This document shows positions 1 through 64,000 of a stretch of DNA of 64,000 nucleotides, in pieces. The notes beneath the pieces were generated by a model. That model saw only the letters and a list, made by a program, of their open reading frames with translations. It did not search any database and had not been told where the DNA came from. The position numbers and the translations under genes were made by a program. The stretch's first letter is position 1; the number at the start of each line of letters is the position of its first letter. The DNA comes from a virus, in IMG/VR virus record IMGVR_UViG_3300024348_000008. One strand, written 5' to 3'.

Positions 1-30
1 AATAGTACCATACGTTAAATAATATAATTC

Positions 31-38
31 TATTTATA
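31..38 (-). promoter_or_regulatory. T4-like late promoter (TATAAATA on the minus strand) for a divergent gene outside the window; overlaps a TATAAGTA variant (37..44) on + upstream of gp48
   Basis: tatttata at 31..38 is the reverse complement of TATAAATA, in intergenic sequence. Confidence 0.5.
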
Positions 39-59
39 TAAGTAAAATAGGTACTAAAT

Positions 60-917
60 ATGGCAAAATCACCAATTCTTACATATCCGCAAACATTACG
101 CGCAGACGCCGAAGCCGGAAATCAACCCTTTATGAGTTTTTCATTGAAACAACATGGCCAAGCCGAACTTGATGAAATGATATTTCTTTATCTCCCGGCT
201 TCTTTATCATCTTCAGATGGAGCATCATATACTGGTGTAGATTTGGGCGTGGCAAGACAGGCCGGTGCAGTAAGAGACGAATTAAAAGGAACTAACAAAA
301 TTACCGACGATGATCTTGCTGCGGTTATGTTAGCTAAATTTAAAGCCGGAGGAGAAACTTTAGCGGCTGTAGCAGCAGAAGCTTCAATAAAATCTGGATT
401 AGCTCTTAATCCATTTACAAATATGTCCTTCGAATCAATGACACTAAGAACTTGGTCCTTTGAATTTAAAATGATATCAGAATCCGCAGAAGAAGCAGAA
501 TCAATTAGAAACATAGAGAATTTCTTTAGAAAAAATATGTATCCAGAAAAACAAGGATCTTTGGCATTACGATATCCTCCTCAAGTTAGAACACAATTTT
601 GGGATGGAGAATCAGAATCACGATTCTTACCTATGATTATGGATTCTTATATAACGAGTTTAGATGTTACATGGAACGAATCTAATCAAATGTTTCATGG
701 TGATGGAGCACCAGTAGAAACATCAATGTCGCTTTCTTTATCAGAAAATAGATCACTTACTCGTGGAGATCTTTATGGTGGTAATTTAGAATATAATAGA
801 GGTGGAAGAGATAATATGAAATCAGACGTAGCAGATGCGACATCGGCCACAGATTTAAATAATGAACAATATAGATCAGAAAATCCACCGCCTGATGAAA
901 ATGCAGGAGCTCAATAA
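60..917 (+). CDS. gp48: baseplate tail-tube cap, T4 gp48-like
   Basis: IFLYLP, LNPFTNMSFESMTLRTWSFEFKM, SAEEAESIRNI, LRYPP and HGDGAPV motifs; lies directly before gp53. Confidence 0.8.
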   Translation: MAKSPILTYPQTLRADAEAGNQPFMSFSLKQHGQAELDEMIFLYLPASLSSSDGASYTGVDLGVARQAGAVRDELKGTNKITDDDLAAVMLAKFKAGGETLAAVAAEASIKSGLALNPFTNMSFESMTLRTWSFEFKMISESAEEAESIRNIENFFRKNMYPEKQGSLALRYPPQVRTQFWDGESESRFLPMIMDSYITSLDVTWNESNQMFHGDGAPVETSMSLSLSENRSLTRGDLYGGNLEYNRGGRDNMKSDVADATSATDLNNEQYRSENPPPDENAGAQ

Positions 918-1840
918 TGTCATTTTTTAAACTATTTCCATCAACACAATATGATTTTAATCGCGATGGGGTGCTTCAAAACGTTATAGACATTTATAGA
1001 TCTGTAAGGCCCGAAGGAACCTATATTGATAATGTAGCAGCATATAAAAATACTAGTATACAAAATGGAGAACGTCCTGATGTATTATCTTTAAGATTAT
1101 ACGGTACAACTGATTACTATTGGACATTTTTTGTAATCAACGAGCATCTTCATGATGGTTTATCTGTTTGGCCTATGTCACAAGAAGATCTTCAAGAATA
1201 TTATGCGGCCGAATATAACGGTTATGCAGTATCTTCTAAAGGCGGTATCACGGCATTAGATAGAAATTCAGATTTGGCCATAACAGGATATCCTGATTCT
1301 CTTGCAGATAGATTTGTTGTTGGAGAAACAGTATATGGTGGTATATCTGGTGCAAAAGGTACACTCACTAAAAAAGATCTAGATTTAAATCAATTAATTA
1401 TTCAAGATGTTACTCTTGGAACAGCAGGAATAGATCCTGCAACAGGAAATGCCAAGGCCTCTATTATTGGGGGTGGATTTCTTGGAGATCCTGATTTATC
1501 TTCAAATAGTTCAGAAACAATAATTGGTGGTACCAGTGGAGATTTTGTCGACACATATCGATCTTGGAAATACCGAGTGGCTCCACATCATTATTATTCA
1601 AAAAGCCTTTCAAATACTGATTCCTTTGGTAATGTATTATATAATGGAACAGAATCATCCCAGCGCCCAATAACGGCAGCAGAGAATATTCCAGGTGGAG
1701 AATCAATGAACAATGTGGCCTATATCACTAATCAGGCCCATTTAGAACAATTAAATTTTGATAGATCAACAATTAGAACTATCAGTTCACAATACATAGA
1801 ACAATTTGTAGAAGACTTTGAAGAGCTAATCAATGCCTAA
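917..1840 (+). CDS. gp53: baseplate wedge subunit, T4 gp53-like, with an internal insertion
   Basis: MSFFKLFP start, GERPDVLSLRLYG-YYWTFFVIN, WPMSQ, PHHY, C-terminal IRTI..YIEQFVEDFEELI; TAATG coupling to gp48. Confidence 0.85.
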   Translation: MSFFKLFPSTQYDFNRDGVLQNVIDIYRSVRPEGTYIDNVAAYKNTSIQNGERPDVLSLRLYGTTDYYWTFFVINEHLHDGLSVWPMSQEDLQEYYAAEYNGYAVSSKGGITALDRNSDLAITGYPDSLADRFVVGETVYGGISGAKGTLTKKDLDLNQLIIQDVTLGTAGIDPATGNAKASIIGGGFLGDPDLSSNSSETIIGGTSGDFVDTYRSWKYRVAPHHYYSKSLSNTDSFGNVLYNGTESSQRPITAAENIPGGESMNNVAYITNQAHLEQLNFDRSTIRTISSQYIEQFVEDFEELINA

Positions 1841-3146
1841 AACACAATCATTTGTAGCCGGCGACGGAACTTCTAATGCATTACCATCCGCATATGAGGT
1901 ACGGGAATGCATAGTTTATGCCAATTCCGGTAAAGAATATAATATAACCGATCTGGTAGGAACAATATTAATACAAGAAGCATTAGGCCAGGAATCAATT
2001 GATGTAGAAATTGGTATAATAGATGCCATACAATTTTTGGAAAATGCCATAATTTCTGGTAATGAGAAAATATCTTTAAAAATTGTTCATAAATCCTTCA
2101 AAAAGGATGATAAAGAGAAGAAAAAATATGATCTGAAACTTCGGATATCTGAAATTTCAGGCTTTGTAAGATCAAAACCTGGTACTCAATCATATCATTT
2201 CATTTGTTTTTCTGAACATATGTATACCAATATAATTAAAAAGTTAATAAGACCGTTCGAGGGTAGTATTGGTTCTATTATATCAAATATTTGTAAGAGA
2301 GATCTTAAGATCGAGAAGATTGAAAAAATTAATACCGAAACAAAGGGTATTATAAAGGGTATTTTTCCGAGATTGGCTCCTATTGATGCAATTACCTGGT
2401 TAAATAGAAATGCCTTTGATGGTCAGACACCATTTTATTTCACCGACACCCTTGCAAAGGGAATAATATACGATTCATACAAATCTATTTGTGATTCTCC
2501 AGTCTTCAAAGAGTATACAATGGGTCTGATAGAAACAAAAACCGGTACAGAAGAACATTATGAGGCAATGAGTAAACAGGTTATAAAATTATCTTCGCCG
2601 ATGCAAATGGCATCTATTGTTAATCTAAGTGAAGGTGCATATGCGAGTACCCTTCACACCTTGGATATGAGTACAAAGAAATATAATAAATTTTTCTTTG
2701 ATTATAATGTAAAAAATCCAAAAATGTTAAATAAAAATAAACCATTCTCTGATAAAACAGAGATAGACGGAATAAAATATAATCAGACAAAGGATTCTAA
2801 ACATTATTTTGTTTCGACCAATAAAAATTCTTTCGAAGGAGCATTCGATACATATCAGGACCCTTCGGTTCCTACAATATTAGAGGCCCAGGCCACAAAT
2901 TCAAACATACAAACATCGGGTCAGACAATTACTGTTCTGGGAGATTTTGATATGACACCCGGAAAGAAAATAACCCTAGTTTTGCCTAAGAGTATGGGTA
3001 TAGATGCCTCCGGAACTAAAGATAAAATCATAGGAGGTAATTATATTGTAACAGATATTACACACCAATTCTATGAAGAGTATCAAATGGTTCTAGAAAT
3101 TAAAAAGGATAGTTCTGTAATAGATATGAGTGGAGAATCATTATGA
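1833..3146 (+). CDS. baseplate hub protein (gp27/GPD-like position and features)
   Basis: 437 aa between gp53 and gp5; C-terminal VLGDFDMTPGKKITL and GNYIVTDITHQF motifs typical of hub proteins. Confidence 0.6.
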   Translation: MPKTQSFVAGDGTSNALPSAYEVRECIVYANSGKEYNITDLVGTILIQEALGQESIDVEIGIIDAIQFLENAIISGNEKISLKIVHKSFKKDDKEKKKYDLKLRISEISGFVRSKPGTQSYHFICFSEHMYTNIIKKLIRPFEGSIGSIISNICKRDLKIEKIEKINTETKGIIKGIFPRLAPIDAITWLNRNAFDGQTPFYFTDTLAKGIIYDSYKSICDSPVFKEYTMGLIETKTGTEEHYEAMSKQVIKLSSPMQMASIVNLSEGAYASTLHTLDMSTKKYNKFFFDYNVKNPKMLNKNKPFSDKTEIDGIKYNQTKDSKHYFVSTNKNSFEGAFDTYQDPSVPTILEAQATNSNIQTSGQTITVLGDFDMTPGKKITLVLPKSMGIDASGTKDKIIGGNYIVTDITHQFYEEYQMVLEIKKDSSVIDMSGESL

Positions 3147-4474
3147 GAAAAATAGATCAATTTATGCATGGTGAATTCAATTGGTTTACCGGTGTAGTAG
3201 AGGATAGAGAAGATCCTTTAGAAATGAACCGAGTAAAGGTGCGATGTTTTGGTTACCATACAGATGATAAAGGAATAGTACCGACAGATGCCCTTCCATG
3301 GGCCACTGTCATGATGCCCGTTACAGAGGCCGGAACATCCGGCATTGGAGCCGGCCCACATGGCCTAATGAATGGATCATGGGTGGTGGGCTTCTTTAGA
3401 GACGGCCCATCGGCGCAGGATCCTCTTATAATGGGTTCTATTGCAAGTATGTCGTCAGAGGCCGGCTCCGGAGCAGGCTTCGAAGATCCGGCCGAAGAAT
3501 ACCCAAAAATCGAGTATGTCGGCATTTCTGATGTAAATAAATCTGGCCGAACAGACCATTACAAAAAAACAGATGTATATACGAAGAAAAATACCGTCAG
3601 AATATCAACAAAGGTGGCATCTCCGGCAAAAATTACCACAGTGGCACCAGATAAGACAGAAACCGAGTACTATGATGAAAAAACATGGGACGAATTACCG
3701 GTAGGCAACGACCATATACCCACATATCCTTACAATAAGGTAACAGAGTCAGAATCCGGCCATATTAACGAGATTGATGACAGCCCAGGATCCGAAAGAC
3801 TCCATAATTACCACAGATCCGGCACATTTGAAGAGATATACAATGACGGTACACGAAATATAAAAATAATTGGCGACGACCATGAAATAGTATTGAAAAA
3901 TAAAAATATGTACATCAGAGGAGACCTAAACCTTACGGTGACAGGTGATCTTCGACACATGGTATACGGTAATTATCATCTAGAGGTAGAGAAAGATTTT
4001 ACCCAGAACATAAAGGGATCTATTCAACAGAAGGTAGGCGGTAATTTAGAGGCAGAGATCAGTAGAAACAGAGCCACGAACATTGGTATAAACGATAACC
4101 TCACGGTCCTGAATAACCAGATAACCGCCACCACAAATGATAAAATCCAGACAGTGGGTAATGATTATATAATACAGACCACAAACAATTTCGCAAACAC
4201 GGCATATAATAATCAAACAATATATGCAGAGAAAGATATTATATCAATGAACCAAGGATTATTAAAAATAACTACAAAAGGACAGCAAACATTATCTGGT
4301 GAAAACCTGGATATAACAAACAATGTAGATATAACGGGTACATCCTATGCTACGGTAGATCATTTATCTAATACTATATCAGGAGTAGGCCATATTCATA
4401 GTCAATCGGCTGATGCTGGTGGTAATACTGAGGTCGATACTGCTGTACCATCTATGCCGCCAGAGGATCCATAA
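3143..4474 (+). CDS. gp5: baseplate central spike gp5: OB-fold plus beta-helix, no lysozyme domain, C-terminal HxH
   Basis: WFTGVVEDREDPLEMNRVKVRCFGYH, LPWA, GSWVVGFFRDG, YPYNKVTESESGH, DDSPGSERLHNYHRSGTFEEI. Confidence 0.9.
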   Translation: MRKIDQFMHGEFNWFTGVVEDREDPLEMNRVKVRCFGYHTDDKGIVPTDALPWATVMMPVTEAGTSGIGAGPHGLMNGSWVVGFFRDGPSAQDPLIMGSIASMSSEAGSGAGFEDPAEEYPKIEYVGISDVNKSGRTDHYKKTDVYTKKNTVRISTKVASPAKITTVAPDKTETEYYDEKTWDELPVGNDHIPTYPYNKVTESESGHINEIDDSPGSERLHNYHRSGTFEEIYNDGTRNIKIIGDDHEIVLKNKNMYIRGDLNLTVTGDLRHMVYGNYHLEVEKDFTQNIKGSIQQKVGGNLEAEISRNRATNIGINDNLTVLNNQITATTNDKIQTVGNDYIIQTTNNFANTAYNNQTIYAEKDIISMNQGLLKITTKGQQTLSGENLDITNNVDITGTSYATVDHLSNTISGVGHIHSQSADAGGNTEVDTAVPSMPPEDP

Positions 4475-4683
4475 TGAATATTTTTTTAAAAACGGAACGA
4501 ATTGTACAGGGAGTAAGGAATTTTTTTTCGAGTAAGAGAAAAGATGTTCGTTATTTGAGTGGTGTTCAAAAAAATAATGTGAAACCAACAGATATGGAGC
4601 TGTTCTGTACAATGCAGAAAACTAAGCGTTTGGCTGATGTAAAGAGTCGAAGCAATACCGGTCGTTTAAGGGGAATGAGGTGA
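4474..4683 (+). CDS. short basic hypothetical protein (coding status uncertain)
   Basis: TAATG overlap with the gp5 stop and fills the gap before the next RBS; no recognisable motif. Confidence 0.4.
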   Translation: MNIFLKTERIVQGVRNFFSSKRKDVRYLSGVQKNNVKPTDMELFCTMQKTKRLADVKSRSNTGRLRGMR

Positions 4684-4687
4684 TACT

Positions 4688-5539
4688 ATGTCAGGTCAAA
4701 TAGATACCAACAAAACTGTCACAGACATTAAGGCAAAGCAGGCAGAAATCGAAGGCATGGCCGCCGAAGGCAAAGATAAGTTAACAGATGCATCGTCGAA
4801 GTTAACGGAATTAAAGGCCGAGATGGCGGCTCTTATACCCACCCTGCCTGTAATACCCTCTATACAAGGAGAGCTCTCTAAGCTGGGTAGTTTGGACGCG
4901 GGTGGATTACTAAGCAAGGTATCCTCTCTTATCACTAAGTTCTCCTCTGCTGTACCTGGTCTATCCGATTTAATGGGCTCTATGGGTCTATCCTCTTTCC
5001 CGCCTGCCATTGATATAAGTGCTATCACAGAGAAGATCCCTAACGTAGAGGAAATAGATGGTAAGCTAGTAACTCAACCCGCGGAATCGTTAGTGGCCGA
5101 GGCTGCCCCAGCTGCACCCGTTGAGAAGGTGGTGGTAGAGATTGATTACGGAGAACTCAGCATAACACTCCTTAAAAGGGCCCAAGGCTATGCAAAGGGT
5201 AAAATATTAAATGAATCCCGGGCCACGTGGCCTTCTAAGAAAGCCGATCGGTTTGCAATCAAATATATATGGGCCTTTGCAAACTGGACCAAAGTAGCCG
5301 AGGTGGCCGGCACTACGGTAGAAGAGTTAAGTAAGTATAAGAATATAGGGAATAAAGAAGCATATGAGAGGTACATTGCGGGCTATACAGGTGCTGCCGG
5401 GTACGATGTTAACCTATACCATACCAACATACAAAAAAGATATAACGTTATAAGAGATAAACATCCTGAGTCCTCTGATATACTAGATTGGACGGCCGTG
5501 ATAAAGAAGTATTGGGAAGATCTCCAAAAGAACATGTAA
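4688..5539 (+). CDS. hypothetical protein, N-terminal coiled-coil-like and Ala/Pro linker
   Basis: 283-aa ORF with GAGGTG RBS, between gp5 and gp25. Confidence 0.6.
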   Translation: MSGQIDTNKTVTDIKAKQAEIEGMAAEGKDKLTDASSKLTELKAEMAALIPTLPVIPSIQGELSKLGSLDAGGLLSKVSSLITKFSSAVPGLSDLMGSMGLSSFPPAIDISAITEKIPNVEEIDGKLVTQPAESLVAEAAPAAPVEKVVVEIDYGELSITLLKRAQGYAKGKILNESRATWPSKKADRFAIKYIWAFANWTKVAEVAGTTVEELSKYKNIGNKEAYERYIAGYTGAAGYDVNLYHTNIQKRYNVIRDKHPESSDILDWTAVIKKYWEDLQKNM

Positions 5540-5544
5540 AGGTA

Positions 5545-5552
5545 TATAAATA
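5545..5552 (+). promoter_or_regulatory. late promoter TATAAATA, 13 nt before the gp25 ATG (probably leaderless)
   Basis: exact consensus, intergenic. Confidence 0.8.
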
Positions 5553-5557
5553 GATCT

Positions 5558-5983
5558 ATGAGTATATTATCAGATAGTACAGGTCAATCACTGGTAGCAC
5601 GTAAGAGAGGCTGGGCAGATCTAGATCTTGCCCTTACCCTACATCCTATTAGGAAAGATATCATCCCTTTAAGAGATATAAGCGCAGTTAAGAACGCCGT
5701 GCGGAACTTGTTACAGACCAACTTCTATGAGAGACCCTTCCAATCGACCACAGGGGCCAATCTAAGGGGATTACTATTTGAACCGAACGACGTAATTACC
5801 CGGATAGCCATGAGAGAAGGCATCAAAGAGGTACTTACCCAATACGAACCGAGAATTCACTTGCAGGGGTTATACATAGAAGAGACGTCCCAGGGGAATG
5901 GCTTTAAAATTACGATTGCGTTCAGGGTAAAAGAAAATAGTTCTACCCAAGAGGTCGAATTAATTCTAAGAAGGTTAAGATAA
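5558..5983 (+). CDS. gp25: baseplate wedge subunit gp25
   Basis: DLDLALTLHP, AVKNAVRNLLQTNFYERPF, LRGLLFE, YEPRI, C-terminal LRRLR. Confidence 0.92.
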   Translation: MSILSDSTGQSLVARKRGWADLDLALTLHPIRKDIIPLRDISAVKNAVRNLLQTNFYERPFQSTTGANLRGLLFEPNDVITRIAMREGIKEVLTQYEPRIHLQGLYIEETSQGNGFKITIAFRVKENSSTQEVELILRRLR

Positions 5984-6021
5984 TTTTTTTTCTCCCGGTA
6001 ATTTTTTCCCCGGGGTAATTA
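5981..6021. repeat. intergenic imperfect tandem TAATT-T(n)-CCCGG repeat with a CCCCGGGG palindromic core
   Basis: taatttttttttctcccgg-taattttttccccgggg-taatta read directly. Confidence 0.6.
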
Positions 6022-6039
6022 ACACAGGAATAAGAAAAG

Positions 6040-7908
6040 ATGGCAACAAATTTAAAAGTAACAGAGTTAGACTTTGATCAGATAAAACTGAATCTTAAGA
6101 ACTACCTCAAAACCCAATCTACATTTAATGATTATGATTTTGATGGGTCCGGTCTCTCTGTACTCCTTGATGTTCTTTCATATAATACTCATTACAATGC
6201 CATGGCCGCTCACTTTGCCCTTAATGAGGCCTTTCTTGATTCTGCCCAGATAAGGGGTAATGTTGTATCTCGGGCCAATCTGTTAGGATATACTCCTCGT
6301 TCTAAGTTAGGGAGTAGGGCAACGATTGAAGTAAAGGTCGATGTCACCGGTCTATCCGGTACTCCTACCGCTCTTACTCTTTCTCGAGGAACCAAGTTTA
6401 CTTCTATTGTCCAGGGTCTGGAATATAATTATGTTGTTCTTGAAACACAGACCGCCACCAAGACGGCCAATGTATATACCTTTACCGATGTTGTAATAGC
6501 CGAAGGTACATACAAGACCCTTAAGTTCAGGGTAGATAATGATATCGCCATTCAGAAATTTCAGATATCCGATAAGGATGCCGATACAAGTACTCTTCGT
6601 GTAAGGGTTCAGGCCAATCAGGAATCCACCTCTTATGATATCTTCTCTAAGTTTACCACTCTTCTTAATGTTACCTCTACCTCAAAGATCTTCCATCTTC
6701 AAGAGAATTCAAACGAGTATTACGAAATATATTTTGGTGACGGGGTAACAGGGTTCAAACCTACAAACAATAACATCGTCACAATGGATTATATCTTTAC
6801 AAATGGAAAGGATGCAAACGGGGCCAAGACCTTTACGGCCGTCGATAATGTGGGAGGATATACCAATATTACCGTCTCAACAACCAGTAATGCCACCGGT
6901 GGGGCAGATCAGGAAACAATGGAGAGTATTAGATATAATGCTCCGCTTACATTTACTTCCCAAAACCGGGCCGTGACCTCCGATGATTATCGTGCGATCA
7001 TACAAAGGGAGTTCTCTGACATCGATGCCATCTCTACATGGGGTGGAGAAGATAATGATCCACCCGATTATGGTGCCATTTATGTCTGTATAAAACCCGT
7101 TCTAAACGATGCCCTCACCACAGATCAGAAGACAGAGATAAAGGATACCGTTCTGAAGGGAAAGAACGTGGTCTCTATCACACCTACCCTGGTGGATCCT
7201 AACTATACATACCTGGATCTTGACGTATACTTTAAATATAACAACAACCTTACGGATCGTACTTCGGTAGAACTCGCCTCTGTGGTAAGAGATACCATCG
7301 ATGATTATAACTTTAATAACCTTAATAAATTCGATGGCGTATTTAGACATTCCCAACTTCTAAAGAGAATCGATTCGTCCGATCCTTCTATTCAGAACTC
7401 GACGGTTCGTCCTTTCATGCATAAGACAATCACACCTCTTGCCACGACAGATCTTAACAACCATACTCTTAACTTTACCGGTTCGTTCTATGTCAGTGGC
7501 TCTGCAACAGACTCTGTCATTTCCAGTTCCGCATTTCAAATAAACGGTGTCGATAACTGGTTCGGTGATGAGGCGGTATCCGGTCAGACCACACGAAGGG
7601 TATATGCATACAAGATTATTAATTCTCTTGAAGTAAAAACAATTTCGGATTGTGGAACGGTCAACTCGGCCACAGGTCAGATTATTCTAAATAACTTTGT
7701 ACCCACGGATTCAACCGGTAATACGGTATATACCGATATTAAAATAACCGTGAAACCGGATTCCCTTGACATTGCACCAAAGAGAGATCAACTTTTAAAT
7801 ATCACTGCGGCCGGTGTTCTGATAACCCCTGAAATTGATACGATCGCAGTATCTGGTTCTACCGGTTCAATTGGATATACAACTACCTCGAGATTTAGGA
7901 CCTCATAA
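6040..7908 (+). CDS. gp6: baseplate wedge subunit gp6
   Basis: [71 protein letters not shown]. Confidence 0.95.
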
Positions 7909-10103
7909 TGTCAATATACGGATCACATTCTGCCTCGCCCGGATATATAGAATCCGTTGCAAGCACTAAGCGGAAAACAAAAGAAGACATTAGAATAGAA
8001 CAACTTATTCCGTCTGACATTTTGGATAACGCGGGTGGTATTAAGAATCTTCTCAAGGCCTATTATCAATTTAATAATATGGAAGAGTTTATATACTCTG
8101 CAGAAGAAATATTCTCTGATGTTATTCTAAGTGGAAAGGCGGTCTTTAGAATATCCGATCCGGAAAATTCGAACGATCATTTCTTTTCTGATTCTACAGG
8201 TGCAAACTCGACCGCGGTTATTACAAACGCCGATGGTTCAACTACACCTGTTTCACTTTCAAATGTTAATATAAACATATCGAATGGTAATGAATTACCC
8301 GGTTCATTGGCCACTTCGACTGCCATTTCCGGTAAAACATTTACGATCAACAATCTTTCGGCATATAACGGATTAACAATTAAGCTTACAACAAAGGTTA
8401 CATATTGGGTAGGTCCTGGTCCATCATATGTTTTAAATGCCATTGAAGAGGCACTAAACATTGATGAGAATACCAATGATTATTTAGAACTTATGCAGAA
8501 AGAAATCGCTGCGGCCATTCCAAGAGATTTACAGGTTGATAAGAGAACATTATATAAATCAATTGTAGACTTTTATAAAGTAAGAGGCTCGGCAGATTCT
8601 ATCGATATATTCTTTAGACTATTGTTTAATGAAACAGTTGAAGTAGAAGAGCCATGGAATAAAACACTTATTCCTTCTTCGGGTACCTGGATTAATGGTA
8701 CATCAACCACTGCAACGGTTGCAAGTAATGTATCTTCTTCTACCGCGGTAACATTAAGTGAGGCAAATGCCGACATTCGTTTAGGTGCCACAATAACAGG
8801 AACAGGTATATCTGGTACCGTAACAGTATCAGGTATAACAGGAACATCTCTTACACTTTCTTCTGCACAAACTATTTCTGCCAATACGGTTCTAACGATT
8901 GTACAGACAGGTTCTTATGCAGATACAAAGGGTATGTTGAGTAATAATATTAAAATACAAGATTCTGCATACTATCAAAAATTTAGTTATCTTATTCGTA
9001 CCGGTAAAAATCTGGCCGATTGGAAAAATGCATTTACAAAATTAGTACATCCGGCCGGTTTCAAATTCTTCGGAGAAATTTTACTCTTAACACAATTAAC
9101 TCGAGCAGCATTAGGTGATAGTGATAAAGTTAGTTTACGAGTCGCAGGTGAAGGACCTACTCAGGCAAGTGCAGAATTAAGTGAACACGGAAATGAAGGT
9201 TTCGGTGTAGGCAATACAATGTATGCATATAAGGATATATACGGAAGAACAAATAGAAAAACATTATCATCAATACCAACTCTTCAACCGGGTGCAATTG
9301 GTGTTGAAGATTTCCCTATACTTGTTCAGGCATATGTGGCAATGTTCTCTCCTAATATTGAACCACGAATTAATAGGAATGCAACAACAACCGTAACACT
9401 TTCTAGTGGTGCAGTTTCTACAATAACTCCTGTCGACAGAGGATATGGATATCCATTATCTCCTTCTGCTGTACCTACTGTAACAATTACGGGTGATGGA
9501 GGATCTGGTGCGACGGCAACATGTACAGTTGACGAATTAGGACAAGTAGATACAATAACAATTACGGCCGGTGGATCTGGATATACTTCGGCCTCTGCTT
9601 CAATAAGTGCGAATGCCGATGCAGGAAAACTAAATGAAATTATATTAAGTAACTTAGGTGATAAGAGATATAGAACTGCACCAACAATTGTAATTGACCC
9701 TCCAACTTCTACAGATGCAGAAGGTGTTTTACTTGGATCAAACGTTACTGCAACTGCACATTGTAATCTAGATGCAGAAGGTGAAATAACAAGTGTAACT
9801 ATAGACAACGTTGGTTATGGATATGTTTTAGATCCTGTATTGAAAATTGGATCTACTGCCTCTGGTGAAACAAGAGCACAAGATATTAAACCAATATTAA
9901 TATTATTACTTAATCATCTTGAAGATATAACACGAACAATTAACGGAAACAATCACTTCAATAATAAACGTGATTATGATTCCATAACTAAATTTAGAGA
10001 CGAGACGCCAATAATACATTACTCTTCGAATATTATTCAAGATGGCCTTGGAACTAGTATAAATAGATATAGCTCATTAAGTAATATTGAACTACAAACA
10101 TAA
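7908..10103 (+). CDS. gp7: baseplate wedge initiator, gp7-like
   Basis: [46 protein letters not shown]; G-x-GY/GGSGATA repeats; between gp6 and gp8. Confidence 0.75.
10058..10065 (+). promoter_or_regulatory. late promoter upstream of gp8, inside the gp7 3' end
   Basis: exact TATAAATA 58 nt before the gp8 ATG. Confidence 0.65.
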
Positions 10104-10115
10104 CGGGAAACAATC

Positions 10116-11513
10116 ATGACAGCAATAGTAACAACACCTTTTAGAGTCCTCAATGCGGAGAACTTTAAAGCCGACGTAGTGGCAGGCGGTATGTATTTGG
10201 GCATTGGTAAATCAGATGTATGGTCTTTAACGACTTCAGATACTACAGACACAACGGCCTTTACTCCTTACGATACCAAAGATAATATCCATGAAGCATG
10301 GAAAAATATGTTAGGTCTTAAAAAATTAACAGCGGCCGATATATCACATGTGGTACCTAGACATACATGGAAATCTGGTGATACATATGTTGAATGGGAT
10401 TCTGATCAAGCAGATATATATGATAAAGCTTTTTATATTGTAACGTCAGAATTTAAAGTATACAAATGTATATATGCACCAGCTGCGACTTCTACTATTC
10501 AGCCAACTCAAACAAATACTGCACCTACTGCAGAATCTGATTCTTATATTTGGAAATACATGTATACGATATCAGTTGCAGATGCAGAGAAATTCCTTAC
10601 AACATCTTATATGCCGGTCAAGACTGTTTCCCTTGCCTATGCTAATGATGCTGCAGCAGAATCCGCTTTAACTGAATCAGATTATGCACAATATCTAAAT
10701 CAAAAAGCCTCAAGAGATCATGCTCAGGCAGCAGGTATTGAAAGATTAGAAATGACCGCAAATGGTAATAGTAATTATTCTAGTAAACCAACTGTAACAA
10801 TTACGGGTGATGGAACAGGTGCTACAACTGTAGCGGCCGATATTACAATGTCTGGTTCAGGTAGTACACAAAATGTTGCTTCCATTACAATGGCACAGGC
10901 CAGAAAGGGTACAGATTATACTGTGGCCGAAGTTACAATTTCTGGTGGAGGTGGTACACTTGCGACGGCACGTGCGGTTATCTCTCCACAAACTGGTCAT
11001 GGTGTAGATCCTGTACAAGAACTTGGTGGTTTTTATGCTGCACTTAATACACTTCTAACAGGTACAGAAGCAGGAGATTTGGTTGTTGCTCAGGACTTTA
11101 GACAAGTATCTTTAATTAAAAAACCACTTAATTATGGAACAACTACTATATCTACTGCAACAACATTAAGAGCTTTAAAATATCTTGATTTAACTGGATC
11201 AAATCCTACTGCTAACTTTGTATTAGATGCAATTGTTACCGGAGCAGGTGGAGCCAAGGCGTTTATTACTGAAATAGATGTAACAAATGGTAGATTATAT
11301 TTTCACCAAAACTCTAAAACCGGATATAAGGCATTTGTTAATGGAGAAGCAATAACCGGTGTAGGAGGTGGAAGTGCAACTCTTGCAGGCACTGCCGTTG
11401 TAAATGGTGAAGTAGCCTACAATTCAGGTCAAATGATTTTCTTAGAAAATAGATCTCCTATTAATAGATCATCAAATCAGACTGAAGACATTAAAGTAAT
11501 AATTGAATTTTAA
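10116..11513 (+). CDS. gp8: baseplate wedge subunit gp8
   Basis: MTAIVTTPFRVLNAENF, VVPRHTW, FKVYKCI, DSYIWKYMY, C-terminal ENRSPINRSSNQTEDIKVIIEF. Confidence 0.9.
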   Translation: MTAIVTTPFRVLNAENFKADVVAGGMYLGIGKSDVWSLTTSDTTDTTAFTPYDTKDNIHEAWKNMLGLKKLTAADISHVVPRHTWKSGDTYVEWDSDQADIYDKAFYIVTSEFKVYKCIYAPAATSTIQPTQTNTAPTAESDSYIWKYMYTISVADAEKFLTTSYMPVKTVSLAYANDAAAESALTESDYAQYLNQKASRDHAQAAGIERLEMTANGNSNYSSKPTVTITGDGTGATTVAADITMSGSGSTQNVASITMAQARKGTDYTVAEVTISGGGGTLATARAVISPQTGHGVDPVQELGGFYAALNTLLTGTEAGDLVVAQDFRQVSLIKKPLNYGTTTISTATTLRALKYLDLTGSNPTANFVLDAIVTGAGGAKAFITEIDVTNGRLYFHQNSKTGYKAFVNGEAITGVGGGSATLAGTAVVNGEVAYNSGQMIFLENRSPINRSSNQTEDIKVIIEF

Positions 11514-11530
11514 TATACTAATTAGTATAT
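11513..11530. promoter_or_regulatory. 18-bp perfect palindrome ATATACTAATTAGTATAT between gp8 and the DUF4815 gene
   Basis: self-complementary as read; function unknown. Confidence 0.4.
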
Positions 11531-11548
11531 AACCGTAAAGAGAAAAAT

Positions 11549-14500
11549 ATGGCAGACGTATATAAACCAATCACGAAAATAACAAATTATAGGACTAGTC
11601 CTTATTATGATACTTTCGATGAGAGAAATAATTATCATAGAGTTTTATTTAGACCAGGATATGCTGTTCAGGCAAGAGAGCTTACACAATTACAAACAGC
11701 ATTCCAAGCCCAAATTGATAGACATGGTCAACACTCATTTTCAGATGGTGCAGCAGTTGTTGGTAGTGGAACTACCGTCGATACTGAATATGCATACATA
11801 AAATGTGAAGATGAATTTTATTCTACGGTTGCAACAGGATCAGGTGCTGCATATGATACGAGTACATATATTTCAGAGTTTGTTGATAAAACTATTATTG
11901 GTACTGATAATACCGGTGCATTTCAAGTAGAAGCAAAAGTATTGGCCGTAGTTGCAAATGGTTCAGGTCCTGCTCATGGTAGTAATAGTAACGATCCTAT
12001 TACATTATACATTAAATATAATAAATCAGGCGGAACTTCGGCTACTAATAGAACAGTAAAAACCTTTGGAGCCGGTGAAGTATTTAAAACAACATCCGGT
12101 ACTATTCGAGTTGGTAAAGTCCAAGGAGAACAAAGTGCAAGTGCTACAGAATATGTTGGTGCAATCGCATCAACAAATTCGGCATTAACTAATGGAACAC
12201 AAACCGGTTTAGGTTCTGCCGTGCATATTGTAGAAGGTGTACGTTTTGTTTCAGGCTGTTTTACATATGTTCCAGGCGGCACATTAATATTAAACAAATA
12301 TAATAATATTCCTTCATATAATGTTGGGTTATTAATATCAGAACAAATTATTTCATCAAATGAAGATGCAGATCTAGTTGATAATGCAGCAGGTCAACCA
12401 AATGCCTCTGCACCAGGTGCAAATCGATATAAGATTACATGTACTTTAATTGCAGAACCATTATCATTATCTGCCAGAACAACTGCAAACTATTTTTCTT
12501 TATTACGAATAGAGAATGGTATTACAAGTTATCCCACTAGAGGAGATAGTGTCGATACAGAATTAAACCAAAGATTTGCAGATAGAACATTTGAAGAATC
12601 TGGTAATTATACTGTTTCTCCTTTTGATATCAGTATAGACGAATATTTAAATGATGGTACGAACTTTGGTTTTAAAACTACAACAGAAATTATTGCAGAA
12701 CAGGCAAGTGTAAATACAACTGCACAAGCAGAAACATTTGGTTTACCAAAATTAAATTTATCACTTTCTCCAAGTACTGCCTATGTTAAAGGTAAAAGAA
12801 TAAAAACTTCTGCAGATACTAGAATTATATTTGACAAACCACGGGATGCTATAAATGATGTTGCAACGGCGAATGCTGCTATTACTACATTACCTTTAGG
12901 TAATTATATAAAGCTAACATCATCTACTATAAAGGGAATGCCTCAGATATCAACGATGCATACTCTTGTTTTAAATACTGGATCAATTGCTTCTCCAACT
13001 GCGGTAGGTACTGCACGTTGTAGAGGAATAGAAAAATTCGATGGAACTATACATCATTTATATATCTTTGATATTGTCATGACGTCTGGTACATTCGCTG
13101 CAGTAACAAATGTTTCACAAACTAATAGCGGCCAAGAAACTTTTGTGGCCACATTAGCAGGCACTCCTGGTGCGGCAGTTAGATATGACAGTGGACAATC
13201 AAGCTTTTTATATAAATTACCATTTTCTACAATACGAACATTAAAAGATGGAAGTAATAATGTAGATACAGATTATATAGTAAGAGCATATATGAGTGGC
13301 ACAGTTGATTCTAGTGGAAACATTGTATTAACTTGTCCGTCAGGTGGTGTTCTTGCAAATGATGATGATATTCAAGTTGCAGTTGATACGAATGCAGTTG
13401 TAGAAGCAAATGCTGTGGCATCTGGTGTAGGTTCATCTAGTTTTACATTAAATTCTGCCGGACTTGGTAGTATGTCACTTACACAAGGAGAGAAAGTTCA
13501 AGTTGTTGCATCAATACGAAGATTAAATAATTCTGGTTCTACAAGAAAAACAAAGACCATATATACTGATCAAACAAATACTATTACGGCCAATGGTTCT
13601 GCATCATATGGTCTAGGCAAAAATGATATTATAAAAATAAGAAGTATTACAGATTCAACTAATGCAGTTGTTACAAATAAATTTACTCTTGATAATGGAC
13701 AAAGAGAAAACTTCTATGAAGAAGGAAATATTATTCTTAAAGGTGGAGAATCTGTACCTAATGGAAACTTAGTAGTAAAATTTGATTATTATGTTCATTC
13801 TGCAGGAGATTATTTCTGTGTAGATTCATATTATGATTCTAATACAAATTCAGCGGCCAATACAATATTATATGAAACTATTCCAACATTTAATGGTGTG
13901 AATGGTGTAGTTCAATTAAGAGACTGTTTAGACTTTAGACCATCAAAGGCCACAACTGGTGCCACAACTGGATTTGAATTTAGTTCAGGTACTAATGCAT
14001 CTACATCTCTTGCCCCTTCACCGGGTACAATTTGTGAAAATGATATTAAATTTTATTTACCTAGAATAGATAAAATATTATTAGGCGATGATGGCATTTT
14101 TAAATATGTTAAAGGTACTTCGGCATTTCAGCCTAAGGCACCTGAAGATGTTGCAAACTCAATGACCTTATATGCAATTTCATGTAATCCATATGTGTTT
14201 AATGTTAAAGATGTTAAGGCAAATCCTATAGATAATAAACGTTATACTATGAGAGACATTGGTAAACTTGATAAAAGAATTAAAAATTTAGAATACTATA
14301 CATCACTTTCTTTATTAGAAAAATCTGCGGCCGCAATTGAATTATATTCAGGACTAAATAGTAGATTTAAAAATGGATTTATAGTTGATGGATTCTATGG
14401 CCATAATATAGGAAATTCCGCAGATCCAGATTATAGTGTATCAATTGATAAAGTTCCTGGTACTTTAAGACCTAAATTTGATCCACGATCTATTAATTTA

Positions 14501-17188
14501 GTACGTGCTACTTCAGATCAAAGCAATAATGTATCATCTAACGGAGCAAGCAATGGTGTAACTGCCAAAGCCGTTAAGTCAACAAAGGGTGGTATTATTA
14601 CAATGCCACATACTACTGTCGCACACATAACTCAACCATATTCAACTTATGCAGAACTTATAAATCCACACAACGTGTTTGCATGGGAAGGAACAATGAA
14701 GCTTTCTCCTGAAACAGATGAATGGAAAGAGGTTGATGTAAGACCAGATATAACAATTGATAATAATTCTATATATGATCAATTTGTGGCCATGGCAGAA
14801 GAGTCCGGAATATTAGGTACTGTATGGGATGAATGGGAAACTAATTGGACTGGTAAAGAAATTAATGAGAATAGTTATAATCAGATCATTGGCGGTCAAC
14901 AAACATTAGTTCGAAATGGTCCAGATGAACAAACAGACTGGGGGTTCGGTAATACCCGTCGGGAAGAAGTTACAACAACTGTCACTGCAACAACATTAAC
15001 TGGTACACAATCGCGATCTGGTTTATCTACATCAGTTACTTCAGATACTGTAACCAAAGAAATTGGTGATTATGTTGTTGAAACAAACTTCATACCATTT
15101 ATGAGATCAAGAAAAATCTCATTTGATGCCGAGCTCTTAAAACCCGAAACAAAATTATATGCATTTTTTGGAGGCATAGACATTACTGCTTACTGTAAGC
15201 AATCTGCATATTCATCAGGTAGTTCTCATGTAGATGCAGATTTTAGTGAATTTTCAGATCAAACTAGTGTAATTACATATGAAGGTGATACATCATTATC
15301 TGGAGGAGGAACTCTTGTATCTGATTCTACTGGAAGATGTGTAGGTCAATTTGTTATACCAAGAAATGATGTTTTAAAATTTAGAACAGGTGTTAAAGAT
15401 TTTAAAATAACAGATTCATCTACTAATAGTGCTAGTGCAGATACACATGCATCTGCAATATACTATGCATTAGGTATACTTGAAACACATCAAAAAACTA
15501 TACTTGCAACCAAAGTTCCTAGATTAGTAACAAGAGAAGTTGGTGAAAGAGGTGAAGATGTAAAGAAAACTACCACTACTTCTAAAAACGAACATGTAAG
15601 ATGGATCGATCCTCTTGCACAGACATTTGTTGTTGATGGTAAAACTAATACTACATATACAGAAGGTGATCCTCCGGCCGAAACTGGTATATTTGCAAAA
15701 AGTTTATCTCTATATTTTCAAGCAAAAGATGCCGGTGTTCCAGTTCAAATTTCAATTAGATCTGTAGAAAATGGATATCCAACACAAACAATTGTTCCTG
15801 GTTCTGAAATAGTTTTATATCCTTCTGATATTAATGTATCGGCCGATGCATCATCTGCAACGACTGCAAGCTTTGATTATCCTGTTTATCTAGATAAAGA
15901 TACCGAATATGCTATTATTCTTATTGCAAATTCGGCAGTATATAAAGTTTTTGTATCAGATATTGGTGGATTTGATTTAACAGATACCACATATAGGGTT
16001 GTTTCTCAACCATATAATGGTGTATTCTTTACATCTGCCAATGCATCAACATGGACGGCCGAACAAACTAAAGATCTTAAATTCATTTTAAATCGTTGTT
16101 CATTTCCAGCAACAGGCAAATCAGAAATTATTGTTAATAATGATGTTATACCTCCTAAAAAATTGGGTGTTACACCATTAGAATACTTATCGAATTCTAC
16201 TAATACTGAAATCAGAGTATATCATCCAAATCATGGTATGTATGGTTCAGGTGTAAGTAAAGTAGATTTAACTGGTTTTGTTGCAGAGAATGGTGTAACT
16301 GCGACACAAATGAATACTACTCACACAATCAAAGCAGATTCAAAGGCTCTTGATTCTTATGTTATAACATTAAGTGGTATAGAATGTACAGACACAGGTA
16401 TTGTTGGTGGTGGACAAAATATGACAGCAACAGAAAATCAAGTATATAATGTTTTAAATCCAAGAATACAAAATGTTCAAATACCTGGTACATCTTTAAC
16501 AGGATATTTAACCGGTAAAACTGGTTGCTCTGTCGATGGATCACAAACGGCATTTAGTACAGTTGCAGAACAAGAAATTTTACTTAATAAAAACTTTTTA
16601 CCTACTGTACCTATGGCCATTGCTGGTTCTAGAATTGAAACAGATCTTTCTACAGGTAAAGGAATAAGTTTAAGAATTGAATTAGATAATGGTGGTAATG
16701 AAAGAATATCTCCGGTTATTGATTTAAACAGATCTTCATTAACAACAATTCAAAATAGATTAAATGATCCTGTTGCAAATTCAACTAATTATACTAATGT
16801 TAAACAAGGTACTCTTGTTGCAGAAACTGTCGCAAACGGTACATCGGCCGCGGCTAAATATATTACACGTAAGGTTGAATTAGCAAATGAAGCAGATTTA
16901 TTAGATGTATATATAGGTGTAAATAGACCTTCAGACACAAACATAGATGTATACTATAAAGTTCAGGCAGCAGGTCAAGATACAAACTTTAATACATTAG
17001 CATGGATAGCGGCAACTCCTGAAAATACAATACCAATAAATGATGGTGGAAGATTTTCAGAAGCACATTATGCAATTGATCCGGCTATTGGAAAATTCTC
17101 ATCTTTTGCAATTAAGATTGTATTAAGATCTAAGAACAGTTCTAAAGTTCCGCAGTGTTCAGATTTTAGAGCAATAGCAACATTATAG
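11549..17188 (+). CDS. large virion structural protein, DUF4815/VrlC-like
   Basis: PYYDTFD..NYHRVLFRPGYAVQARELTQLQ, APGANRYKI, NKRYTMRDIGKLDKRIKNLEYYTSLSLLE, DPLAQTF, FSSFAIKIVL..DFRAIA. Confidence 0.85.
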   Translation: MADVYKPITKITNYRTSPYYDTFDERNNYHRVLFRPGYAVQARELTQLQTAFQAQIDRHGQHSFSDGAAVVGSGTTVDTEYAYIKCEDEFYSTVATGSGAAYDTSTYISEFVDKTIIGTDNTGAFQVEAKVLAVVANGSGPAHGSNSNDPITLYIKYNKSGGTSATNRTVKTFGAGEVFKTTSGTIRVGKVQGEQSASATEYVGAIASTNSALTNGTQTGLGSAVHIVEGVRFVSGCFTYVPGGTLILNKYNNIPSYNVGLLISEQIISSNEDADLVDNAAGQPNASAPGANRYKITCTLIAEPLSLSARTTANYFSLLRIENGITSYPTRGDSVDTELNQRFADRTFEESGNYTVSPFDISIDEYLNDGTNFGFKTTTEIIAEQASVNTTAQAETFGLPKLNLSLSPSTAYVKGKRIKTSADTRIIFDKPRDAINDVATANAAITTLPLGNYIKLTSSTIKGMPQISTMHTLVLNTGSIASPTAVGTARCRGIEKFDGTIHHLYIFDIVMTSGTFAAVTNVSQTNSGQETFVATLAGTPGAAVRYDSGQSSFLYKLPFSTIRTLKDGSNNVDTDYIVRAYMSGTVDSSGNIVLTCPSGGVLANDDDIQVAVDTNAVVEANAVASGVGSSSFTLNSAGLGSMSLTQGEKVQVVASIRRLNNSGSTRKTKTIYTDQTNTITANGSASYGLGKNDIIKIRSITDSTNAVVTNKFTLDNGQRENFYEEGNIILKGGESVPNGNLVVKFDYYVHSAGDYFCVDSYYDSNTNSAANTILYETIPTFNGVNGVVQLRDCLDFRPSKATTGATTGFEFSSGTNASTSLAPSPGTICENDIKFYLPRIDKILLGDDGIFKYVKGTSAFQPKAPEDVANSMTLYAISCNPYVFNVKDVKANPIDNKRYTMRDIGKLDKRIKNLEYYTSLSLLEKSAAAIELYSGLNSRFKNGFIVDGFYGHNIGNSADPDYSVSIDKVPGTLRPKFDPRSINLVRATSDQSNNVSSNGASNGVTAKAVKSTKGGIITMPHTTVAHITQPYSTYAELINPHNVFAWEGTMKLSPETDEWKEVDVRPDITIDNNSIYDQFVAMAEESGILGTVWDEWETNWTGKEINENSYNQIIGGQQTLVRNGPDEQTDWGFGNTRREEVTTTVTATTLTGTQSRSGLSTSVTSDTVTKEIGDYVVETNFIPFMRSRKISFDAELLKPETKLYAFFGGIDITAYCKQSAYSSGSSHVDADFSEFSDQTSVITYEGDTSLSGGGTLVSDSTGRCVGQFVIPRNDVLKFRTGVKDFKITDSSTNSASADTHASAIYYALGILETHQKTILATKVPRLVTREVGERGEDVKKTTTTSKNEHVRWIDPLAQTFVVDGKTNTTYTEGDPPAETGIFAKSLSLYFQAKDAGVPVQISIRSVENGYPTQTIVPGSEIVLYPSDINVSADASSATTASFDYPVYLDKDTEYAIILIANSAVYKVFVSDIGGFDLTDTTYRVVSQPYNGVFFTSANASTWTAEQTKDLKFILNRCSFPATGKSEIIVNNDVIPPKKLGVTPLEYLSNSTNTEIRVYHPNHGMYGSGVSKVDLTGFVAENGVTATQMNTTHTIKADSKALDSYVITLSGIECTDTGIVGGGQNMTATENQVYNVLNPRIQNVQIPGTSLTGYLTGKTGCSVDGSQTAFSTVAEQEILLNKNFLPTVPMAIAGSRIETDLSTGKGISLRIELDNGGNERISPVIDLNRSSLTTIQNRLNDPVANSTNYTNVKQGTLVAETVANGTSAAAKYITRKVELANEADLLDVYIGVNRPSDTNIDVYYKVQAAGQDTNFNTLAWIAATPENTIPINDGGRFSEAHYAIDPAIGKFSSFAIKIVLRSKNSSKVPQCSDFRAIATL

Positions 17189-17196
17189 GAAATAGT

Positions 17197-17412
17197 ATGG
17201 CACAGAAGACTGCAAAAGTAGAAGAAAATTCAGATCTAATGAGAGATCTTACTTCTAATGCTATTATAAATACTAATAGTAATGCATATAATATAAGGCT
17301 AAATCAAATAGCGAAAGAACAATTAGATCTGCAGCAGTCTGCAGATATTGAAAATCTTAAAACAGACATAGCAGATATCAAAAAGCTACTAAAAACATTG
17401 GCGAGTAAATAA
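17197..17412 (+). CDS. small conserved-type coiled-coil protein following DUF4815
   Basis: LMRDLTSNAIIN and IENLKTDIADIKKLL pattern; AGGA RBS; TAATG coupling to the next gene. Confidence 0.7.
   Translation: MAQKTAKVEENSDLMRDLTSNAIINTNSNAYNIRLNQIAKEQLDLQQSADIENLKTDIADIKKLLKTLASK
17265..17272 (+). promoter_or_regulatory. late promoter for the 17412 fibre gene
   Basis: exact TATAAATA inside the small upstream ORF. Confidence 0.55.
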
Positions 17413-20400
17413 TGGCAATTAAAAAAGAAACAAGAATATTAAAGACTAACACCTTTGAAGGGTGGAGACAAAAAGATAATCAAATCTCTTTGCATCTAGG
17501 AGATGTATCAGAATTAGATACTTTAATTAATGATAAAGAATATTCTACTACGGCAAGTGCAGGAGATACTGTCTTTGCTGCTACTCGCTTTGAATTTTTA
17601 AATGAAGAAACTTTAGATAGTATTAATGATTATATTATTCTTAAAAATAATCCGTCTGTTCCATCATCTTATGTTACTAATGCTACTGTCTCTCAAACGG
17701 GTGGATTTACTGCTACGATCGTAAGTGTAATTGGTACTACAAAAATTTATATTAAGAATTCTTCCGGAACATTTAATGCTTCACAAAAAATTACTGTTGG
17801 TTCAGATGATATTGTGGCTGCTAATGTTTCTAGAACTGTATCAGAGGCATATCCTAAAGGTTCTATCAGAGTTTATAAAAATGGAACAGAACAACTTCAG
17901 ACTTTAGGTGAACCTCAAGGGTTTCATGTTGTTAATTATCAATATGATATCACTCTTACAGGATCTCCTACTTTACCGGCCACCTTCACTGAAGGTGCAA
18001 CAATATTCCAAGGATCAAATGATGTTGTTGGAAGTGCCACATGGTCTGGTGTAATATATGATATTACTGCCACAAAGATTAGATTAAAATCTGCATCAGG
18101 TACTTTTAGTGTTAGTACACTCTTAAGAGTTGATGGAAATACTGGAGCAAGTAATCAGATAGCAGCTGCCAAAATATCAGATAGTGCAGTAGTTGATTAT
18201 TCTTATGGAAGATTAATTGAACTTCATACTGGTGTTTCAGCAAATGATGTTATTAAAATAGATGCAAACAATGTTGTAGAAGCTATCAACGAATTACAAG
18301 ATGATATCGGCGATGTTACTATAATCAACGATGCTACCGGATATAGCGCAACACAGGTTGCAACTGGAATTACAGAAATTCAAGGTGATATTGGTGATAT
18401 CACTGGATTAGGTACAACAACCCAATCCAATTTAGTTTCATCTATTAACGAAATAGAAACAGCCGTAAGAGGAAGTGCTGGTAACTACACACTTGGAACA
18501 GCAGCAACAGATTTAGTTGCAGCAGTAAATGAAATCGAAGCGGTCTTCGATGCATCAACCTATGAAATTAGTGCAGGTTCAAATGCATTTACTGTAACAT
18601 CAGGTGAATTTACACTTGATTCTTCTGGAGATATTGTTCTTGATGCTGATGGTGGAGATATAAAACTAAAGGATGGTGGAACTCAATATGCTAATCTAGC
18701 ATGGGGAAGTGGAAACAATCTAGTTATTCAATCTGGTACTACTACAATGTTAACAGGTAGTGGAGCTAATGCTACATTTGCTGGTAATTTAGAAGTAGAT
18801 GGTACTGGAGGCTTTGACGGTAATTTTAGAGTTGGTGGTAGTGAATATAATAATGCTACATTTACAGTACAAGAAACTACTGGTAATACTGTAGTTGATG
18901 GTACTTTTCATGCAGATGGTAATGCAACCGTAGGTGGAACACTAAGTGTTGATGGTAGCTTTGCAGTTGGATCAGATAAATTCAATGTTACTGCTTCAAG
19001 TGGTAACACCCAAGTCGATGGAACATTTAACGTAGATGGAGCCACAACATTAAATGGTACTGCCATTGATGGTAACCTAGACCTTAACGGCTCAGCCGAT
19101 GTTTCAGCAAGTATTGTTATTCACGGTAATATAGATGTAGACGGTACTTCTAACTTTGATGTTGTAGACATTGACGGTGCCGTAGATATGGCAACCACTT
19201 TAGGTGTTACCGGTAATACTACTATCGGTGGTATTCTTGATGTTGGCCAATTAAATACTAAGTTCACAAATAGAAATAATGTAAAACTTGCACTTAACGA
19301 ATTACATGACGAAGTTGGTGTAGGTGGAAATGCATTTAGTGCATTAACAAATCATTCAACAAGTGGTCAAACAAATATTACTTCTGCAGTTGTGGCTATC
19401 AATGCAGATATTGGTGACGTAAGTAGTAGTAATACAATTCTAGATAATAGCGGTAATCATGCACATAAATCTGCCACTGTAAGTGGAGTCTTAGACAATC
19501 TAAGTGCGGCAATTGTTTCAAACGATACAGATATTGCAGGTAATGATACAGATATCTCTACTATTAATACAAAACTTGGAACTATCTCGGCCGCCGGTAT
19601 GGGAACATCAGCATCTACAGTAAGTACTGCAATCGCAGAATTACATGGTGAGATTAATGGTAATGATACAGATATTACTGCATTACAAGGTAATGGTTCA
19701 AGTACTGGTAGATTACGATTAGATAATACCGGTACACAAACAACTGCGGGTAATATTACATTCGGCGGTTCTAAAACTATTAAAATACACAGTGATGCTA
19801 CATTAAATGTTGAAGGAACACTTCTAGTTGGTGGAGCCGGTGGTGGTTCTCTTACCTACGCAACGGCATTTATTACTATTGCAGGTGAAGCTAATGTAGA
19901 AGGTTTAAAAATTGACAGATCTGAAATTACTGGTGGTAATTATTTAAATACTAATGATGCCACATTAAAATGGAGAGACACAAAGGTTGCATCCGGTGCT
20001 AATAATAAATCTCATAGAGCATGGCAATTTGACGGATTTACTAATGCTAGTACTCCTGTAGCAAACACAACAGACGTTGTAACATTCTATAATGCAAAAG
20101 ATTTACTTAAAAATCAAACAGCGGCCAGTGGAAGCTCAGAGGTTTATGGAGCATGGACAGCCACAACAGATTCAGAAGGATTTAATTTACATCTAAACAA
20201 TTCAGGTGTAACCGCGGCCACATATGGTTCTACTACAGCAATACCAGAAATAGTAATTGATGCAAAGGGTAGAATAACTTCTGCTACTAATAGAAATATT
20301 GCAACAGCATTAACAATTTCATCAGACGGTTCTGGAGATAATGCAGTTGATCTTCTAACAGAAGTATTAGAAATTTCTGGTGGAACTAATATTACTACAA

Positions 20401-23096
20401 CCACCCAAACAAATGGAATAACAGTTAACTTAAATAGTTCTGTTACTCATTCAGGAACATTAGATGTTACCGGTGCAGTAAACTTTAATTCAACAACTGA
20501 TGCAACAAGTGCAACCGCAGGTGGATCATTAACCGTAGATGGTGGAGCAGCTATTGCCAAGAAGCTTTGGGTTGGTACTGATTTAGATGTAACAGGTAAT
20601 GCAGTAATTGATGGTAACTTAACCGTTAGTGGTACTTTAGTAAGTGTTAACGCGACTGATTTAGAAATTACAGATAAAAATATTCTATTAGGTAAAGGTT
20701 CAACGACCTCTGCTACAAACGCTGGTACAGGTATCACGTTCGGTGAATACGGTGCAGCTGCTACATTTAATTATTCACATTCTGGAACTAAGCTCGTAGC
20801 CAACAAATCAATACAAGCAACAAGCTTTATTGGTAATGCTGATTCTGCTGATGTGCTATCAACTGGTGCCACAGTTGGAATGACAGGCGATGTCACATGG
20901 ACATCAAACACAAACTTTACTGGTGCGGCCGCTGTAACTGGAACTTCATCAATCGGTGCTGAGAAGGTAAAAGAACCCCATTTAAATATTTCAAATGCTG
21001 GTTCGGGTGGTGATGTGTTATCTAAGGCTGCGAGCGGAGACGGTTTCACATGGACAACTATAGGTGCAGGAACAACAGTTGGGAAGCATGGAGCAACCCA
21101 AAGATCCGGTTCAATTTGGCTTAAACCCGGTACTAATGTTACAATTAATGAATCCCCGAACGGTACATTTGAATTTGTGTCTAGTTATGTAAATACTACA
21201 TATACTGCCGGTACTGATTTAACCTTAAGTGGAACCACGTTTAATCATGATGATTCTGGAGTTGCATCAGTAAGTGGTTATCCAACCTTTGGCGAAACTG
21301 GAACTGAAGATGGTTCATATATTAAATCGATAACAGTTAATTCACGAGGTCACGTTACAGCGGTCAGTGCTGATGACTTCGATGACCGATACATACTAAG
21401 TAGTGATTCACTTTTTGTAGTTGAAGATGGAGATGGTAATGAAGTTACAATATTGCAGGATAAAGAATGGAAATTTGTCGAAGGCGCATCGAGCGGTGGT
21501 TCAAATTACATTAATATTAATTGGTCTGATACTTCTACTGGTTCAGACGCAGATCCTTACGATCTAACATTTAATCATAATAATACAACCAAAACAACAA
21601 CTACAACAACTGCGGCTCCTGGTTATGGAGCTACATTTACGGCAATTGGTGGTATTACAACTAACGTAGAAGGTCACGTTACTAACGTAGAAACAAAGAC
21701 TATTACAATTCCTGCATCTGATAATACTAATACACAAAATACATACGCTATATCTTGTGTCGATGGTGACACTGTTGCAACAGAAAAAATTAGATTAACC
21801 GGAGCAGGTGAAGATGGAGCTACTACAGATGATGTTGTAATAGCAGCAGGAACTGGCCTAACGATTGCCAGATCAGGTGATACAATTACACTTACTAATA
21901 GTGCACCAGATGTTAATCATAATAGCGATACAATTGATATGGGTGATGGATTTAAAGTTGCGAATTCTAGTGGTACAGATCAGTTTACAGTAACAGAAAA
22001 TGAAAAAATTAGATTTGCAGGATCAGGGGCTACAGCTGTAGCATTTGATGACACTACTCAGAAAGTCACGGTTAGTTCAACTAACACAGAATATACAACT
22101 GCAACATCAAGTACATTAGGTCTTGTTAAAATTGGATATACTGAAAGTACCAGCCTTAAACAGTATCCAGTTGAATTGACGGCTGGTCAAATGTTTGTAC
22201 ATGTACCATGGGTCGATACTACAACTAATACTCAAAATGAGTATACCATTACCGTTCCTGGAGGTACTACAACACTTAGATTACAGGGTCAAGGTCATGA
22301 CGGTGAAACTACTGCTGACATCAATGTTACAGGTAGTGGTGCAACAACAGTAACAAGGTCCGCTTCACAGGTGTTGGATATATCATCTACAGATCATACT
22401 TATACTGCAGGTACTAATATGACGCTTTCCGGTACGCAGTTCAACTGTGATGCCGATGTAAATCAGAATGCATTTAGTAATATCCAGAGTATGAATGGTA
22501 GTGTTAATGGTACACTTCATGCAGCAGATAGTACAACCGATACATTTACTTTATGTGGTGCGAATGGTCTTGATGTAACAGATGCTACAGATAAAATGAC
22601 ATTAGCAGTTTCGTCTAGTCAGAAAGGTGTTATTTTTTCATGGGGTGCAAGTGGCACTGCTTATCACTCAATGAATAGCAATCAATCAAGCATATACTTC
22701 TCCAGTGCAGAAGAATTTAGATTCACTTCAGGTGGTGATTTACATGCTGATGGTGATATAACAGCTTTCTCAGGTACGATATCTTCTGATAGAAAATTAA
22801 AAGAAAATATTAAAGTAGTAGATGGAGCTCTTGCTAAAGTATGTGAACTCGAAGGTGTTACTTTCGATTGGAAAAAGGATGGTAAAGCAAGTGCCGGTGT
22901 TATTGCACAAAATGTAGAAAAGATAATGCCTTCTGCAGTTAAAGAAGTAGAGAGTTTAGGAGATAAAGATGATACTCATAAGGTTGTAGATTATAACCAA
23001 CTTAGTGCATTGTTCATCGAAGCTATCAAAGAATTAAAAGAAGAAAATAATTATCTTCGATCTATGGTTGAAGAATTAAAAGATATAAATAGTTAA
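17412..23096 (+). CDS. long fibre protein with coiled-coil segments and C-terminal peptidase S74 intramolecular chaperone
   Basis: N-terminal TNTFEGWRQK; NLVSSINE/LVAAVNE coiled-coil repeats; IDAKGRIT and VNSRGHVT fibre motifs; SSDRKLKENI..GVIAQ..VDYNQL..IEAIKEL. Confidence 0.8.
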   Translation: MAIKKETRILKTNTFEGWRQKDNQISLHLGDVSELDTLINDKEYSTTASAGDTVFAATRFEFLNEETLDSINDYIILKNNPSVPSSYVTNATVSQTGGFTATIVSVIGTTKIYIKNSSGTFNASQKITVGSDDIVAANVSRTVSEAYPKGSIRVYKNGTEQLQTLGEPQGFHVVNYQYDITLTGSPTLPATFTEGATIFQGSNDVVGSATWSGVIYDITATKIRLKSASGTFSVSTLLRVDGNTGASNQIAAAKISDSAVVDYSYGRLIELHTGVSANDVIKIDANNVVEAINELQDDIGDVTIINDATGYSATQVATGITEIQGDIGDITGLGTTTQSNLVSSINEIETAVRGSAGNYTLGTAATDLVAAVNEIEAVFDASTYEISAGSNAFTVTSGEFTLDSSGDIVLDADGGDIKLKDGGTQYANLAWGSGNNLVIQSGTTTMLTGSGANATFAGNLEVDGTGGFDGNFRVGGSEYNNATFTVQETTGNTVVDGTFHADGNATVGGTLSVDGSFAVGSDKFNVTASSGNTQVDGTFNVDGATTLNGTAIDGNLDLNGSADVSASIVIHGNIDVDGTSNFDVVDIDGAVDMATTLGVTGNTTIGGILDVGQLNTKFTNRNNVKLALNELHDEVGVGGNAFSALTNHSTSGQTNITSAVVAINADIGDVSSSNTILDNSGNHAHKSATVSGVLDNLSAAIVSNDTDIAGNDTDISTINTKLGTISAAGMGTSASTVSTAIAELHGEINGNDTDITALQGNGSSTGRLRLDNTGTQTTAGNITFGGSKTIKIHSDATLNVEGTLLVGGAGGGSLTYATAFITIAGEANVEGLKIDRSEITGGNYLNTNDATLKWRDTKVASGANNKSHRAWQFDGFTNASTPVANTTDVVTFYNAKDLLKNQTAASGSSEVYGAWTATTDSEGFNLHLNNSGVTAATYGSTTAIPEIVIDAKGRITSATNRNIATALTISSDGSGDNAVDLLTEVLEISGGTNITTTTQTNGITVNLNSSVTHSGTLDVTGAVNFNSTTDATSATAGGSLTVDGGAAIAKKLWVGTDLDVTGNAVIDGNLTVSGTLVSVNATDLEITDKNILLGKGSTTSATNAGTGITFGEYGAAATFNYSHSGTKLVANKSIQATSFIGNADSADVLSTGATVGMTGDVTWTSNTNFTGAAAVTGTSSIGAEKVKEPHLNISNAGSGGDVLSKAASGDGFTWTTIGAGTTVGKHGATQRSGSIWLKPGTNVTINESPNGTFEFVSSYVNTTYTAGTDLTLSGTTFNHDDSGVASVSGYPTFGETGTEDGSYIKSITVNSRGHVTAVSADDFDDRYILSSDSLFVVEDGDGNEVTILQDKEWKFVEGASSGGSNYININWSDTSTGSDADPYDLTFNHNNTTKTTTTTTAAPGYGATFTAIGGITTNVEGHVTNVETKTITIPASDNTNTQNTYAISCVDGDTVATEKIRLTGAGEDGATTDDVVIAAGTGLTIARSGDTITLTNSAPDVNHNSDTIDMGDGFKVANSSGTDQFTVTENEKIRFAGSGATAVAFDDTTQKVTVSSTNTEYTTATSSTLGLVKIGYTESTSLKQYPVELTAGQMFVHVPWVDTTTNTQNEYTITVPGGTTTLRLQGQGHDGETTADINVTGSGATTVTRSASQVLDISSTDHTYTAGTNMTLSGTQFNCDADVNQNAFSNIQSMNGSVNGTLHAADSTTDTFTLCGANGLDVTDATDKMTLAVSSSQKGVIFSWGASGTAYHSMNSNQSSIYFSSAEEFRFTSGGDLHADGDITAFSGTISSDRKLKENIKVVDGALAKVCELEGVTFDWKKDGKASAGVIAQNVEKIMPSAVKEVESLGDKDDTHKVVDYNQLSALFIEAIKELKEENNYLRSMVEELKDINS
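23084..23091 (+). promoter_or_regulatory. late promoter for the 23111-25202 genes
   Basis: exact TATAAATA followed by an AAGGA RBS. Confidence 0.7.
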
Positions 23097-23110
23097 GGAA
23101 GTATAAGTTA

Positions 23111-23443
23111 ATGGCGATATTATCAAATTTGACAGTTGACCAAGGTAGTACTTTTAGTGTCACAGTAGATATTACTGATGCTGATGGTAACATCTTAAAT
23201 TTAACTGGATATACTGTAGCCGGACAAATTAGAAAGAATTATGATTCTTCTACATTTACTGCATTTACAGGTTCAGTTTCTAATGCAGCAATGGGAAAAA
23301 TAACTCTCGCGTTAACTTCTACACAAACAAATGCACTTGTTGCTGGTAGGTATGTATATGACATAGAAATTACCAGTTCGGGATCGGCTATAACAAGAGT
23401 ATTAGAAGGGCAATTAGAAGTTACACCAGGAGTAACACGATAG
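23111..23443 (+). CDS. small virion protein, BppU-N-like Ig-type fold
   Basis: NLTVDQGSTF, LNLTGYT..QIRK, ALVAGRYVYDIEI, TRVLEGQLEVTPGVT. Confidence 0.7.
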   Translation: MAILSNLTVDQGSTFSVTVDITDADGNILNLTGYTVAGQIRKNYDSSTFTAFTGSVSNAAMGKITLALTSTQTNALVAGRYVYDIEITSSGSAITRVLEGQLEVTPGVTR

Positions 23444-23692
23444 ATGGCAAATTTAAAGGCGAAGATTAGTGCACAGACTAAGTTAAAAGGAAAAGCTAAG
23501 TCGCAACAAACGCTTGTTGCACAAAGCGCCAAAATTGGTCAATTCGATATCGGTTTAGGAGAACTTAGTAACGTAGATACGGCAGGTCAAGCAGATGGCG
23601 CAGTAATGCAATATAATGCTTCTGCTGGTAAGTATGTAATTACAACAACACTTGAGAACGAAAACCTCAATATAAATTCAGGAACATATTAA
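23444..23692 (+). CDS. small fibre adaptor-like protein
   Basis: LGELSNVDT..DGAVMQYN..KY motif; ends INSGTY. Confidence 0.6.
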   Translation: MANLKAKISAQTKLKGKAKSQQTLVAQSAKIGQFDIGLGELSNVDTAGQADGAVMQYNASAGKYVITTTLENENLNINSGTY

Positions 23693-23693
23693 T

Positions 23694-25202
23694 ATGGCAA
23701 ATTTAACAAGAATAAAGATATTAAATACGGGCGTAACCACTGCTGCTCCAAGTAATATCGCAACAGGTGAATTAGCCTATTCATGGGTAGCAGGAACACA
23801 GGCAAATAACGGTGATCGATTATATATCGGTACAGGAACCGAAAGCGGAGGAGTTGCTTCTGCGGTTAGTCTTATTGGTGGTAAGTATTTCACTCAAATG
23901 CTGGATCATGTACATGGTACAGCAACTGCATCTAGTGCGGCAATATTAGATGCTAATAAACATTTATCAGATGTAGCAATTGGTAGTTTACAACTTGGTT
24001 CAAGTGGTGGATCAGGTCAAGCAGTAACTTCCATTAGTACAAGTACGACATTAGCGGGTGCAGCCAATACACAATTAGTAACAGCTCTTGCGGCTAAGAC
24101 TTATATAGATGCTCAAGTTACAGCACAAGATTTAGATATAACCGGTGATTCTGGTTCAGGTTCAATTGATCTAGATTCCGAAGTATTAGACTTTAATGGT
24201 CTAACAGGTATTACAACTTCTGTTAGTTCTAACACAGTTAATATCGACTTAGATGACACTGCTGTAACACCAGCAAGTTATGGTTCACAAACACAAATTC
24301 CTACTTTTACTGTTGATCAACAAGGTCGTTTAACAGCTGCCGGTGTAGTTGCAGTTGCAACCGCATTAACAGTTGATGGTGATTCTGGAACTGGCGACGT
24401 TGATCTATTAACAGACGATTTAAGAATTATAGGTACTGCAAACGAAGTTGACACAGTCTCTTCAAAATCTGGTACAGATGTAACGTTACAAGTTGGACTT
24501 CCAAGCAATGTAACAGTTGCAAACAATTTAACAGTAACAAATACATTAGCAGTAAATGGTAATGTTACTTTAGGTAATGCCACAAGTGATACAGTTGTTA
24601 TTGCTGGTAACCTAACGGTTAACGGTACTCAAACTTCTGTTAATTCAACTGAAGTAACGTTAGACGATCCAACAATGATGTTGGGTGATAATACTTCTTC
24701 GGCCGATGGTCTTGATAGAGGTATTGCTTTCAAATGGCATAATGGATCTGCTGTTAAAACAGGTTTCTTTGGATTTGATATTCAAACACAAAGATTAGTA
24801 TTTACTAATGATGAAGACCTTTCTGGTGGAGATAATGCTTCATCACCATGGCACGATGCTCAATTTGGAGGAGCTTATTTAGGTAACGTTCAAGTTGGTA
24901 TCACTGGTGATAATGAAATTGACACTACTTCAGGTAACTTAACAATTGATTCTGCTGGTGGAACAACTACTATAGATGATGCACTTACAGTAACTGGAGT
25001 TGTTGAATTAACAAATGGTAGTGGTTTAAGAGTAGAAGAAGGTGGTACAGGTAAAAGATCTATCACAGCAAATGCTGTATTAGTAGGTGCTGGAACAAGT
25101 GCACCAACAGAGAAAATTTCTTCGGCAGCTGGTAACGTATTACAAGGAGCAGCTAACGGTACAGTATCTTGGTCAAATATAATCGATGGCGGAACCTACT
25201 AA
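23694..25202 (+). CDS. proximal tail fibre/linker protein (Mtd-N-like N-terminus)
   Basis: RIKI..GELAY..RLYIG N-terminal domain; AAKTYIDAQV, VDQQGRLT, GNLTVNGTQTSVNS; ends IDGGTY. Confidence 0.7.
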   Translation: MANLTRIKILNTGVTTAAPSNIATGELAYSWVAGTQANNGDRLYIGTGTESGGVASAVSLIGGKYFTQMLDHVHGTATASSAAILDANKHLSDVAIGSLQLGSSGGSGQAVTSISTSTTLAGAANTQLVTALAAKTYIDAQVTAQDLDITGDSGSGSIDLDSEVLDFNGLTGITTSVSSNTVNIDLDDTAVTPASYGSQTQIPTFTVDQQGRLTAAGVVAVATALTVDGDSGTGDVDLLTDDLRIIGTANEVDTVSSKSGTDVTLQVGLPSNVTVANNLTVTNTLAVNGNVTLGNATSDTVVIAGNLTVNGTQTSVNSTEVTLDDPTMMLGDNTSSADGLDRGIAFKWHNGSAVKTGFFGFDIQTQRLVFTNDEDLSGGDNASSPWHDAQFGGAYLGNVQVGITGDNEIDTTSGNLTIDSAGGTTTIDDALTVTGVVELTNGSGLRVEEGGTGKRSITANAVLVGAGTSAPTEKISSAAGNVLQGAANGTVSWSNIIDGGTY

Positions 25203-25211
25203 ATTATTTAG

Positions 25212-25275
25212 TATAAATATATTAAACCGTTATATAACGGTGTGAAAAAAAGATTTAAATTAACTCTATATAGAG
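25212..25275 (+). promoter_or_regulatory. late promoter (25212..25219) followed by two TATATA-centred palindromes (25226..25241, 25264..25275) in the 5' leader
   Basis: TATAAATA; ACCGTTATATAACGGT; CTCTATATAGAG. Confidence 0.7.
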
Positions 25276-25296
25276 ATTGAAAAATAGGAGCCAAAA

Positions 25297-28200
25297 TTGG
25301 CACGCATATCGAACATCAAGTTAAGGCGTTCGGCAACAGCCGGTGCCATACCAACTACTAGTAATCTAGACTTAGGTGAACTAGCGCTTAATACGTACGA
25401 CGGCAAGTTGTACATGAAAAAATCTGTAGGTGGTACAGATAGCATTCAAGAAATTGGTGCATCATCCGCAGGCGCAGCAGATATAGTAAAATATTTTAGA
25501 TATGTTGCAACATCTACTCAAACTTCTTTTTCTGGTTCAGATTCAAACTCAAATACTTTAACTTATGTCGTTTCTGCCATAGATGTACATCTTAATGGTA
25601 TATTATTAGATCCTTCCCAAGATTATACTGCAAATAATGGAAGTACCGTTGTATTAACAAGTGGTGCTACAGTTGGTGATATTTTACAAATCACTGCCTA
25701 TTATAGAACAATTGGTACTGGTGATGATGTAGTACAAGCATTTACAGGTGATGGAAGTGCATATTCGTTTACTCTTAGTACAAATCCAATTGATGAAAAT
25801 CAAACTCTTATATACATCGACGGTGTATATCAAAACAAATCTGCTTATACTGTATCAGGAACTACATTAAGTTTTGGTTCTGGTAATGCTCCTGCATCTG
25901 GTGCAGTTATAGAAGTTGTTACTCATTCATCAAATTTAACTGCAACTAATATTGCAGATCTTACAATTACCGGTGATTTTACTACTAATACAATTTCTGC
26001 GTCTGGCACTATAACCGGTAATCTTACCGGTAATGTAACGGGTAATACTTCAGGCAGTGCAGGAACAGTTACTAGTTTAAGCGGTCATGATACAGATGAT
26101 TTATCAGAAGGTTCAAGTAACCTATATTATACAACTGCACGATTTAATTCTGCATTAGCTTCGGCCAACTCTGGTTCATTATCAGAAGGTTCTAATCTTT
26201 ATTATACCAACGCCCGGGCCCGCGGAGCAATATCCGTAACGGACTCTGGTGGTGATGGATCTCTTTCATACAATAGTTCTACTGGTGTAATAACTTATAC
26301 TGGTCCATCTGCAGCAGAAGTAAGAGCACACTTTAGTGCCGGTTCAAACATAACTATTTCTGGTACTGGTGTTATTGCCGGAAGTGCTGCTTATACAGAT
26401 TCAGATGCTCGTGGAGCCATAAGTGTTACAGATGCTGGTGGAGATGGTTCACTTGCATACAATAGTTCTACTGGTGTTATTACATACACAGGACCGAGTG
26501 CAGCAGAAGTAAGAGCTCACTTAAGTGCCGGCACAGGAATGACATTTAGTGGTGGTGCATTTGCTACAACTATTACACAATACACAACCGCACTTGCAAG
26601 AGCTACTATAAGTGTTACAGATGCTGGTGGAGATGGTTCACTTGCATACAATAGTTCAACCGGTGTAATAACTTATACTGGTCCATCGGCTGCTGAGGTA
26701 CGTGCACATATAAGTGCGGGTACGGGTGTAGCGATTGCTTCAGGTGCTATATCAATTGGCCAAGCAGTTGCCACAACTTCAGATGTAACATTTAATGATG
26801 TACAAGTAGATGGTGATCAGGTTATCACAGGTAATCTAACCGTTAATGGTACTCAAACAAATATAAACACCGCAACCTTATCAGTCGAAGATTTAAACAT
26901 TACGGTTGGTAAATTAGCCACGACGAGTGCGGCTACTAATGGAGCAGGACTAACATTTGGTGCCTGGTCTTCAGGTACTATTCCAACATTAACATGGGAT
27001 CATTCAAACGCTAGGTTTGCAATGAACAAATCATTAGCTGCTAATATAGTAGGTAATCTAACAGGTAATGTAACGGGTAATACTTCAGGTAGTTCTGGAA
27101 GTACAACCGGTAATGCAGCGACTGCTACTGCACTTGCAACCGCAAGAACAATAGGTGGAACTTCTTTTGATGGTACTGCTAATATAGCGGTAGCTTTATC
27201 GGCAACGGCCACTGCACTTGCAACCGCAAGAACAATTGGTGGTGTATCATTTGATGGTACTGCTAATATTAATTTACCTGGTGTAAACGCAAGCGGTACA
27301 CAAGATACTTCTGGTAATGCAGCAACTGCTACAACTGCAGGAACAGTAACTACTGCGGCTCAAACTGCTATAACTTCAGTAGGATCATTAACTGGATTAG
27401 ATGTTAATGGTGCAGTTACTATTAATGATAATCTTTCATTAGATGGTTCAAATAAAGAATTAAGATTTTATGAAGGAGCTAATTATGTTGGATTCGAAGC
27501 TCCTGCACTATCGGCAAATCAAATATGGGTATTACCTACAGCAGATGGTACAGCAGGATATGCACTTAAGACAGATGGTTCTGGAAACTTAAGTTGGGGA
27601 TTAGCCGGTGGAAATGCATTTGAAACAATTGCAGTATCAGGACAATCAAGTCTTGTAGCCGATTCTTCTTCTGATACTCTTACAATTGTTGGTGGAACTG
27701 GTATAACATTAACAACTGCGGCCGGTACAGATACACTTACAATAACAAATACTGCGACTGGTGCAAATGCATTTGGTAACGTTGCAGTATCAGGACAAAC
27801 AACATGTGCAGCAGATAATACAAATGATACATTAACTCTTGTTGCCGGTAACGGTATGTCAATTACTACAAACGGTACTGATACAGTTACAATTGCTGGT
27901 GCGGCTGCAACTAATCCATTAGGAACACAATTACATACTGCAACAAATGCACAGACAGTATTTGCAATAGGTCAAACTCCCGCAAGCGAAGATGCATTAA
28001 TGGTATTTGTTGAAGGTGTATATCAAAATAAAAATTCTTATACAATATCTGGTTCTAACCTAACATTTGATAGTGGAATTCAAACCGGCGAAGAAGTTGT
28101 TATTCATAGTGTTACAAATGGTATTAACGGAACCGGCCAAAATGTTGATATATTTACAGGTAATGGTTCAACTCATTCATATACATTAACCGTAGATCCT

Positions 28201-28767
28201 CAAACAGAAAATAATTGCTTTGTATTCTGGGATGGTGTATATCAAGAAAAAAATCAATATACAGTAAGCGGAACAACACTCGCATTTGGTGGAAGTAATA
28301 TTCCTCCATCAGGAACAAATATTGAAGTTATTACACCAACAGTTACGGCAGTAAATGTACCAACTCAAGGTTCTGTTGTTCCAAATTCAATGTCAACCGG
28401 TGGTCCTTCATGGGATTCTGCCGGTGCTGTCACAATATCTGAATCAGTACAAAATACTGTAACAACAAATATTACTAATACAACTGCGACTACTATTCTT
28501 TCTCTTCCTGCTGCCACATTTAGATCGGCAAAGGTTGAGATTTCTATCTCTGATGCAACTAGTTCAGATTATGAATTTGTTGAAGTTGGTATGGTACATA
28601 ATGGATCTGTAACTTCTTCTACAACGTATGGTCAAGTATATACCGGTTCTGCAAGTAATGGAACTATTACCTCTGGATATTCTGGTAGTAATATGATATT
28701 ACAATTCACTTCAGCTAATACAAACACTCTCGCAATAAAAGCCAAATACTCTGCACTTAAAGTTTAA
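25297..28767 (+). CDS. multidomain tail fibre, candidate branching scaffold (TTG start)
   Basis: AGGAG RBS; IKLRRS..GELALNTYDGKLY N-terminal domain; one VHLNGILL domain, three GVYQ domains, C-terminal FRSAK..VHNG..YG domain; internal repeats. Confidence 0.75.
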   Translation: MARISNIKLRRSATAGAIPTTSNLDLGELALNTYDGKLYMKKSVGGTDSIQEIGASSAGAADIVKYFRYVATSTQTSFSGSDSNSNTLTYVVSAIDVHLNGILLDPSQDYTANNGSTVVLTSGATVGDILQITAYYRTIGTGDDVVQAFTGDGSAYSFTLSTNPIDENQTLIYIDGVYQNKSAYTVSGTTLSFGSGNAPASGAVIEVVTHSSNLTATNIADLTITGDFTTNTISASGTITGNLTGNVTGNTSGSAGTVTSLSGHDTDDLSEGSSNLYYTTARFNSALASANSGSLSEGSNLYYTNARARGAISVTDSGGDGSLSYNSSTGVITYTGPSAAEVRAHFSAGSNITISGTGVIAGSAAYTDSDARGAISVTDAGGDGSLAYNSSTGVITYTGPSAAEVRAHLSAGTGMTFSGGAFATTITQYTTALARATISVTDAGGDGSLAYNSSTGVITYTGPSAAEVRAHISAGTGVAIASGAISIGQAVATTSDVTFNDVQVDGDQVITGNLTVNGTQTNINTATLSVEDLNITVGKLATTSAATNGAGLTFGAWSSGTIPTLTWDHSNARFAMNKSLAANIVGNLTGNVTGNTSGSSGSTTGNAATATALATARTIGGTSFDGTANIAVALSATATALATARTIGGVSFDGTANINLPGVNASGTQDTSGNAATATTAGTVTTAAQTAITSVGSLTGLDVNGAVTINDNLSLDGSNKELRFYEGANYVGFEAPALSANQIWVLPTADGTAGYALKTDGSGNLSWGLAGGNAFETIAVSGQSSLVADSSSDTLTIVGGTGITLTTAAGTDTLTITNTATGANAFGNVAVSGQTTCAADNTNDTLTLVAGNGMSITTNGTDTVTIAGAAATNPLGTQLHTATNAQTVFAIGQTPASEDALMVFVEGVYQNKNSYTISGSNLTFDSGIQTGEEVVIHSVTNGINGTGQNVDIFTGNGSTHSYTLTVDPQTENNCFVFWDGVYQEKNQYTVSGTTLAFGGSNIPPSGTNIEVITPTVTAVNVPTQGSVVPNSMSTGGPSWDSAGAVTISESVQNTVTTNITNTTATTILSLPAATFRSAKVEISISDATSSDYEFVEVGMVHNGSVTSSTTYGQVYTGSASNGTITSGYSGSNMILQFTSANTNTLAIKAKYSALKV
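26419..26657 (+). repeat. 50-bp exact direct repeat (26419..26468 and 26608..26657) within three AISVTDxGGDGSLxYNSSTGVITYTGPSAAEVRAH units
   Basis: ataagtgttacagatgctggtggagatggttcacttgcatacaatagttc occurs twice. Confidence 0.9.
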
Positions 28768-28772
28768 ACTTG

Positions 28773-28780
28773 TATAAATA
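28773..28780 (+). promoter_or_regulatory. late promoter for fibre cassette 1
   Basis: exact TATAAATA, intergenic; gtataaatagaactat is identical to 52508..52523. Confidence 0.8.
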
Positions 28781-28819
28781 GAACTATACAAACATTAAAC
28801 GGATGGAGAGTGAAGTCCT

Positions 28820-31800
28820 GTGGCAGATAAAGATTTTAAAATAAAAAATGGTCTCGAAGTAGGAGATCATATTTCATTACCTGATAGTAAACAGGTACAA
28901 TTTGGCGATGGAAGTGATGGAACAATTTATCATGACGGTTCTCATTTTAGACTTCGTGCCGGCACAGGCACTTTCAACGTACAAGCAAACGACTTTCATA
29001 TTACCGATGCAAGTAATACTACTGCTAGATTTGTAGTTGATCATGACGGCACAACAAGCATACGTTATAATGGAGTTGAAAAATTAGGTACGTCTTCTAC
29101 CGGTGGTGCTCTTACTGGAGTTTGGACAGGTAATTCTGTAACACAAGGAGTAACTAGTAATAATACTGCCTTTGCTACAACAGAATTTGTTACAAGAGCG
29201 GTTAACAATTTAATCGATGGTGCACCGGCTACTCTCAATACACTTAATGAAATTGCTGCAGCAGTTAACGATGATGCCAACTATGTTGGTACAATTAATA
29301 GTGCACTCGCTCTTAAAGCTCCTTTGGCAAGTCCTACATTTACAGGTACGGTAACTTTACCGGCCACAGTTTCAAGTAGTATAACACCTGCCTCAGATTC
29401 AGTCTATAGTTTAGGATCAGATTCTGTAAGATTTGCAGCTGGATATCTCGACGGTTTAAATGTTACAAATCATGTAACAGCCGGGGGTTCTAGCTCAAGC
29501 TCGGTACCCATTTTTAAATTTGAAGGTGATACAAATACTGGTTTAGGTTATATCGGAGCTGATGCGGTTGGTTTAATAGCAGGTGGTTCTCGTAAGTTCT
29601 ATGTAAATGCCACAACAGCCTATTTTCAGAATCTTTCAGGTGGAACTTCTTTTGGCTCTAATGTTACTATTACTGGTACAGTTACAATTCCAAGTACATC
29701 AAGCGGTAACGTCAATAACGAGAGTCATGTACTTATAAGAAATCTAGCAAATGGCAACATTGTTACAGATTCTCTTTTATATAATTGTGCAGAGGACAAA
29801 CTAACTGTTGCAGGGGGTACTTTCATAACTTCTGGCTACATTAGAAGTGGAGCTGCAGATATGAAGTTTGGTACTGCATCAAATGGTGTAATGATTACCC
29901 TTGATGATAGTGCTAATACCGTTGGTATTGGCTCTAATGTTACTATTACTTCAACTAGCCCTACACTTTCCTTAGTCAATACTACAGCTGGAACAGGAAA
30001 GACATTTCAGTTTCGTAATCTTTCTCAAGGTGAATTTGATATATTAGATCCATCTAGTAATTCTGCTATTGGTATAAACAATTTAGGGTGTGTGGCTATT
30101 CGCGGAAGACCTGCTTATAACAATGCTAGTATTGGGATTAATTTATTTTCTGATAGTACTACAGGAGCAACGCTAGGAACTCGAATACAAAACAATGGGT
30201 CTGGTAGATTATTAGATGTTAATAGTTCTGCAGGTACTAAATTTACTATTCTTAACGATGGCAAGGCAAGATTAGGAAATGTGCTATCAACACACGGACA
30301 CGCAAACGCTGATGATCTTATTGTCGGAGACATCTCAGGAGCGTCAACAGGATTAACTATCGTAACTGCTGATGGTGGTACTGGTAATATTCATTTTGGA
30401 GATGGTACAAGTTCAGGAAACGCAAATATTCAAGGACAGTTAATATACGCTCATAATGATAATTCTATGCGCTTTTACACCGCTGTTGCTGAAAGAATAC
30501 GTATTACTTCTGATGGAGATGTTGGTATAGGATGTACTCCGGGTTCAGGAACAAGACTAGAAATAAGAGATGCAGCAAACTCGGCAATCATGGAGCTTTC
30601 AGGAACAGATGGTCGTGGATTAAAGTTATTTACTAAACCAAGCAACTGGCCAACTAATAGTGGTCAAAATGATGCATCGGTTGTTTATAATGCACAAGAT
30701 ACTGAACATTCTATCTATCCCCACCATATATTCCAAACGGGTGGTAATGAAAAATTACGAATTCAAAATAGTGGTGTTGGTATAGGGCTTGTACAGCCTA
30801 ATAATAAATTAGTATTATCAGATAGTTCAGCATCCTATGCTGGTCATGGAGGAGGTACTTATCTAGAAATTGTAAGAGGATCAGGCGCAGATGCCGGAAT
30901 AATCCTTAATAAAGATACTGGCCAGTGGATGATGGGAATTGATAATAGTGATGGTACTAATCCACCATTAAGATTTGAATATAGTGCTGGTGGATCTGCT
31001 CATGCAGGATTAGGTAATGGCACCACTGGATTAACACTTAATTATCAAGGTAAAGTTGGTATAGGTGAAACGGTCCCAATTAGAAAATTAACAGTTACTC
31101 ACCAAGGGAATGTAAGTGCCTTAATACATATGGACACTGACACTGTCGGTGGAACTGCAGCAGTTGAATTTAAAACGGATAGCACAAATAATGATAGAAG
31201 AATAAAAGGTGCTGTTATATTCAAGAGAGACGATCCTGGTACTAGAGGTACAGGTTCTTTAATACTAGCTACTCACGGCTTAAATAATGATACAAATGTT
31301 TCAGCGACAGATGCTAGATTAACAGTACAATCCCATGGAAATATTGATATAGCATATGGCTTACGGAAAGGTGGATGGCCGGGGTATGGTAATCCAACTC
31401 ATAGTGGTGCATATCAAGGAGCTGATGGCGTTGAATTTGGTTATGAGGGAATTTTTAAAACTGACACAATAGCAGGCTCAACCTCTGCGGCCGCAACAAG
31501 CCAATTCTTATCAGTATATTCTTCGGGACATTGGGGAGAATATCCAATATGTAGGCTAACTTATTATGGAACATATTATCAAGCTTCTTATAGACAATAT
31601 CTATTTAGAATGACTAGTTCTACTATTCAACTCGTAGAAAAACACGCATATGGTAGTACAACGTCTTTTGGCCCTGGAGCAGGTAATATAACAGCAAGTA
31701 GTGCAGTATTAGTAGGTAATGCTACTCATTCAGGCCAAAGTGTATATAGATGTGATTTAACGTTTGAGACTGGTGGTGCTTATGCCAGAGGACATGTTGT

Positions 31801-31957
31801 TATAGAAATAAGTTATGGTGGTGGCGGTAAAACCTATTGGTACAGCTCTGGTAAAACCCAAGCTCAAGTAGATAGTCATCAACAAACAAGGGGTGGTGCT
31901 TATCACTTTAAAACGCTCGCCGATAGTGCAATGCGTGAACAATATACAACTTTTTAG
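28820..31957 (+). CDS. tail fibre/receptor-binding protein, cassette 1 (GTG start)
   Basis: MADKDFKIKNGL N-terminus; GAPATLNTLNEIAAAVNDDANY; four VGIG module junctions; aromatic-rich C-terminal domain. Confidence 0.75.
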   Translation: MADKDFKIKNGLEVGDHISLPDSKQVQFGDGSDGTIYHDGSHFRLRAGTGTFNVQANDFHITDASNTTARFVVDHDGTTSIRYNGVEKLGTSSTGGALTGVWTGNSVTQGVTSNNTAFATTEFVTRAVNNLIDGAPATLNTLNEIAAAVNDDANYVGTINSALALKAPLASPTFTGTVTLPATVSSSITPASDSVYSLGSDSVRFAAGYLDGLNVTNHVTAGGSSSSSVPIFKFEGDTNTGLGYIGADAVGLIAGGSRKFYVNATTAYFQNLSGGTSFGSNVTITGTVTIPSTSSGNVNNESHVLIRNLANGNIVTDSLLYNCAEDKLTVAGGTFITSGYIRSGAADMKFGTASNGVMITLDDSANTVGIGSNVTITSTSPTLSLVNTTAGTGKTFQFRNLSQGEFDILDPSSNSAIGINNLGCVAIRGRPAYNNASIGINLFSDSTTGATLGTRIQNNGSGRLLDVNSSAGTKFTILNDGKARLGNVLSTHGHANADDLIVGDISGASTGLTIVTADGGTGNIHFGDGTSSGNANIQGQLIYAHNDNSMRFYTAVAERIRITSDGDVGIGCTPGSGTRLEIRDAANSAIMELSGTDGRGLKLFTKPSNWPTNSGQNDASVVYNAQDTEHSIYPHHIFQTGGNEKLRIQNSGVGIGLVQPNNKLVLSDSSASYAGHGGGTYLEIVRGSGADAGIILNKDTGQWMMGIDNSDGTNPPLRFEYSAGGSAHAGLGNGTTGLTLNYQGKVGIGETVPIRKLTVTHQGNVSALIHMDTDTVGGTAAVEFKTDSTNNDRRIKGAVIFKRDDPGTRGTGSLILATHGLNNDTNVSATDARLTVQSHGNIDIAYGLRKGGWPGYGNPTHSGAYQGADGVEFGYEGIFKTDTIAGSTSAAATSQFLSVYSSGHWGEYPICRLTYYGTYYQASYRQYLFRMTSSTIQLVEKHAYGSTTSFGPGAGNITASSAVLVGNATHSGQSVYRCDLTFETGGAYARGHVVIEISYGGGGKTYWYSSGKTQAQVDSHQQTRGGAYHFKTLADSAMREQYTTF
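29652..29950 (+). repeat. 23-bp direct repeat (29652..29674 and 29928..29950) bracketing an in-frame 276-bp module
   Basis: ttggctctaatgttactattact occurs twice. Confidence 0.85.
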
Positions 31958-31965
31958 GAATTAAT

Positions 31966-32214
31966 ATGGCAACACAAATAGCATACGTACATATTCTCTC
32001 AGAAGAAATAATATGTGTAAATATAACAAATGAAGAAGGGGCTACTGGTGAACAGGGTCAACCTGATGGTGCCACATGTACAACAGTTAATCCACATCTA
32101 GAAACAACAGTAACATATGAATTAGTAGATGGAGTTGTAACTGCAGTATCACAAACAGATGTTATGGATAGAATGAATGATCCAGATGATACAACAGTAG
32201 TAGCTCCAACATAA
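31966..32214 (+). CDS. small acidic protein, putative fibre chaperone of cassette 1
   Basis: AGGA RBS; follows a fibre gene like the other cassette partners; ends VAPT. Confidence 0.6.
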   Translation: MATQIAYVHILSEEIICVNITNEEGATGEQGQPDGATCTTVNPHLETTVTYELVDGVVTAVSQTDVMDRMNDPDDTTVVAPT

Positions 32215-32225
32215 TAGGATATAAA
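32200..32225 (+). repeat. 26-bp cassette junction repeat, copy 1 (copy 2 at 35758..35783)
   Basis: gtagctccaacataataggatataaa identical in both. Confidence 0.92.
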
Positions 32226-32230
32226 CAATA

Positions 32231-35200
32231 ATGGCATTAACTAAAATAAAATCAACAGGAATCGATACTCTGGCCGGAGATATATCTCTTGTGGATAGTG
32301 CTAAAATTAATCTTGGTACTGGAAATGATTTACAACTGTATCATTCGGGTTCTAAGAGTTATATTAAAGATGCTGGAACCGGTAATTTAGCTATATTAAC
32401 AAGTACGTTAGAATTAAATAATGCTGCAGATTCACAAAACATGGTTACTGCTAATGAAGGTGGAGGGGTTTATCTTTACCATGCTGGTTCAACTAAACTA
32501 GCCACAACATCTACAGGAGTAACAATAACAGGAACAGCCGTAGCAACAGCATTTACTGGTAACGTAACAGGTAATGCATCAACTGCTACTCAAGCTTATG
32601 TTAGTAATAGCGATGGTAATGGTAATTACAGATTAATATGGACTACTGGCACTACTTCAGGCAATTCACAGTTATTCAATACTGGTGGGGTTACATTAAA
32701 TGCATCTACTAATGCAGTTAGTGCAACAACATTTATTGGAGCTTTAACAGGTAATGTTACAGGTAACACATCAGGTACAGCAGCTACAGTAACAACAGCA
32801 GCACAACCAGCAATTACTTCTGTAGGAACATTATCAAGTTTAGCAGTAGGAAATATTACAACCACCGGATATATAAGAGGTCCTGCATCTTTTGTAATCG
32901 ATCCGGCAACACATGGCGATGATACCGGTACACTTGTTATAGCAGGTAATCTTCAAGTTGATGGCACAACGACCACAATCAACAGCACAACAGTGTCTGT
33001 CGATGATGTTCAAATTATTTTGGCTCAAGGAGCTTCAAATTCTGCGGCAGCGAATGGTGGTGGTATTATACTTGATGGTGCAAATGCAAGTATTTCATAT
33101 ACTCATGCTACAACCAGTTGGGATTTTAATAAACCAATTAAATCAGCAAGCTATATAGAAGCCGTAGGCAATATATCTACAGGAACCAATGCTGGAAGAT
33201 TAAGAGCCGGTGGTTCTAATGAAATGCAACTCTATTTTACAGGGTCACATGGGATATTAAGCAGCAGCACAGGTAATTTCACAGTAGATGTAGCAGGAGA
33301 TATTATTCTTGATGCAGATGGTGGTGATATTAAATTCCAAGATGCGGGAACAGATATTGGATCATTAATTCATAGTGGCAATGACTTACAAATAAAATCT
33401 GCTATATCAAATGGAGATATGGTATTTAGAGGTAATGATGGCGGAACTATAATAACTGCTGGTTACTTTGATATGTCAGATGCAGGAGCATTCCATGTTA
33501 ATACTGACATACGCATCAAAGACAACATGGCTGTACGCTTTGGAGATGACCAAGATTTTAGAATATATACTGACGGTAGTCATACAACTCTACACAATGG
33601 AGTAAGTAACCAAGATATAATGTTTAAAGGTGTTGATGATGGCGCAGCTATCACAGCGCTTACTTTGGATATGTCAAACGCAGGAAAGGCAACCTTTAGT
33701 GGTATTGTAAAATCATTGGTTGGTTTTGAAAGCGGCGATTTATTTATAACCCCTAACGAAATTGACGTAAGTTCTGGAGACCTAACACTAGATGTAGCAG
33801 GAGATATTACTCTTGATGCTGATGGTGGTGATATAAGATTTAAAGATGCAGGTAATACTTTTGGTTATGCAAATGCTAACAATATGGATTTTGTTCTTGG
33901 AGTAGGAACTCCAGATAAAGATATAATCTTTAAAGGAACGGACTCAGACGGTGCTGGTGCAATAACAGCTCTTACTATTGATATGTCAGAAAGAGGAAAA
34001 GCAACCTTTATTAGTGGTATAACAGCAGGAACCAGTACTGCAGGAGATTGGGGTTTAACTCTCAATACTGAAGCTGGCGATAGTATGAAACTGTCTGTCC
34101 AAGATACTGGATCCTCAGGAGCTGCTCATGGAATACTATCTGTTTCAGATGGTGGGTTTACTATCGACGTGGCAGGAGATATTAATCTTGATTCTGCTGG
34201 CGAAATAAGAGTACAAAATCAAACTCTTGTAGATAGTGCAAATACAAATTATATTATGACCTTTCCCAATAATAAAGGTATTGCTATAGGCAGTGCCTAT
34301 ACGTATGGCGAATTAAATGCTAACAATGGCAACCTTTATTTAAGAGCTAATTCATATCCTGCGAATACAGGCTCAACCTCCAAAATATATTTACAAACTG
34401 CCAATGGTTCAGGCGGTCAAGCGGCAGATGTAGTAATTGATAATGGCAACGTTGGTATTGGAACAACTGATGTAGGTGCTCCACTAACTATTCAAACTAA
34501 CGATAGCACTACTGGTGATGTTGTAAATACCATTATGATTAGAAATACGTCAACTGGAACAACTACTACAGGATTTGGTGGTGAAATTAGATTCCAAGCT
34601 GAAAGAAACAATGGTGCTATTCAAAACACAGGTAGAATTGCATCAACCGCAGACGTTAATTCTGGAACTAATATATCTTCTGGTCTTGGTTTTTGGACAA
34701 GTACAGTTGGAGTTATTACTGAGAAAATGCGTATTTCTTATGATGGAAAAGTTACGGTATCTAACAACAAACCAATATGGTCAGGTTCTTATGGTGGTGG
34801 TTTATTCTTAAAAGGTAACAACTCCACCTCTGACAGATACGCGAGAATATGCACTGTTGACTCTACTGGTGCTGCAATTAACAACGGATTAACAGTCAAT
34901 AACGATGGCTCAACTACGATAGATTGCGGTCAAACATATGGATTAAATATTTTAGGAAATGGTAGTGGATTAAGATTTTCTACTGGCTCAAATCAAAGAC
35001 TATATTGGAACACTCATAGAGCTCTCGAAGGAGCAGCAGATGGTAGTGTCTTACAAGTTGGAGAAGGTTTCACAAAGATACTTTCGCAAGGACGAGAAGT
35101 TTGGTATGCAGACGGCGTATATCATTTCAAAATAAGCAAGGCTGTTACTTGTACTGGTAGTTCTGTTACTAGACACACGCTAAATATTAATACTCTTTTA

Positions 35201-35560
35201 GGTGCAGCCACAGGTGGCACACTACGATATGAAGTTTCAATAGCGGGTTACGGAAGTGGTGGCTCTAATGGAGCAAATGCTAAATATAGTGTGGCTGGTT
35301 ACTCTGGCCACAGTTATTCAGCTACTAACTACGGAAGTTTTGGTGCCGGAACTATTCAAAATGGTTACAAGTCAAGTAACAGCACATCTTATGATGCTAA
35401 GGGGATTTCATATCATCCATGTATAAACATGGGTTCGTATATAGCCAATGGGGAAGTGTGGGCATATGTTCCTGGTGCACAACAATATGGGTTCACAATT
35501 TCAAACAACAGTAGTAATAACTTCGGTGCTATTTTAACAGTAGAGGGGATTTATACATAA
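32231..35560 (+). CDS. tail fibre/receptor-binding protein, cassette 2
   Basis: MALTKIKSTGIDTLAGDISL start; GNDLQLYH..SYIKDAGTGNL; DIILDADGGDI repeats; GNVGIGTT. Confidence 0.75.
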   Translation: MALTKIKSTGIDTLAGDISLVDSAKINLGTGNDLQLYHSGSKSYIKDAGTGNLAILTSTLELNNAADSQNMVTANEGGGVYLYHAGSTKLATTSTGVTITGTAVATAFTGNVTGNASTATQAYVSNSDGNGNYRLIWTTGTTSGNSQLFNTGGVTLNASTNAVSATTFIGALTGNVTGNTSGTAATVTTAAQPAITSVGTLSSLAVGNITTTGYIRGPASFVIDPATHGDDTGTLVIAGNLQVDGTTTTINSTTVSVDDVQIILAQGASNSAAANGGGIILDGANASISYTHATTSWDFNKPIKSASYIEAVGNISTGTNAGRLRAGGSNEMQLYFTGSHGILSSSTGNFTVDVAGDIILDADGGDIKFQDAGTDIGSLIHSGNDLQIKSAISNGDMVFRGNDGGTIITAGYFDMSDAGAFHVNTDIRIKDNMAVRFGDDQDFRIYTDGSHTTLHNGVSNQDIMFKGVDDGAAITALTLDMSNAGKATFSGIVKSLVGFESGDLFITPNEIDVSSGDLTLDVAGDITLDADGGDIRFKDAGNTFGYANANNMDFVLGVGTPDKDIIFKGTDSDGAGAITALTIDMSERGKATFISGITAGTSTAGDWGLTLNTEAGDSMKLSVQDTGSSGAAHGILSVSDGGFTIDVAGDINLDSAGEIRVQNQTLVDSANTNYIMTFPNNKGIAIGSAYTYGELNANNGNLYLRANSYPANTGSTSKIYLQTANGSGGQAADVVIDNGNVGIGTTDVGAPLTIQTNDSTTGDVVNTIMIRNTSTGTTTTGFGGEIRFQAERNNGAIQNTGRIASTADVNSGTNISSGLGFWTSTVGVITEKMRISYDGKVTVSNNKPIWSGSYGGGLFLKGNNSTSDRYARICTVDSTGAAINNGLTVNNDGSTTIDCGQTYGLNILGNGSGLRFSTGSNQRLYWNTHRALEGAADGSVLQVGEGFTKILSQGREVWYADGVYHFKISKAVTCTGSSVTRHTLNINTLLGAATGGTLRYEVSIAGYGSGGSNGANAKYSVAGYSGHSYSATNYGSFGAGTIQNGYKSSNSTSYDAKGISYHPCINMGSYIANGEVWAYVPGAQQYGFTISNNSSNNFGAILTVEGIYT
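32239..32310 (+). repeat. about 72-bp near-identical 5' gene repeat shared with 39657..39728 (first 36 bp exact)
   Basis: aactaaaataaaatcaacaggaatcgatactctggc in both, then four mismatches. Confidence 0.9.
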
Positions 35561-35772
35561 TGGAACTTTTAAACTTAGGTATAGTTCAAGTATATGAAGA
35601 TGGTCTTTTTAGACATATTCACCCATCTACAAAAGTAGATGAAACGTGGCAAGACACAGATGTATCAGGAGAAACAACAGAAGTTAAAGAATTTTGTGAA
35701 GCATCTTGGACTAATGAAATTAAAATAGAATATCAAACACACATTGATGCAAATTTGGTAGCTCCAACATAA
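35560..35772 (+). CDS. small fibre-associated protein of cassette 2 (putative chaperone)
   Basis: TAATG coupling; GIVQV..EDG..FRH..P..DTDVSGE..EVKEFC...WT.E pattern resembling small proteins that follow phage fibres; ends VAPT. Confidence 0.65.
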   Translation: MELLNLGIVQVYEDGLFRHIHPSTKVDETWQDTDVSGETTEVKEFCEASWTNEIKIEYQTHIDANLVAPT

Positions 35773-35783
35773 TAGGATATAAA
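35758..35783 (+). repeat. 26-bp cassette junction repeat, copy 2
   Basis: identical to 32200..32225. Confidence 0.92.
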
Positions 35784-35788
35784 AAGTA

Positions 35789-38700
35789 ATGGCATTAACA
35801 AAAGTAGTAAGACATTTAAGTAGCACACCAAGTATTGTAGATGGTGGGAACGCTACTGCGATCACGATTGATAGTTCAGAGAATATATCACTAGCTTCAC
35901 ACGTTCAAGTAGCCGATAATAAAAATTTAAAGTTTGGTGATGATACTGATGCACAATTGTATTATAATTCATCTAATGATATATTTTATATTTACAATAG
36001 TGGTGCTAATGGTGGCACTATTATACAAAATAATAGTGCATCAGGTGGAATTGTATTACAACCTGTTCCTAACGAAAATGCCGTATTTTGTGCACCTAAT
36101 GGCGAAGTTATACTTTATCATAATAGTTCAGCAAAACTAACCACAACATCGACAGGAATAACTGTCACCGGTGCAATTACTGGTACACTTGCAAGCACTG
36201 TTACTGCAACTACACAATCAGCAGGAACTAATTCAACTTTAATCGCAACGACAGCCTATACAGATGCTGCAATCACTGCGCTTGTTGGTGGTGCTCCTGC
36301 AACCTTAGATACACTTAACGAAATTGCGGCATCAGTTAATGATGATGCTAACTATGTTGGTACAGTTAATAGCTTACTTGCTGCAAAAGCACCTTTAGCC
36401 AGTCCTACATTTACTGGAACAGTAACTACTTCTGGTAATTTAGATATAAATGGAAATCAGTTAATCTTAGATGCAGATGCAGATACTTCAATTAGAGAAT
36501 CCGCAGATGATTATTTAATAATGAAAGTTGGTGGAACGGATTTAATTAAAATAGATGCAAGTGGTTTAGGAATAGGAATAAGACCAGCAGAAATGCTTGA
36601 TATTCAGTCGGCTTCAGGCGATGCAAGAATAAGATTAGATGCTCCTGCAGGTTCAGACACAGAAGTTAAATTCTTTAATGCCGGCTCTGCTCAATATACT
36701 ATTGGACATGATGATGGTACTGATAACTTTGTTATTGGTGGTGCTAATGTAGATGCACCTTATGTTAATGTAACTAAGGCAGGATATGTTGGTATAGGAA
36801 TTACGGATCCTTCAGATTACTATGCAAAAAATTTAGTTGTAAATAGTGGTGCCGAAGGTGGTATCACTATTGTCGGTGGAACGGGTCATGTGAACTATCT
36901 TATGTTCGCTGACGGGACATCGGGTAATACTCAATATCGTGGTTATATTGAGTATAGCCATATTACTGATGGAATGAAGCTCAATACAGCAGGTACTCCT
37001 GCGCTAACTCTTGATATATCTCAAAACGCTATATTTACAAACGATATTAAGTTTACTTCTGATGCTGGTGGAAACATAGGATTAAATTCCGGAAATAGAC
37101 CTAATAATATATCTATGGCAGGTGGGCTTGGTGTTAATGCGGCTGCTGGAGGTGCAGGAACGATCGCCTTCTCAGGTGATATAACACAAGCACAAGGTGA
37201 TTATCTTTATAGTGGTGGCACCAACTTTGATATTAAGCATACAGTTGCATCTCAAAATATAATTATTTCTACAAGACCTAGTGGTGGTTCTATAACACCT
37301 AGAATGAGAATCACTCATGATGGAAAATTTGGTATGGGAGATACTCCATCTAATTTAACCTCTGAAATAATAACAATAACAACTCCGGCTTCTGGTGGTG
37401 GACAAGGTATAGCCTTTAAACGATTAGACAGTAATAATGACCAAACAGTCGGACAAATAAGATTTTCTAATAATGCAACAGATAATTTAGCATATATTAG
37501 ATGTATTACAGATGGAGATACTACATCTTCAAGATTAGAGTTTCATACAAATACCGGTTCAGCAACTGCTGCAAACTTAGTAATTAAAAAAAATGGTAAT
37601 GTTGCTATAAATTACGGTTTAGGCGGTGGGGCTATAAACTCTAAGTTCAATGTTTTTGCAGATGGCGAAGCTCTTCGTTTAGATGGTACTGCAAACACAT
37701 CACGAACACTTAGATTTAGAAATGCTGCAGTCAATGGTTCTGGTAACGCAATTATAACATCAGATGGAATTTTACAAATAAAGACAGAAGATGCTAATGC
37801 ACACATATATGTAAACTCCGTAAGAGATATTGCCATGCAAGTCACGTCTTTAAACGGAACTGCTGGCCACTTTACATTCTCCTCTTATAATACAGAAATT
37901 ATGAGAATTGATGGTGCTAATAACAGAGTTGGTATAGGTACTGGAGCGAATCCTAATCTTAAATTGCACGTAGAAGAAAACGCTGATACTTGGGTTGGAG
38001 AGTTTAAGAACGTAAGAGGCGCTGGTGGTTATGGTTTAAGAGTTGATATGTCAGCAGGTAGTGCTACAGATACAAGATATGCTCTTGGTGTTTATACACC
38101 AGGTAATAGTGGCCTTTTTGTAAGAAATAATGGCAATGTTGGTATTGGAACAACGGCCCCTTCAGATACATTAGTTGTTCAAAGAAGTACTGCAAATATA
38201 GAACCTATACTCGTTATTAAAAACGATAATACTACTGATGATAATGGTGTATCAATAGATTTCTCAGGTAAAGATACATCATCAAATCATGTTATATATG
38301 GTCGTATTGCTACGAAATATACTAATCATAGTACTGAAAAATCTCATATGATTTTTACACACAGAAATAATAGTGGTACTTTTGATGAATGGATGAGAGT
38401 TAATCATGATGGCCAAGTTGGTATCGGAACAGCGAGTCCAAGTTCTGCATTGCATGTTCATGAGAATGATTCTGCCAAAGGCAATACACAATTACATATT
38501 CATAATGATAAAACAGATGATGCAGGTGTACTAAGAATTGAAGGTAAAAGAATCTCAGAAAACGATACAGCCCAAATTTTACTTGCTAATAATGGTAATT
38601 TAGTATCAGCAATTAAAGCATATTCAGGCGGAGATGGAGGGCATTTAAGATTTTATACAAGTAAATCTGGTAGTGGTTCTTCAGCTATGGATGAAAGATT

Positions 38701-39295
38701 ACGACTCCATGATACAGGTGTATTAGAATTTAAGGGTAGTGATAATACAGAAGGTATTAAATTTGGTTCTAATCAAAGAATATATGGTGGAACTATCCGA
38801 GCATTTGAACCCGCAATGACTTCCGATGGAACAGTTTCTATAGGTGAAGGATTAGATGCAGATGATGGAACAGTTTCTATTTTTGGAGTGGTAAATATTA
38901 GAGAACAGTTAACTTCTCCTGGAGGAGGAGTAGATGCTGGTGAATTTATTTCTTATATGCAAGGAACTGGTTGGACAGATATACTTAATATACATTTTTC
39001 TAACGCGTCTTGGGGGTCTATAACAATTAATGTTCAGTTCCCGGGCAATTCAAGTGGATCTGATTCTGTATTTCAACAAGTTACTGCTTATGGTCATGCT
39101 GCATTGACCGGAGCAAATGTAAGTTATTCGGATATTAGTGGAGAAGGAACAGGTTATTTTAATTGGGTTAGTTTCAGCGGTGGCACCAAACTTCAACTTA
39201 AAACACAATATTCAACAGATGATGCCGCAGTAAGAATTAGTTATACAATGAATCATCGAACAAGTCAAAATTTATGGGTAGAGAGGTTAGCGTAA
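35789..39295 (+). CDS. tail fibre/receptor-binding protein, cassette 3
   Basis: MALTKVV start; ATAITIDSSE; GAPATLDTLNEIAASVNDDANY; four VGIG junctions. Confidence 0.75.
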   Translation: MALTKVVRHLSSTPSIVDGGNATAITIDSSENISLASHVQVADNKNLKFGDDTDAQLYYNSSNDIFYIYNSGANGGTIIQNNSASGGIVLQPVPNENAVFCAPNGEVILYHNSSAKLTTTSTGITVTGAITGTLASTVTATTQSAGTNSTLIATTAYTDAAITALVGGAPATLDTLNEIAASVNDDANYVGTVNSLLAAKAPLASPTFTGTVTTSGNLDINGNQLILDADADTSIRESADDYLIMKVGGTDLIKIDASGLGIGIRPAEMLDIQSASGDARIRLDAPAGSDTEVKFFNAGSAQYTIGHDDGTDNFVIGGANVDAPYVNVTKAGYVGIGITDPSDYYAKNLVVNSGAEGGITIVGGTGHVNYLMFADGTSGNTQYRGYIEYSHITDGMKLNTAGTPALTLDISQNAIFTNDIKFTSDAGGNIGLNSGNRPNNISMAGGLGVNAAAGGAGTIAFSGDITQAQGDYLYSGGTNFDIKHTVASQNIIISTRPSGGSITPRMRITHDGKFGMGDTPSNLTSEIITITTPASGGGQGIAFKRLDSNNDQTVGQIRFSNNATDNLAYIRCITDGDTTSSRLEFHTNTGSATAANLVIKKNGNVAINYGLGGGAINSKFNVFADGEALRLDGTANTSRTLRFRNAAVNGSGNAIITSDGILQIKTEDANAHIYVNSVRDIAMQVTSLNGTAGHFTFSSYNTEIMRIDGANNRVGIGTGANPNLKLHVEENADTWVGEFKNVRGAGGYGLRVDMSAGSATDTRYALGVYTPGNSGLFVRNNGNVGIGTTAPSDTLVVQRSTANIEPILVIKNDNTTDDNGVSIDFSGKDTSSNHVIYGRIATKYTNHSTEKSHMIFTHRNNSGTFDEWMRVNHDGQVGIGTASPSSALHVHENDSAKGNTQLHIHNDKTDDAGVLRIEGKRISENDTAQILLANNGNLVSAIKAYSGGDGGHLRFYTSKSGSGSSAMDERLRLHDTGVLEFKGSDNTEGIKFGSNQRIYGGTIRAFEPAMTSDGTVSIGEGLDADDGTVSIFGVVNIREQLTSPGGGVDAGEFISYMQGTGWTDILNIHFSNASWGSITINVQFPGNSSGSDSVFQQVTAYGHAALTGANVSYSDISGEGTGYFNWVSFSGGTKLQLKTQYSTDDAAVRISYTMNHRTSQNLWVERLA

Positions 39296-39624
39296 TGGAT
39301 ATAATGAATATAATATTAGAGAAAGGTGGATATGACAACTGTACAGCAGAAGAAAAAACTGCTGCAGATAATTATGCCTATGCTCAAGTACGAAATAGAA
39401 GAGACAAATTATTAGGATGGACAGATAAATATGCAGTTCCTGATTTTGCACATAAGACCGAAGATTTAAAAGCTTCAATACTTGTCTATAGACAAGCATT
39501 AAGAGATATAACAGATACAAAACCAACTTTAAATAATTATATGATAGTAAATAATATTACTTGGCCAACACACGAATATGTAACAGATGAAATGATTTTA
39601 AAATCTGGACCGTTTACAGTATAA
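39295..39624 (+). CDS. phage tail fibre assembly chaperone; start placed at the ATG overlapping the upstream stop
   Basis: VRNRRDKLLGWTD..PDF..YRQALRDIT..ITWPT; TAATG at 39293..39297 is in frame with the 39274 ORF. Confidence 0.8.
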   Translation: MDIMNIILEKGGYDNCTAEEKTAADNYAYAQVRNRRDKLLGWTDKYAVPDFAHKTEDLKASILVYRQALRDITDTKPTLNNYMIVNNITWPTHEYVTDEMILKSGPFTV

Positions 39625-39632
39625 TGCTCATC

Positions 39633-39650
39633 ATAGGATATAAATAGTAA
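39633..39650 (+). promoter_or_regulatory. late promoter (39639..39646) inside an 18-bp junction repeat shared with 43650..43667
   Basis: ataggatataaatagtaa in both; ATG 13 nt from the first T. Confidence 0.85.
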
Positions 39651-39651
39651 T

Positions 39652-42600
39652 ATGGCAACTAAAATAAAATCAACAGGAATCGATACTCTGGCAGGAGATA
39701 TATCTCTTGCGGATAATGCTAAGATTAAACATGGTAGTAGTAATGATCTTCAAATTTATCATGATGGTTCACACAGTTATATTAAAGATGATGGAACAGG
39801 TAATCTTTATTTAGGTGGATCTGCAGCAATATCATTTAATAGTTCAGACTTTGGTGAAACTTACGCTATAATGAATGATGATGGTGCAGTAGTTTTATAC
39901 CATAATAATGTTGCTAAGTTATCTACAGATGCTCAAGGTATTAATGTTACTGGTGGAATAGATGTAGCAGATATTACTGCCACTGGAAATATTAGTTTAA
40001 ACTCTGATAATGGAACATTATATTTTGGAGCTGGCTCAGATATGCGCCTATATCATGATAGTAACAATAGTTATATAGATGATTCTGGTACAGGTGGTTT
40101 AAAAATAAGAGCTAGTGAGTTTCAAGTACTGAAATATGGTACTGCTGAACAAATGTTGAGTGCAACTCAAGATGGTGCAGTCACTCTTTACTACGATAAT
40201 GCTGCTAAGTTGGCCACGACAAATACTGGTGTAAATATTACTGGTACTATAGTAGGTGCTACGGCTACTGCAAGTGGTGGTACTAGTACTACTGCACTTG
40301 CTTCTACAGCATTCGTACAACAAGAATTAACCACGCTAATAGGTGGTGCACCAAGCACCCTCAACGACCTGAATGAATTAGCGGCCGCTATCAACGATGA
40401 TGCAAATTATAATAGTACTCTTACTACGGCATTGGCTACTAAACTACCTCTAGCTGGTGGTGAAATGAGTGGCACTTTAAATATTACTCAAGCATCTACT
40501 AATGATACTATTAAATTAACTAGAGGTACAACTAGTCATAATAACATGATTAAGTTCCGAAGTGCTGGAGCAGATAAGTGGATTCTAGGACAAAGAAACG
40601 ATAGCACAGAGCATTTTAGACTTTATTCTTATGGTACAAGTACTGATGTGCTATCTATTTTAACAGACGGTAAAGTTGGTATAGGCTATAACAATCCACA
40701 AAATAATATTCATGTTCTAGGAAACAGCTCTATTCCTAATGTAGGTTTAACATTACAAACACATGATACTGCTAATGCTATTGCCAATATTAATCTATTG
40801 TCAAGGCTTGCAGATAATGTCAATAAGACAGTTGAGCTTAGAGCGTATAGAGGAAATCTAATAATTCTTGGTGACACAGGATATGGCAAGGTTGGTATAG
40901 GAACTACGACTCCTGATGCACAATTTGAAGTAAGAGGAGATGCATATAAAGCAAGATTTACAAGGTCAGGAAGTGCTGGAACAAACGTAGAGTTCTATTA
41001 TGGAGCAACTCAAGCAGGTGGAATACAAGTTCAATCTACGGGTCTTGGTATAAGTGGTGCTGCTCGCGAAAATGATTTATTTATTAAGAGTGATGGCAAA
41101 GTTGGTATAGGAGAAACTTCACCATTAGGTAAGCTTCATGTAAAAAGTAGCGATTCTGGCGCGACAGCTGATGCAAGCGCTGATGAATTGGTTGTTGAAA
41201 ATAATTCAAATACTGGAATAAGTATTTTATCTGGTACAAGTAGTACTGGTTCAATTTATTTTGGAGATAGTGGTACAAACTGGGACGGATATATAGCATA
41301 TACTCATGGATCAGGCGCTACTCATAGAAAATTTGTTATTGGAACTGCTGCTGGTGGTAACTCTCTATCTATAGATGCCATTGGTCATGTTGGTATTGCA
41401 AAACAAACACCTATTGCTTGGGGTTCTGGTTATAAATCATTACAAATTGGGGCTAGAGGTTATGTTGGAGCACATAGCGGTAGTGATCTTTATGTAGGTC
41501 AAAATGCTTATCATAATAGTGGATGGAAATACGAAGCTTCAGTAGCGGCTTCTCTAACTCAACATTCAGGCGGTCAAATAACTCATTATGTAACACCTGC
41601 TGGAACAGCTGGTAATGCAATAACATGGAATATCGGCATGCATATAAAACCAACTGGCGAAGTTGGTATAGGAACTACGGCTCCAGCAGTAAACTTGCAT
41701 ATTAACAAAGGTTCTTCAACATTCCAACCCGCTGCCGGAGTAATAAAAAATTATTTTGCACTAAATACAGACTATGATTCAACTGGGGTTCAAGGCATAT
41801 ATTTTTCAAATCTAGACGGCAATTGGGTAGATGGGACTTCAGGTGCTGATTCCCAATTTGGTATGTTATTTGGATATCAGAATGCAACACGAGGTGGCCT
41901 AATTTACGATCATCGTGGCTCTGAAATGATGTCGCTTTGGTCAAGTTACGGTCCTCTTACCTTTATGACACCAGATGCTGCAGATGGTGATGGTGTTCCT
42001 ACAGATAGTAATATAAAAAGTAGATTAACAATTGATATAGGTGGCAACGTTGGTATTAATGGCGAGACAGATCCGCAAGCACCTTTGGATTGTGGAGTGA
42101 CTAGTCAAAACCAACAGGTAGTATTACTTAGGCAAAACGGTAATTCACGAACAGGCTTTAGTATTTCAAATGATTGGGGCGTAAGAGCCTTTGGTCCAGC
42201 CGATGCTAGTTCAACCGGCTCATTGTTTGGGGTCGGTGAAATGACCAGCGGTACAAATTATTTAGGTGATTTGTTTACTATTCGATATGATGGACGAGTT
42301 GGTATCGGAACTACGAGTCCTGGCTACCTGTTACATGCACAAAACTCAACCACCACCGGCCAAAGTGTAATAGCAACATCTGGTAATGGTGCATTTATAA
42401 TGGCTATTGGAAGCCAAAATTCCCCTGGCGTAGCACAAGAGGCTTTCATTGGTACTTTAAGTGATTCACGCTTTAAAATCAAAGTTAACAATGTAGTCAA
42501 GGGGTCTTGGACTGATGGCGGTTTAGCTATAGGAACTCACTCGAGTGCAAGCGCCCCATTAGATGTAGTTTGTAATAATAATGTTTGGGCTGGTGAATTT

Positions 42601-43275
42601 ACACAATCTAATACTTCAAATGGTGATGGTGTAATTGTCACAGTAGGAAGCACAGCATCAGCAGACTATGCTTTATCAATTAGATCTGATGCGGGAAATA
42701 CTTCAGGCTTAGCTGTTAAAGCAGATGGCTATGTTGGTATTGGTACTTTTATTCCCAACTCTCCATTACACGTCTACGGGCGTTTCAACCATAACTCCGC
42801 TGGAGGAACTACTCATCCTGGCTCTGCATCTTCAACCGAGCACAACATAACGACGTCTATACTTGGCGGAAAGCTGCGTTTTGGATTAGCAGTGGCTTTT
42901 CCAAATGGTACAAGTAATCTAGCAATTAGAATATATATAGACACAACTAGTTTATGGCTGGCCGGAGAAGTTACGATTGGATCCACATACAGTAATGCAG
43001 CAGCAACGGGACTTAATCGTTATAGTTTTAGCCACAACCAAAACACCACCAACAACTATGGAAATGTTTTAACTCAGACTGAATATTTTGGCCAAGTCGC
43101 TAGTCATTTTACATTTGATAGCCATGGCTATGATTCCACTGAGGGTGCTCATTATTTTGAATTTAGACATGCAAACAGTTACGGTAATACAATGTATCTT
43201 CAGTTTGAAGGCATGGGCAGTTCTCCCGCTCATGCTAACCTTGGAACTTGGTACTATAAACACATAACCTACTAG
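39652..43275 (+). CDS. tail fibre/receptor-binding protein, cassette 4
   Basis: MATKIKSTGIDTLAGDISL start; GAPSTLNDLNELAAAINDDANY; eight VGI junctions. Confidence 0.75.
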   Translation: MATKIKSTGIDTLAGDISLADNAKIKHGSSNDLQIYHDGSHSYIKDDGTGNLYLGGSAAISFNSSDFGETYAIMNDDGAVVLYHNNVAKLSTDAQGINVTGGIDVADITATGNISLNSDNGTLYFGAGSDMRLYHDSNNSYIDDSGTGGLKIRASEFQVLKYGTAEQMLSATQDGAVTLYYDNAAKLATTNTGVNITGTIVGATATASGGTSTTALASTAFVQQELTTLIGGAPSTLNDLNELAAAINDDANYNSTLTTALATKLPLAGGEMSGTLNITQASTNDTIKLTRGTTSHNNMIKFRSAGADKWILGQRNDSTEHFRLYSYGTSTDVLSILTDGKVGIGYNNPQNNIHVLGNSSIPNVGLTLQTHDTANAIANINLLSRLADNVNKTVELRAYRGNLIILGDTGYGKVGIGTTTPDAQFEVRGDAYKARFTRSGSAGTNVEFYYGATQAGGIQVQSTGLGISGAARENDLFIKSDGKVGIGETSPLGKLHVKSSDSGATADASADELVVENNSNTGISILSGTSSTGSIYFGDSGTNWDGYIAYTHGSGATHRKFVIGTAAGGNSLSIDAIGHVGIAKQTPIAWGSGYKSLQIGARGYVGAHSGSDLYVGQNAYHNSGWKYEASVAASLTQHSGGQITHYVTPAGTAGNAITWNIGMHIKPTGEVGIGTTAPAVNLHINKGSSTFQPAAGVIKNYFALNTDYDSTGVQGIYFSNLDGNWVDGTSGADSQFGMLFGYQNATRGGLIYDHRGSEMMSLWSSYGPLTFMTPDAADGDGVPTDSNIKSRLTIDIGGNVGINGETDPQAPLDCGVTSQNQQVVLLRQNGNSRTGFSISNDWGVRAFGPADASSTGSLFGVGEMTSGTNYLGDLFTIRYDGRVGIGTTSPGYLLHAQNSTTTGQSVIATSGNGAFIMAIGSQNSPGVAQEAFIGTLSDSRFKIKVNNVVKGSWTDGGLAIGTHSSASAPLDVVCNNNVWAGEFTQSNTSNGDGVIVTVGSTASADYALSIRSDAGNTSGLAVKADGYVGIGTFIPNSPLHVYGRFNHNSAGGTTHPGSASSTEHNITTSILGGKLRFGLAVAFPNGTSNLAIRIYIDTTSLWLAGEVTIGSTYSNAAATGLNRYSFSHNQNTTNNYGNVLTQTEYFGQVASHFTFDSHGYDSTEGAHYFEFRHANSYGNTMYLQFEGMGSSPAHANLGTWYYKHITY

Positions 43276-43284
43276 GAAGATATT

Positions 43285-43623
43285 ATGTACAAATTTACTT
43301 ACAAAAACGAAGACTATTATTTTAATCCAGAGAATCCTGAGCCTAGTATGAATCTTGAGACTGGTGAGATGGAATATGGAGATAAACTTAAAAATGTATT
43401 AGGTATGACAAATGCAGAAGCACTACAATGCCATGCGGAAGGATTACTTAACGAACTCAGGGGAGAACGCGATCTAAGGTTGGCTAAATGTGATTGGGCT
43501 GGTTCATATGATGTTTCAGATTCTATTAAAGCTGTTTATGCACCGTATAGACAAGCTCTTCGTGATATTACAGATACATACACTAATTTAGATGACGTTG
43601 TATGGCCGGCATTAGAAGAATAA
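43285..43623 (+). CDS. phage tail fibre assembly chaperone
   Basis: LRGERDLRLAKCDW..YRQALRDITDTY..DDVVWP. Confidence 0.82.
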   Translation: MYKFTYKNEDYYFNPENPEPSMNLETGEMEYGDKLKNVLGMTNAEALQCHAEGLLNELRGERDLRLAKCDWAGSYDVSDSIKAVYAPYRQALRDITDTYTNLDDVVWPALEE

Positions 43624-43649
43624 ATATTAATATGGTATTTGATAACACA

Positions 43650-43667
43650 ATAGGATATAAATAGTAA
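43650..43667 (+). promoter_or_regulatory. late promoter (43656..43663) inside the junction repeat
   Basis: ataggatataaatagtaa; ATG at 43669. Confidence 0.85.
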
Positions 43668-43668
43668 C

Positions 43669-46600
43669 ATGGCAAAATCAAAAGCAAGATATTTAGCAGA
43701 AATATTAGGATCAGACGGTAAAGTTCAAAAATCTAAATCAAAAGGTTTTACAGAACTTGCTGTAAGTGATTTGCCTGATAATATTACAAATGCTAAATTA
43801 CAAAATTCTAGTATAACTGTTGCTGGAGATTTAGTATCTCTTGGAGGCAGTGTTGCAATTGATACTTCTGAAATTACAGAACATACTAATGCTAAATTTC
43901 ATACTACTGCAAGAGCAAGATCTGCAATAAGTGCGACTGGTTCTTTATCATATAACTCCTCAACAGGTGTTATGTCATTTACAATGCCTGCACAAAATAC
44001 TTCTAATATTACAGAAGGTTCTAACTTATATTTTACAAATGCAAGAGCAGATGCAAGAATAACTGCTGCAGATACAGGAGATTTATCTGAAGGATCTAAT
44101 TTATACCATACAACTGCAAGAGCAAGAGCGGCAATAAGTGAAAACTCTACGCAATTAGCATATAATAGTAGCACAGGTGTATTAACATTTACACAAGGTG
44201 ATACTGACACTGTATCAGAAGGTTCTAACTTATATTATACTAATGCAAGAGCAGATGCAAGGGCAAATGCTCGTATTGCTGCATCAGATACAGGTGATTT
44301 ATCTGAAGGTTCTAATTTATATTATACTAATGCAAGAGCGGATGCAAGAATAGCAGCAGCAGATACCGGTGATTTATCAGAAGGTTCTAACTTATATTAT
44401 ACTAATGCAAGAGCAGATGCAAGAATAACAAATGCAGGTAGTGGAAATTGGAATACAGCATATGGATGGGGAAATCATGCCTCAGGCGGGTACGCGCCCC
44501 TGGCCGGGCCTGCCCTCACCGGTGCACCTACCGCCCCTACGGCCGCGGCAAATACAAATACAACACAGATTGCAACCACTGCTTATGTACAAACAGAACT
44601 TACCGATTTAATTGACGGAGCTCCAGGAACATTAGACTCATTAAATGAATTAGCCGCTGCGATCAACGACGATGCAAACTATAATTCAACTCTTACAACG
44701 GCATTAGGAACTAAAGTAGCAAAAACTTCTAATCAAGCATTAGGTACTGCGGCTAATGTTATGACAATTAGTGGTAATACAATTACACTTGCAAGAGGTG
44801 ATAGCACTACAGATACTGTTACGGTACCAGACACTAACACAACTTATACTGCAGGGACTAATATGTCTCTTAGCGGTACAGAATTTTCATCTACAAATAC
44901 AACATATTCTGTAGGCGATGGTGGTCTTACACAAAAGAATTTCACAACTACACTTAAATCTAAACTAGATGGTATAGCCGCTGGTGCCACTAATACAGCT
45001 GCTCCTCATTATACTTCTGCTATTGCAGTTGGAGATGGTGGTCTTACACAAAAGAATTTCACAACTGCTCTTAATACTAAACTAACAGGCATAGCCGCTA
45101 GTGCAAATAACTATACGCTACCTTTTACCGATAACTCAGCTAACTGGAATACTGCTTACGGTTGGGGTAACCATGCGAGTGCTGGATATGTAACTACTGA
45201 TAATAATACTACATATACTGCCGGAACAAATATGTCTCTTAGCGGTACAGAATTTTCATCTACAAATACAACATATTCTGTTGGAGATGGTGGATTAACA
45301 ACTAAAAACTTTACAGCAGCACTTAAAACTAAATTAGACGGCATTGAAACAAGTGCAACAGCAGATCAAACCGCAGTTCAGATATTAACTGCTATAAAAA
45401 CTGTAGATGGTGCAAGTTCTGGTTTAGATGCTGACTTATTAGATGGAATACATGGTGCTTCATTACTTAGATCAGATGTACATGATACTGGCGTAGGACT
45501 AGCTATAAACGGCGGAACTCTAAACCAAGCTCATGATTCAACCTTATATGTAACTGCAGGTAATAATAGTGACTGGGGTATTACAATTGGTGCTGCTTCA
45601 GGTAAAACTGAATACGGTATGCAAATTCAGATGCCCTCCTCATTCAATTACGCACTTAGAATTTTAAAGAACGGATCAGAGCACTTTAATGTTAATTCTA
45701 CTGGCGCAACAATTGGTGGAAACTATATTTGGCACGCTGGCAACGATGGTGCAAGTTCTGGTTTAGATGCTGACTTATTAGATGGACAACATGGTTCTTA
45801 TTACGCGGCAGCTAGTAGCTTAAGTAGTTACTTACCACTGTCGGGAGGTACTCTTTCTAGTTCTTTACATTTAGGAAATGATGTAGGATTAACATCTACT
45901 ACTACAGGTGAAACTTTACGTGTTTTATTCCCTGGTGGTGGCGCAAGAAAAAATAGCGGGTCAAGTGAAACTGGTGCAATTAAAATAACATTACCGGTTG
46001 GTATGACGAATAGTATGTTATCTGTTAAGGTTAGTGTCTATCAATATGATTCGCATGAATCTTTTGAAGTACATTTTGGTGGTTATAACTATCCTACTGG
46101 AAATACTTGGGCACACAATCCCTTTGGTTATATTACTGGATCTCCTAAAGCAAATCATGGACCTTATGCAATAAGATTTGGATATGATAGTAATAGTAAA
46201 GCTTGCGTTTATATTGGAGAAACTAATACTACTTGGTCTTATCCAACAATAAGTGTTACTGAAGCTGAAATAGGTTATTCTGGTTATACTAATACTTCAT
46301 GGGATAATGGTTGGGATGTATCAATTGTTACAAGTTTCGAAAATGTAACTGCTACAATAGCGGCCACCGAAACAAATATTGGTATTAGTTTAGCTAATGG
46401 AGTAACCCATCAGCAAACTGCTCAATTAAAATTAAAAGCTCATACAAATGGTTGGGCAGGTGGTTTGGCTCTGATTTCATCAGATGGATCTGATACTTTT
46501 CAAATTCATCCAGATGATAATGGTTATATGTATGTCGATAAAACATGGAATTTCTCGGCCGTACCTCATGTAGGTGTTGGAAACCCCGTTTGGTATACAG

Positions 46601-49497
46601 GCAATGACGGTTCTGGTAGTGGGTTGGATGCAGATTTGCTTGATGGAAATCATGCCTCTGCATTCTTAATAGCTTCTCCAACTAGTATAACAATTGATGG
46701 AACCCAAGATCAGACAATAAGTACTACCACCCATAGTTTAGAAATTAAAAATGCAGGCGCTACTAGTAGCGGTGGTTTAGTACTACAAGGATCAGACGGT
46801 ACACATGGTCTTCAGCTGTATTGGGACGGTAGTGGTGCTAACTATGGATTCTTAGATGGTGCATGGGCCAGTTGGGATATTCAAAAAGTTAGAAATGGTA
46901 CTTTTAAAGTTGACGAAGGTGCAGGTTTAAAACGAGTTCTTAACGAAGCTAACTGGTCAAGTTATATATCAAATAATAATCAGCTAACAAATGGTGCTGG
47001 TTATATTACCGCATCTGGTACTGCGAATCAGTCACACATGGTTTCAGGTTCTGCCTTTGGAACAACTAGTTCACCTAGTAGTGTTTTAGAATATCAACAA
47101 GCAAGCGGTCAGACCGATACAAGATTGGCTCCTTCTGGCGACTGGCATAACAGTATTCGAATGGGTCATGGTAACCCATATAATTACTACTCCAACACTA
47201 TTGCGGCAAGAATGACGGGCACAGGTTATGGAGATTTATACACTCAGTGCATTTATAACAATTCCGCACAAGGTTGGAGAAAGATTTGGAGTGCAGGCAA
47301 CGATGGTTCAGGTTCTGGATTAGACGCAGATTTACTTGATGGTGTTAATAGCGCTTCATTTCTAAGATCGGATACTGCAGATACATTTACTGGTACTCTC
47401 ACAATGGGTACACAATTTGCGTTAGTTCCCAATAATTATGGGCTTGGCCTGTTTGGTCTTTATGCATCTACTCGGTATCAACATGTTTGGTCAATGGGAA
47501 CAGCATATAAAACTTCTACTGATGGCACGTCATACGGTAATATATATGGTCTAACTTACACTCACCCAAACATTGGCACTGGTACTAATCAATCTATCTC
47601 AGGTTTAAGTCATCAGCTTCAGGGAAGAGAAAATGGTACATTGACCTGGGCTTTGGGCACAGGGATATGGACAGCTAATACTATTACTTCTGGGAACCAA
47701 GGTACTTTGTGGGGTTCAAGCAACGACGGCTCAGGCTCTGGTTTAGATGCTGATTTACTTGATGGACAACAAGGTTCTTACTATTCAGCTGCACACTCTC
47801 ATCCATATTTAGGTACATCAGCTAAAGCTGCCGACTCTGATTTATTTGATGGACATAATTCTGACAAATTTGTATTCGGTACTAGCGGATACGGTACTAC
47901 TAGTATGGGGTTTGCATCTATAACAAACCAAAAGTCAGGGTTTTACGATGTGCATAACAGCGGAACTCCTACATCAACATGGTACTCGCTTCTCAACATG
48001 GCTCATTATGGAACCAATCACGGGCATCAAATTGCTGGCTCGTTTTATAGCGCAGGAGATATCTATAATCGTAATAATAATAACACTAGTTTAAGTTCTT
48101 GGGCAAAGATATGGAACACTGCTAATGACGGTTCAGGTTCTGGATTAGACGCTGATTTGTTGGATGGCGTGCAAGGTAGTGGGTATGCTCGGTTAGGTGG
48201 CAGTAATCATGCAAGAACTTATCCAAATAGATGGTTTGCAACAGCAGATAGCGATAATATCATTGATTTTTATGATCAAAACCATGCAAAAGCCCATCTA
48301 GGAAATAGTAGTAAATATACAACCTCTAGGCCTGTTATTACATCAGATCAAAACTATTGGGTCGGCTCAATGGGATGGGGGAACGTTGATCTAAATACTA
48401 TCCTGAATTATGGATCAGGATTCTGGGATTCATGGAGTAGTCCCTCAAATAGACCTTCTACATATACTAGCCACTGGAATGGCTTTAACGCCATGCACTA
48501 TACAGCCAGTAGCACATATCACCACGGTATGCAGATGGCAATGGGTGCAGGTAATCCCGCACACACATATCTAAGGGGTTGGTGGTCTAGTAGTTCAGGT
48601 TATGCGTGGCAGAAAATATGGACAGACGGAAATGACGGCTCAGGTTCTGGATTAGATGCTGATTTATTAGATGGAAATCAAGCATCAGCATTTATGTTGG
48701 CTGGTGCTGCACCTAATGCTCATAATCACACCGGTGTTTATTTACCTATAGGTAGTAAGGCTGCTGACTCTGATCTGTTAGATGGTCTAAATTCGGCGTC
48801 TTCCGGGGCCGATATAGTTTTAAGAACCGACTCCAATTCTTATTTACAAATTAATAACTGGACACAGGTTGGTGGAGCCGGTATGTATTCATCCAGTGTT
48901 AATGGTTTCCACTGGTATGCTAATAATAGCTTTACTTATGGTTGTGGAAGATTAAACGGTGCAAGAAATGGTTATTCTGGTATTGTTCTAGATACCGGTG
49001 GGGATGTTGTTCTCGGCATGTATGATTCAGGTGGTAATGGTGGAGATTATAATACAAGTAGTGGATGGCATTCTTATTACCATAGAGGCAATGATTGTTT
49101 AGGAATTGCTGAATCAACCACATCAAGCTCATATGGATGTTATGTTACTGGTGCAATATATGCAACCGGTGATGTTGTAGGTTCTTCTGATGTAAGGCTG
49201 AAAAAGAATATAAATACTATTGAGAATGGTTTAGCTAAAGTTGAGAAACTAAGAGGTGTTACATACGAATGGAAAGATGCAAAAGAATCTGGTTCGGATG
49301 GAAATAATATAACCCCAGAAAGAATGGGTGTTATTGCTCAGGAAATTATAGATATAGTACCTGAAGTTGTAACACACGATAAAGAAAACGATCGATATGG
49401 TGTTTCTTATGGTCATTTAACAGGTGTACTTATCGAAGCTATAAAAGAACTAAGTGATAAAGTAAAAGAATTAGAGAAAAAATTAGAGGAAAAATAA
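43669..49497 (+). CDS. long distal tail fibre with SGLDADLLDG repeats and C-terminal peptidase S74 chaperone, cassette 5
   Basis: MAKSKARYLA start; five EGSNLY repeats; seven DGxxSGLDADLLDG; SSDVRLKKNI..GVIAQE..VSYGHL..IEAIKEL. Confidence 0.85.
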   Translation: MAKSKARYLAEILGSDGKVQKSKSKGFTELAVSDLPDNITNAKLQNSSITVAGDLVSLGGSVAIDTSEITEHTNAKFHTTARARSAISATGSLSYNSSTGVMSFTMPAQNTSNITEGSNLYFTNARADARITAADTGDLSEGSNLYHTTARARAAISENSTQLAYNSSTGVLTFTQGDTDTVSEGSNLYYTNARADARANARIAASDTGDLSEGSNLYYTNARADARIAAADTGDLSEGSNLYYTNARADARITNAGSGNWNTAYGWGNHASGGYAPLAGPALTGAPTAPTAAANTNTTQIATTAYVQTELTDLIDGAPGTLDSLNELAAAINDDANYNSTLTTALGTKVAKTSNQALGTAANVMTISGNTITLARGDSTTDTVTVPDTNTTYTAGTNMSLSGTEFSSTNTTYSVGDGGLTQKNFTTTLKSKLDGIAAGATNTAAPHYTSAIAVGDGGLTQKNFTTALNTKLTGIAASANNYTLPFTDNSANWNTAYGWGNHASAGYVTTDNNTTYTAGTNMSLSGTEFSSTNTTYSVGDGGLTTKNFTAALKTKLDGIETSATADQTAVQILTAIKTVDGASSGLDADLLDGIHGASLLRSDVHDTGVGLAINGGTLNQAHDSTLYVTAGNNSDWGITIGAASGKTEYGMQIQMPSSFNYALRILKNGSEHFNVNSTGATIGGNYIWHAGNDGASSGLDADLLDGQHGSYYAAASSLSSYLPLSGGTLSSSLHLGNDVGLTSTTTGETLRVLFPGGGARKNSGSSETGAIKITLPVGMTNSMLSVKVSVYQYDSHESFEVHFGGYNYPTGNTWAHNPFGYITGSPKANHGPYAIRFGYDSNSKACVYIGETNTTWSYPTISVTEAEIGYSGYTNTSWDNGWDVSIVTSFENVTATIAATETNIGISLANGVTHQQTAQLKLKAHTNGWAGGLALISSDGSDTFQIHPDDNGYMYVDKTWNFSAVPHVGVGNPVWYTGNDGSGSGLDADLLDGNHASAFLIASPTSITIDGTQDQTISTTTHSLEIKNAGATSSGGLVLQGSDGTHGLQLYWDGSGANYGFLDGAWASWDIQKVRNGTFKVDEGAGLKRVLNEANWSSYISNNNQLTNGAGYITASGTANQSHMVSGSAFGTTSSPSSVLEYQQASGQTDTRLAPSGDWHNSIRMGHGNPYNYYSNTIAARMTGTGYGDLYTQCIYNNSAQGWRKIWSAGNDGSGSGLDADLLDGVNSASFLRSDTADTFTGTLTMGTQFALVPNNYGLGLFGLYASTRYQHVWSMGTAYKTSTDGTSYGNIYGLTYTHPNIGTGTNQSISGLSHQLQGRENGTLTWALGTGIWTANTITSGNQGTLWGSSNDGSGSGLDADLLDGQQGSYYSAAHSHPYLGTSAKAADSDLFDGHNSDKFVFGTSGYGTTSMGFASITNQKSGFYDVHNSGTPTSTWYSLLNMAHYGTNHGHQIAGSFYSAGDIYNRNNNNTSLSSWAKIWNTANDGSGSGLDADLLDGVQGSGYARLGGSNHARTYPNRWFATADSDNIIDFYDQNHAKAHLGNSSKYTTSRPVITSDQNYWVGSMGWGNVDLNTILNYGSGFWDSWSSPSNRPSTYTSHWNGFNAMHYTASSTYHHGMQMAMGAGNPAHTYLRGWWSSSSGYAWQKIWTDGNDGSGSGLDADLLDGNQASAFMLAGAAPNAHNHTGVYLPIGSKAADSDLLDGLNSASSGADIVLRTDSNSYLQINNWTQVGGAGMYSSSVNGFHWYANNSFTYGCGRLNGARNGYSGIVLDTGGDVVLGMYDSGGNGGDYNTSSGWHSYYHRGNDCLGIAESTTSSSYGCYVTGAIYATGDVVGSSDVRLKKNINTIENGLAKVEKLRGVTYEWKDAKESGSDGNNITPERMGVIAQEIIDIVPEVVTHDKENDRYGVSYGHLTGVLIEAIKELSDKVKELEKKLEEK
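44860..45281 (+). repeat. 53-bp exact direct repeat (44860..44912 and 45229..45281)
   Basis: aatatgtctcttagcggtacagaattttcatctacaaatacaacatattctgt occurs twice. Confidence 0.9.
45406..48675 (+). repeat. seven dispersed DGxxSGLDADLLDG repeats; the first two are identical over 42 bp (45406..45447, 45745..45786)
   Basis: read in both the translation and the DNA. Confidence 0.9.
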
Positions 49498-49673
49498 TGG
49501 CAACAATGAGAACAGCAACATTTTACGATGGGCCTTCAACGCCTACCGCTGATGATGACGATAAGCTTATTATCGATTACGATGATAACACACAAAAGAT
49601 TTTTGATAAAGACAGCAATGTCTCTGCCGAAGATACAAAAGTTAAAGCAATTTATAATGCTTGCTTTAGTTAA
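49497..49673 (+). CDS. 58-aa acidic protein missing from the ORF track (MATMRTATFYDGPS...KAIYNACFS), putative fibre partner
   Basis: TAATG coupling to the fibre stop, GAGGA RBS, open frame to TAA at 49671..49673. Confidence 0.7.
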   Translation: MATMRTATFYDGPSTPTADDDDKLIIDYDDNTQKIFDKDSNVSAEDTKVKAIYNACFS

Positions 49674-49694
49674 TTAATTATATAGGAAAATAAA

Positions 49695-49982
49695 ATGGCA
49701 ATTACATATAAAATAGACGAAACCTTTACTGGTAAAAGAACTACATCAATGCCTGATCCGGATAATGAAGGTGAAACTATTGATGAAGAAAATGATGTTA
49801 GAGATGTTATAGTAACATTTACTTCAGACTCTCCGGCTCTTACTCATACTAGAAACGTTAACGTTTGTTATAAAGCTGATGGTACTACATATGACGCCGA
49901 TGCAACAATAGCTAGAATTGAAGAAGTAGCATTAGGTATCGCACATAAAGTAGATATCGGTGTTATAGCACCAGCTAGTTAG
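49695..49982 (+). CDS. small acidic hypothetical protein, fibre-associated
   Basis: AGGA RBS, 95 aa, downstream of an S74 fibre. Confidence 0.65.
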   Translation: MAITYKIDETFTGKRTTSMPDPDNEGETIDEENDVRDVIVTFTSDSPALTHTRNVNVCYKADGTTYDADATIARIEEVALGIAHKVDIGVIAPAS

Positions 49983-49994
49983 TAGGAATAAAAC

Positions 49995-50465
49995 ATGGGA
50001 GTTCCTAATAGTAATCCCACTTCACTTAGCGTTGTAACTACAGAGTTTGGCGGAGGTGGATCTATGCGGGCTGCTGCTGCAGCTGCGGGTTTATCTACAC
50101 CAGACGGTTTAGCCGAATTCAAAGGAATGTCTGCTGCGTGGTCAACAACTATGACAATAGGATCACAAACTGCCAAACCTGGTACAAGATATGGTTATAT
50201 TCCAGGAGTTTCAGTAGGAAGTTTAGGAGATACTACTGTTGATACTTTAAGTGGTACACAAATTAACGGTCTACATACTAACTTTTCGGGAGTAGGAGTA
50301 TTATTAACATGGAATGGAAGTTTGCAGACTGGCTGGACATCAATAACAATAGGATCAAATACTATTAATAGATCATCGTTTAGCACATATAGTACTGTAC
50401 ATTCACTTACTTCTGGTAATTATATAGCCACTTCAGGAACTCAAACTATAACGTTTAATATTTAG
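49995..50465 (+). CDS. Gly/Ser/Thr-rich protein, possible fibre-tip adhesin (gp38-like position)
   Basis: N-terminal PTSLSVVTTEFGG..LAEFKG attachment-like motif; follows an S74-matured fibre. Confidence 0.5.
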   Translation: MGVPNSNPTSLSVVTTEFGGGGSMRAAAAAAGLSTPDGLAEFKGMSAAWSTTMTIGSQTAKPGTRYGYIPGVSVGSLGDTTVDTLSGTQINGLHTNFSGVGVLLTWNGSLQTGWTSITIGSNTINRSSFSTYSTVHSLTSGNYIATSGTQTITFNI

Positions 50466-50479
50466 AATTCGAATTTATT

Positions 50480-51766
50480 ATGAACATATTGAACTATAAT
50501 TTGCCTAAGGCACATTTCCACTCATTAATAGAATTAGTAAAATCGGGTCATATAGTATATACTAATTGGCATGATACCACAAAGTATGAACCGTCTTTTG
50601 GAATAAATCATCTAGAAAATAATGATAATCTTATTGTAGCCACAGCTTCTGGCCCATTTATAAATGATGAAGAAAAAGAAGAAAGACAAAATGAGTTAAT
50701 ATCCCTTACAGAAAAGCTTATTAATGAATATAATATAGATATTTTACAAGTATGTATTCCAACTGCTGGGTTTCTTCATGATCATTTTGCCGATAAAGTA
50801 CAATATATAGGTCCTTCTGTAAAGGCAAGTAGATTAGAAACAGACAAACTTTATTCAAAATATTTAGCCCAAGAGCTAAAATATAAAATACCTAAACTTA
50901 TACGTAGTGGTAAATATTCGAATGAAAATTACTGTAAAGATTTAACATTTCCATGTATAGAAAAACCATCATATACTTGGAATCCAGCGTGTATATTTAA
51001 TTCTGAAAAAGACGCTCAACGAGCGATAGAGCAATTTCGAAATAGGGAATGGCCTAGACATCAAGATTTTCATTATTATATTGAAGAATATATACATGAT
51101 ATGATAGAAACTAATGTATTTTTTGTTATATCTAATGGAAAATATGTTATAACACACACTCAACAAATAATAGGAGAAAATCTTAATAAAACTGTTGATG
51201 CAAACGTTTGGTATTTTGGTTCATATATTAAACCACTTACAAAAGAAAATGATTTATTGGTAAGACAAAAGGCTCATAATTATTTAAATTATATTGCTAA
51301 AATGGATGGTTGGAAAAATTATGGGTGTTGGGAAGGAAGTTTTTGTGGAGCATTAACTTCTGATAATGAATGGTATTTTTTAGAAGTAAATGTTCGACCA
51401 GATATATTTAACAGTACTCCAATATTTATGACAGGAGACGAATATCTTAAAGGAATGTTTGAAGATATTAATATAATAGAAAATGCATGGAAAGATAAAA
51501 ATATAGAAAAGTTATTAATAACAACAAATGATTCATCTAATGAATATCCTATACATTTACATGACAAATATGGAGTATCATATCCTAATAATTTAGAAAT
51601 TGGAGATAATGGAAAATATTTTGGTAGTATTTATGGAATAACAAATCATAATAATCAATTAACTGGCTCTGGTACAATAATAGCAGATGTGAATATACCT
51701 ATAGAATTTATAAAAGAAATAGAAGAAACTACAGATTGGACATTTAATGAAGAACCTAATATATAA
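50480..51766 (+). CDS. divergent ATP-grasp ligase, PurD/GARS-like fold
   Basis: YIGPSVKASRLETDKLYSK..IP, FPCIEKP, YYIEEYI and YFLEVNVRP align by eye with PurD ATP-grasp motifs; PurD-specific loops absent. Confidence 0.7.
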   Translation: MNILNYNLPKAHFHSLIELVKSGHIVYTNWHDTTKYEPSFGINHLENNDNLIVATASGPFINDEEKEERQNELISLTEKLINEYNIDILQVCIPTAGFLHDHFADKVQYIGPSVKASRLETDKLYSKYLAQELKYKIPKLIRSGKYSNENYCKDLTFPCIEKPSYTWNPACIFNSEKDAQRAIEQFRNREWPRHQDFHYYIEEYIHDMIETNVFFVISNGKYVITHTQQIIGENLNKTVDANVWYFGSYIKPLTKENDLLVRQKAHNYLNYIAKMDGWKNYGCWEGSFCGALTSDNEWYFLEVNVRPDIFNSTPIFMTGDEYLKGMFEDINIIENAWKDKNIEKLLITTNDSSNEYPIHLHDKYGVSYPNNLEIGDNGKYFGSIYGITNHNNQLTGSGTIIADVNIPIEFIKEIEETTDWTFNEEPNI

Positions 51767-52472
51767 ATATGAAATCAATAATTACGAAGAAGTTAACAAA
51801 AATTTATTAGATTTTTTTGATACATTACCAACTAAAATAGGTACTCAAGAATATAATTTAGGTATTAGTAAATTTGATGGTCATAATCATTATACCTCTC
51901 CATTCTTACCACCCGAATGGCAATATCAAGATTTAACAAATGACTATCTACTAGATTTAACATTATCTAATAATACAAAACCCGAACTTGAACCTACTCC
52001 TTGGAAAGTATATGAAGAACAAGAACCTCATGTTGCTTACAAGAAAATATTTTTAGATTCTGCAGAAAATAAATTTCGCGAACATGCTAAATTTCATATT
52101 CAACCAGAAATAACCGGTTTAGAATATAGATTTAATATTATGCATATGTGGTATCATCAAATGAAAAAATCAGACTTTATTAGTTGGGATAATCATCAAT
52201 ATTGTCAATGGTCTGGTGTATATTTTATAGAAATACCTGATACAAAGTATATTACTGAGTTTTTAGATCCAGAAACACAACAAATTATAAAACCAGACGC
52301 AAAAGCCGGTGATATGCTTATATTTCCTTCTTGGTTATTGCATCGTGCACCAATAATAGAAGATGATGTACGTAAAAGTATTATAGCATGGAATATGGAT
52401 ATTTGTTATGTATTTCCAGATAAACACATAAAAAAATTAAAAGAGACGCATCCAGAAAATTGGAAGTTATAA
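51747..52472 (+). CDS. 2OG-Fe(II) oxygenase-like protein (TIGR02466-type DSBH fold)
   Basis: MWY..DNH..WSGVYFI..AGDMLIFPSWLLH..RKSIIAWN. Confidence 0.72.
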   Translation: MKNLIYKYEINNYEEVNKNLLDFFDTLPTKIGTQEYNLGISKFDGHNHYTSPFLPPEWQYQDLTNDYLLDLTLSNNTKPELEPTPWKVYEEQEPHVAYKKIFLDSAENKFREHAKFHIQPEITGLEYRFNIMHMWYHQMKKSDFISWDNHQYCQWSGVYFIEIPDTKYITEFLDPETQQIIKPDAKAGDMLIFPSWLLHRAPIIEDDVRKSIIAWNMDICYVFPDKHIKKLKETHPENWKL

Positions 52473-52516
52473 ATAGATCTAGACAGATTAATGGTAAACT
52501 TTAAAGAGTATAAATA
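52468..52516 (+). promoter_or_regulatory. tandem late promoters (52468..52475 and 52509..52516); the second is 13 nt before the ATG
   Basis: two exact TATAAATA. Confidence 0.75.
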
Positions 52517-52521
52517 GAACT

Positions 52522-53223
52522 ATGGAATATAAAATCACAGCCTTAACATTAGTTGAAATGCAAGATTTAATAGATGACGGGACTTTTTCTAGTTGTTTTC
52601 AATCTTCTTTACCTCAATTAAAACACGCAACAAAGCCAACATATAATTGGGATCATCTTACCGGTGATTTATTAAATGATAATAATATGTACGACGAAAT
52701 TAGGGGTACGTTTATTAATACTTCTGGTTGGGATTCTCATAGAATACAAAAAATAACAGAAAAACCAGATGGTGGAGTAGAACGAATAATTGCATTAAGA
52801 GTTGGTTATTATGGACCAACACAACATTGGATTGATGATGGTGTAGATCAAAGTAATTTTTATTGGGCCCATGTAGAATTAACTAGAAATGATGGAAATG
52901 GTTCTAAATCGTGGATATATGATCCAGATTTTTTAAAAATTGAAGGTCCGTTTTATAAAGCTTTAGGAATTACAAACTGGAAAATGTTAATGGTACCTAA
53001 TACAGATTATACTGATTCAATAACAACTCAAGCTAATTTGAGATTAAATAGTGATTCATTTAAAACACCAATATGGTCAGATTTAGATATTACATATAAT
53101 AGTAGAGATTTTGCAATTAAACATAATGCAAAGGCCGAAAATGAAGATTTCCAACTAGATCTTAATGTACATCCAGATACTGATATTACTAATAGTTGGA
53201 AAAATTTGGAGTTTAATATTTAA
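52522..53223 (+). CDS. hypothetical protein
   Basis: 233-aa ORF with its own late promoter, TAATG-coupled to the next gene. Confidence 0.65.
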   Translation: MEYKITALTLVEMQDLIDDGTFSSCFQSSLPQLKHATKPTYNWDHLTGDLLNDNNMYDEIRGTFINTSGWDSHRIQKITEKPDGGVERIIALRVGYYGPTQHWIDDGVDQSNFYWAHVELTRNDGNGSKSWIYDPDFLKIEGPFYKALGITNWKMLMVPNTDYTDSITTQANLRLNSDSFKTPIWSDLDITYNSRDFAIKHNAKAENEDFQLDLNVHPDTDITNSWKNLEFNI

Positions 53224-54413
53224 TGTCATATTATACCGCAGCAATGAACGTGGGAACAGCAGCTTCACAGAGTGTTGGTGAAACAGGTTTTACTACAATA
53301 ACACAAAATGTTACTGGTACTAATAATCAAAAAATCTTAGTGATATGGAGAACAGCAATACACGATGGAGGATCTGGAGGAAATCTTTATTCTTTTGCAG
53401 CAAGTGATAAAACTAATTGTAGTACAGGACAAATTAGATCTGTTTATAATGGTGCAGACCGACATTGGTTTTGTTGGGTTACTATTACTGGTTCTGGTTC
53501 CTATTCTGTAACGTTTAATGAAATAACGTATGCAATATTTGGATGGGAAACTATATATTATAATAATAGACAAAAATTAGTGGGCACCACTGCACCTGAT
53601 ATAGGTACTCCAGATATAAGTGCCACAGAAATTTTATCGGTTCATAATGAAGGAAATACTCCTTCTGGAGGTATTAAATTTAGTGATTTATATAAAGGTG
53701 GTTCATATGTGCCCAATAATAGTGTAAATGCTAATATTCCTACAAGTGGTTCTATAAGTTATGGTGATTTTGTTAATACTAATAAAACGTGTGCTAATCG
53801 CGGTGATGGTAGTGATACATTAGAAAATATTGTAATAACTGCAGGAATAGCCGGTAGTACTACTTCTAGCGGTGGAGGTGGCGGAAAAGGTGGAGGTACT
53901 ACTTACACTTTTAATTATAGGATAGGATATGGTGAAGCAAATTCTGGATATGGGGATTCTGGTGATTTAGGATCTATTACTGGTGATGGTAAATATAGAG
54001 GATTAGGACTTGGAAGTTATAGTACAAACCCTGATAGAGAAATTACTGCTGCATTTGTTGGGATCACTGGATCTAGTACAACTAATAATTACGTAACTCA
54101 AGGAACAGAAAATTTTAGGATAAGATTTTCCCAAAGGGCCGATAATGCAACATATGAAGGATTAGGTGGAACACACACTAGTGGAAGTGCTACCGCAAGT
54201 AATAGCGTTGCCAATTGGCAACAATGTTTTTGGTGTAATGTCGATGATAATACGGGACAATATGGTATGCTTGATATAGATGATGCAACTTTAACTAACT
54301 ATGAACATGGAAGTAATAATAATTATTCTGATCTTGTGTGGACACACAGTGGTATAACCCAAATGATTAGCGGAGAAACATACGTTTTGGCATTCCTCGA
54401 TTGGGACGTATAA
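53223..54413 (+). CDS. Gly/Ser/Thr/Asn-rich virion-like protein, possible second tip adhesin
   Basis: internal ISATEI..IKFSDLYKGGSYVP..NIPTSGSISYGDF motif; SSGGGGGKGGG loop. Confidence 0.5.
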   Translation: MSYYTAAMNVGTAASQSVGETGFTTITQNVTGTNNQKILVIWRTAIHDGGSGGNLYSFAASDKTNCSTGQIRSVYNGADRHWFCWVTITGSGSYSVTFNEITYAIFGWETIYYNNRQKLVGTTAPDIGTPDISATEILSVHNEGNTPSGGIKFSDLYKGGSYVPNNSVNANIPTSGSISYGDFVNTNKTCANRGDGSDTLENIVITAGIAGSTTSSGGGGGKGGGTTYTFNYRIGYGEANSGYGDSGDLGSITGDGKYRGLGLGSYSTNPDREITAAFVGITGSSTTNNYVTQGTENFRIRFSQRADNATYEGLGGTHTSGSATASNSVANWQQCFWCNVDDNTGQYGMLDIDDATLTNYEHGSNNNYSDLVWTHSGITQMISGETYVLAFLDWDV

Positions 54414-54416
54414 ATA
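54409..54416 (+). promoter_or_regulatory. late promoter for the neck genes
   Basis: exact TATAAATA upstream of gp13. Confidence 0.75.
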
Positions 54417-54435
54417 AAGATATAGAGAGAACAAT

Positions 54436-55410
54436 ATGGCTAAACCAAATTCAAGAGCGACACTTATAGCTTACTGCAAAAGAGCATTAGGTCATCCAGT
54501 GATCGAAATTAATGTTGATGACGATCAGGTTGATGATAGAATCGATGAAGCATTTCAATTTTATAACACGTATCATAGCGATGCAGTAGAAAGAGTATTT
54601 CTTAAGCACTTAGTAACAGCATCGTATTTAACATTATCTGCCTCAGTCGCGGGTAATTTTACCGTAGGTGAAACAATTACAGGAAGCTCATCTGAAGCAA
54701 CTGCAGTTGTAATTGCAGGTTCTGCAGGAGTTAAATTATATTATCCGTATATAACACACGCAACCGTTACTACATTTACAGTAGGTGAAACAGTAACTGG
54801 TGGAGCTTCTGGAACAACCGGTGTTATAAGTTCAATCACTCTAGGTGACATAGAAAAGGGATATTTAGATGTTCCTGATCTTGTTACAAATGTAACTCGT
54901 ATATTCCCTATTAGCGATACTACTACAACTGCTTCATTGTTTGATATTAAATATCAATTACATTTAAATGATATATATTCGTTAGGTTATTTAGGAAGTT
55001 TAGTTAATTATGAAATATCACAACAGTGGTTATCAATGGTAGATCTTATTATTGATAGCGATGATCATCATTATGATTTTAATAGACATCGTAATACGAT
55101 TAGAATCGATATGGATTGGGAAAAAGAAGCAGTTGCAGGACAGACATATTTAATATTAGATTGTCAAAGAATATTAGATCCTGCATCATATACAGATATA
55201 TATGATGATTATTTCTTAAAACAATATGCAACACAATTAATTAAACGACAATGGGGTGCAAATCTTATTAAATTTGAGGGTATGGTAATGCCTGGTGGAG
55301 TTACCTTTAATGGTAGACAATTATTTGATGATGCAAACGAGGCATTAATACAATTAGAAGAACAAGCACGACTCAATTGGGAAGATCCAATTGATTTCAT
55401 GGTGGGGTAA
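54436..55410 (+). CDS. gp13: neck protein gp13
   Basis: MAKPNSRATLIAYCKRALGHPVIEINVDDDQVDDRIDEA; KRQWGANLIKFEGMVMPGGVTFNGRQ. Confidence 0.93.
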   Translation: MAKPNSRATLIAYCKRALGHPVIEINVDDDQVDDRIDEAFQFYNTYHSDAVERVFLKHLVTASYLTLSASVAGNFTVGETITGSSSEATAVVIAGSAGVKLYYPYITHATVTTFTVGETVTGGASGTTGVISSITLGDIEKGYLDVPDLVTNVTRIFPISDTTTTASLFDIKYQLHLNDIYSLGYLGSLVNYEISQQWLSMVDLIIDSDDHHYDFNRHRNTIRIDMDWEKEAVAGQTYLILDCQRILDPASYTDIYDDYFLKQYATQLIKRQWGANLIKFEGMVMPGGVTFNGRQLFDDANEALIQLEEQARLNWEDPIDFMVG

Positions 55411-55415
55411 AATAA

Positions 55416-56354
55416 GTGGCAAGATCTGTTTACTTTTCTCAGGCAGTTAAGTCAGAGCAAAATTTATACGAAGACTTGGTTATTGAATCTTTAAAGATTT
55501 ATGGCCAAGATGTATATTATATGCCTAGAACAATGGTAAGTAGAGATTTTGTTTTAGGTGAAGATAGGGCATCGAAATTTAATGATGCTTATATGATAGA
55601 AGCGTATATAGAAAGTTCTGATGGATTTGAAGGAGCAGGAGATTTATATTCTAAGTTTGGTTTAGAAATTAGAGATGAAGCCACCTTTGTTATCTCACGT
55701 AGACAGTGGGAAAAATATATAGGGTTTTGGAATACTGCTGATATAGTAAGTCCTAAACCTTTAGAAGGTGATATTTTATTTCTTCCTATGACAAATAAAT
55801 TCTTCGAAATTACTTTCGTAGAACATGAACAACCATTTTATCAATTATCTAACTTACCCGTTTATAAACTTCAGTGTTCATTATATGAATATAATGACGA
55901 AGATTTTGAAACTGGTATCGAATCTATTGATGTTGCTCAAGTTACAAGTTCATATCAAGTTACTTTAGATTATAATTGTACTGCTAATGAACATCCAGAA
56001 GCAAGTGAAATTATAACTCAAATATTAACAACATCTCCTAACACTTCAGTGTTTGGTGAAATACAAACAATTACTAAACTATCTCCAACAACGGGTAGAC
56101 TTGGAGTATCTAATATTGGTGTATCTGGTATTGCTGAAGCAAGAGATTTTGTTGTTTCATCTACATTAACTGCTGTTGGTGGAACAAGCGCAAATACAAT
56201 TACAATAACTAAGGTTTACGATATAGGCGATAATAGCATATATGTAGATCCAACTGACGATCAATCGGGTAATTTAACCTTTGAAGTTGAAGCCGATGGT
56301 TTCTTAGACTTCACTGAATCTAATCCGTTTGGCGATGCATCGGAAAATTACTAA
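55416..56354 (+). CDS. gp14: neck protein gp14 (GTG start)
   Basis: SEQNLYEDLVIESLKIYGQDVYY, SKFGLEIRDE, PLEGDI, VEHEQPFYQL, LDFTESNPFG. Confidence 0.93.
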   Translation: MARSVYFSQAVKSEQNLYEDLVIESLKIYGQDVYYMPRTMVSRDFVLGEDRASKFNDAYMIEAYIESSDGFEGAGDLYSKFGLEIRDEATFVISRRQWEKYIGFWNTADIVSPKPLEGDILFLPMTNKFFEITFVEHEQPFYQLSNLPVYKLQCSLYEYNDEDFETGIESIDVAQVTSSYQVTLDYNCTANEHPEASEIITQILTTSPNTSVFGEIQTITKLSPTTGRLGVSNIGVSGIAEARDFVVSSTLTAVGGTSANTITITKVYDIGDNSIYVDPTDDQSGNLTFEVEADGFLDFTESNPFGDASENY

Positions 56355-57373
56355 TGTTTGGAACTCATTTTTATCATTCAACCTTAAGAAAATCCGTAGC
56401 AGTTTTTGGTACGATGTTTAATAATATTAGTGTTATTAGATTAGACGGTTCTGGAGGAGTATTAAATCAAATTAAAGTTCCTCTTTCTTATGGACCTAAA
56501 CAAAAATTCTTATCTAGAATAGACGCTAGTACTGGTTCAGATGCAAGTATGGCTTTAAAACTACCTAGAATGTCATTTGAAATTACAAGTTTAGAACAAG
56601 ATAATACTTCTAAATTAAATAAAATGGCAGTTATTTCAGAAAAACATGCAACAGATTCTTATAAGAAAAAGGTAGTTAAGCATATGTCGCCATATAATAT
56701 TGGTATGCAGCTTACTATTATGGCAAAAAACCAAGATGATGGTTTACAAATTTTAGAACAAATACTTCCATATTTTCAACCTGAATATACCGTTTCTATT
56801 AAACCTATTAATGGTTGGTCATATAAACAAGATGTTCCTATTATTTTAAATAGTACTGCAATAGAAGATGATTATGAAGGTGATTTTGCAACTCGAAGAG
56901 TTCTTATGTATACATTAGATTTTACATTAAAAATGAGATTCTTTGGACCTACTGCAAATACTGCTATAATTAAAGAAATAGATATAGATTACTTTAATAA
57001 AGCTAATACCGACGAAAAATTTTATGGTGTTGATTTAGGACTTAATCCTCTTACGGCTGATCCTGAAGATACACTTATATCTTCTGGAACTCCAGGAGCA
57101 AATGAATATAAAATAACTACCGCATATGATCCTATAGGTGTTCCAGAATCATTCGCAATATATGGTACTGTGTTAAGTGGTACGTTTGTTTCTGGCGAAA
57201 CTATTACTTCTTCGATTTCAAATAATACAATGGAAGTGAGTAATACTGCATATACAACTAATCCTGATACTGGAACAATTACAGTTGCACAACCAACAGG
57301 TTGGTTAAATATAGGTGAAGTTTTGACTGGTTCAACGTCTGGTGCTACAATAACTGTTGCATCATACACATAA
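56354..57373 (+). CDS. gp15: tail sheath stabiliser/terminator gp15 with a C-terminal extension
   Basis: MFGTHFYH..FGTMFNNI, KVPLSYGPKQKFL, LPRMSFEI, QILEQILPYFQP, DDYEGDF..RR. Confidence 0.93.
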   Translation: MFGTHFYHSTLRKSVAVFGTMFNNISVIRLDGSGGVLNQIKVPLSYGPKQKFLSRIDASTGSDASMALKLPRMSFEITSLEQDNTSKLNKMAVISEKHATDSYKKKVVKHMSPYNIGMQLTIMAKNQDDGLQILEQILPYFQPEYTVSIKPINGWSYKQDVPIILNSTAIEDDYEGDFATRRVLMYTLDFTLKMRFFGPTANTAIIKEIDIDYFNKANTDEKFYGVDLGLNPLTADPEDTLISSGTPGANEYKITTAYDPIGVPESFAIYGTVLSGTFVSGETITSSISNNTMEVSNTAYTTNPDTGTITVAQPTGWLNIGEVLTGSTSGATITVASYT

Positions 57374-57386
57374 GATTGGTAATATT

Positions 57387-57803
57387 ATGAATAAAAGAAA
57401 GAAATTAGAAGATAGTCTCGCAAAAAATCTACCACAAAAAGATAGAATTTTAACAACAGACGATATCGATAATAAAGACATAAAAGACGATTATGAATTC
57501 TCACGGGCAACTTATAGAGATTTAATACACAATGGTACAAGATCATTAGATGTTATGTCAGAATTAGCCAGAGAGTCTGAGCATCCTAGAGCTTTCGAAG
57601 TACTTAGCAATTCCATTAAGAATATTGCTGATGTCACGGATAAACTTATGGCTTTACAAACAACAAAGAAAAAATTAAATAAAGAACGTTTAGATGCAAA
57701 TAAGCGTATTACTAATAATAATGTTTTTGTCGGAAGTACTACTGATTTGCAAAAAATGTTAAATTCAAAAAATGAAAATATAATAGAACATGGCGAAGAT
57801 TAA
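57387..57803 (+). CDS. gp16: terminase small subunit gp16 (start placed at ATG 57387)
   Basis: DDYEFSR, ARESEHPRAFEV, NNNVFVGSTTDLQKML. Confidence 0.9.
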   Translation: MNKRKKLEDSLAKNLPQKDRILTTDDIDNKDIKDDYEFSRATYRDLIHNGTRSLDVMSELARESEHPRAFEVLSNSIKNIADVTDKLMALQTTKKKLNKERLDANKRITNNNVFVGSTTDLQKMLNSKNENIIEHGED

Positions 57804-59403
57804 AAATAACGAATTTGGTTATTTAGGTAATGTTAATGTAAAGCGAGATGGCCTTGAAGAAGGTTTTACTGCGGAACAAGTTCGAGAATACAAAAAGTGC
57901 ATGGATAATCCTGCATATTTTGCAAAAACTTATGTAAAAATTATATCTCTTGATGAAGGTTTAGTTCCATTTGATTTATATCCATACCAAGAAGAAATGT
58001 TTAATCATTTTAATGCTAATCGTTTCAGTATATGTTTAGCATGTCGACAAAGCGGTAAATCAATATCTAGTGTAGTATATCTTTTATGGTATGCTCTATT
58101 TCATTCTGAAAAAACTATTGCAATCTTGGCAAACAAGGGTGTAGTTGCAAGAGAAATGTTAGCTCGTGTTACTTTAGCATTAGAAAATATTCCATTCTTT
58201 TTGCAACCAGGCACAAAGGCACTCAATAAAGGCTCAATAGAATTTTCAAATAACTCACGAATTATTGCAACTGCAACATCTGCTTCTTCAATTAGGGGTT
58301 TATCTGTTAATTTATTGTTTCTTGATGAGTTTGCTTTTGTAGAAAATGATGCAGAATTCTATACTTCAACATATCCTGTTATTTCATCAGGTAGTGACAC
58401 TAAAATAATTGTTACTTCTACTGCAAATGGTGTTGGTAATGTATATCACAAATTATGGGAAGGTGCAGTTTCAAAAGAAAATGAATTTAAAGCGTTTAGA
58501 GTTGATTGGTGGGATGTTCCGGGTAGAGATGAAACTTGGAAAGCATTAACAATTGCTAATACTTCAGAATTACAGTTCGATCAAGAATTTGGTAATACCT
58601 TCCTAGGCCGGGGCGGGACTCTAATAGATGCAAATTCTTTGCTTGCACAAAAGATGCATGAACCGGTTATGGTAAAAGAAAACGTATATATTTATGAAAT
58701 GCCTTTGCAAGATCATGAATATGTAATGTGTGTTGATGTGGCCAGAGGTAGAGGACAAGATTATTCAACTTTTACTATTATTGATATTAGTACAAATCCA
58801 TTTCAACAAGTTGCGGTCTTTAGAGATAATATTATATCGCCTATATTATATCCAGATCTAATTTATAAATACGCATATTTGTTTAATAAAGCTTATGTGA
58901 TTATAGAATCTAATGATGCTGGTCAATTGGTATGTAATGGATTATATTATGATTTAGAATATGAAAATATGTTTGTAGAATCGACTGTTAAACGAGGAGC
59001 AATTGGTGCTACTATGACTCGTAGAGTTAAGCGTATTGGTTGTTCTAATATAAAAGATTTAATAGAACAAAGAAAAATAAACATTGTAGATGCAAACACA
59101 ATAGTAGAAATGAGTACATTTGTTGCAAAAGGTCAATCTTTTGAAGCTTCACTTAGTAATCATGATGATTTAATGATGAATCTAGTATTATTTGGTTGGT
59201 TTACAACAACTGACATCTTTTTGGGTATGACAGATATAGAAATGAAGAAGATGTTATATAACGAACAACTCAAAGCTATTCAGGATGATGTAATTCCGTT
59301 TGGTTTTGTTAACGATGATCCAGAAAAACCTAAGTATGAAGTAGACGAAGATGGTCAAGTATGGTTCGAAACACCTAATGGAAGACATGACGGTGTTTTC
59401 TAG
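57790..59403 (+). CDS. gp17: terminase large subunit gp17, uninterrupted
   Basis: RQSGKS Walker A, LLFLDEFAF Walker B, STANG coupling motif, VDVARGRGQDYS, HDDLMM. Confidence 0.97.
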   Translation: MAKIKNNEFGYLGNVNVKRDGLEEGFTAEQVREYKKCMDNPAYFAKTYVKIISLDEGLVPFDLYPYQEEMFNHFNANRFSICLACRQSGKSISSVVYLLWYALFHSEKTIAILANKGVVAREMLARVTLALENIPFFLQPGTKALNKGSIEFSNNSRIIATATSASSIRGLSVNLLFLDEFAFVENDAEFYTSTYPVISSGSDTKIIVTSTANGVGNVYHKLWEGAVSKENEFKAFRVDWWDVPGRDETWKALTIANTSELQFDQEFGNTFLGRGGTLIDANSLLAQKMHEPVMVKENVYIYEMPLQDHEYVMCVDVARGRGQDYSTFTIIDISTNPFQQVAVFRDNIISPILYPDLIYKYAYLFNKAYVIIESNDAGQLVCNGLYYDLEYENMFVESTVKRGAIGATMTRRVKRIGCSNIKDLIEQRKINIVDANTIVEMSTFVAKGQSFEASLSNHDDLMMNLVLFGWFTTTDIFLGMTDIEMKKMLYNEQLKAIQDDVIPFGFVNDDPEKPKYEVDEDGQVWFETPNGRHDGVF

Positions 59404-59415
59404 AATATTTTATAT

Positions 59416-59489
59416 TATAAATATAAGTATGAATGTAACCGAAAGGTTAATTAACTTATAATGTGGACTTATAACTAAAACTCATTGAG
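59416..59489 (+). promoter_or_regulatory. late promoter (59416..59423) and structured gp18 leader with a GAAA-tetraloop hairpin (59436..59449)
   Basis: TATAAATA; TAACC-GAAA-GGTTA; CTC-ATT-GAG adjoining the GAGG RBS. Confidence 0.7.
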
Positions 59490-59500
59490 AGGATAAAGCG

Positions 59501-61201
59501 ATGGCATTTCAAGTATCACCAGGCGTCCAAGTCAAAGAAATTGACGCAACGGGCGTGGTACCAGCAGTCTCTACCAGTATTGGCGGAACTGTAGGTGCAT
59601 TTAACTGGGGTCCGGTAGGCGAAGTAGTTTCAATAAGCTCTGAAAAGAACTTAGCGGAAGTATTCGGAACACCAGACAACAGTACATATAAATACTTTTT
59701 AACTGCTGCCGGATTTCTTAAATACGGTAACAGCCTAAAAGTTGTTCGAACCGATAGCACAAGCATGCGTAATGCTACTGCTGATGGTTCAGGCCTATCC
59801 ATCAAAAATGATTCAGTGTATGATGCTTCATATAGTAGTGGTGCAGCTTCTGTAGGAATTTGGGCAGCCAAATACTCCGGAATTAAAGGAAATAGTCTTA
59901 GAGTAGCTATGTGTACAGAGGGCAGTTTATTTGCCGGTTGGACATATGCTTCAAGCTTTGACTCTGCTCCTGGTACTTCTAACTATGCGACATCATTGGG
60001 TAAAGGCTCCATTGGAGACGAACTACACGTAATCGTTATTGACGAAGATGGCGACATTAGCGGAACTGCTGGAACAGTTCTAGAAACTTTTGCATTCATG
60101 TCACAAGGTTCTGACGCTAAAAAAGAAGATGGCACATCAAACTATTATAAAGACGTAATCAATACTGGTTCTTCTTATATTAGATGGATGGATCATCACA
60201 CAACATTAACCGAAGCGGGTAGTGCAATTAGCACAGTATCATCTATGGCTGGTTTATCAAGTGCTTCTGACATAGAAGTAACTGGTAGATCTCTATCAGG
60301 TGGTGTTGATGATAGTACACCAACCGCAGCAGAAATTGCAACAGCATTCGACTTATTAGAAGATGCTGAAACAGTTGATGTTCAACTTCTATTTGCATAT
60401 CCAGATGCAAATGGAGCAAATACGATATCAAATGATTTGATCTCTATTGCAGCCGCAAGAAAAGATTGTATGTCATTTGTATCTCCACCAATCGACGACA
60501 CAGTTAACGCTACTACTCCAGCAGCTGACGTTAAAGCTTGGGCTGACACGCTCACTTCAAGTTCTTACGCATCTGCCGATTCTGGTGCGATTTATGTTTA
60601 TGACAAATATAATGATGCATATAGATGGATTGGAGCAGCTGGCCATATTGCTGGTCTTTGTGCAGCTACCGATAAAACTGCCGATGCATGGTTTTCACCT
60701 GCAGGAGCAACAAGAGGTCAACTGTTTGGTGTAATTAAATTGGCATTTAATCCTGTTAAAGCCGATAGAGATACTCTCTATAAAGCGCGGGTTAATCCAG
60801 TTGTCTCATTCCCAGGAGAAGGAACACTTCTCTTTGGTGATAAAACTTTGCTTTCTAAGCCTTCAGCTTTCGATCGTATTAACGTACGTAGATTGTTTAA
60901 TACTTTAGAAAAAGCAATTTCAACTGCTGCTAGAGCGCAGCTTTTCGAATTCAATGATGAATTTACAAGAGCGCAATTTAGAAACTTAGTTGAACCGTTT
61001 TTAAGAGACGTAAAAGGTCGTAGAGGAATAACTGATTTTTCAGTTGTTTGCGATACAACCAATAACACGGGTCAAGTCATTGATACTAATAATTTTGTAG
61101 CTGATATTTATATTAAACCTGCAAGATCTATTAACTTCATAACTTTGAACTTTATTGCAACTAGAACCGGTGTAGATTTCTCTGAAATCTCAGGTTCTTA
61201 A
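59501..61201 (+). CDS. gp18: tail sheath protein gp18
   Basis: MAFQVSPGVQVKEID, FNWGPV, WFSPAG..RG, GDKT..SAFDRINVRRLF, KPARSINFITLNF. Confidence 0.97.
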   Translation: MAFQVSPGVQVKEIDATGVVPAVSTSIGGTVGAFNWGPVGEVVSISSEKNLAEVFGTPDNSTYKYFLTAAGFLKYGNSLKVVRTDSTSMRNATADGSGLSIKNDSVYDASYSSGAASVGIWAAKYSGIKGNSLRVAMCTEGSLFAGWTYASSFDSAPGTSNYATSLGKGSIGDELHVIVIDEDGDISGTAGTVLETFAFMSQGSDAKKEDGTSNYYKDVINTGSSYIRWMDHHTTLTEAGSAISTVSSMAGLSSASDIEVTGRSLSGGVDDSTPTAAEIATAFDLLEDAETVDVQLLFAYPDANGANTISNDLISIAAARKDCMSFVSPPIDDTVNATTPAADVKAWADTLTSSSYASADSGAIYVYDKYNDAYRWIGAAGHIAGLCAATDKTADAWFSPAGATRGQLFGVIKLAFNPVKADRDTLYKARVNPVVSFPGEGTLLFGDKTLLSKPSAFDRINVRRLFNTLEKAISTAARAQLFEFNDEFTRAQFRNLVEPFLRDVKGRRGITDFSVVCDTTNNTGQVIDTNNFVADIYIKPARSINFITLNFIATRTGVDFSEISGS

Positions 61202-61216
61202 TAGGAGGACAGTATA

Positions 61217-61744
61217 ATGGCAATCTTAGGAGTAGATGATTTTAAATCTAAACTTACTGGTGGCGGTGCACGTCCTAATATGTTCAAAGCGACTGTTAAC
61301 TTCCCGAGCTATGCTCAGGGTGATGTTGAGTTAACTTCCTTTATGTGTAAGCAAATTTCAATTCCTGCATCTACTATAGGTGCTGTTGAAGTTGCTTTCC
61401 GCGGAAGAAAATTTAGTATTGCTGGTGATAGAATATTCGAAAATGTCGGATTAACTATCATTAATGATGTTGACTTTGCTGTTAGGAACGCGTTCGAACG
61501 ATGGATGAACGGAATTAATGGACATGAAAGTAATACTGGCATAGCCAATGTTACTGATTATTCAGCCGATATAATCATCGAACAACTTGATAAAAGTGGC
61601 GCAACAGTAAAAACTTATAATATGAGAGGGTGTTGGCCTGTTTCAGTAGCAGCAATTGAACTTAACTATGATTCTTCAGATGAAATTGAAGAATTTGCAG
61701 TTGATTTAGTTTGTAGCTATTGGGAATCTGACACAACTAGCTAA
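61217..61744 (+). CDS. gp19: tail tube protein gp19
   Basis: DDFKSKLTGGGARPNMF, FRGRKFSIAGDR, INDVDFAVRNAFERWMN, QLDKSG. Confidence 0.95.
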   Translation: MAILGVDDFKSKLTGGGARPNMFKATVNFPSYAQGDVELTSFMCKQISIPASTIGAVEVAFRGRKFSIAGDRIFENVGLTIINDVDFAVRNAFERWMNGINGHESNTGIANVTDYSADIIIEQLDKSGATVKTYNMRGCWPVSVAAIELNYDSSDEIEEFAVDLVCSYWESDTTS

Positions 61745-61754
61745 AAATAAGTTG

Positions 61755-61801
61755 TATAAATAATATTAGAGGAGAGGACAATTGTCCTCTCTGATAATAT
61801 T
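61755..61801 (+). promoter_or_regulatory. late promoter (61755..61762) followed by a long hairpin with a 20-bp perfect palindrome (61772..61791) in the portal leader
   Basis: GAGAGGACAATTGTCCTCTC flanked by AATATTA/TAATATT; GGAG RBS directly after. Confidence 0.8.
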
Positions 61802-61810
61802 GGAGTAATT

Positions 61811-63298
61811 ATGGCAGAATTTTTCGGATTCGAAATCAACAGAAAAGGTGGAAAAGGCGGGGAACCGATCTCTTTTGTGCCAGATACCGAACAGGACGGT
61901 GCAGGTGTAATATCTAGCGGTGGACATTTTGGTGCATATGTTGATTTAGACGGTGATAAACAAAAGAATGAACAAGATCTCATTATTAAATATAGAGATG
62001 TAGCTACTCAGCCTGAAACTGATGCGGCTATTGAAGATATTGTAAATGAGGCAATTATTGGTGATGGAGATTCAGCTCCAGTCTTTATAGTATTAGACAA
62101 AGTTGATGCATCAGATAAAATAAAAGATTCTATTAGAAATGAATTTAAAACAGTAATACGTTTACTTGATTTTACTTCATATGGAAATGATATTTTTAGA
62201 AAATGGTATATTGATGGTAGATTACCATATCATGTGATGATAGATGACACAAATCCTAAAGCTGGAATTAAAGAGCTTAGGTATATTGATCCTTTAAAGC
62301 TTAGGAAGGTAAAAGAAATTGAATCTAAAAGAGATCCAAAAACTAATGCCGATGTTATTGTTAAGCAAAAAGAATATTTCTTATTTCAAGATGACAAAAT
62401 AGGACAATCAAATGAAGGTTTAAAAATACATCCAGATGCTATTGTATATGGCACTTCTGGAATGTTAGATCCTTCTCGCAAACGAATTTTATCTTATTTG
62501 CATAAAGCAATTAAGCCTGTGAATCAATTAAGAATGATGGAAGATTCACTTGTAATATACAGAATATCACGTGCACCAGAAAGGCGTATATTCTATATTG
62601 ATGTTGGTAACTTACCTAAAGGTAAAGCAGAAGAATACTTAACCAATATCATGAATAAGTATCGTAACAAAATGGTATATGATGCTAGTACTGGTGCAGT
62701 TAAGGATGATCGTAAACACATGTCGATGTTAGAAGATTTCTTCTTACCGAGACGTGAAGGTGGTCGAGGTACTGAAATTAGTACTCTTCCAGGTGGAGAG
62801 AATCTTGGACAAATTGATGATATTTTATATTTCCAAAAGAAACTATATAGAAGTTTAAATGTACCTATGGCTAGATTAGAACAAGAAGTTCAATTTAGTT
62901 TAGGTAGAAGCACTGAAATCACAAGAGATGAAGTGAAGTTTAAGAAGTTTATTGATAGACTTCGAAAAAGGTTCTCAGATGTCTTTATGCAAGTATTGAA
63001 AACACAGTTATTGCTTAAAGGTATAATTACAAAAGAAGATTGGACTAAGTTTAGACAAGATATTGTTTTTGATTTTATTGAAGATAATTATTTTGCAGAA
63101 CTTAAAGAATCTGAAATGTATAGAGAAAGATTTGAAATGTTAGGAACGTTGGAAGATTACGTTGGAAAGTATGTTTCAGATGAATGGATTAGAAAAAAGA
63201 TCTTAAGACAGTCCGATGTTGAAATAAAAGAGCTAGATAAGCAAATAAATGCTGAAAAAGCTGCTGGGGACGTCGACGATATAGACCTTGACATCTAA
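61811..63298 (+). CDS. gp20: portal vertex protein gp20
   Basis: LHKAIKPVNQLRMMEDSLVIYRISRAPERRIFYIDVGNLPKGKAEEYL, LPRREGGRGTEISTLPGG. Confidence 0.98.
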   Translation: MAEFFGFEINRKGGKGGEPISFVPDTEQDGAGVISSGGHFGAYVDLDGDKQKNEQDLIIKYRDVATQPETDAAIEDIVNEAIIGDGDSAPVFIVLDKVDASDKIKDSIRNEFKTVIRLLDFTSYGNDIFRKWYIDGRLPYHVMIDDTNPKAGIKELRYIDPLKLRKVKEIESKRDPKTNADVIVKQKEYFLFQDDKIGQSNEGLKIHPDAIVYGTSGMLDPSRKRILSYLHKAIKPVNQLRMMEDSLVIYRISRAPERRIFYIDVGNLPKGKAEEYLTNIMNKYRNKMVYDASTGAVKDDRKHMSMLEDFFLPRREGGRGTEISTLPGGENLGQIDDILYFQKKLYRSLNVPMARLEQEVQFSLGRSTEITRDEVKFKKFIDRLRKRFSDVFMQVLKTQLLLKGIITKEDWTKFRQDIVFDFIEDNYFAELKESEMYRERFEMLGTLEDYVGKYVSDEWIRKKILRQSDVEIKELDKQINAEKAAGDVDDIDLDI

Positions 63299-63303
63299 AT
63301 TAT

Positions 63304-63311
63304 TATAAATA
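63304..63311 (+). promoter_or_regulatory. late promoter for the prohead core and protease genes
   Basis: exact TATAAATA, then an AAGGA RBS. Confidence 0.8.
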
Positions 63312-63330
63312 TATTAAAGGAAAGAAACGA

Positions 63331-63501
63331 ATGAGTAAAATTGAAGAACTTATTGGTAACGTAAAAGATGATGATTTGGTAAAAGCTAAAACAGCTTTCG
63401 ACGGTATTATGACAGCAAAAATAGATGCTGCTATGAATGCTAAGAAAGTTGAGTTGGGCTCTACTGTAATCAATCGCGTTAAAGAAAAACAAGCGGATTA
63501 A
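63331..63501 (+). CDS. gp67: prohead core protein, gp67-like, 56 aa, missing from the ORF track
   Basis: MSKIEELIGNVKDDDLVKAKTAFDGIMTAKIDAAMNAKKVELG...; position after gp20. Confidence 0.75.
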   Translation: MSKIEELIGNVKDDDLVKAKTAFDGIMTAKIDAAMNAKKVELGSTVINRVKEKQAD

Positions 63502-63502
63502 A

Positions 63503-64000
63503 ATGAAATTAATTACGGAATATACAGAAAGCAATATTAGTCATTTCACCGAAGCTACTAAATCCGGTGGAAAACAACATGTTATTGAAGGCGTGTTTAT
63601 GCAGGCTGATAAGAAAAATCGTAATGGCCGCATATATGAGAAAAAAATTCTAGAGGCTGCAGTTGACAAATATGTCGCTGAGCAAGTTCTCAGTGGTAGG
63701 GCAGTTGGTGAGTTAAATCACCCCGAAGGTCCTACTATTAATCTAGATAAGGTTTCACACAAAATTACAGACCTCAGATTTGAGGGAAATAATGTTGTAG
63801 GAAAAGCATCAATTCTTAAAACCCCTATGGGACAAATCGTTGAAGGTTTGTTAGATGGAGGAGTTAAGCTTGGTGTATCAAGTCGTGGTATGGGTAGTCT
63901 TGTACAGAAAAATGGTACTAGTTATGTTGGGTCTGACTTTATGTTAGCCACAGTAGATATCGTTCAAGATCCTTCCGCTCCAGAGGCATTTGTCAATGGA
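63503..64000 (+). CDS. gp21: prohead protease gp21, truncated by the window end
   Basis: manual translation: MKLITE..IEGVFMQADKKNRNGRIY..AVGELNHP..INLDKVSH..LGVSSRGMGSL..VDIVQDPSAPEAFVNG. Confidence 0.95.
   Translation, partial: MKLITEYTESNISHFTEATKSGGKQHVIEGVFMQADKKNRNGRIYEKKILEAAVDKYVAEQVLSGRAVGELNHPEGPTINLDKVSHKITDLRFEGNNVVGKASILKTPMGQIVEGLLDGGVKLGVSSRGMGSLVQKNGTSYVGSDFMLATVDIVQDPSAPEAFVNG

Follow-up and report, generated by a model that had tools for sequence, protein, structure and literature searches.

Branched hubs with XD domains are already known. In T4, trimers of the XD2 and XD3 domains of gp10 hold gp11 and gp12, and those of CBA120 hold TSP2 and TSP1, as was found by ultracentrifugation (PMC8825819). 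In CBA120 TSP4, a single N-terminal AD-XD1-XD2-XD3 array is followed by the protein's own enzymatic spike. RaK2 gp528 harbors five XD domains, predicted from models to serve tail-fibre branching, while three further RaK2 fibres have two, one and one (PMC10253068). The long tail fibres of T4 join gp9 coaxially at its C-terminal domain (PMC3004832). For pelagimyophages and cyanomyophages, the accessible part of Zaragoza-Solas et al. describes a host-recognition cluster, a variable island reaching from VrlC to the neck genes (PMC7029224); this part of the paper calls the island variable and mentions neither a conserved hub protein nor XD domains or N-terminal tags. In the literature searched, no description of such a hub in T4-like marine phages was found. 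What appears to be new in the locus described here, judged from its sequence, is a candidate XD hub in a marine T4-like phage, with a long repeat shaft, two XD pairs, a terminal gp9-like domain and long, short-tagged fibres as candidate partners.

The DNA analyzed (the window) is a stretch of 64,000 nt of the IMG/VR virus record IMGVR_UViG_3300024348_000008. It covers the structural genes from baseplate to neck of a marine T4-like myophage that stands close to the pelagimyophages and to the methylophage Melnitz. At the DNA level, the isolates nearest to it are the Melnitz methylophages, which are 72% identical to it over a short part of gp6. The large ORFs are all on the plus strand, as are all features given below. 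Comparison with PHROGs and Pfam revealed homologues of T4 gp48, gp53, gp5, gp25, gp6 and gp8 and a gp7-like protein, and gp13-, gp14- and gp15-like neck and tail genes after 54.4 kb (gp13-like gene: 54436-55410), while no homologue of the T4 attachment proteins gp9 to gp12 was named among the genes of the window. The same databases identified a DUF4815 (VrlC-like) gene (11549-17188, 1879 aa) and a fibre with an S74 chaperone (17412-23096, 1894 aa). These are followed by an LtfC-like protein (23111-23443, 110 aa; Pfam LtfC, PHROG 3304), a small protein with the C-terminus NSGTY (23444-23692, 82 aa) and the fibre U3 (23694-25202, 502 aa), which starts with MANLTRIKIL..GELA and ends with DGGTY. 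The hub gene comes next.

In every related locus the order upstream of the hub is syntenic (VrlC-like protein, 72 aa protein, S74 fibre, 110 aa protein, 82 aa protein, U3). Downstream of it, number, size and domains of the genes vary among the relatives, the domains including S74, C1q, Laminin_G and Peptidase_G2. A variable fibre island, with a gene content that differs among relatives, is found between the VrlC-like and the neck genes. The hub locus lies between these genes and therefore within the host-recognition cluster as it is defined in the accessible part of PMC7029224, which it resembles as a hypervariable fibre island from VrlC to neck; tropism-determinant-like and other binding domains are described there. 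The two fibre-like proteins upstream of the hub (17412-23096 and 23694-25202) belong to the same cluster. The nearest record available for comparison (G001) lacks the hub gene.

The hub ORF (25297-28767) has a TTG start and encodes a protein of 1156 aa, which is labeled tail fibre in PHROGs. The initial annotation had ascribed to it one LNGILL domain, three mutually similar GVYQ domains and one C-terminal domain, and all of them are present on translation: the stretch YVAT..QTSFSG..IDVHLNGILL..DYTA corresponds to aa 65-135 and the stretch FRSAK..VHNG..YG to aa 1058-1156. The 12-mer GGTGTATATCAA, at 25822, 28015 and 28234, occurs exactly three times in the window; 0.04 copies were expected by chance, and three copies were reached in none of 100 shuffles. 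The N-terminus of the hub (aa 1-55, 25297-25461) reads IKLRRSATAG..LDLGELALNTYDGKLYMK, with invariant columns in the family alignment. With 62-78% identity to the homologues, it shows the highest conservation within the protein and is likely the attachment end. This motif is also found at the start of U3 and, internally, in the fibre of HTVC011P (aa 406-450). It is followed by XD pair 1 (25471-25944), consisting of d1 (aa 59-140), which is of the LNGILL type, and d2 (aa 139-216), which is of the GVYQ type, and by a shaft (aa 217-869, 25945-27903) with repeat modules such as SEGSNLYYTNARA, GSLxYNSSTGVITYTGPSAAEVRAH and NYVGFEAP, among others. The shaft has conserved columns in the family alignment, and aa 511-709 match tail fibres in PHROGs. 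XD pair 2 (27904-28353) harbors the GVYQ-type domains d3 (aa 870-945) and d4 (aa 944-1019), and the protein ends with a beta-sandwich of a gp9-socket-like fold (aa 1047-1156, 28435-28764), the 'RSAK..VHNG' domain.

To relate these domains to known proteins, an HMM was built from the four small domains of the hub (XD-domain HMM), and aa 861-1156 (pLDDT 79) and aa 1-218 (pLDDT 76) were modeled with homologue alignments. In the predicted models, the small domains are beta-jellyrolls that superpose on XD2 or XD3 of TSP4 or gp10, and the hub pairs show the tandem XD2-XD3 arrangement. The end domain is predicted to adopt the eight-stranded beta-sandwich of the gp9 C-terminal domain, the T4 fibre socket being its best fold match. 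T7-type fibres, at their N-terminal anchors, and F-ENA spore fibres gave weaker fold alignments with hub domains, and neither model contained a coiled coil. At the sequence level, the Pfam profile DUF4183 / F-ENA matched d2, d3 and d4 in three stretches (E 5.7e-10, 39.3 bits; cut-off 25.1) and did not find d1. In separate profiles, the three GVYQ-type domains are alike, whereas d1 forms a subtype of its own; its fold is that of the GVYQ domains in a divergent form, with a weak sequence link (hhalign P 2e-5). An XD pair was 32% identical to Alcyoneusvirus fibres over 117 aa (tblastn, E 2e-5). Applied to three neighboring Muenster fibres, the XD-domain HMM detected five, two and one domains, in line with the RaK2 counts (PMC10253068). 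A phmmer search of PDB sequences with the whole hub protein gave chance antibody matches only.

The architecture of the hub is retained throughout its family. Each of 14 distinct full-length homologues has exactly four XD copies as two tandem pairs, one consisting of a d1-type and a GVYQ-type domain and the other of two GVYQ-type domains, together with the end domain. The position of pair 1 along the shaft varies between aa 60 and aa 860; some homologues have it at aa 60-215, others at aa 585-1006. Mean column identity among 12 members is 48%, and most of the length is conserved, including the GVYQ motifs and the end domain, the latter with 27-32% identity between distant homologues. A hub that is conserved while the genes behind it vary has the pattern expected of a structural adaptor and not that of a tip that binds receptors. 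The 25297 protein is best read as a conserved adaptor fibre rather than a variable receptor-binding fibre.

Behind the hub, five large fibre ORFs of 1045-1942 aa start at 28820, 32231, 35789, 39652 and 43669, as had been annotated. None of them has a recognized anchor domain in Pfam or PHROGs or a match to the XD-domain HMM. F1 (28820-31957, 1045 aa, GTG start) begins with MADKDFKIKNGL and has tail-fibre matches in PHROGs. Its start is abutted by a hairpin (28800-28819) with the invariant loop GGAGAGTGAA, which contains the Shine-Dalgarno sequence GGAG; in a comparison of 13 loci, four of the five stem pairs keep pairing through two-sided changes. The first residues of F1, MADKDFKIKNGLEVG, are referred to as tag 1, and a YHDGS module follows at aa 11-107. 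A small ORF (31966-32214, 82 aa) stands just before F2 (32231-35560, 1109 aa; start MALTKIK, MALTKIKSTGID), which together with its late-promoter-like box TAGGATATAAACAATAA spans 32215-35560. The same kind of box precedes F3 (35789-39295, 1168 aa; start MALTKVV, MALTKVVRHLSSTPSIVDGGNATAITIDSSEN), in a unit (35773-39624) that includes a tail-fibre assembly chaperone (39274-39624; Pfam Phage_tail_APC, E 4.5e-11), and F4 (39652-43275, 1207 aa; start MATKIKSTGID), in a unit (39634-43623) with a second chaperone (43285-43623; Phage_tail_APC, E 2.5e-11). F4 carries the YHDGS module twice, and the first 129 aa of F2 are 49% identical to F4. The last box and F5 span 43651-49497; F5 itself (43669-49497, 1942 aa) starts with MAKSKARYLA, its tag 2 being MAKSKARYLAEILGSDGKV, and has an S74 intramolecular chaperone at its C-terminus (aa 1840-1901; Peptidase_S74, E 1.7e-16). 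The consensus of the boxes, TAGGATATAAA.A.TAA, contains the T4 late-promoter word TATAAATA, ends 5 nt 5' of each of the four ATG codons and occurs nowhere else in the window.

The three classes of fibre starts noted in the window (1+3+1) all recur in relatives. Tag 1 has the consensus MA[DN]K[ND]F.[VI]KNGL.VG, in which F6, K9, N10 and G11 are invariant in 13 loci while synonymous codons vary, indicating that selection acts on the peptide. Wherever a locus with a full-length hub continues beyond the hub gene, the next gene is a tag-1 gene, L009 and L016 being the exceptions; in L019 this gene encodes a protein of 71 aa. L009 and L016 have the end domain and no tag-1 gene within the next 10 kb. 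Domain divergence in these two loci, which represent one lineage only, was compared and gave no clear signal. In L020, which has a minimal hub, the gene behind it has a different start, MANRYPLIVDSS. In T4 gp34, F..x[DN]GLx[AV]GG stands at the same distance from the start as the similar residues of tag 1, but the score of the tag-1 profile against this single sequence is not significant (0.5 bits, E 0.04).

Tag 2 (M..SKAR.L..L..S.G and variants) was found in 16 of about 93 loci. A d1-type domain is held by 15 of these 16, the sixteenth being the other end of such a genome, and no tag-2 start was found in 63 loci lacking d1, counts that represent few independent lineages and include truncated contigs. 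All four pelagipodophages with an internal d1-type domain in their main fibre also have a second fibre-like protein that starts with M[TS][KRN]AR[DE]. On reading of their genes, both Jormungand and HTVC028P were seen to encode a KAR-type protein. A tblastn search of isolate phages with the first 70 aa of F5 found nothing. By eye, the segment that follows d1 in HTVC011P resembles aa 27-65 of F5; if real, this likeness hints at a side-by-side position of the two parts.

The third class comprises the MA(L)TK starts. An 'MA' start is found on nearly every structural gene of the window and therefore carries no information. F2 and F3 have about 40 nt of upstream DNA and their first five codons in common, so their MALTK is a DNA-level copy, and F3 differs from both F2 and F4 after residue 6. 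Starts of the F3 type are also found in L018, L022 and Jormungand. Overall, at least four sequences unrelated to one another follow the MA(L)TK starts, and like starts are found on gp6 and on tail tube proteins; read from these sequences, the class appears too short and too mixed for its counting as one plug to be supported.

Four copies of a domain that docks spikes elsewhere, together with an end resembling the T4 fibre socket, suggest that the hub probably mounts some of the five fibres. That it would hold several of these variable fibres by short conserved N-terminal tags is a reading to which our analysis gives an even chance. In such an assembly, the N-terminal IKLRRS..GELA motif would probably connect the hub with the end of the protein before it; in the HTVC011P fibre, '..GEVY' directly adjoins 'RISATAPT..', which suggests end-to-end joining. 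The two tandem XD pairs along the shaft would act as docking platforms, for which we infer trimer formation as well as every contact with a fibre and the place of each fibre. F1 would sit on the gp9-like end through tag 1. A new fibre cassette would bring its own late-promoter box and tag and could be swapped in without a change of the hub. The end domain has diverged among distant homologues whereas tag 1 has stayed almost the same, which agrees poorly with co-evolution of the two.

The docking scaffold proposed in the initial annotation gains indirect support from the docking-type domains and the socket-like end, the conserved hub, the recurring tags, the adjacency of tag 1 and the co-occurrence of tag 2 with d1, whereas its one-to-one counts and MA(L)TK as a class are not supported. 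These two were part of a strict code with one socket per fibre: the KARxLA fibre would be bound by the LNGILL domain, each of the three MA(L)TK fibres by a GVYQ domain and the MADKDF fibre by the end domain, with counts that co-vary across genomes. Every homologue indeed has one d1-type, three GVYQ-type and one end domain, matching the 1+3+1 tags of the window, and the genome G002 has the same tag counts (one tag 1, three MA.TK, one tag 2), provided that its contig closes on itself. The association of tag 2 with d1 and of tag 1 with the end domain is also as the code predicts. However, G002 has an extra XD domain in a KAR-type fibre and hence at least five XD domains, at least four of them of the GVYQ type, for three MA.TK fibres, and G003 with L008 has six XD domains for at least five MA.TK-type fibres and further fibre-like genes with other starts (e.g. 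MADRIPLIVDSS). Across 84 loci, the number of XD domains correlates weakly with that of MA.TK starts (rho 0.35; with locus length taken into account, partial rho 0.30, p 0.005; values that ignore kinship and truncated loci); a one-to-one match is not seen, and 20 loci have two XD domains and no MA.TK start. Given also the mixed nature of the MA(L)TK starts and the presence of XD pairs inside downstream fibres of relatives, we consider the strict code highly improbable. A wider form of the idea, a plug-and-socket vocabulary common to marine myophages and podophages (LNGILL-type XD with M..KAR.L, GVYQ-type XD with MA.TK, gp9-like end with MA.K.F..KNGL), seems quite unlikely on present sequence evidence.

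Alternatively, the 25297 protein, which PHROGs calls a tail fibre, might be one more fibre, with the XD-like and end domains as shaft knobs and distal tip, which might bind a conserved component of the host; in this case, the five fibres would attach to the baseplate singly, and their common starts would be cassette junctions and expression signals. The same folds do occur at the distal ends of tailspikes as well as in N-terminal anchors, and XD pairs are found inside downstream fibres of relatives (L008, L009, L016, L019 and L092). The position of the promoter-like box immediately before F2 to F5, the DNA common to F2 and F3 through codon 5 and the genome-wide 'MA' starts would likewise be explained. 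Yet the whole architecture, including the end domain, is kept where the other fibres are replaced, which is unusual for a receptor-binding tip, and the best fold match of that domain is a fibre socket. Moreover, the codons of tag 1 vary while its amino acids are retained, and tag 2 goes together with the d1-type domain in myophages as well as in podophages. We regard a plain fibre as rather unlikely. A variant of it with a podophage-like anchor was dropped, as the match to hub aa 10-135 is internal in podophage fibres (HTVC011P aa 406-519).

Compared with the described systems, the candidate hub combines familiar modules in a different layout. Whereas CBA120 TSP4 has one array, the hub has two XD pairs on a long repeat shaft and a gp9-like end, and neither XD1 nor AD was seen; the fibres considered as partners are long and bear short tags, unlike the spikes with D1-D2 heads of Ackermannviridae. 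Several XD domains on one fibre protein are also found in gp528 of RaK2 and phiK64-1, but there all of them lie near the N-terminus, followed by a depolymerase body with a tailspike-type C-terminal domain, in jumbo phages of Klebsiella. The sequence similarity of the hub extends to the Muenster homologue of gp528 (E 2e-5), in which the XD-domain HMM detected five domains. T4 gp10 and gp9 are two separate short baseplate proteins bound to gp7, gp9 by an N-terminal coiled coil and an XD1-type middle domain, whereas here both module types are on one fibre of 1156 aa, whose gene stands behind the VrlC-like one and which is probably chained to further segments of fibre. In T7 gp17 and other podophage anchors, the domain forms the very N-terminus and serves as the plug between fibre and tail, while the hub domains are internal, paired and variable in position along the shaft.

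Open-ocean T4-like phages have large, fast-changing islands of fibre genes. Docking modules of the gp10 type and a socket of the gp9 type on a conserved fibre would offer a concrete and testable answer to how such a multitude of fibres can be mounted on a single baseplate, and would extend the branched-hub principle from enterobacterial phages with tailspikes, from which it is known so far, to marine phages with long fibres. If the tags are address labels, the fibres displayed and their places could be read from sequence, as could the evolution of host range. Were the common vocabulary true, cassettes of otherwise unrelated fibres could pass from phage to phage and their fibres would still be placed correctly on the virion.

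The YHDGS module (about 95 aa) lies right behind the tags of F1 to F4 (blastp E 1e-5 to 7e-32) and was considered as a docking plug. This was rejected, as hub homologues, the S74 fibre and fibres of each of the three tag types also contain the module at internal positions. It is a mobile shaft unit, and a further copy is found at aa 873-971 of the P-SCSP1u fibre.

Directly in front of F1, the first of the five large fibre genes behind the hub and the one whose product has the tag-1 (MADKxF..KNGL-type) start, a 5-bp hairpin (28800-28819) abuts the start codon, which is GTG in the window. A hairpin was found at the equivalent site in the related loci L001, L003, L008, L010, L015, L017-L019, L022, L023, L025 and L031, and over 13 loci pairing was maintained in four of the five stem pairs despite two-sided changes. 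The invariant loop GGAGAGTGAA contains the Shine-Dalgarno sequence GGAG, and the hairpin is probably an element that controls translation or presents the Shine-Dalgarno sequence.

The fibre genes F2, F3, F4 and F5 are preceded by a box, TAGGATATAAA.A.TAA (32215-32231, 35773-35789, 39634-39650 and 43651-43667, respectively). The T4 late-promoter word TATAAATA lies within this box, which stops 5 nt short of the ATG and has no further occurrence within the window. Since no Shine-Dalgarno sequence was detected between box and ATG, the messages of F2-F5 may be nearly leaderless. Similar boxes also precede fibres with tag-2 (KAR-type) and MA.TK starts in relatives. In the region separating the last fibre from the neck genes, a comparatively AT-rich stretch (50480-52472, GC 0.30) harbors a 2OG-Fe(II) oxygenase-like gene and a 428-aa ORF, for which a PHROG search gave no match.

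Upstream, in the stretch from 23444 to 25461 that reaches into the start of the hub gene, the 82-aa protein and the 502-aa fibre U3 end in NSGTY and DGGTY, respectively, and the gene following each of them starts with ..IK(I/L)..GELA. In a fibre of the podophage HTVC011P (L007, 31470-31560), the motifs '..FGEVY' and 'RISATAPT..D..W..' are contiguous within a single chain, which suggests that the products of the window genes join end to end as one segmented fibre.

A minimal hub of 494 aa (L020, 9989-11473) is encoded on the 98-kb record G004 and has the hub N-terminal motif, one G-G (GVYQ-type) pair of the T4 gp10-like docking domain XD and the gp9-like end. Behind it, from 11711 onward, lies a 933-aa fibre with a fourth start type, MANRYPLIVDSS, which is also present in L011, L019 and L091. 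In Melnitz (L006, 23099-30404), at least four separate short fibres (starts MPYLG.., MAYIG.., MPFIG..) carry an N-terminal XD-type domain, some of them followed by chaperone-like genes, and the 517-aa hub homologue is devoid of XD. Thus, the XD-type module is used in two different ways inside one phage group.

Follow-up and report, generated by a model that had tools for sequence, protein, structure and literature searches.

Why should a single tripeptide be spelled with the same two codons wherever it occurs in four long genes whose intervening sequences have diverged? The window, by which we mean the whole 64,000-nt stretch of DNA that was analysed, comes from a marine T4-like phage with four tail-fibre genes of unrelated modules, and it is the tail fibres that set the range of cells open to a phage. 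The fibre genes and the ORFs that accompany them, with the evidence for each, are as follows.

28820-31957, + strand: fibre gene 1, 1045 aa, 4 locked joints (ORF, PHROG tail-fibre families, VGI sites)
31966-32214, + strand: small ORF, 82 aa, after fibre 1, a possible chaperone slot (ORF list only)
32231-35560, + strand: fibre gene 2, 1109 aa, 1 locked joint (ORF, PHROG tail-fibre families, VGI site)
35560-35772, + strand: small ORF, 70 aa, after fibre 2 (ORF list only)
35789-39295, + strand: fibre gene 3, 1168 aa, 4 locked joints (ORF, PHROG tail-fibre families, VGI sites)
39274-39624, + strand: tail-fibre assembly chaperone (Pfam PF16778, E 4.5e-11)
39652-43275, + strand: fibre gene 4, 1207 aa, 8 locked joints (ORF, PHROG tail-fibre families, VGI sites)
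43285-43623, + strand: tail-fibre assembly chaperone (Pfam PF16778, E 2.5e-11)

By Pfam, separate PF16778 chaperone genes follow fibres 3 and 4, and no S74 domain was found in any of the four fibres; the combination suggests that these would be fibres of a non-S74 kind. The N-terminus of fibre 4 resembles the fibre gp28 of cyanophage P-SCSP1u (PDB 8i4m).

The Val-Gly-Ile (VGI) motif occurs in 17 copies spaced 70-145 aa apart, with the consensus G-x-V-G-I-G-T-x-x-P-x-x-x-L-H-V at the start of each module. The sequence-only reading had described the modules between these sites as highly divergent, and this was borne out: amino acid identity is 20-33%, only V, G and I are invariant, and no DNA similarity between modules was found past 25-34 nt around the motif. 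When a profile of the 17 modules was compared with solved structures it matched 8ond (E 2e-17, over three stretches), 8ojn (9e-10) and 8oml (8e-8). According to Caulton et al. 2024 (PMC10769870; PDB 8ond, 8ojn, 8oml, 8ol4), Bdellovibrio mosaic adhesive trimer (MAT) fibres and S74-type phage fibres carry a capping loop, V-G-..-G/N-small-x-x-P-x-x-x-L, at the edges of their β-helix domains. The window modules agree with this consensus, and their motif matches the "capping loop" of the trimeric β-helix domains in the solved MAT fibres. Unlike the S74-type fibres, those of the window lack S74 by Pfam, and two of them are followed instead by PF16778 chaperone genes. The VGI protein motif is found in many other viral contigs as well as in the MAT fibres. 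When fibre 4 residues 474-690 were modelled with AlphaFold2 from the single sequence, mean pLDDT was 36; the model is of a monomer and cannot show a trimer.

All 17 positions listed in the sequence-only reading proved to be in-frame Val-Gly-Ile sites of the four fibre ORFs, and each is encoded GTT GGT ATH, giving the shared 8-mer GTTGGTAT. One further GTT GGT ATC site (VGIT), overlooked earlier, lies at 24894 in a proximal fibre ORF (23694-25202). The window holds 25 copies of GTTGGTAT where shuffles predict 2.7 (largest shuffle value 7); those on the plus strand all fall in the fibre region, 24894-45997, where each is read in frame as V-G-I or V-G-M, and there are no intergenic ones. The window shows no variant of the core that differs by a single base, while in relatives such variants make up 20-55%. 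The exceptions quoted earlier from other genes are also as claimed (GTC GGC ATT at 3518, GTT GGG ATC at 54057 and GTA GGA ATT at 59852), and GTA and GGA are indeed common in the four fibre genes, at 38-42% of Val and 29-33% of Gly codons. Codon-pair bias, named beforehand as what would refute the idea, fails to explain the lock, since outside VGI only 28 of the 97 Val-Gly pairs window-wide (29%), and 6 of the 26 in the four fibres (23%), are encoded GTT-GGT. Against those backgrounds the probability of 17 out of 17 is 7e-10 to 1.5e-11. Of the 102 tripeptides present at least six times in the fibre genes, none but VGI stands out (p 1e-11; next best 7e-4).

The lock is limited to the 8-mer, with only the Val and Gly wobble bases fixed. 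Beside it the Ile wobble varies as much as background does (ATA 9, ATT 6, ATC 2). The same holds for the Gly(+3), Thr and Pro codons, Pro(+7) serving as an internal control with no excess homogeneity. Gly(-2) is mixed, yet skewed to GGC (8/14 vs 14.8% background, p 3e-4), and Gly(+3) is skewed to GGA (9/15, p 0.02). Longer matching copies exist as had been claimed, namely a 28-nt match between 34440-34467 and 38127-38154 at 96% identity, and we found a 34-nt match at 88% identity between the region of site 38417 and 42287-42320. Five variants of the motif have changed residues.

33896-33907, + strand: LGVG (CTT GGA GTA GGA)
36566-36577, + strand: LGIG (TTA GGA ATA GGA), a possible decayed joint
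37076-37087, + strand: IGLN (ATA GGA TTA AAT)
37328-37339, + strand: FGMG (TTT GGT ATG GGA)
42226-42237, + strand: FGVG (TTT GGG GTC GGT)

Their central glycine is encoded GGA three times, GGT once and GGG once, suggesting that the lock acts as a DNA unit.

Mosaic breakpoints had been predicted to cluster at the motif, and in the relatives examined, which are marine metagenome contigs and in part redundant, they do. Of 32 distinct homology-block starts, eight fall within -12 to +8 nt of a core (null 2.6%, p 1e-6), and seven of 34 block ends fall within -8 to +25 nt (null 4.3%, p 5e-4). At 12 of the 17 cores a homology block in some relative begins or ends no more than about 12 nt away (27 nt in one case). 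The cores, each an in-frame VGI site containing GTTGGTAT, are given below with the nearest boundaries or likenesses, offsets being in nt from the core.

29921-29928, + strand: joint core; no block boundary among relatives fetched
30521-30528, + strand: joint core; no boundary among relatives fetched
30776-30783, + strand: joint core; nearest boundary 64 nt downstream (L169)
31055-31062, + strand: joint core; L169 block (81%, 30840-31066) ends 11 nt past core start
34451-34458, + strand: joint core; L130 block (70%) starts at -6; 28-nt likeness to 38127-38154
36788-36795, + strand: joint core; L127, L128 and L129 blocks (81-84%) end at -27 and -5
37928-37935, + strand: joint core; L156 block (93%) ends at +10
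38138-38145, + strand: joint core; 28-nt likeness to 34440-34467
38417-38424, + strand: joint core; 34-nt likeness to 42287-42320
40675-40682, + strand: joint core; L133 step; L143 and L149 blocks end at +11 and +7
40891-40898, + strand: joint core; L147 block (73%) spans 40891-41111, core to core
41101-41108, + strand: joint core; L140 identity rises from 37% to 88% at core; block starts at -10 to +3 in at least 15 loci
41389-41396, + strand: joint core; L136 identity rises from 29% to 92% at its first base; L141 block starts at 0, L140 block ends at +7
41662-41669, + strand: joint core; L136 100% through core plus 9 nt, then 53%
42049-42056, + strand: joint core; no boundary among relatives fetched
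42298-42305, + strand: joint core; L133 block (75%) starts at -12
42733-42740, + strand: joint core; L134 identity rises from 31% to 69% at core; its block (83% over 1197 nt) starts at -2

In ungapped comparisons identity switches at the 8-mer itself in L133, L134, L136 and L140. L133 is 99.5% identical to the window over 211 nt up to 40682 and 41% identical over the following 60+ nt, and is unrelated from the first base past the 8-mer at 40675. When all fetched loci were compared with each other, with the caveat that these loci are non-independent, 268 of 1206 block starts lay within -15 to +10 nt of a core and only 18 joints lay at least 40 nt deep in a homology block. BLAST anchoring on a conserved motif could add to this clustering. 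Exchange between fibre paralogues, also proposed earlier, was seen in one relative, L130, where a module resembling one of fibre 2 sits in a fibre whose N-terminus is like that of fibre 4. The window itself gave no sign of recent exchange among its four fibres, which were found to share no modules, and conversion among the 17 copies is therefore not directly seen.

Other lineages have fixed other spellings, GTGGGT, GTCGGT and GTCGGG, some of which are rare codons. L001/L135 use GTG-GGT at 3/3 sites, though GTG makes up 10-12% of their Val codons; L086 uses GTC-GGT at 8/8, though GTC stands at 14%; and L055 uses GTC at 7/7 and GGG at 6/7, against usage of 13% and 9%. GTT-GGT is found at 11/11 sites in L130 and 13/14 in L091. 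The orthologous module 41101-41306 is spelled in each case as the resident genome spells its joints, and across lineages its joint wobbles are conserved in 9/14 and 10/15 cases, slightly above ordinary four-fold sites (47%). Within a locus the identity of joint wobbles exceeded all 2000 shuffles, the exception being the Gly wobble in the relatives alone (19/2000). Spellings fixed by lineage, together with a module that takes the spelling of its resident genome, point to concerted evolution and not codon bias, and the pooled sample suggests that the DNA-level effect is widespread.

The sequence-only reading, of in-frame recombination joints for module exchange, is supported by the breakpoints at the core and by a lock that codon bias does not explain. 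We consider it probable, at roughly 0.65, that the 8-mer is an in-frame short-homology crossover joint for fibre modules. Each fibre would be a string of trimeric β-helix modules, every one opening with the capping-loop motif, and GTTGGTAT, the DNA spelling of the motif's invariant centre, would act as a short in-frame crossover site and pairing substrate. When co-infecting relatives, or fibre paralogues, recombine, the event would resolve inside or right at the 8-mer, replacing whole modules while frame and fold are kept. Efficient homologous recombination usually takes far longer stretches of homology than eight bases; the pathway would most obviously be the T4-type machinery of the phage itself. 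The two silent positions would be kept alike in 17 copies by a homogenising process at the DNA level and not by codon preference, whether because exchange passes through the joint again and again, because joints convert one another in short patches, or because modules whose joints still match the pool spread better; the lock may be maintained by selection, gene conversion or joint turnover. A simple conversion-tract model does not predict an Ile wobble and flanking conserved codons that sit at background.

Survival could account for part of the breakpoint clustering, if recombinants that keep domain boundaries are the ones that persist. Taken alone, this would mean that recombination occurs anywhere, that survivors join at the capping loop, and that the lock is a side feature, either unconnected or without explanation. 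In the solved MAT fibres the motif is a structural element of the β-helix domain edge, and modules of 70-145 aa are similar in size to those domains, but the four high-identity cases step within a few bases of the 8-mer, and filtering gives no account of the 17/17 silent lock or of genome-specific spellings common to non-orthologous modules, so we regard it as unlikely on its own. The lock could instead be a relic of shared descent, in which one unit was amplified, host-range selection drove rapid divergence of the proteins and the ancestral codons survived in the core. The modules are clearly homologous repeats, and the GGC skew at Gly(-2) and the GGA skew at Gly(+3) could be ancestral residue. 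Descent would nevertheless have to fix two core wobbles while the silent sites of neighbouring conserved codons fell to background, in modules with so little amino acid identity, and it predicts the opposite of what is seen across lineages, where orthologous joints differ and non-orthologous ones within a genome agree; we find it improbable.

A need for particular codons at the loop's V-G pair, for accuracy or speed of translation, would fit with GTT and GGT leading the Val and Gly codons of the window, at 45% and 54%. It is very improbable given that the fibre genes show no bias in their other V-G and G-I pairs (Gly before Ile outside the motif is mostly GGA), that the sheath-region VGI of ORF 59501-61201 uses GTA GGA, that the motif's other conserved glycines prefer GGC and GGA and its Ile is often ATA, that rare codons are locked in other lineages, and that no tRNA gene was found in the window. 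Recognition of GTTGGTAT by a site-specific nuclease or recombinase that drives module exchange would suit a sharp boundary at a word the size of a recognition site, and a homology too short for ordinary homologous recombination. The absence of intergenic copies, with every plus-strand copy in frame in the fibre region, and the different words of other lineages make such an enzyme highly improbable.

The crossover-joint reading has its closest known case in T-even gp37 and gp38, in which variable host-recognition segments are likewise parted by short conserved motifs, with recombination at the His boxes of gp37 and the glycine-rich motifs of gp38 (Tetart et al. 1996, 1998, as cited in Trojet et al. 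2011, PMC3157838). Both systems belong to the T4 superfamily, and three marks of a T-even joint are present here: short motifs between variable segments, DNA conservation beyond protein need (in the 8-nt core only) and breakpoints at the motif. The motif in the window differs in being the VGIG capping loop of β-helix modules, in long fibre shafts and not a small adhesin; its locked DNA core is only 8 nt, with silent sites fixed in 17 copies over four genes; and its spelling is specific to each lineage, the joints being known from sequence comparison. PeSLs are short repeated DNA elements that act as recombination linkers shuffling modules in T4-type phages (2010, PMC2839356), but these are intergenic promoter-terminator units that move whole genes, whereas the window joints are coding and in frame and move protein domains. 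Term searches of Caulton et al. 2024 (PMC10769870) turned up structure and prey binding, and nothing on DNA-level conservation or recombination at the motif; our literature search found no paper describing a DNA-level effect at the capping-loop motif. The fibres of the window offer a clear new instance of something already known, the motif-guided reshuffling of the fibres by which phages recognise their hosts.

If the 8-base word is the exchange point, the fibres of abundant marine T4-like phages can be seen as evolving by reassortment from a module pool, and the word is a ready marker for cutting fibres into units, building per-module phylogenies and tracking exchange in metagenomes. Silent sites that are alike within a genome and different between lineages are a clean case of concerted evolution on two nucleotides per repeat. 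A more speculative and doubtful extension is that the spelling is a recombination 'dialect', with modules traded only between phages sharing a core word (GTTGGTAT, GTGGGTAT, GTCGGTAT or GTCGGGAT); in its stronger form a dedicated enzyme may target the word. Phage populations would then be divided by silent bases into communities that exchange modules, and the modules themselves would be partly autonomous mobile units under selection to retain a joint that works.

Invertase-driven fibre switching of the Cin/Min/shufflon type, which would call for inverted crossover sites flanking the segments and a recombinase, does not fit the GTTGGTAT copies in the four fibre genes, which are all in direct orientation on the coding strand. 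In the LGIG variant at 36566 the core is broken, and the central Gly is no longer GGT.

The window contains 25 copies of the 8-mer GTTGGTAT, which spells GTT GGT AT of Val-Gly-Ile and is referred to here as the core, whereas shuffling gives an expectation of 2.7. The four fibre genes that carry it as the start of Val-Gly-Ile are the following:

28820-31957, fibre 1
32231-35560, fibre 2
35789-39295, fibre 3
39652-43275, fibre 4

The sequence-only reading had held that every Val-Gly-Ile junction it listed in these fibres is spelled GTT GGT ATH and that Val-Gly-Ile elsewhere uses other codons. Both statements were borne out for the sites it listed: all 17 in-frame sites in the four ORFs have this spelling, and GTC GGC ATT (3518), GTT GGG ATC (54057) and GTA GGA ATT (59852) are found elsewhere. 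A proximal fibre gene outside the four also has Val-Gly-Ile as GTT GGT ATC at 24894. This site (VGIT, ORF 23694-25202) is one of three extra in-frame copies of GTT GGT AT, along with 28585 (ORF 25297-28767; Val-Gly-Met by frame arithmetic only) and 45997 (confirmed as VGMT, in a 1942-aa fibre); with a background of 29%, the three are not significant alone.

The four ORFs match PHROG tail-fibre families, and PF16778 tail-fibre assembly chaperones follow two of them. The window itself is from a marine T4-like myophage (GC 36.5%), with neck genes similar to the ones in Pelagibacter phage Mosig and Methylophilales phage Melnitz. Spaced 70-145 aa apart, the 17 sites align to the consensus x-x-L-x-I-x-x-x-G-x-V-G-I-G-x-T-x-P-x-x-x-L-x-V, with V, G and I as the sole invariant residues, and the modules between them share 20-33% identity. 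A profile of these modules matched the Bdellovibrio MAT fibre structure 8ond in three stretches (E 2e-17), as well as the solved MAT fibres 8ojn, 8oml and 8ol4. The protein motif has already been described structurally by Caulton et al. 2024 (PMC10769870), in whose account it is a capping loop edging intertwined trimeric beta-helix domains and is present in S74-type phage fibres too. Each "junction" would therefore be the start of a beta-helix module. The predicted structure of a two-module piece had a pLDDT of 36.

Ordinary codon usage does not explain the fixed spelling. In the four fibre genes GTT makes up 43-51% of Val codons and GGT 47-54% of Gly codons. Codon-pair or context bias was one explanation that could have undone the sequence-only reading, and it is rejected on the statistics of the window: Val-Gly pairs without a following Ile are GTT-GGT in only 28/97 cases in the window and 6/26 in the fibres, giving a probability of 7e-10 to 1.5e-11 for 17 of 17 by chance, and among 102 tripeptides with at least 6 copies each, Val-Gly-Ile is the sole strong outlier (runner-up p 7e-4). 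Gly-Ile without a preceding Val uses GGA in 15 of 30 fibre cases. A preference for adenine-free codons, as in DGR scaffolds, was also dropped, as GTT-GGT would be expected at only ~55% per site even among such codons and the flanking Gly is often GGA. Nor does avoidance of internal Shine-Dalgarno sequences apply: GGA is the prevailing codon for the Gly at +3, which shows that purine-rich words are tolerated.

The locked bases in the window are the Val and Gly wobbles only. The Ile wobble follows background (ATA 9, ATT 6, ATC 2), as does pair identity at Gly(+3), Thr(+4), Thr(+5) and Pro(+7), while Gly(-2) codons are mixed yet enriched in GGC (8/14 vs 14.8%, p 3e-4). In five variants with changed residues (LGIG, FGMG, LGVG, IGLN and FGVG) the central Gly codon varies (GGA 3, GGT 1, GGG 1), and thus the constraint acts on the intact 8-mer as a unit. 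Single-base core variants make up 20-55% in relatives vs none in the window. Patches of 25-34 nt common to joints were set aside as evidence of conversion tracts, since their likeness is not clearly above that expected from identical amino acids.

Relatives were collected from viral and metagenome contigs, and their blastn blocks were scored against the window. Block boundaries fall on cores, as the sequence-only reading had anticipated for mosaic breakpoints: 8 of 32 distinct block starts lie within -12 to +8 nt of a core (null 2.6%, p 1.3e-6), 7 of 34 distinct block ends lie within -8 to +25 nt (null 4.3%, p 5e-4), and for 12 of the 17 cores one relative or more shows a boundary there. When relative and window were juxtaposed without gaps, identity changed in steps at the word.

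Table. Identity of relatives to the window before and after a core.
Core 40675, relative L133: before, 99.5% over 211 nt, up to 40682; after, 41%
Core 41389, relative L136: before, 29%; after, 92%
Core 41662, relative L136: before, 100%, as far as nine bases past the core; after, 53%
Core 42733, relative L134: before, 31%; after, 69%
Core 41101, relative L140: before, 37%; after, 88%

Modules also pass from one fibre type to another: contig L130 has a fibre-4-like N-terminus followed by a fibre-2-like module. All-against-all comparisons of the fetched loci are redundant and supportive only, but here 268 of 1206 block starts were on a core and only 18 joints lay well inside a homology block. 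A search for orthologous joints within long blocks, from which silent-site rates could be taken, yielded one usable pair, and this scarcity is informative in itself. For fibres 1 and 2, the viral contigs supplied few relatives, just L169 and L126. VGIG modules were also seen in a 402-aa hypothetical protein of the Autographiviridae podophage HTVC304P (Pelagibacter phage; OR420736.1, 34578-35783; locus L170), one of which shares 72% identity with the module beginning at 41101 in the window; this similarity points to module exchange across phage families and hints at a SAR11-like host for the window.

The spelling of the joint differs between lineages. Contigs related to fibres 3 and 4 have GTT-GGT at 80 of 140 distinct joints, and some of them are pure or nearly so (L130 11/11, L136 6/6, L133 5/5, L126 9/11). 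The GC-richer relatives L001, L135 and L138 are fixed for GTG-GGT (3/3 each), although GTG accounts for just 10-12% of Val codons in two of them, L001 and L135 (25% in L138). L167 is fixed for GTG-GGC. An unbiased pattern scan of viral contigs for G-x-VGIGTT returned 391 motif copies in 121 loci, among which private spellings in locally rare codons are common.

Table. Examples of private spellings among the scanned loci.
L086: GTC GGT, 8/8
L065: GGC AAC GTC GGT ATC GGG ACG ACG
L055: GTC GGG
L091: GTT GGT ATA GGA ACA, 13/14

The Ile wobble, free in the window, is fixed in L091. Homogeneity exceeded each locus's own background at positions -2 to +5, with no excess at Pro(+7). In almost all sets tested, not one of 2000 shuffles reached the observed within-locus identity of joint wobbles, the exception being the Gly wobble in relatives alone (19/2000). 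The module at 41101-41306 has orthologues in 15 loci, and in these its spelling is that of the resident contig's non-orthologous joints; its joint wobbles match the window in 9/14 and 10/15 cases vs 47% at ordinary four-fold sites. Because wobbles are identical within a genome and near-neutrally divergent between lineages, the pattern is one of concerted evolution, not purifying selection for one sequence. Pooled over the 121 loci (IMG/VR L006-L125), motif codons deviate from own-gene usage with a GC-rich lean, observed vs expected being 130 vs 62 for GGC(-2), 133 vs 89 for AAC, 111 vs 49 for GTC, 84 vs 36 for GGG(+3) and 109 vs 38 for ACG(+4), with Pro(+7) unbiased. These counts suggest GGC AAC GTC GGN ATC GGG ACG as a pan-phage DNA consensus, and the lean could stem from conversion biased towards GC or from a source pool rich in GC.

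The analysis shows that the joints are locked independently of codon usage, that crossover points fall at the core and that spellings are genome-specific. From these we infer that joints would pair at the 8-mer, with variable extra flank identity, in short-homology recombination that is presumably run by T4-type machinery of the phage itself. T4 is known to undergo deletion and exchange at short repeats. The lock could then be kept through turnover of joints by exchange, through short-patch conversion, or through better spread of modules with competent joints. Translational selection does not account for the whole pattern, and selection for accuracy or speed is rejected as the main cause because rare codons are locked in other lineages and the remaining invariant glycines are differently spelled. 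Filtering at domain boundaries alone, a relic of descent and a site targeted by an enzyme likewise each fall short of the whole pattern.

Exchange at conserved motifs is established for T-even fibre and adhesin genes, as stated in Trojet 2011 (PMC3157838), citing Tetart 1996 and 1998, and PeSL-mediated shuffling is a related idea, but is described for whole genes (PMC2839356). We found no paper on a DNA-level lock of the motif, and a literature search combining VGIG and phage returned nothing relevant. The window newly provides the minimal 8-nt core, a clean control in the neighbouring silent sites, which are free to vary, and a test of concerted evolution on an orthologous module.

Other repeats were also seen in the region. 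Fibre 2 has a second class of repeated DNA word (GGAGATATTAATCTTGAT) at 34166-34200, 33785-33852 and 33281-33348, which includes a 68-nt pair with 88% identity; the protein region has a weak match to the DUF5649 repeat. Homology to the close relative L126 (90-96% upstream) ends right after this word, at 34200, beyond which L126 has different, VGIG-bearing modules, and the word may represent a further type of joint. Fibres 2 and 4 have paralogous N-termini (32239-32386 vs 39657-39804, 86% over 148 nt), and fibres 1 and 3 have paralogous inner segments (29218-29356 vs 36289-36427, 81% over 139 nt), a pairing that fits alternating cassette duplication. The 1942-aa fibre after cassette 4 (43669-49497) lacks VGI joints and has many internal DNA repeats, including 49 nt at 100% (44375-44423 vs 44213-44261) and 141 nt at 83%. 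At the C-terminus it has matches to PHROGs of the long-tail-fibre distal subunit. Finally, the 8-mer also has five or six reverse-complement copies (minus strand 4704, 5421, 9273, 25348 and 26204). These lie within other genes, on their coding strand, and exceed the shuffle expectation of ~1.4 per strand, probably as an effect of codon usage.
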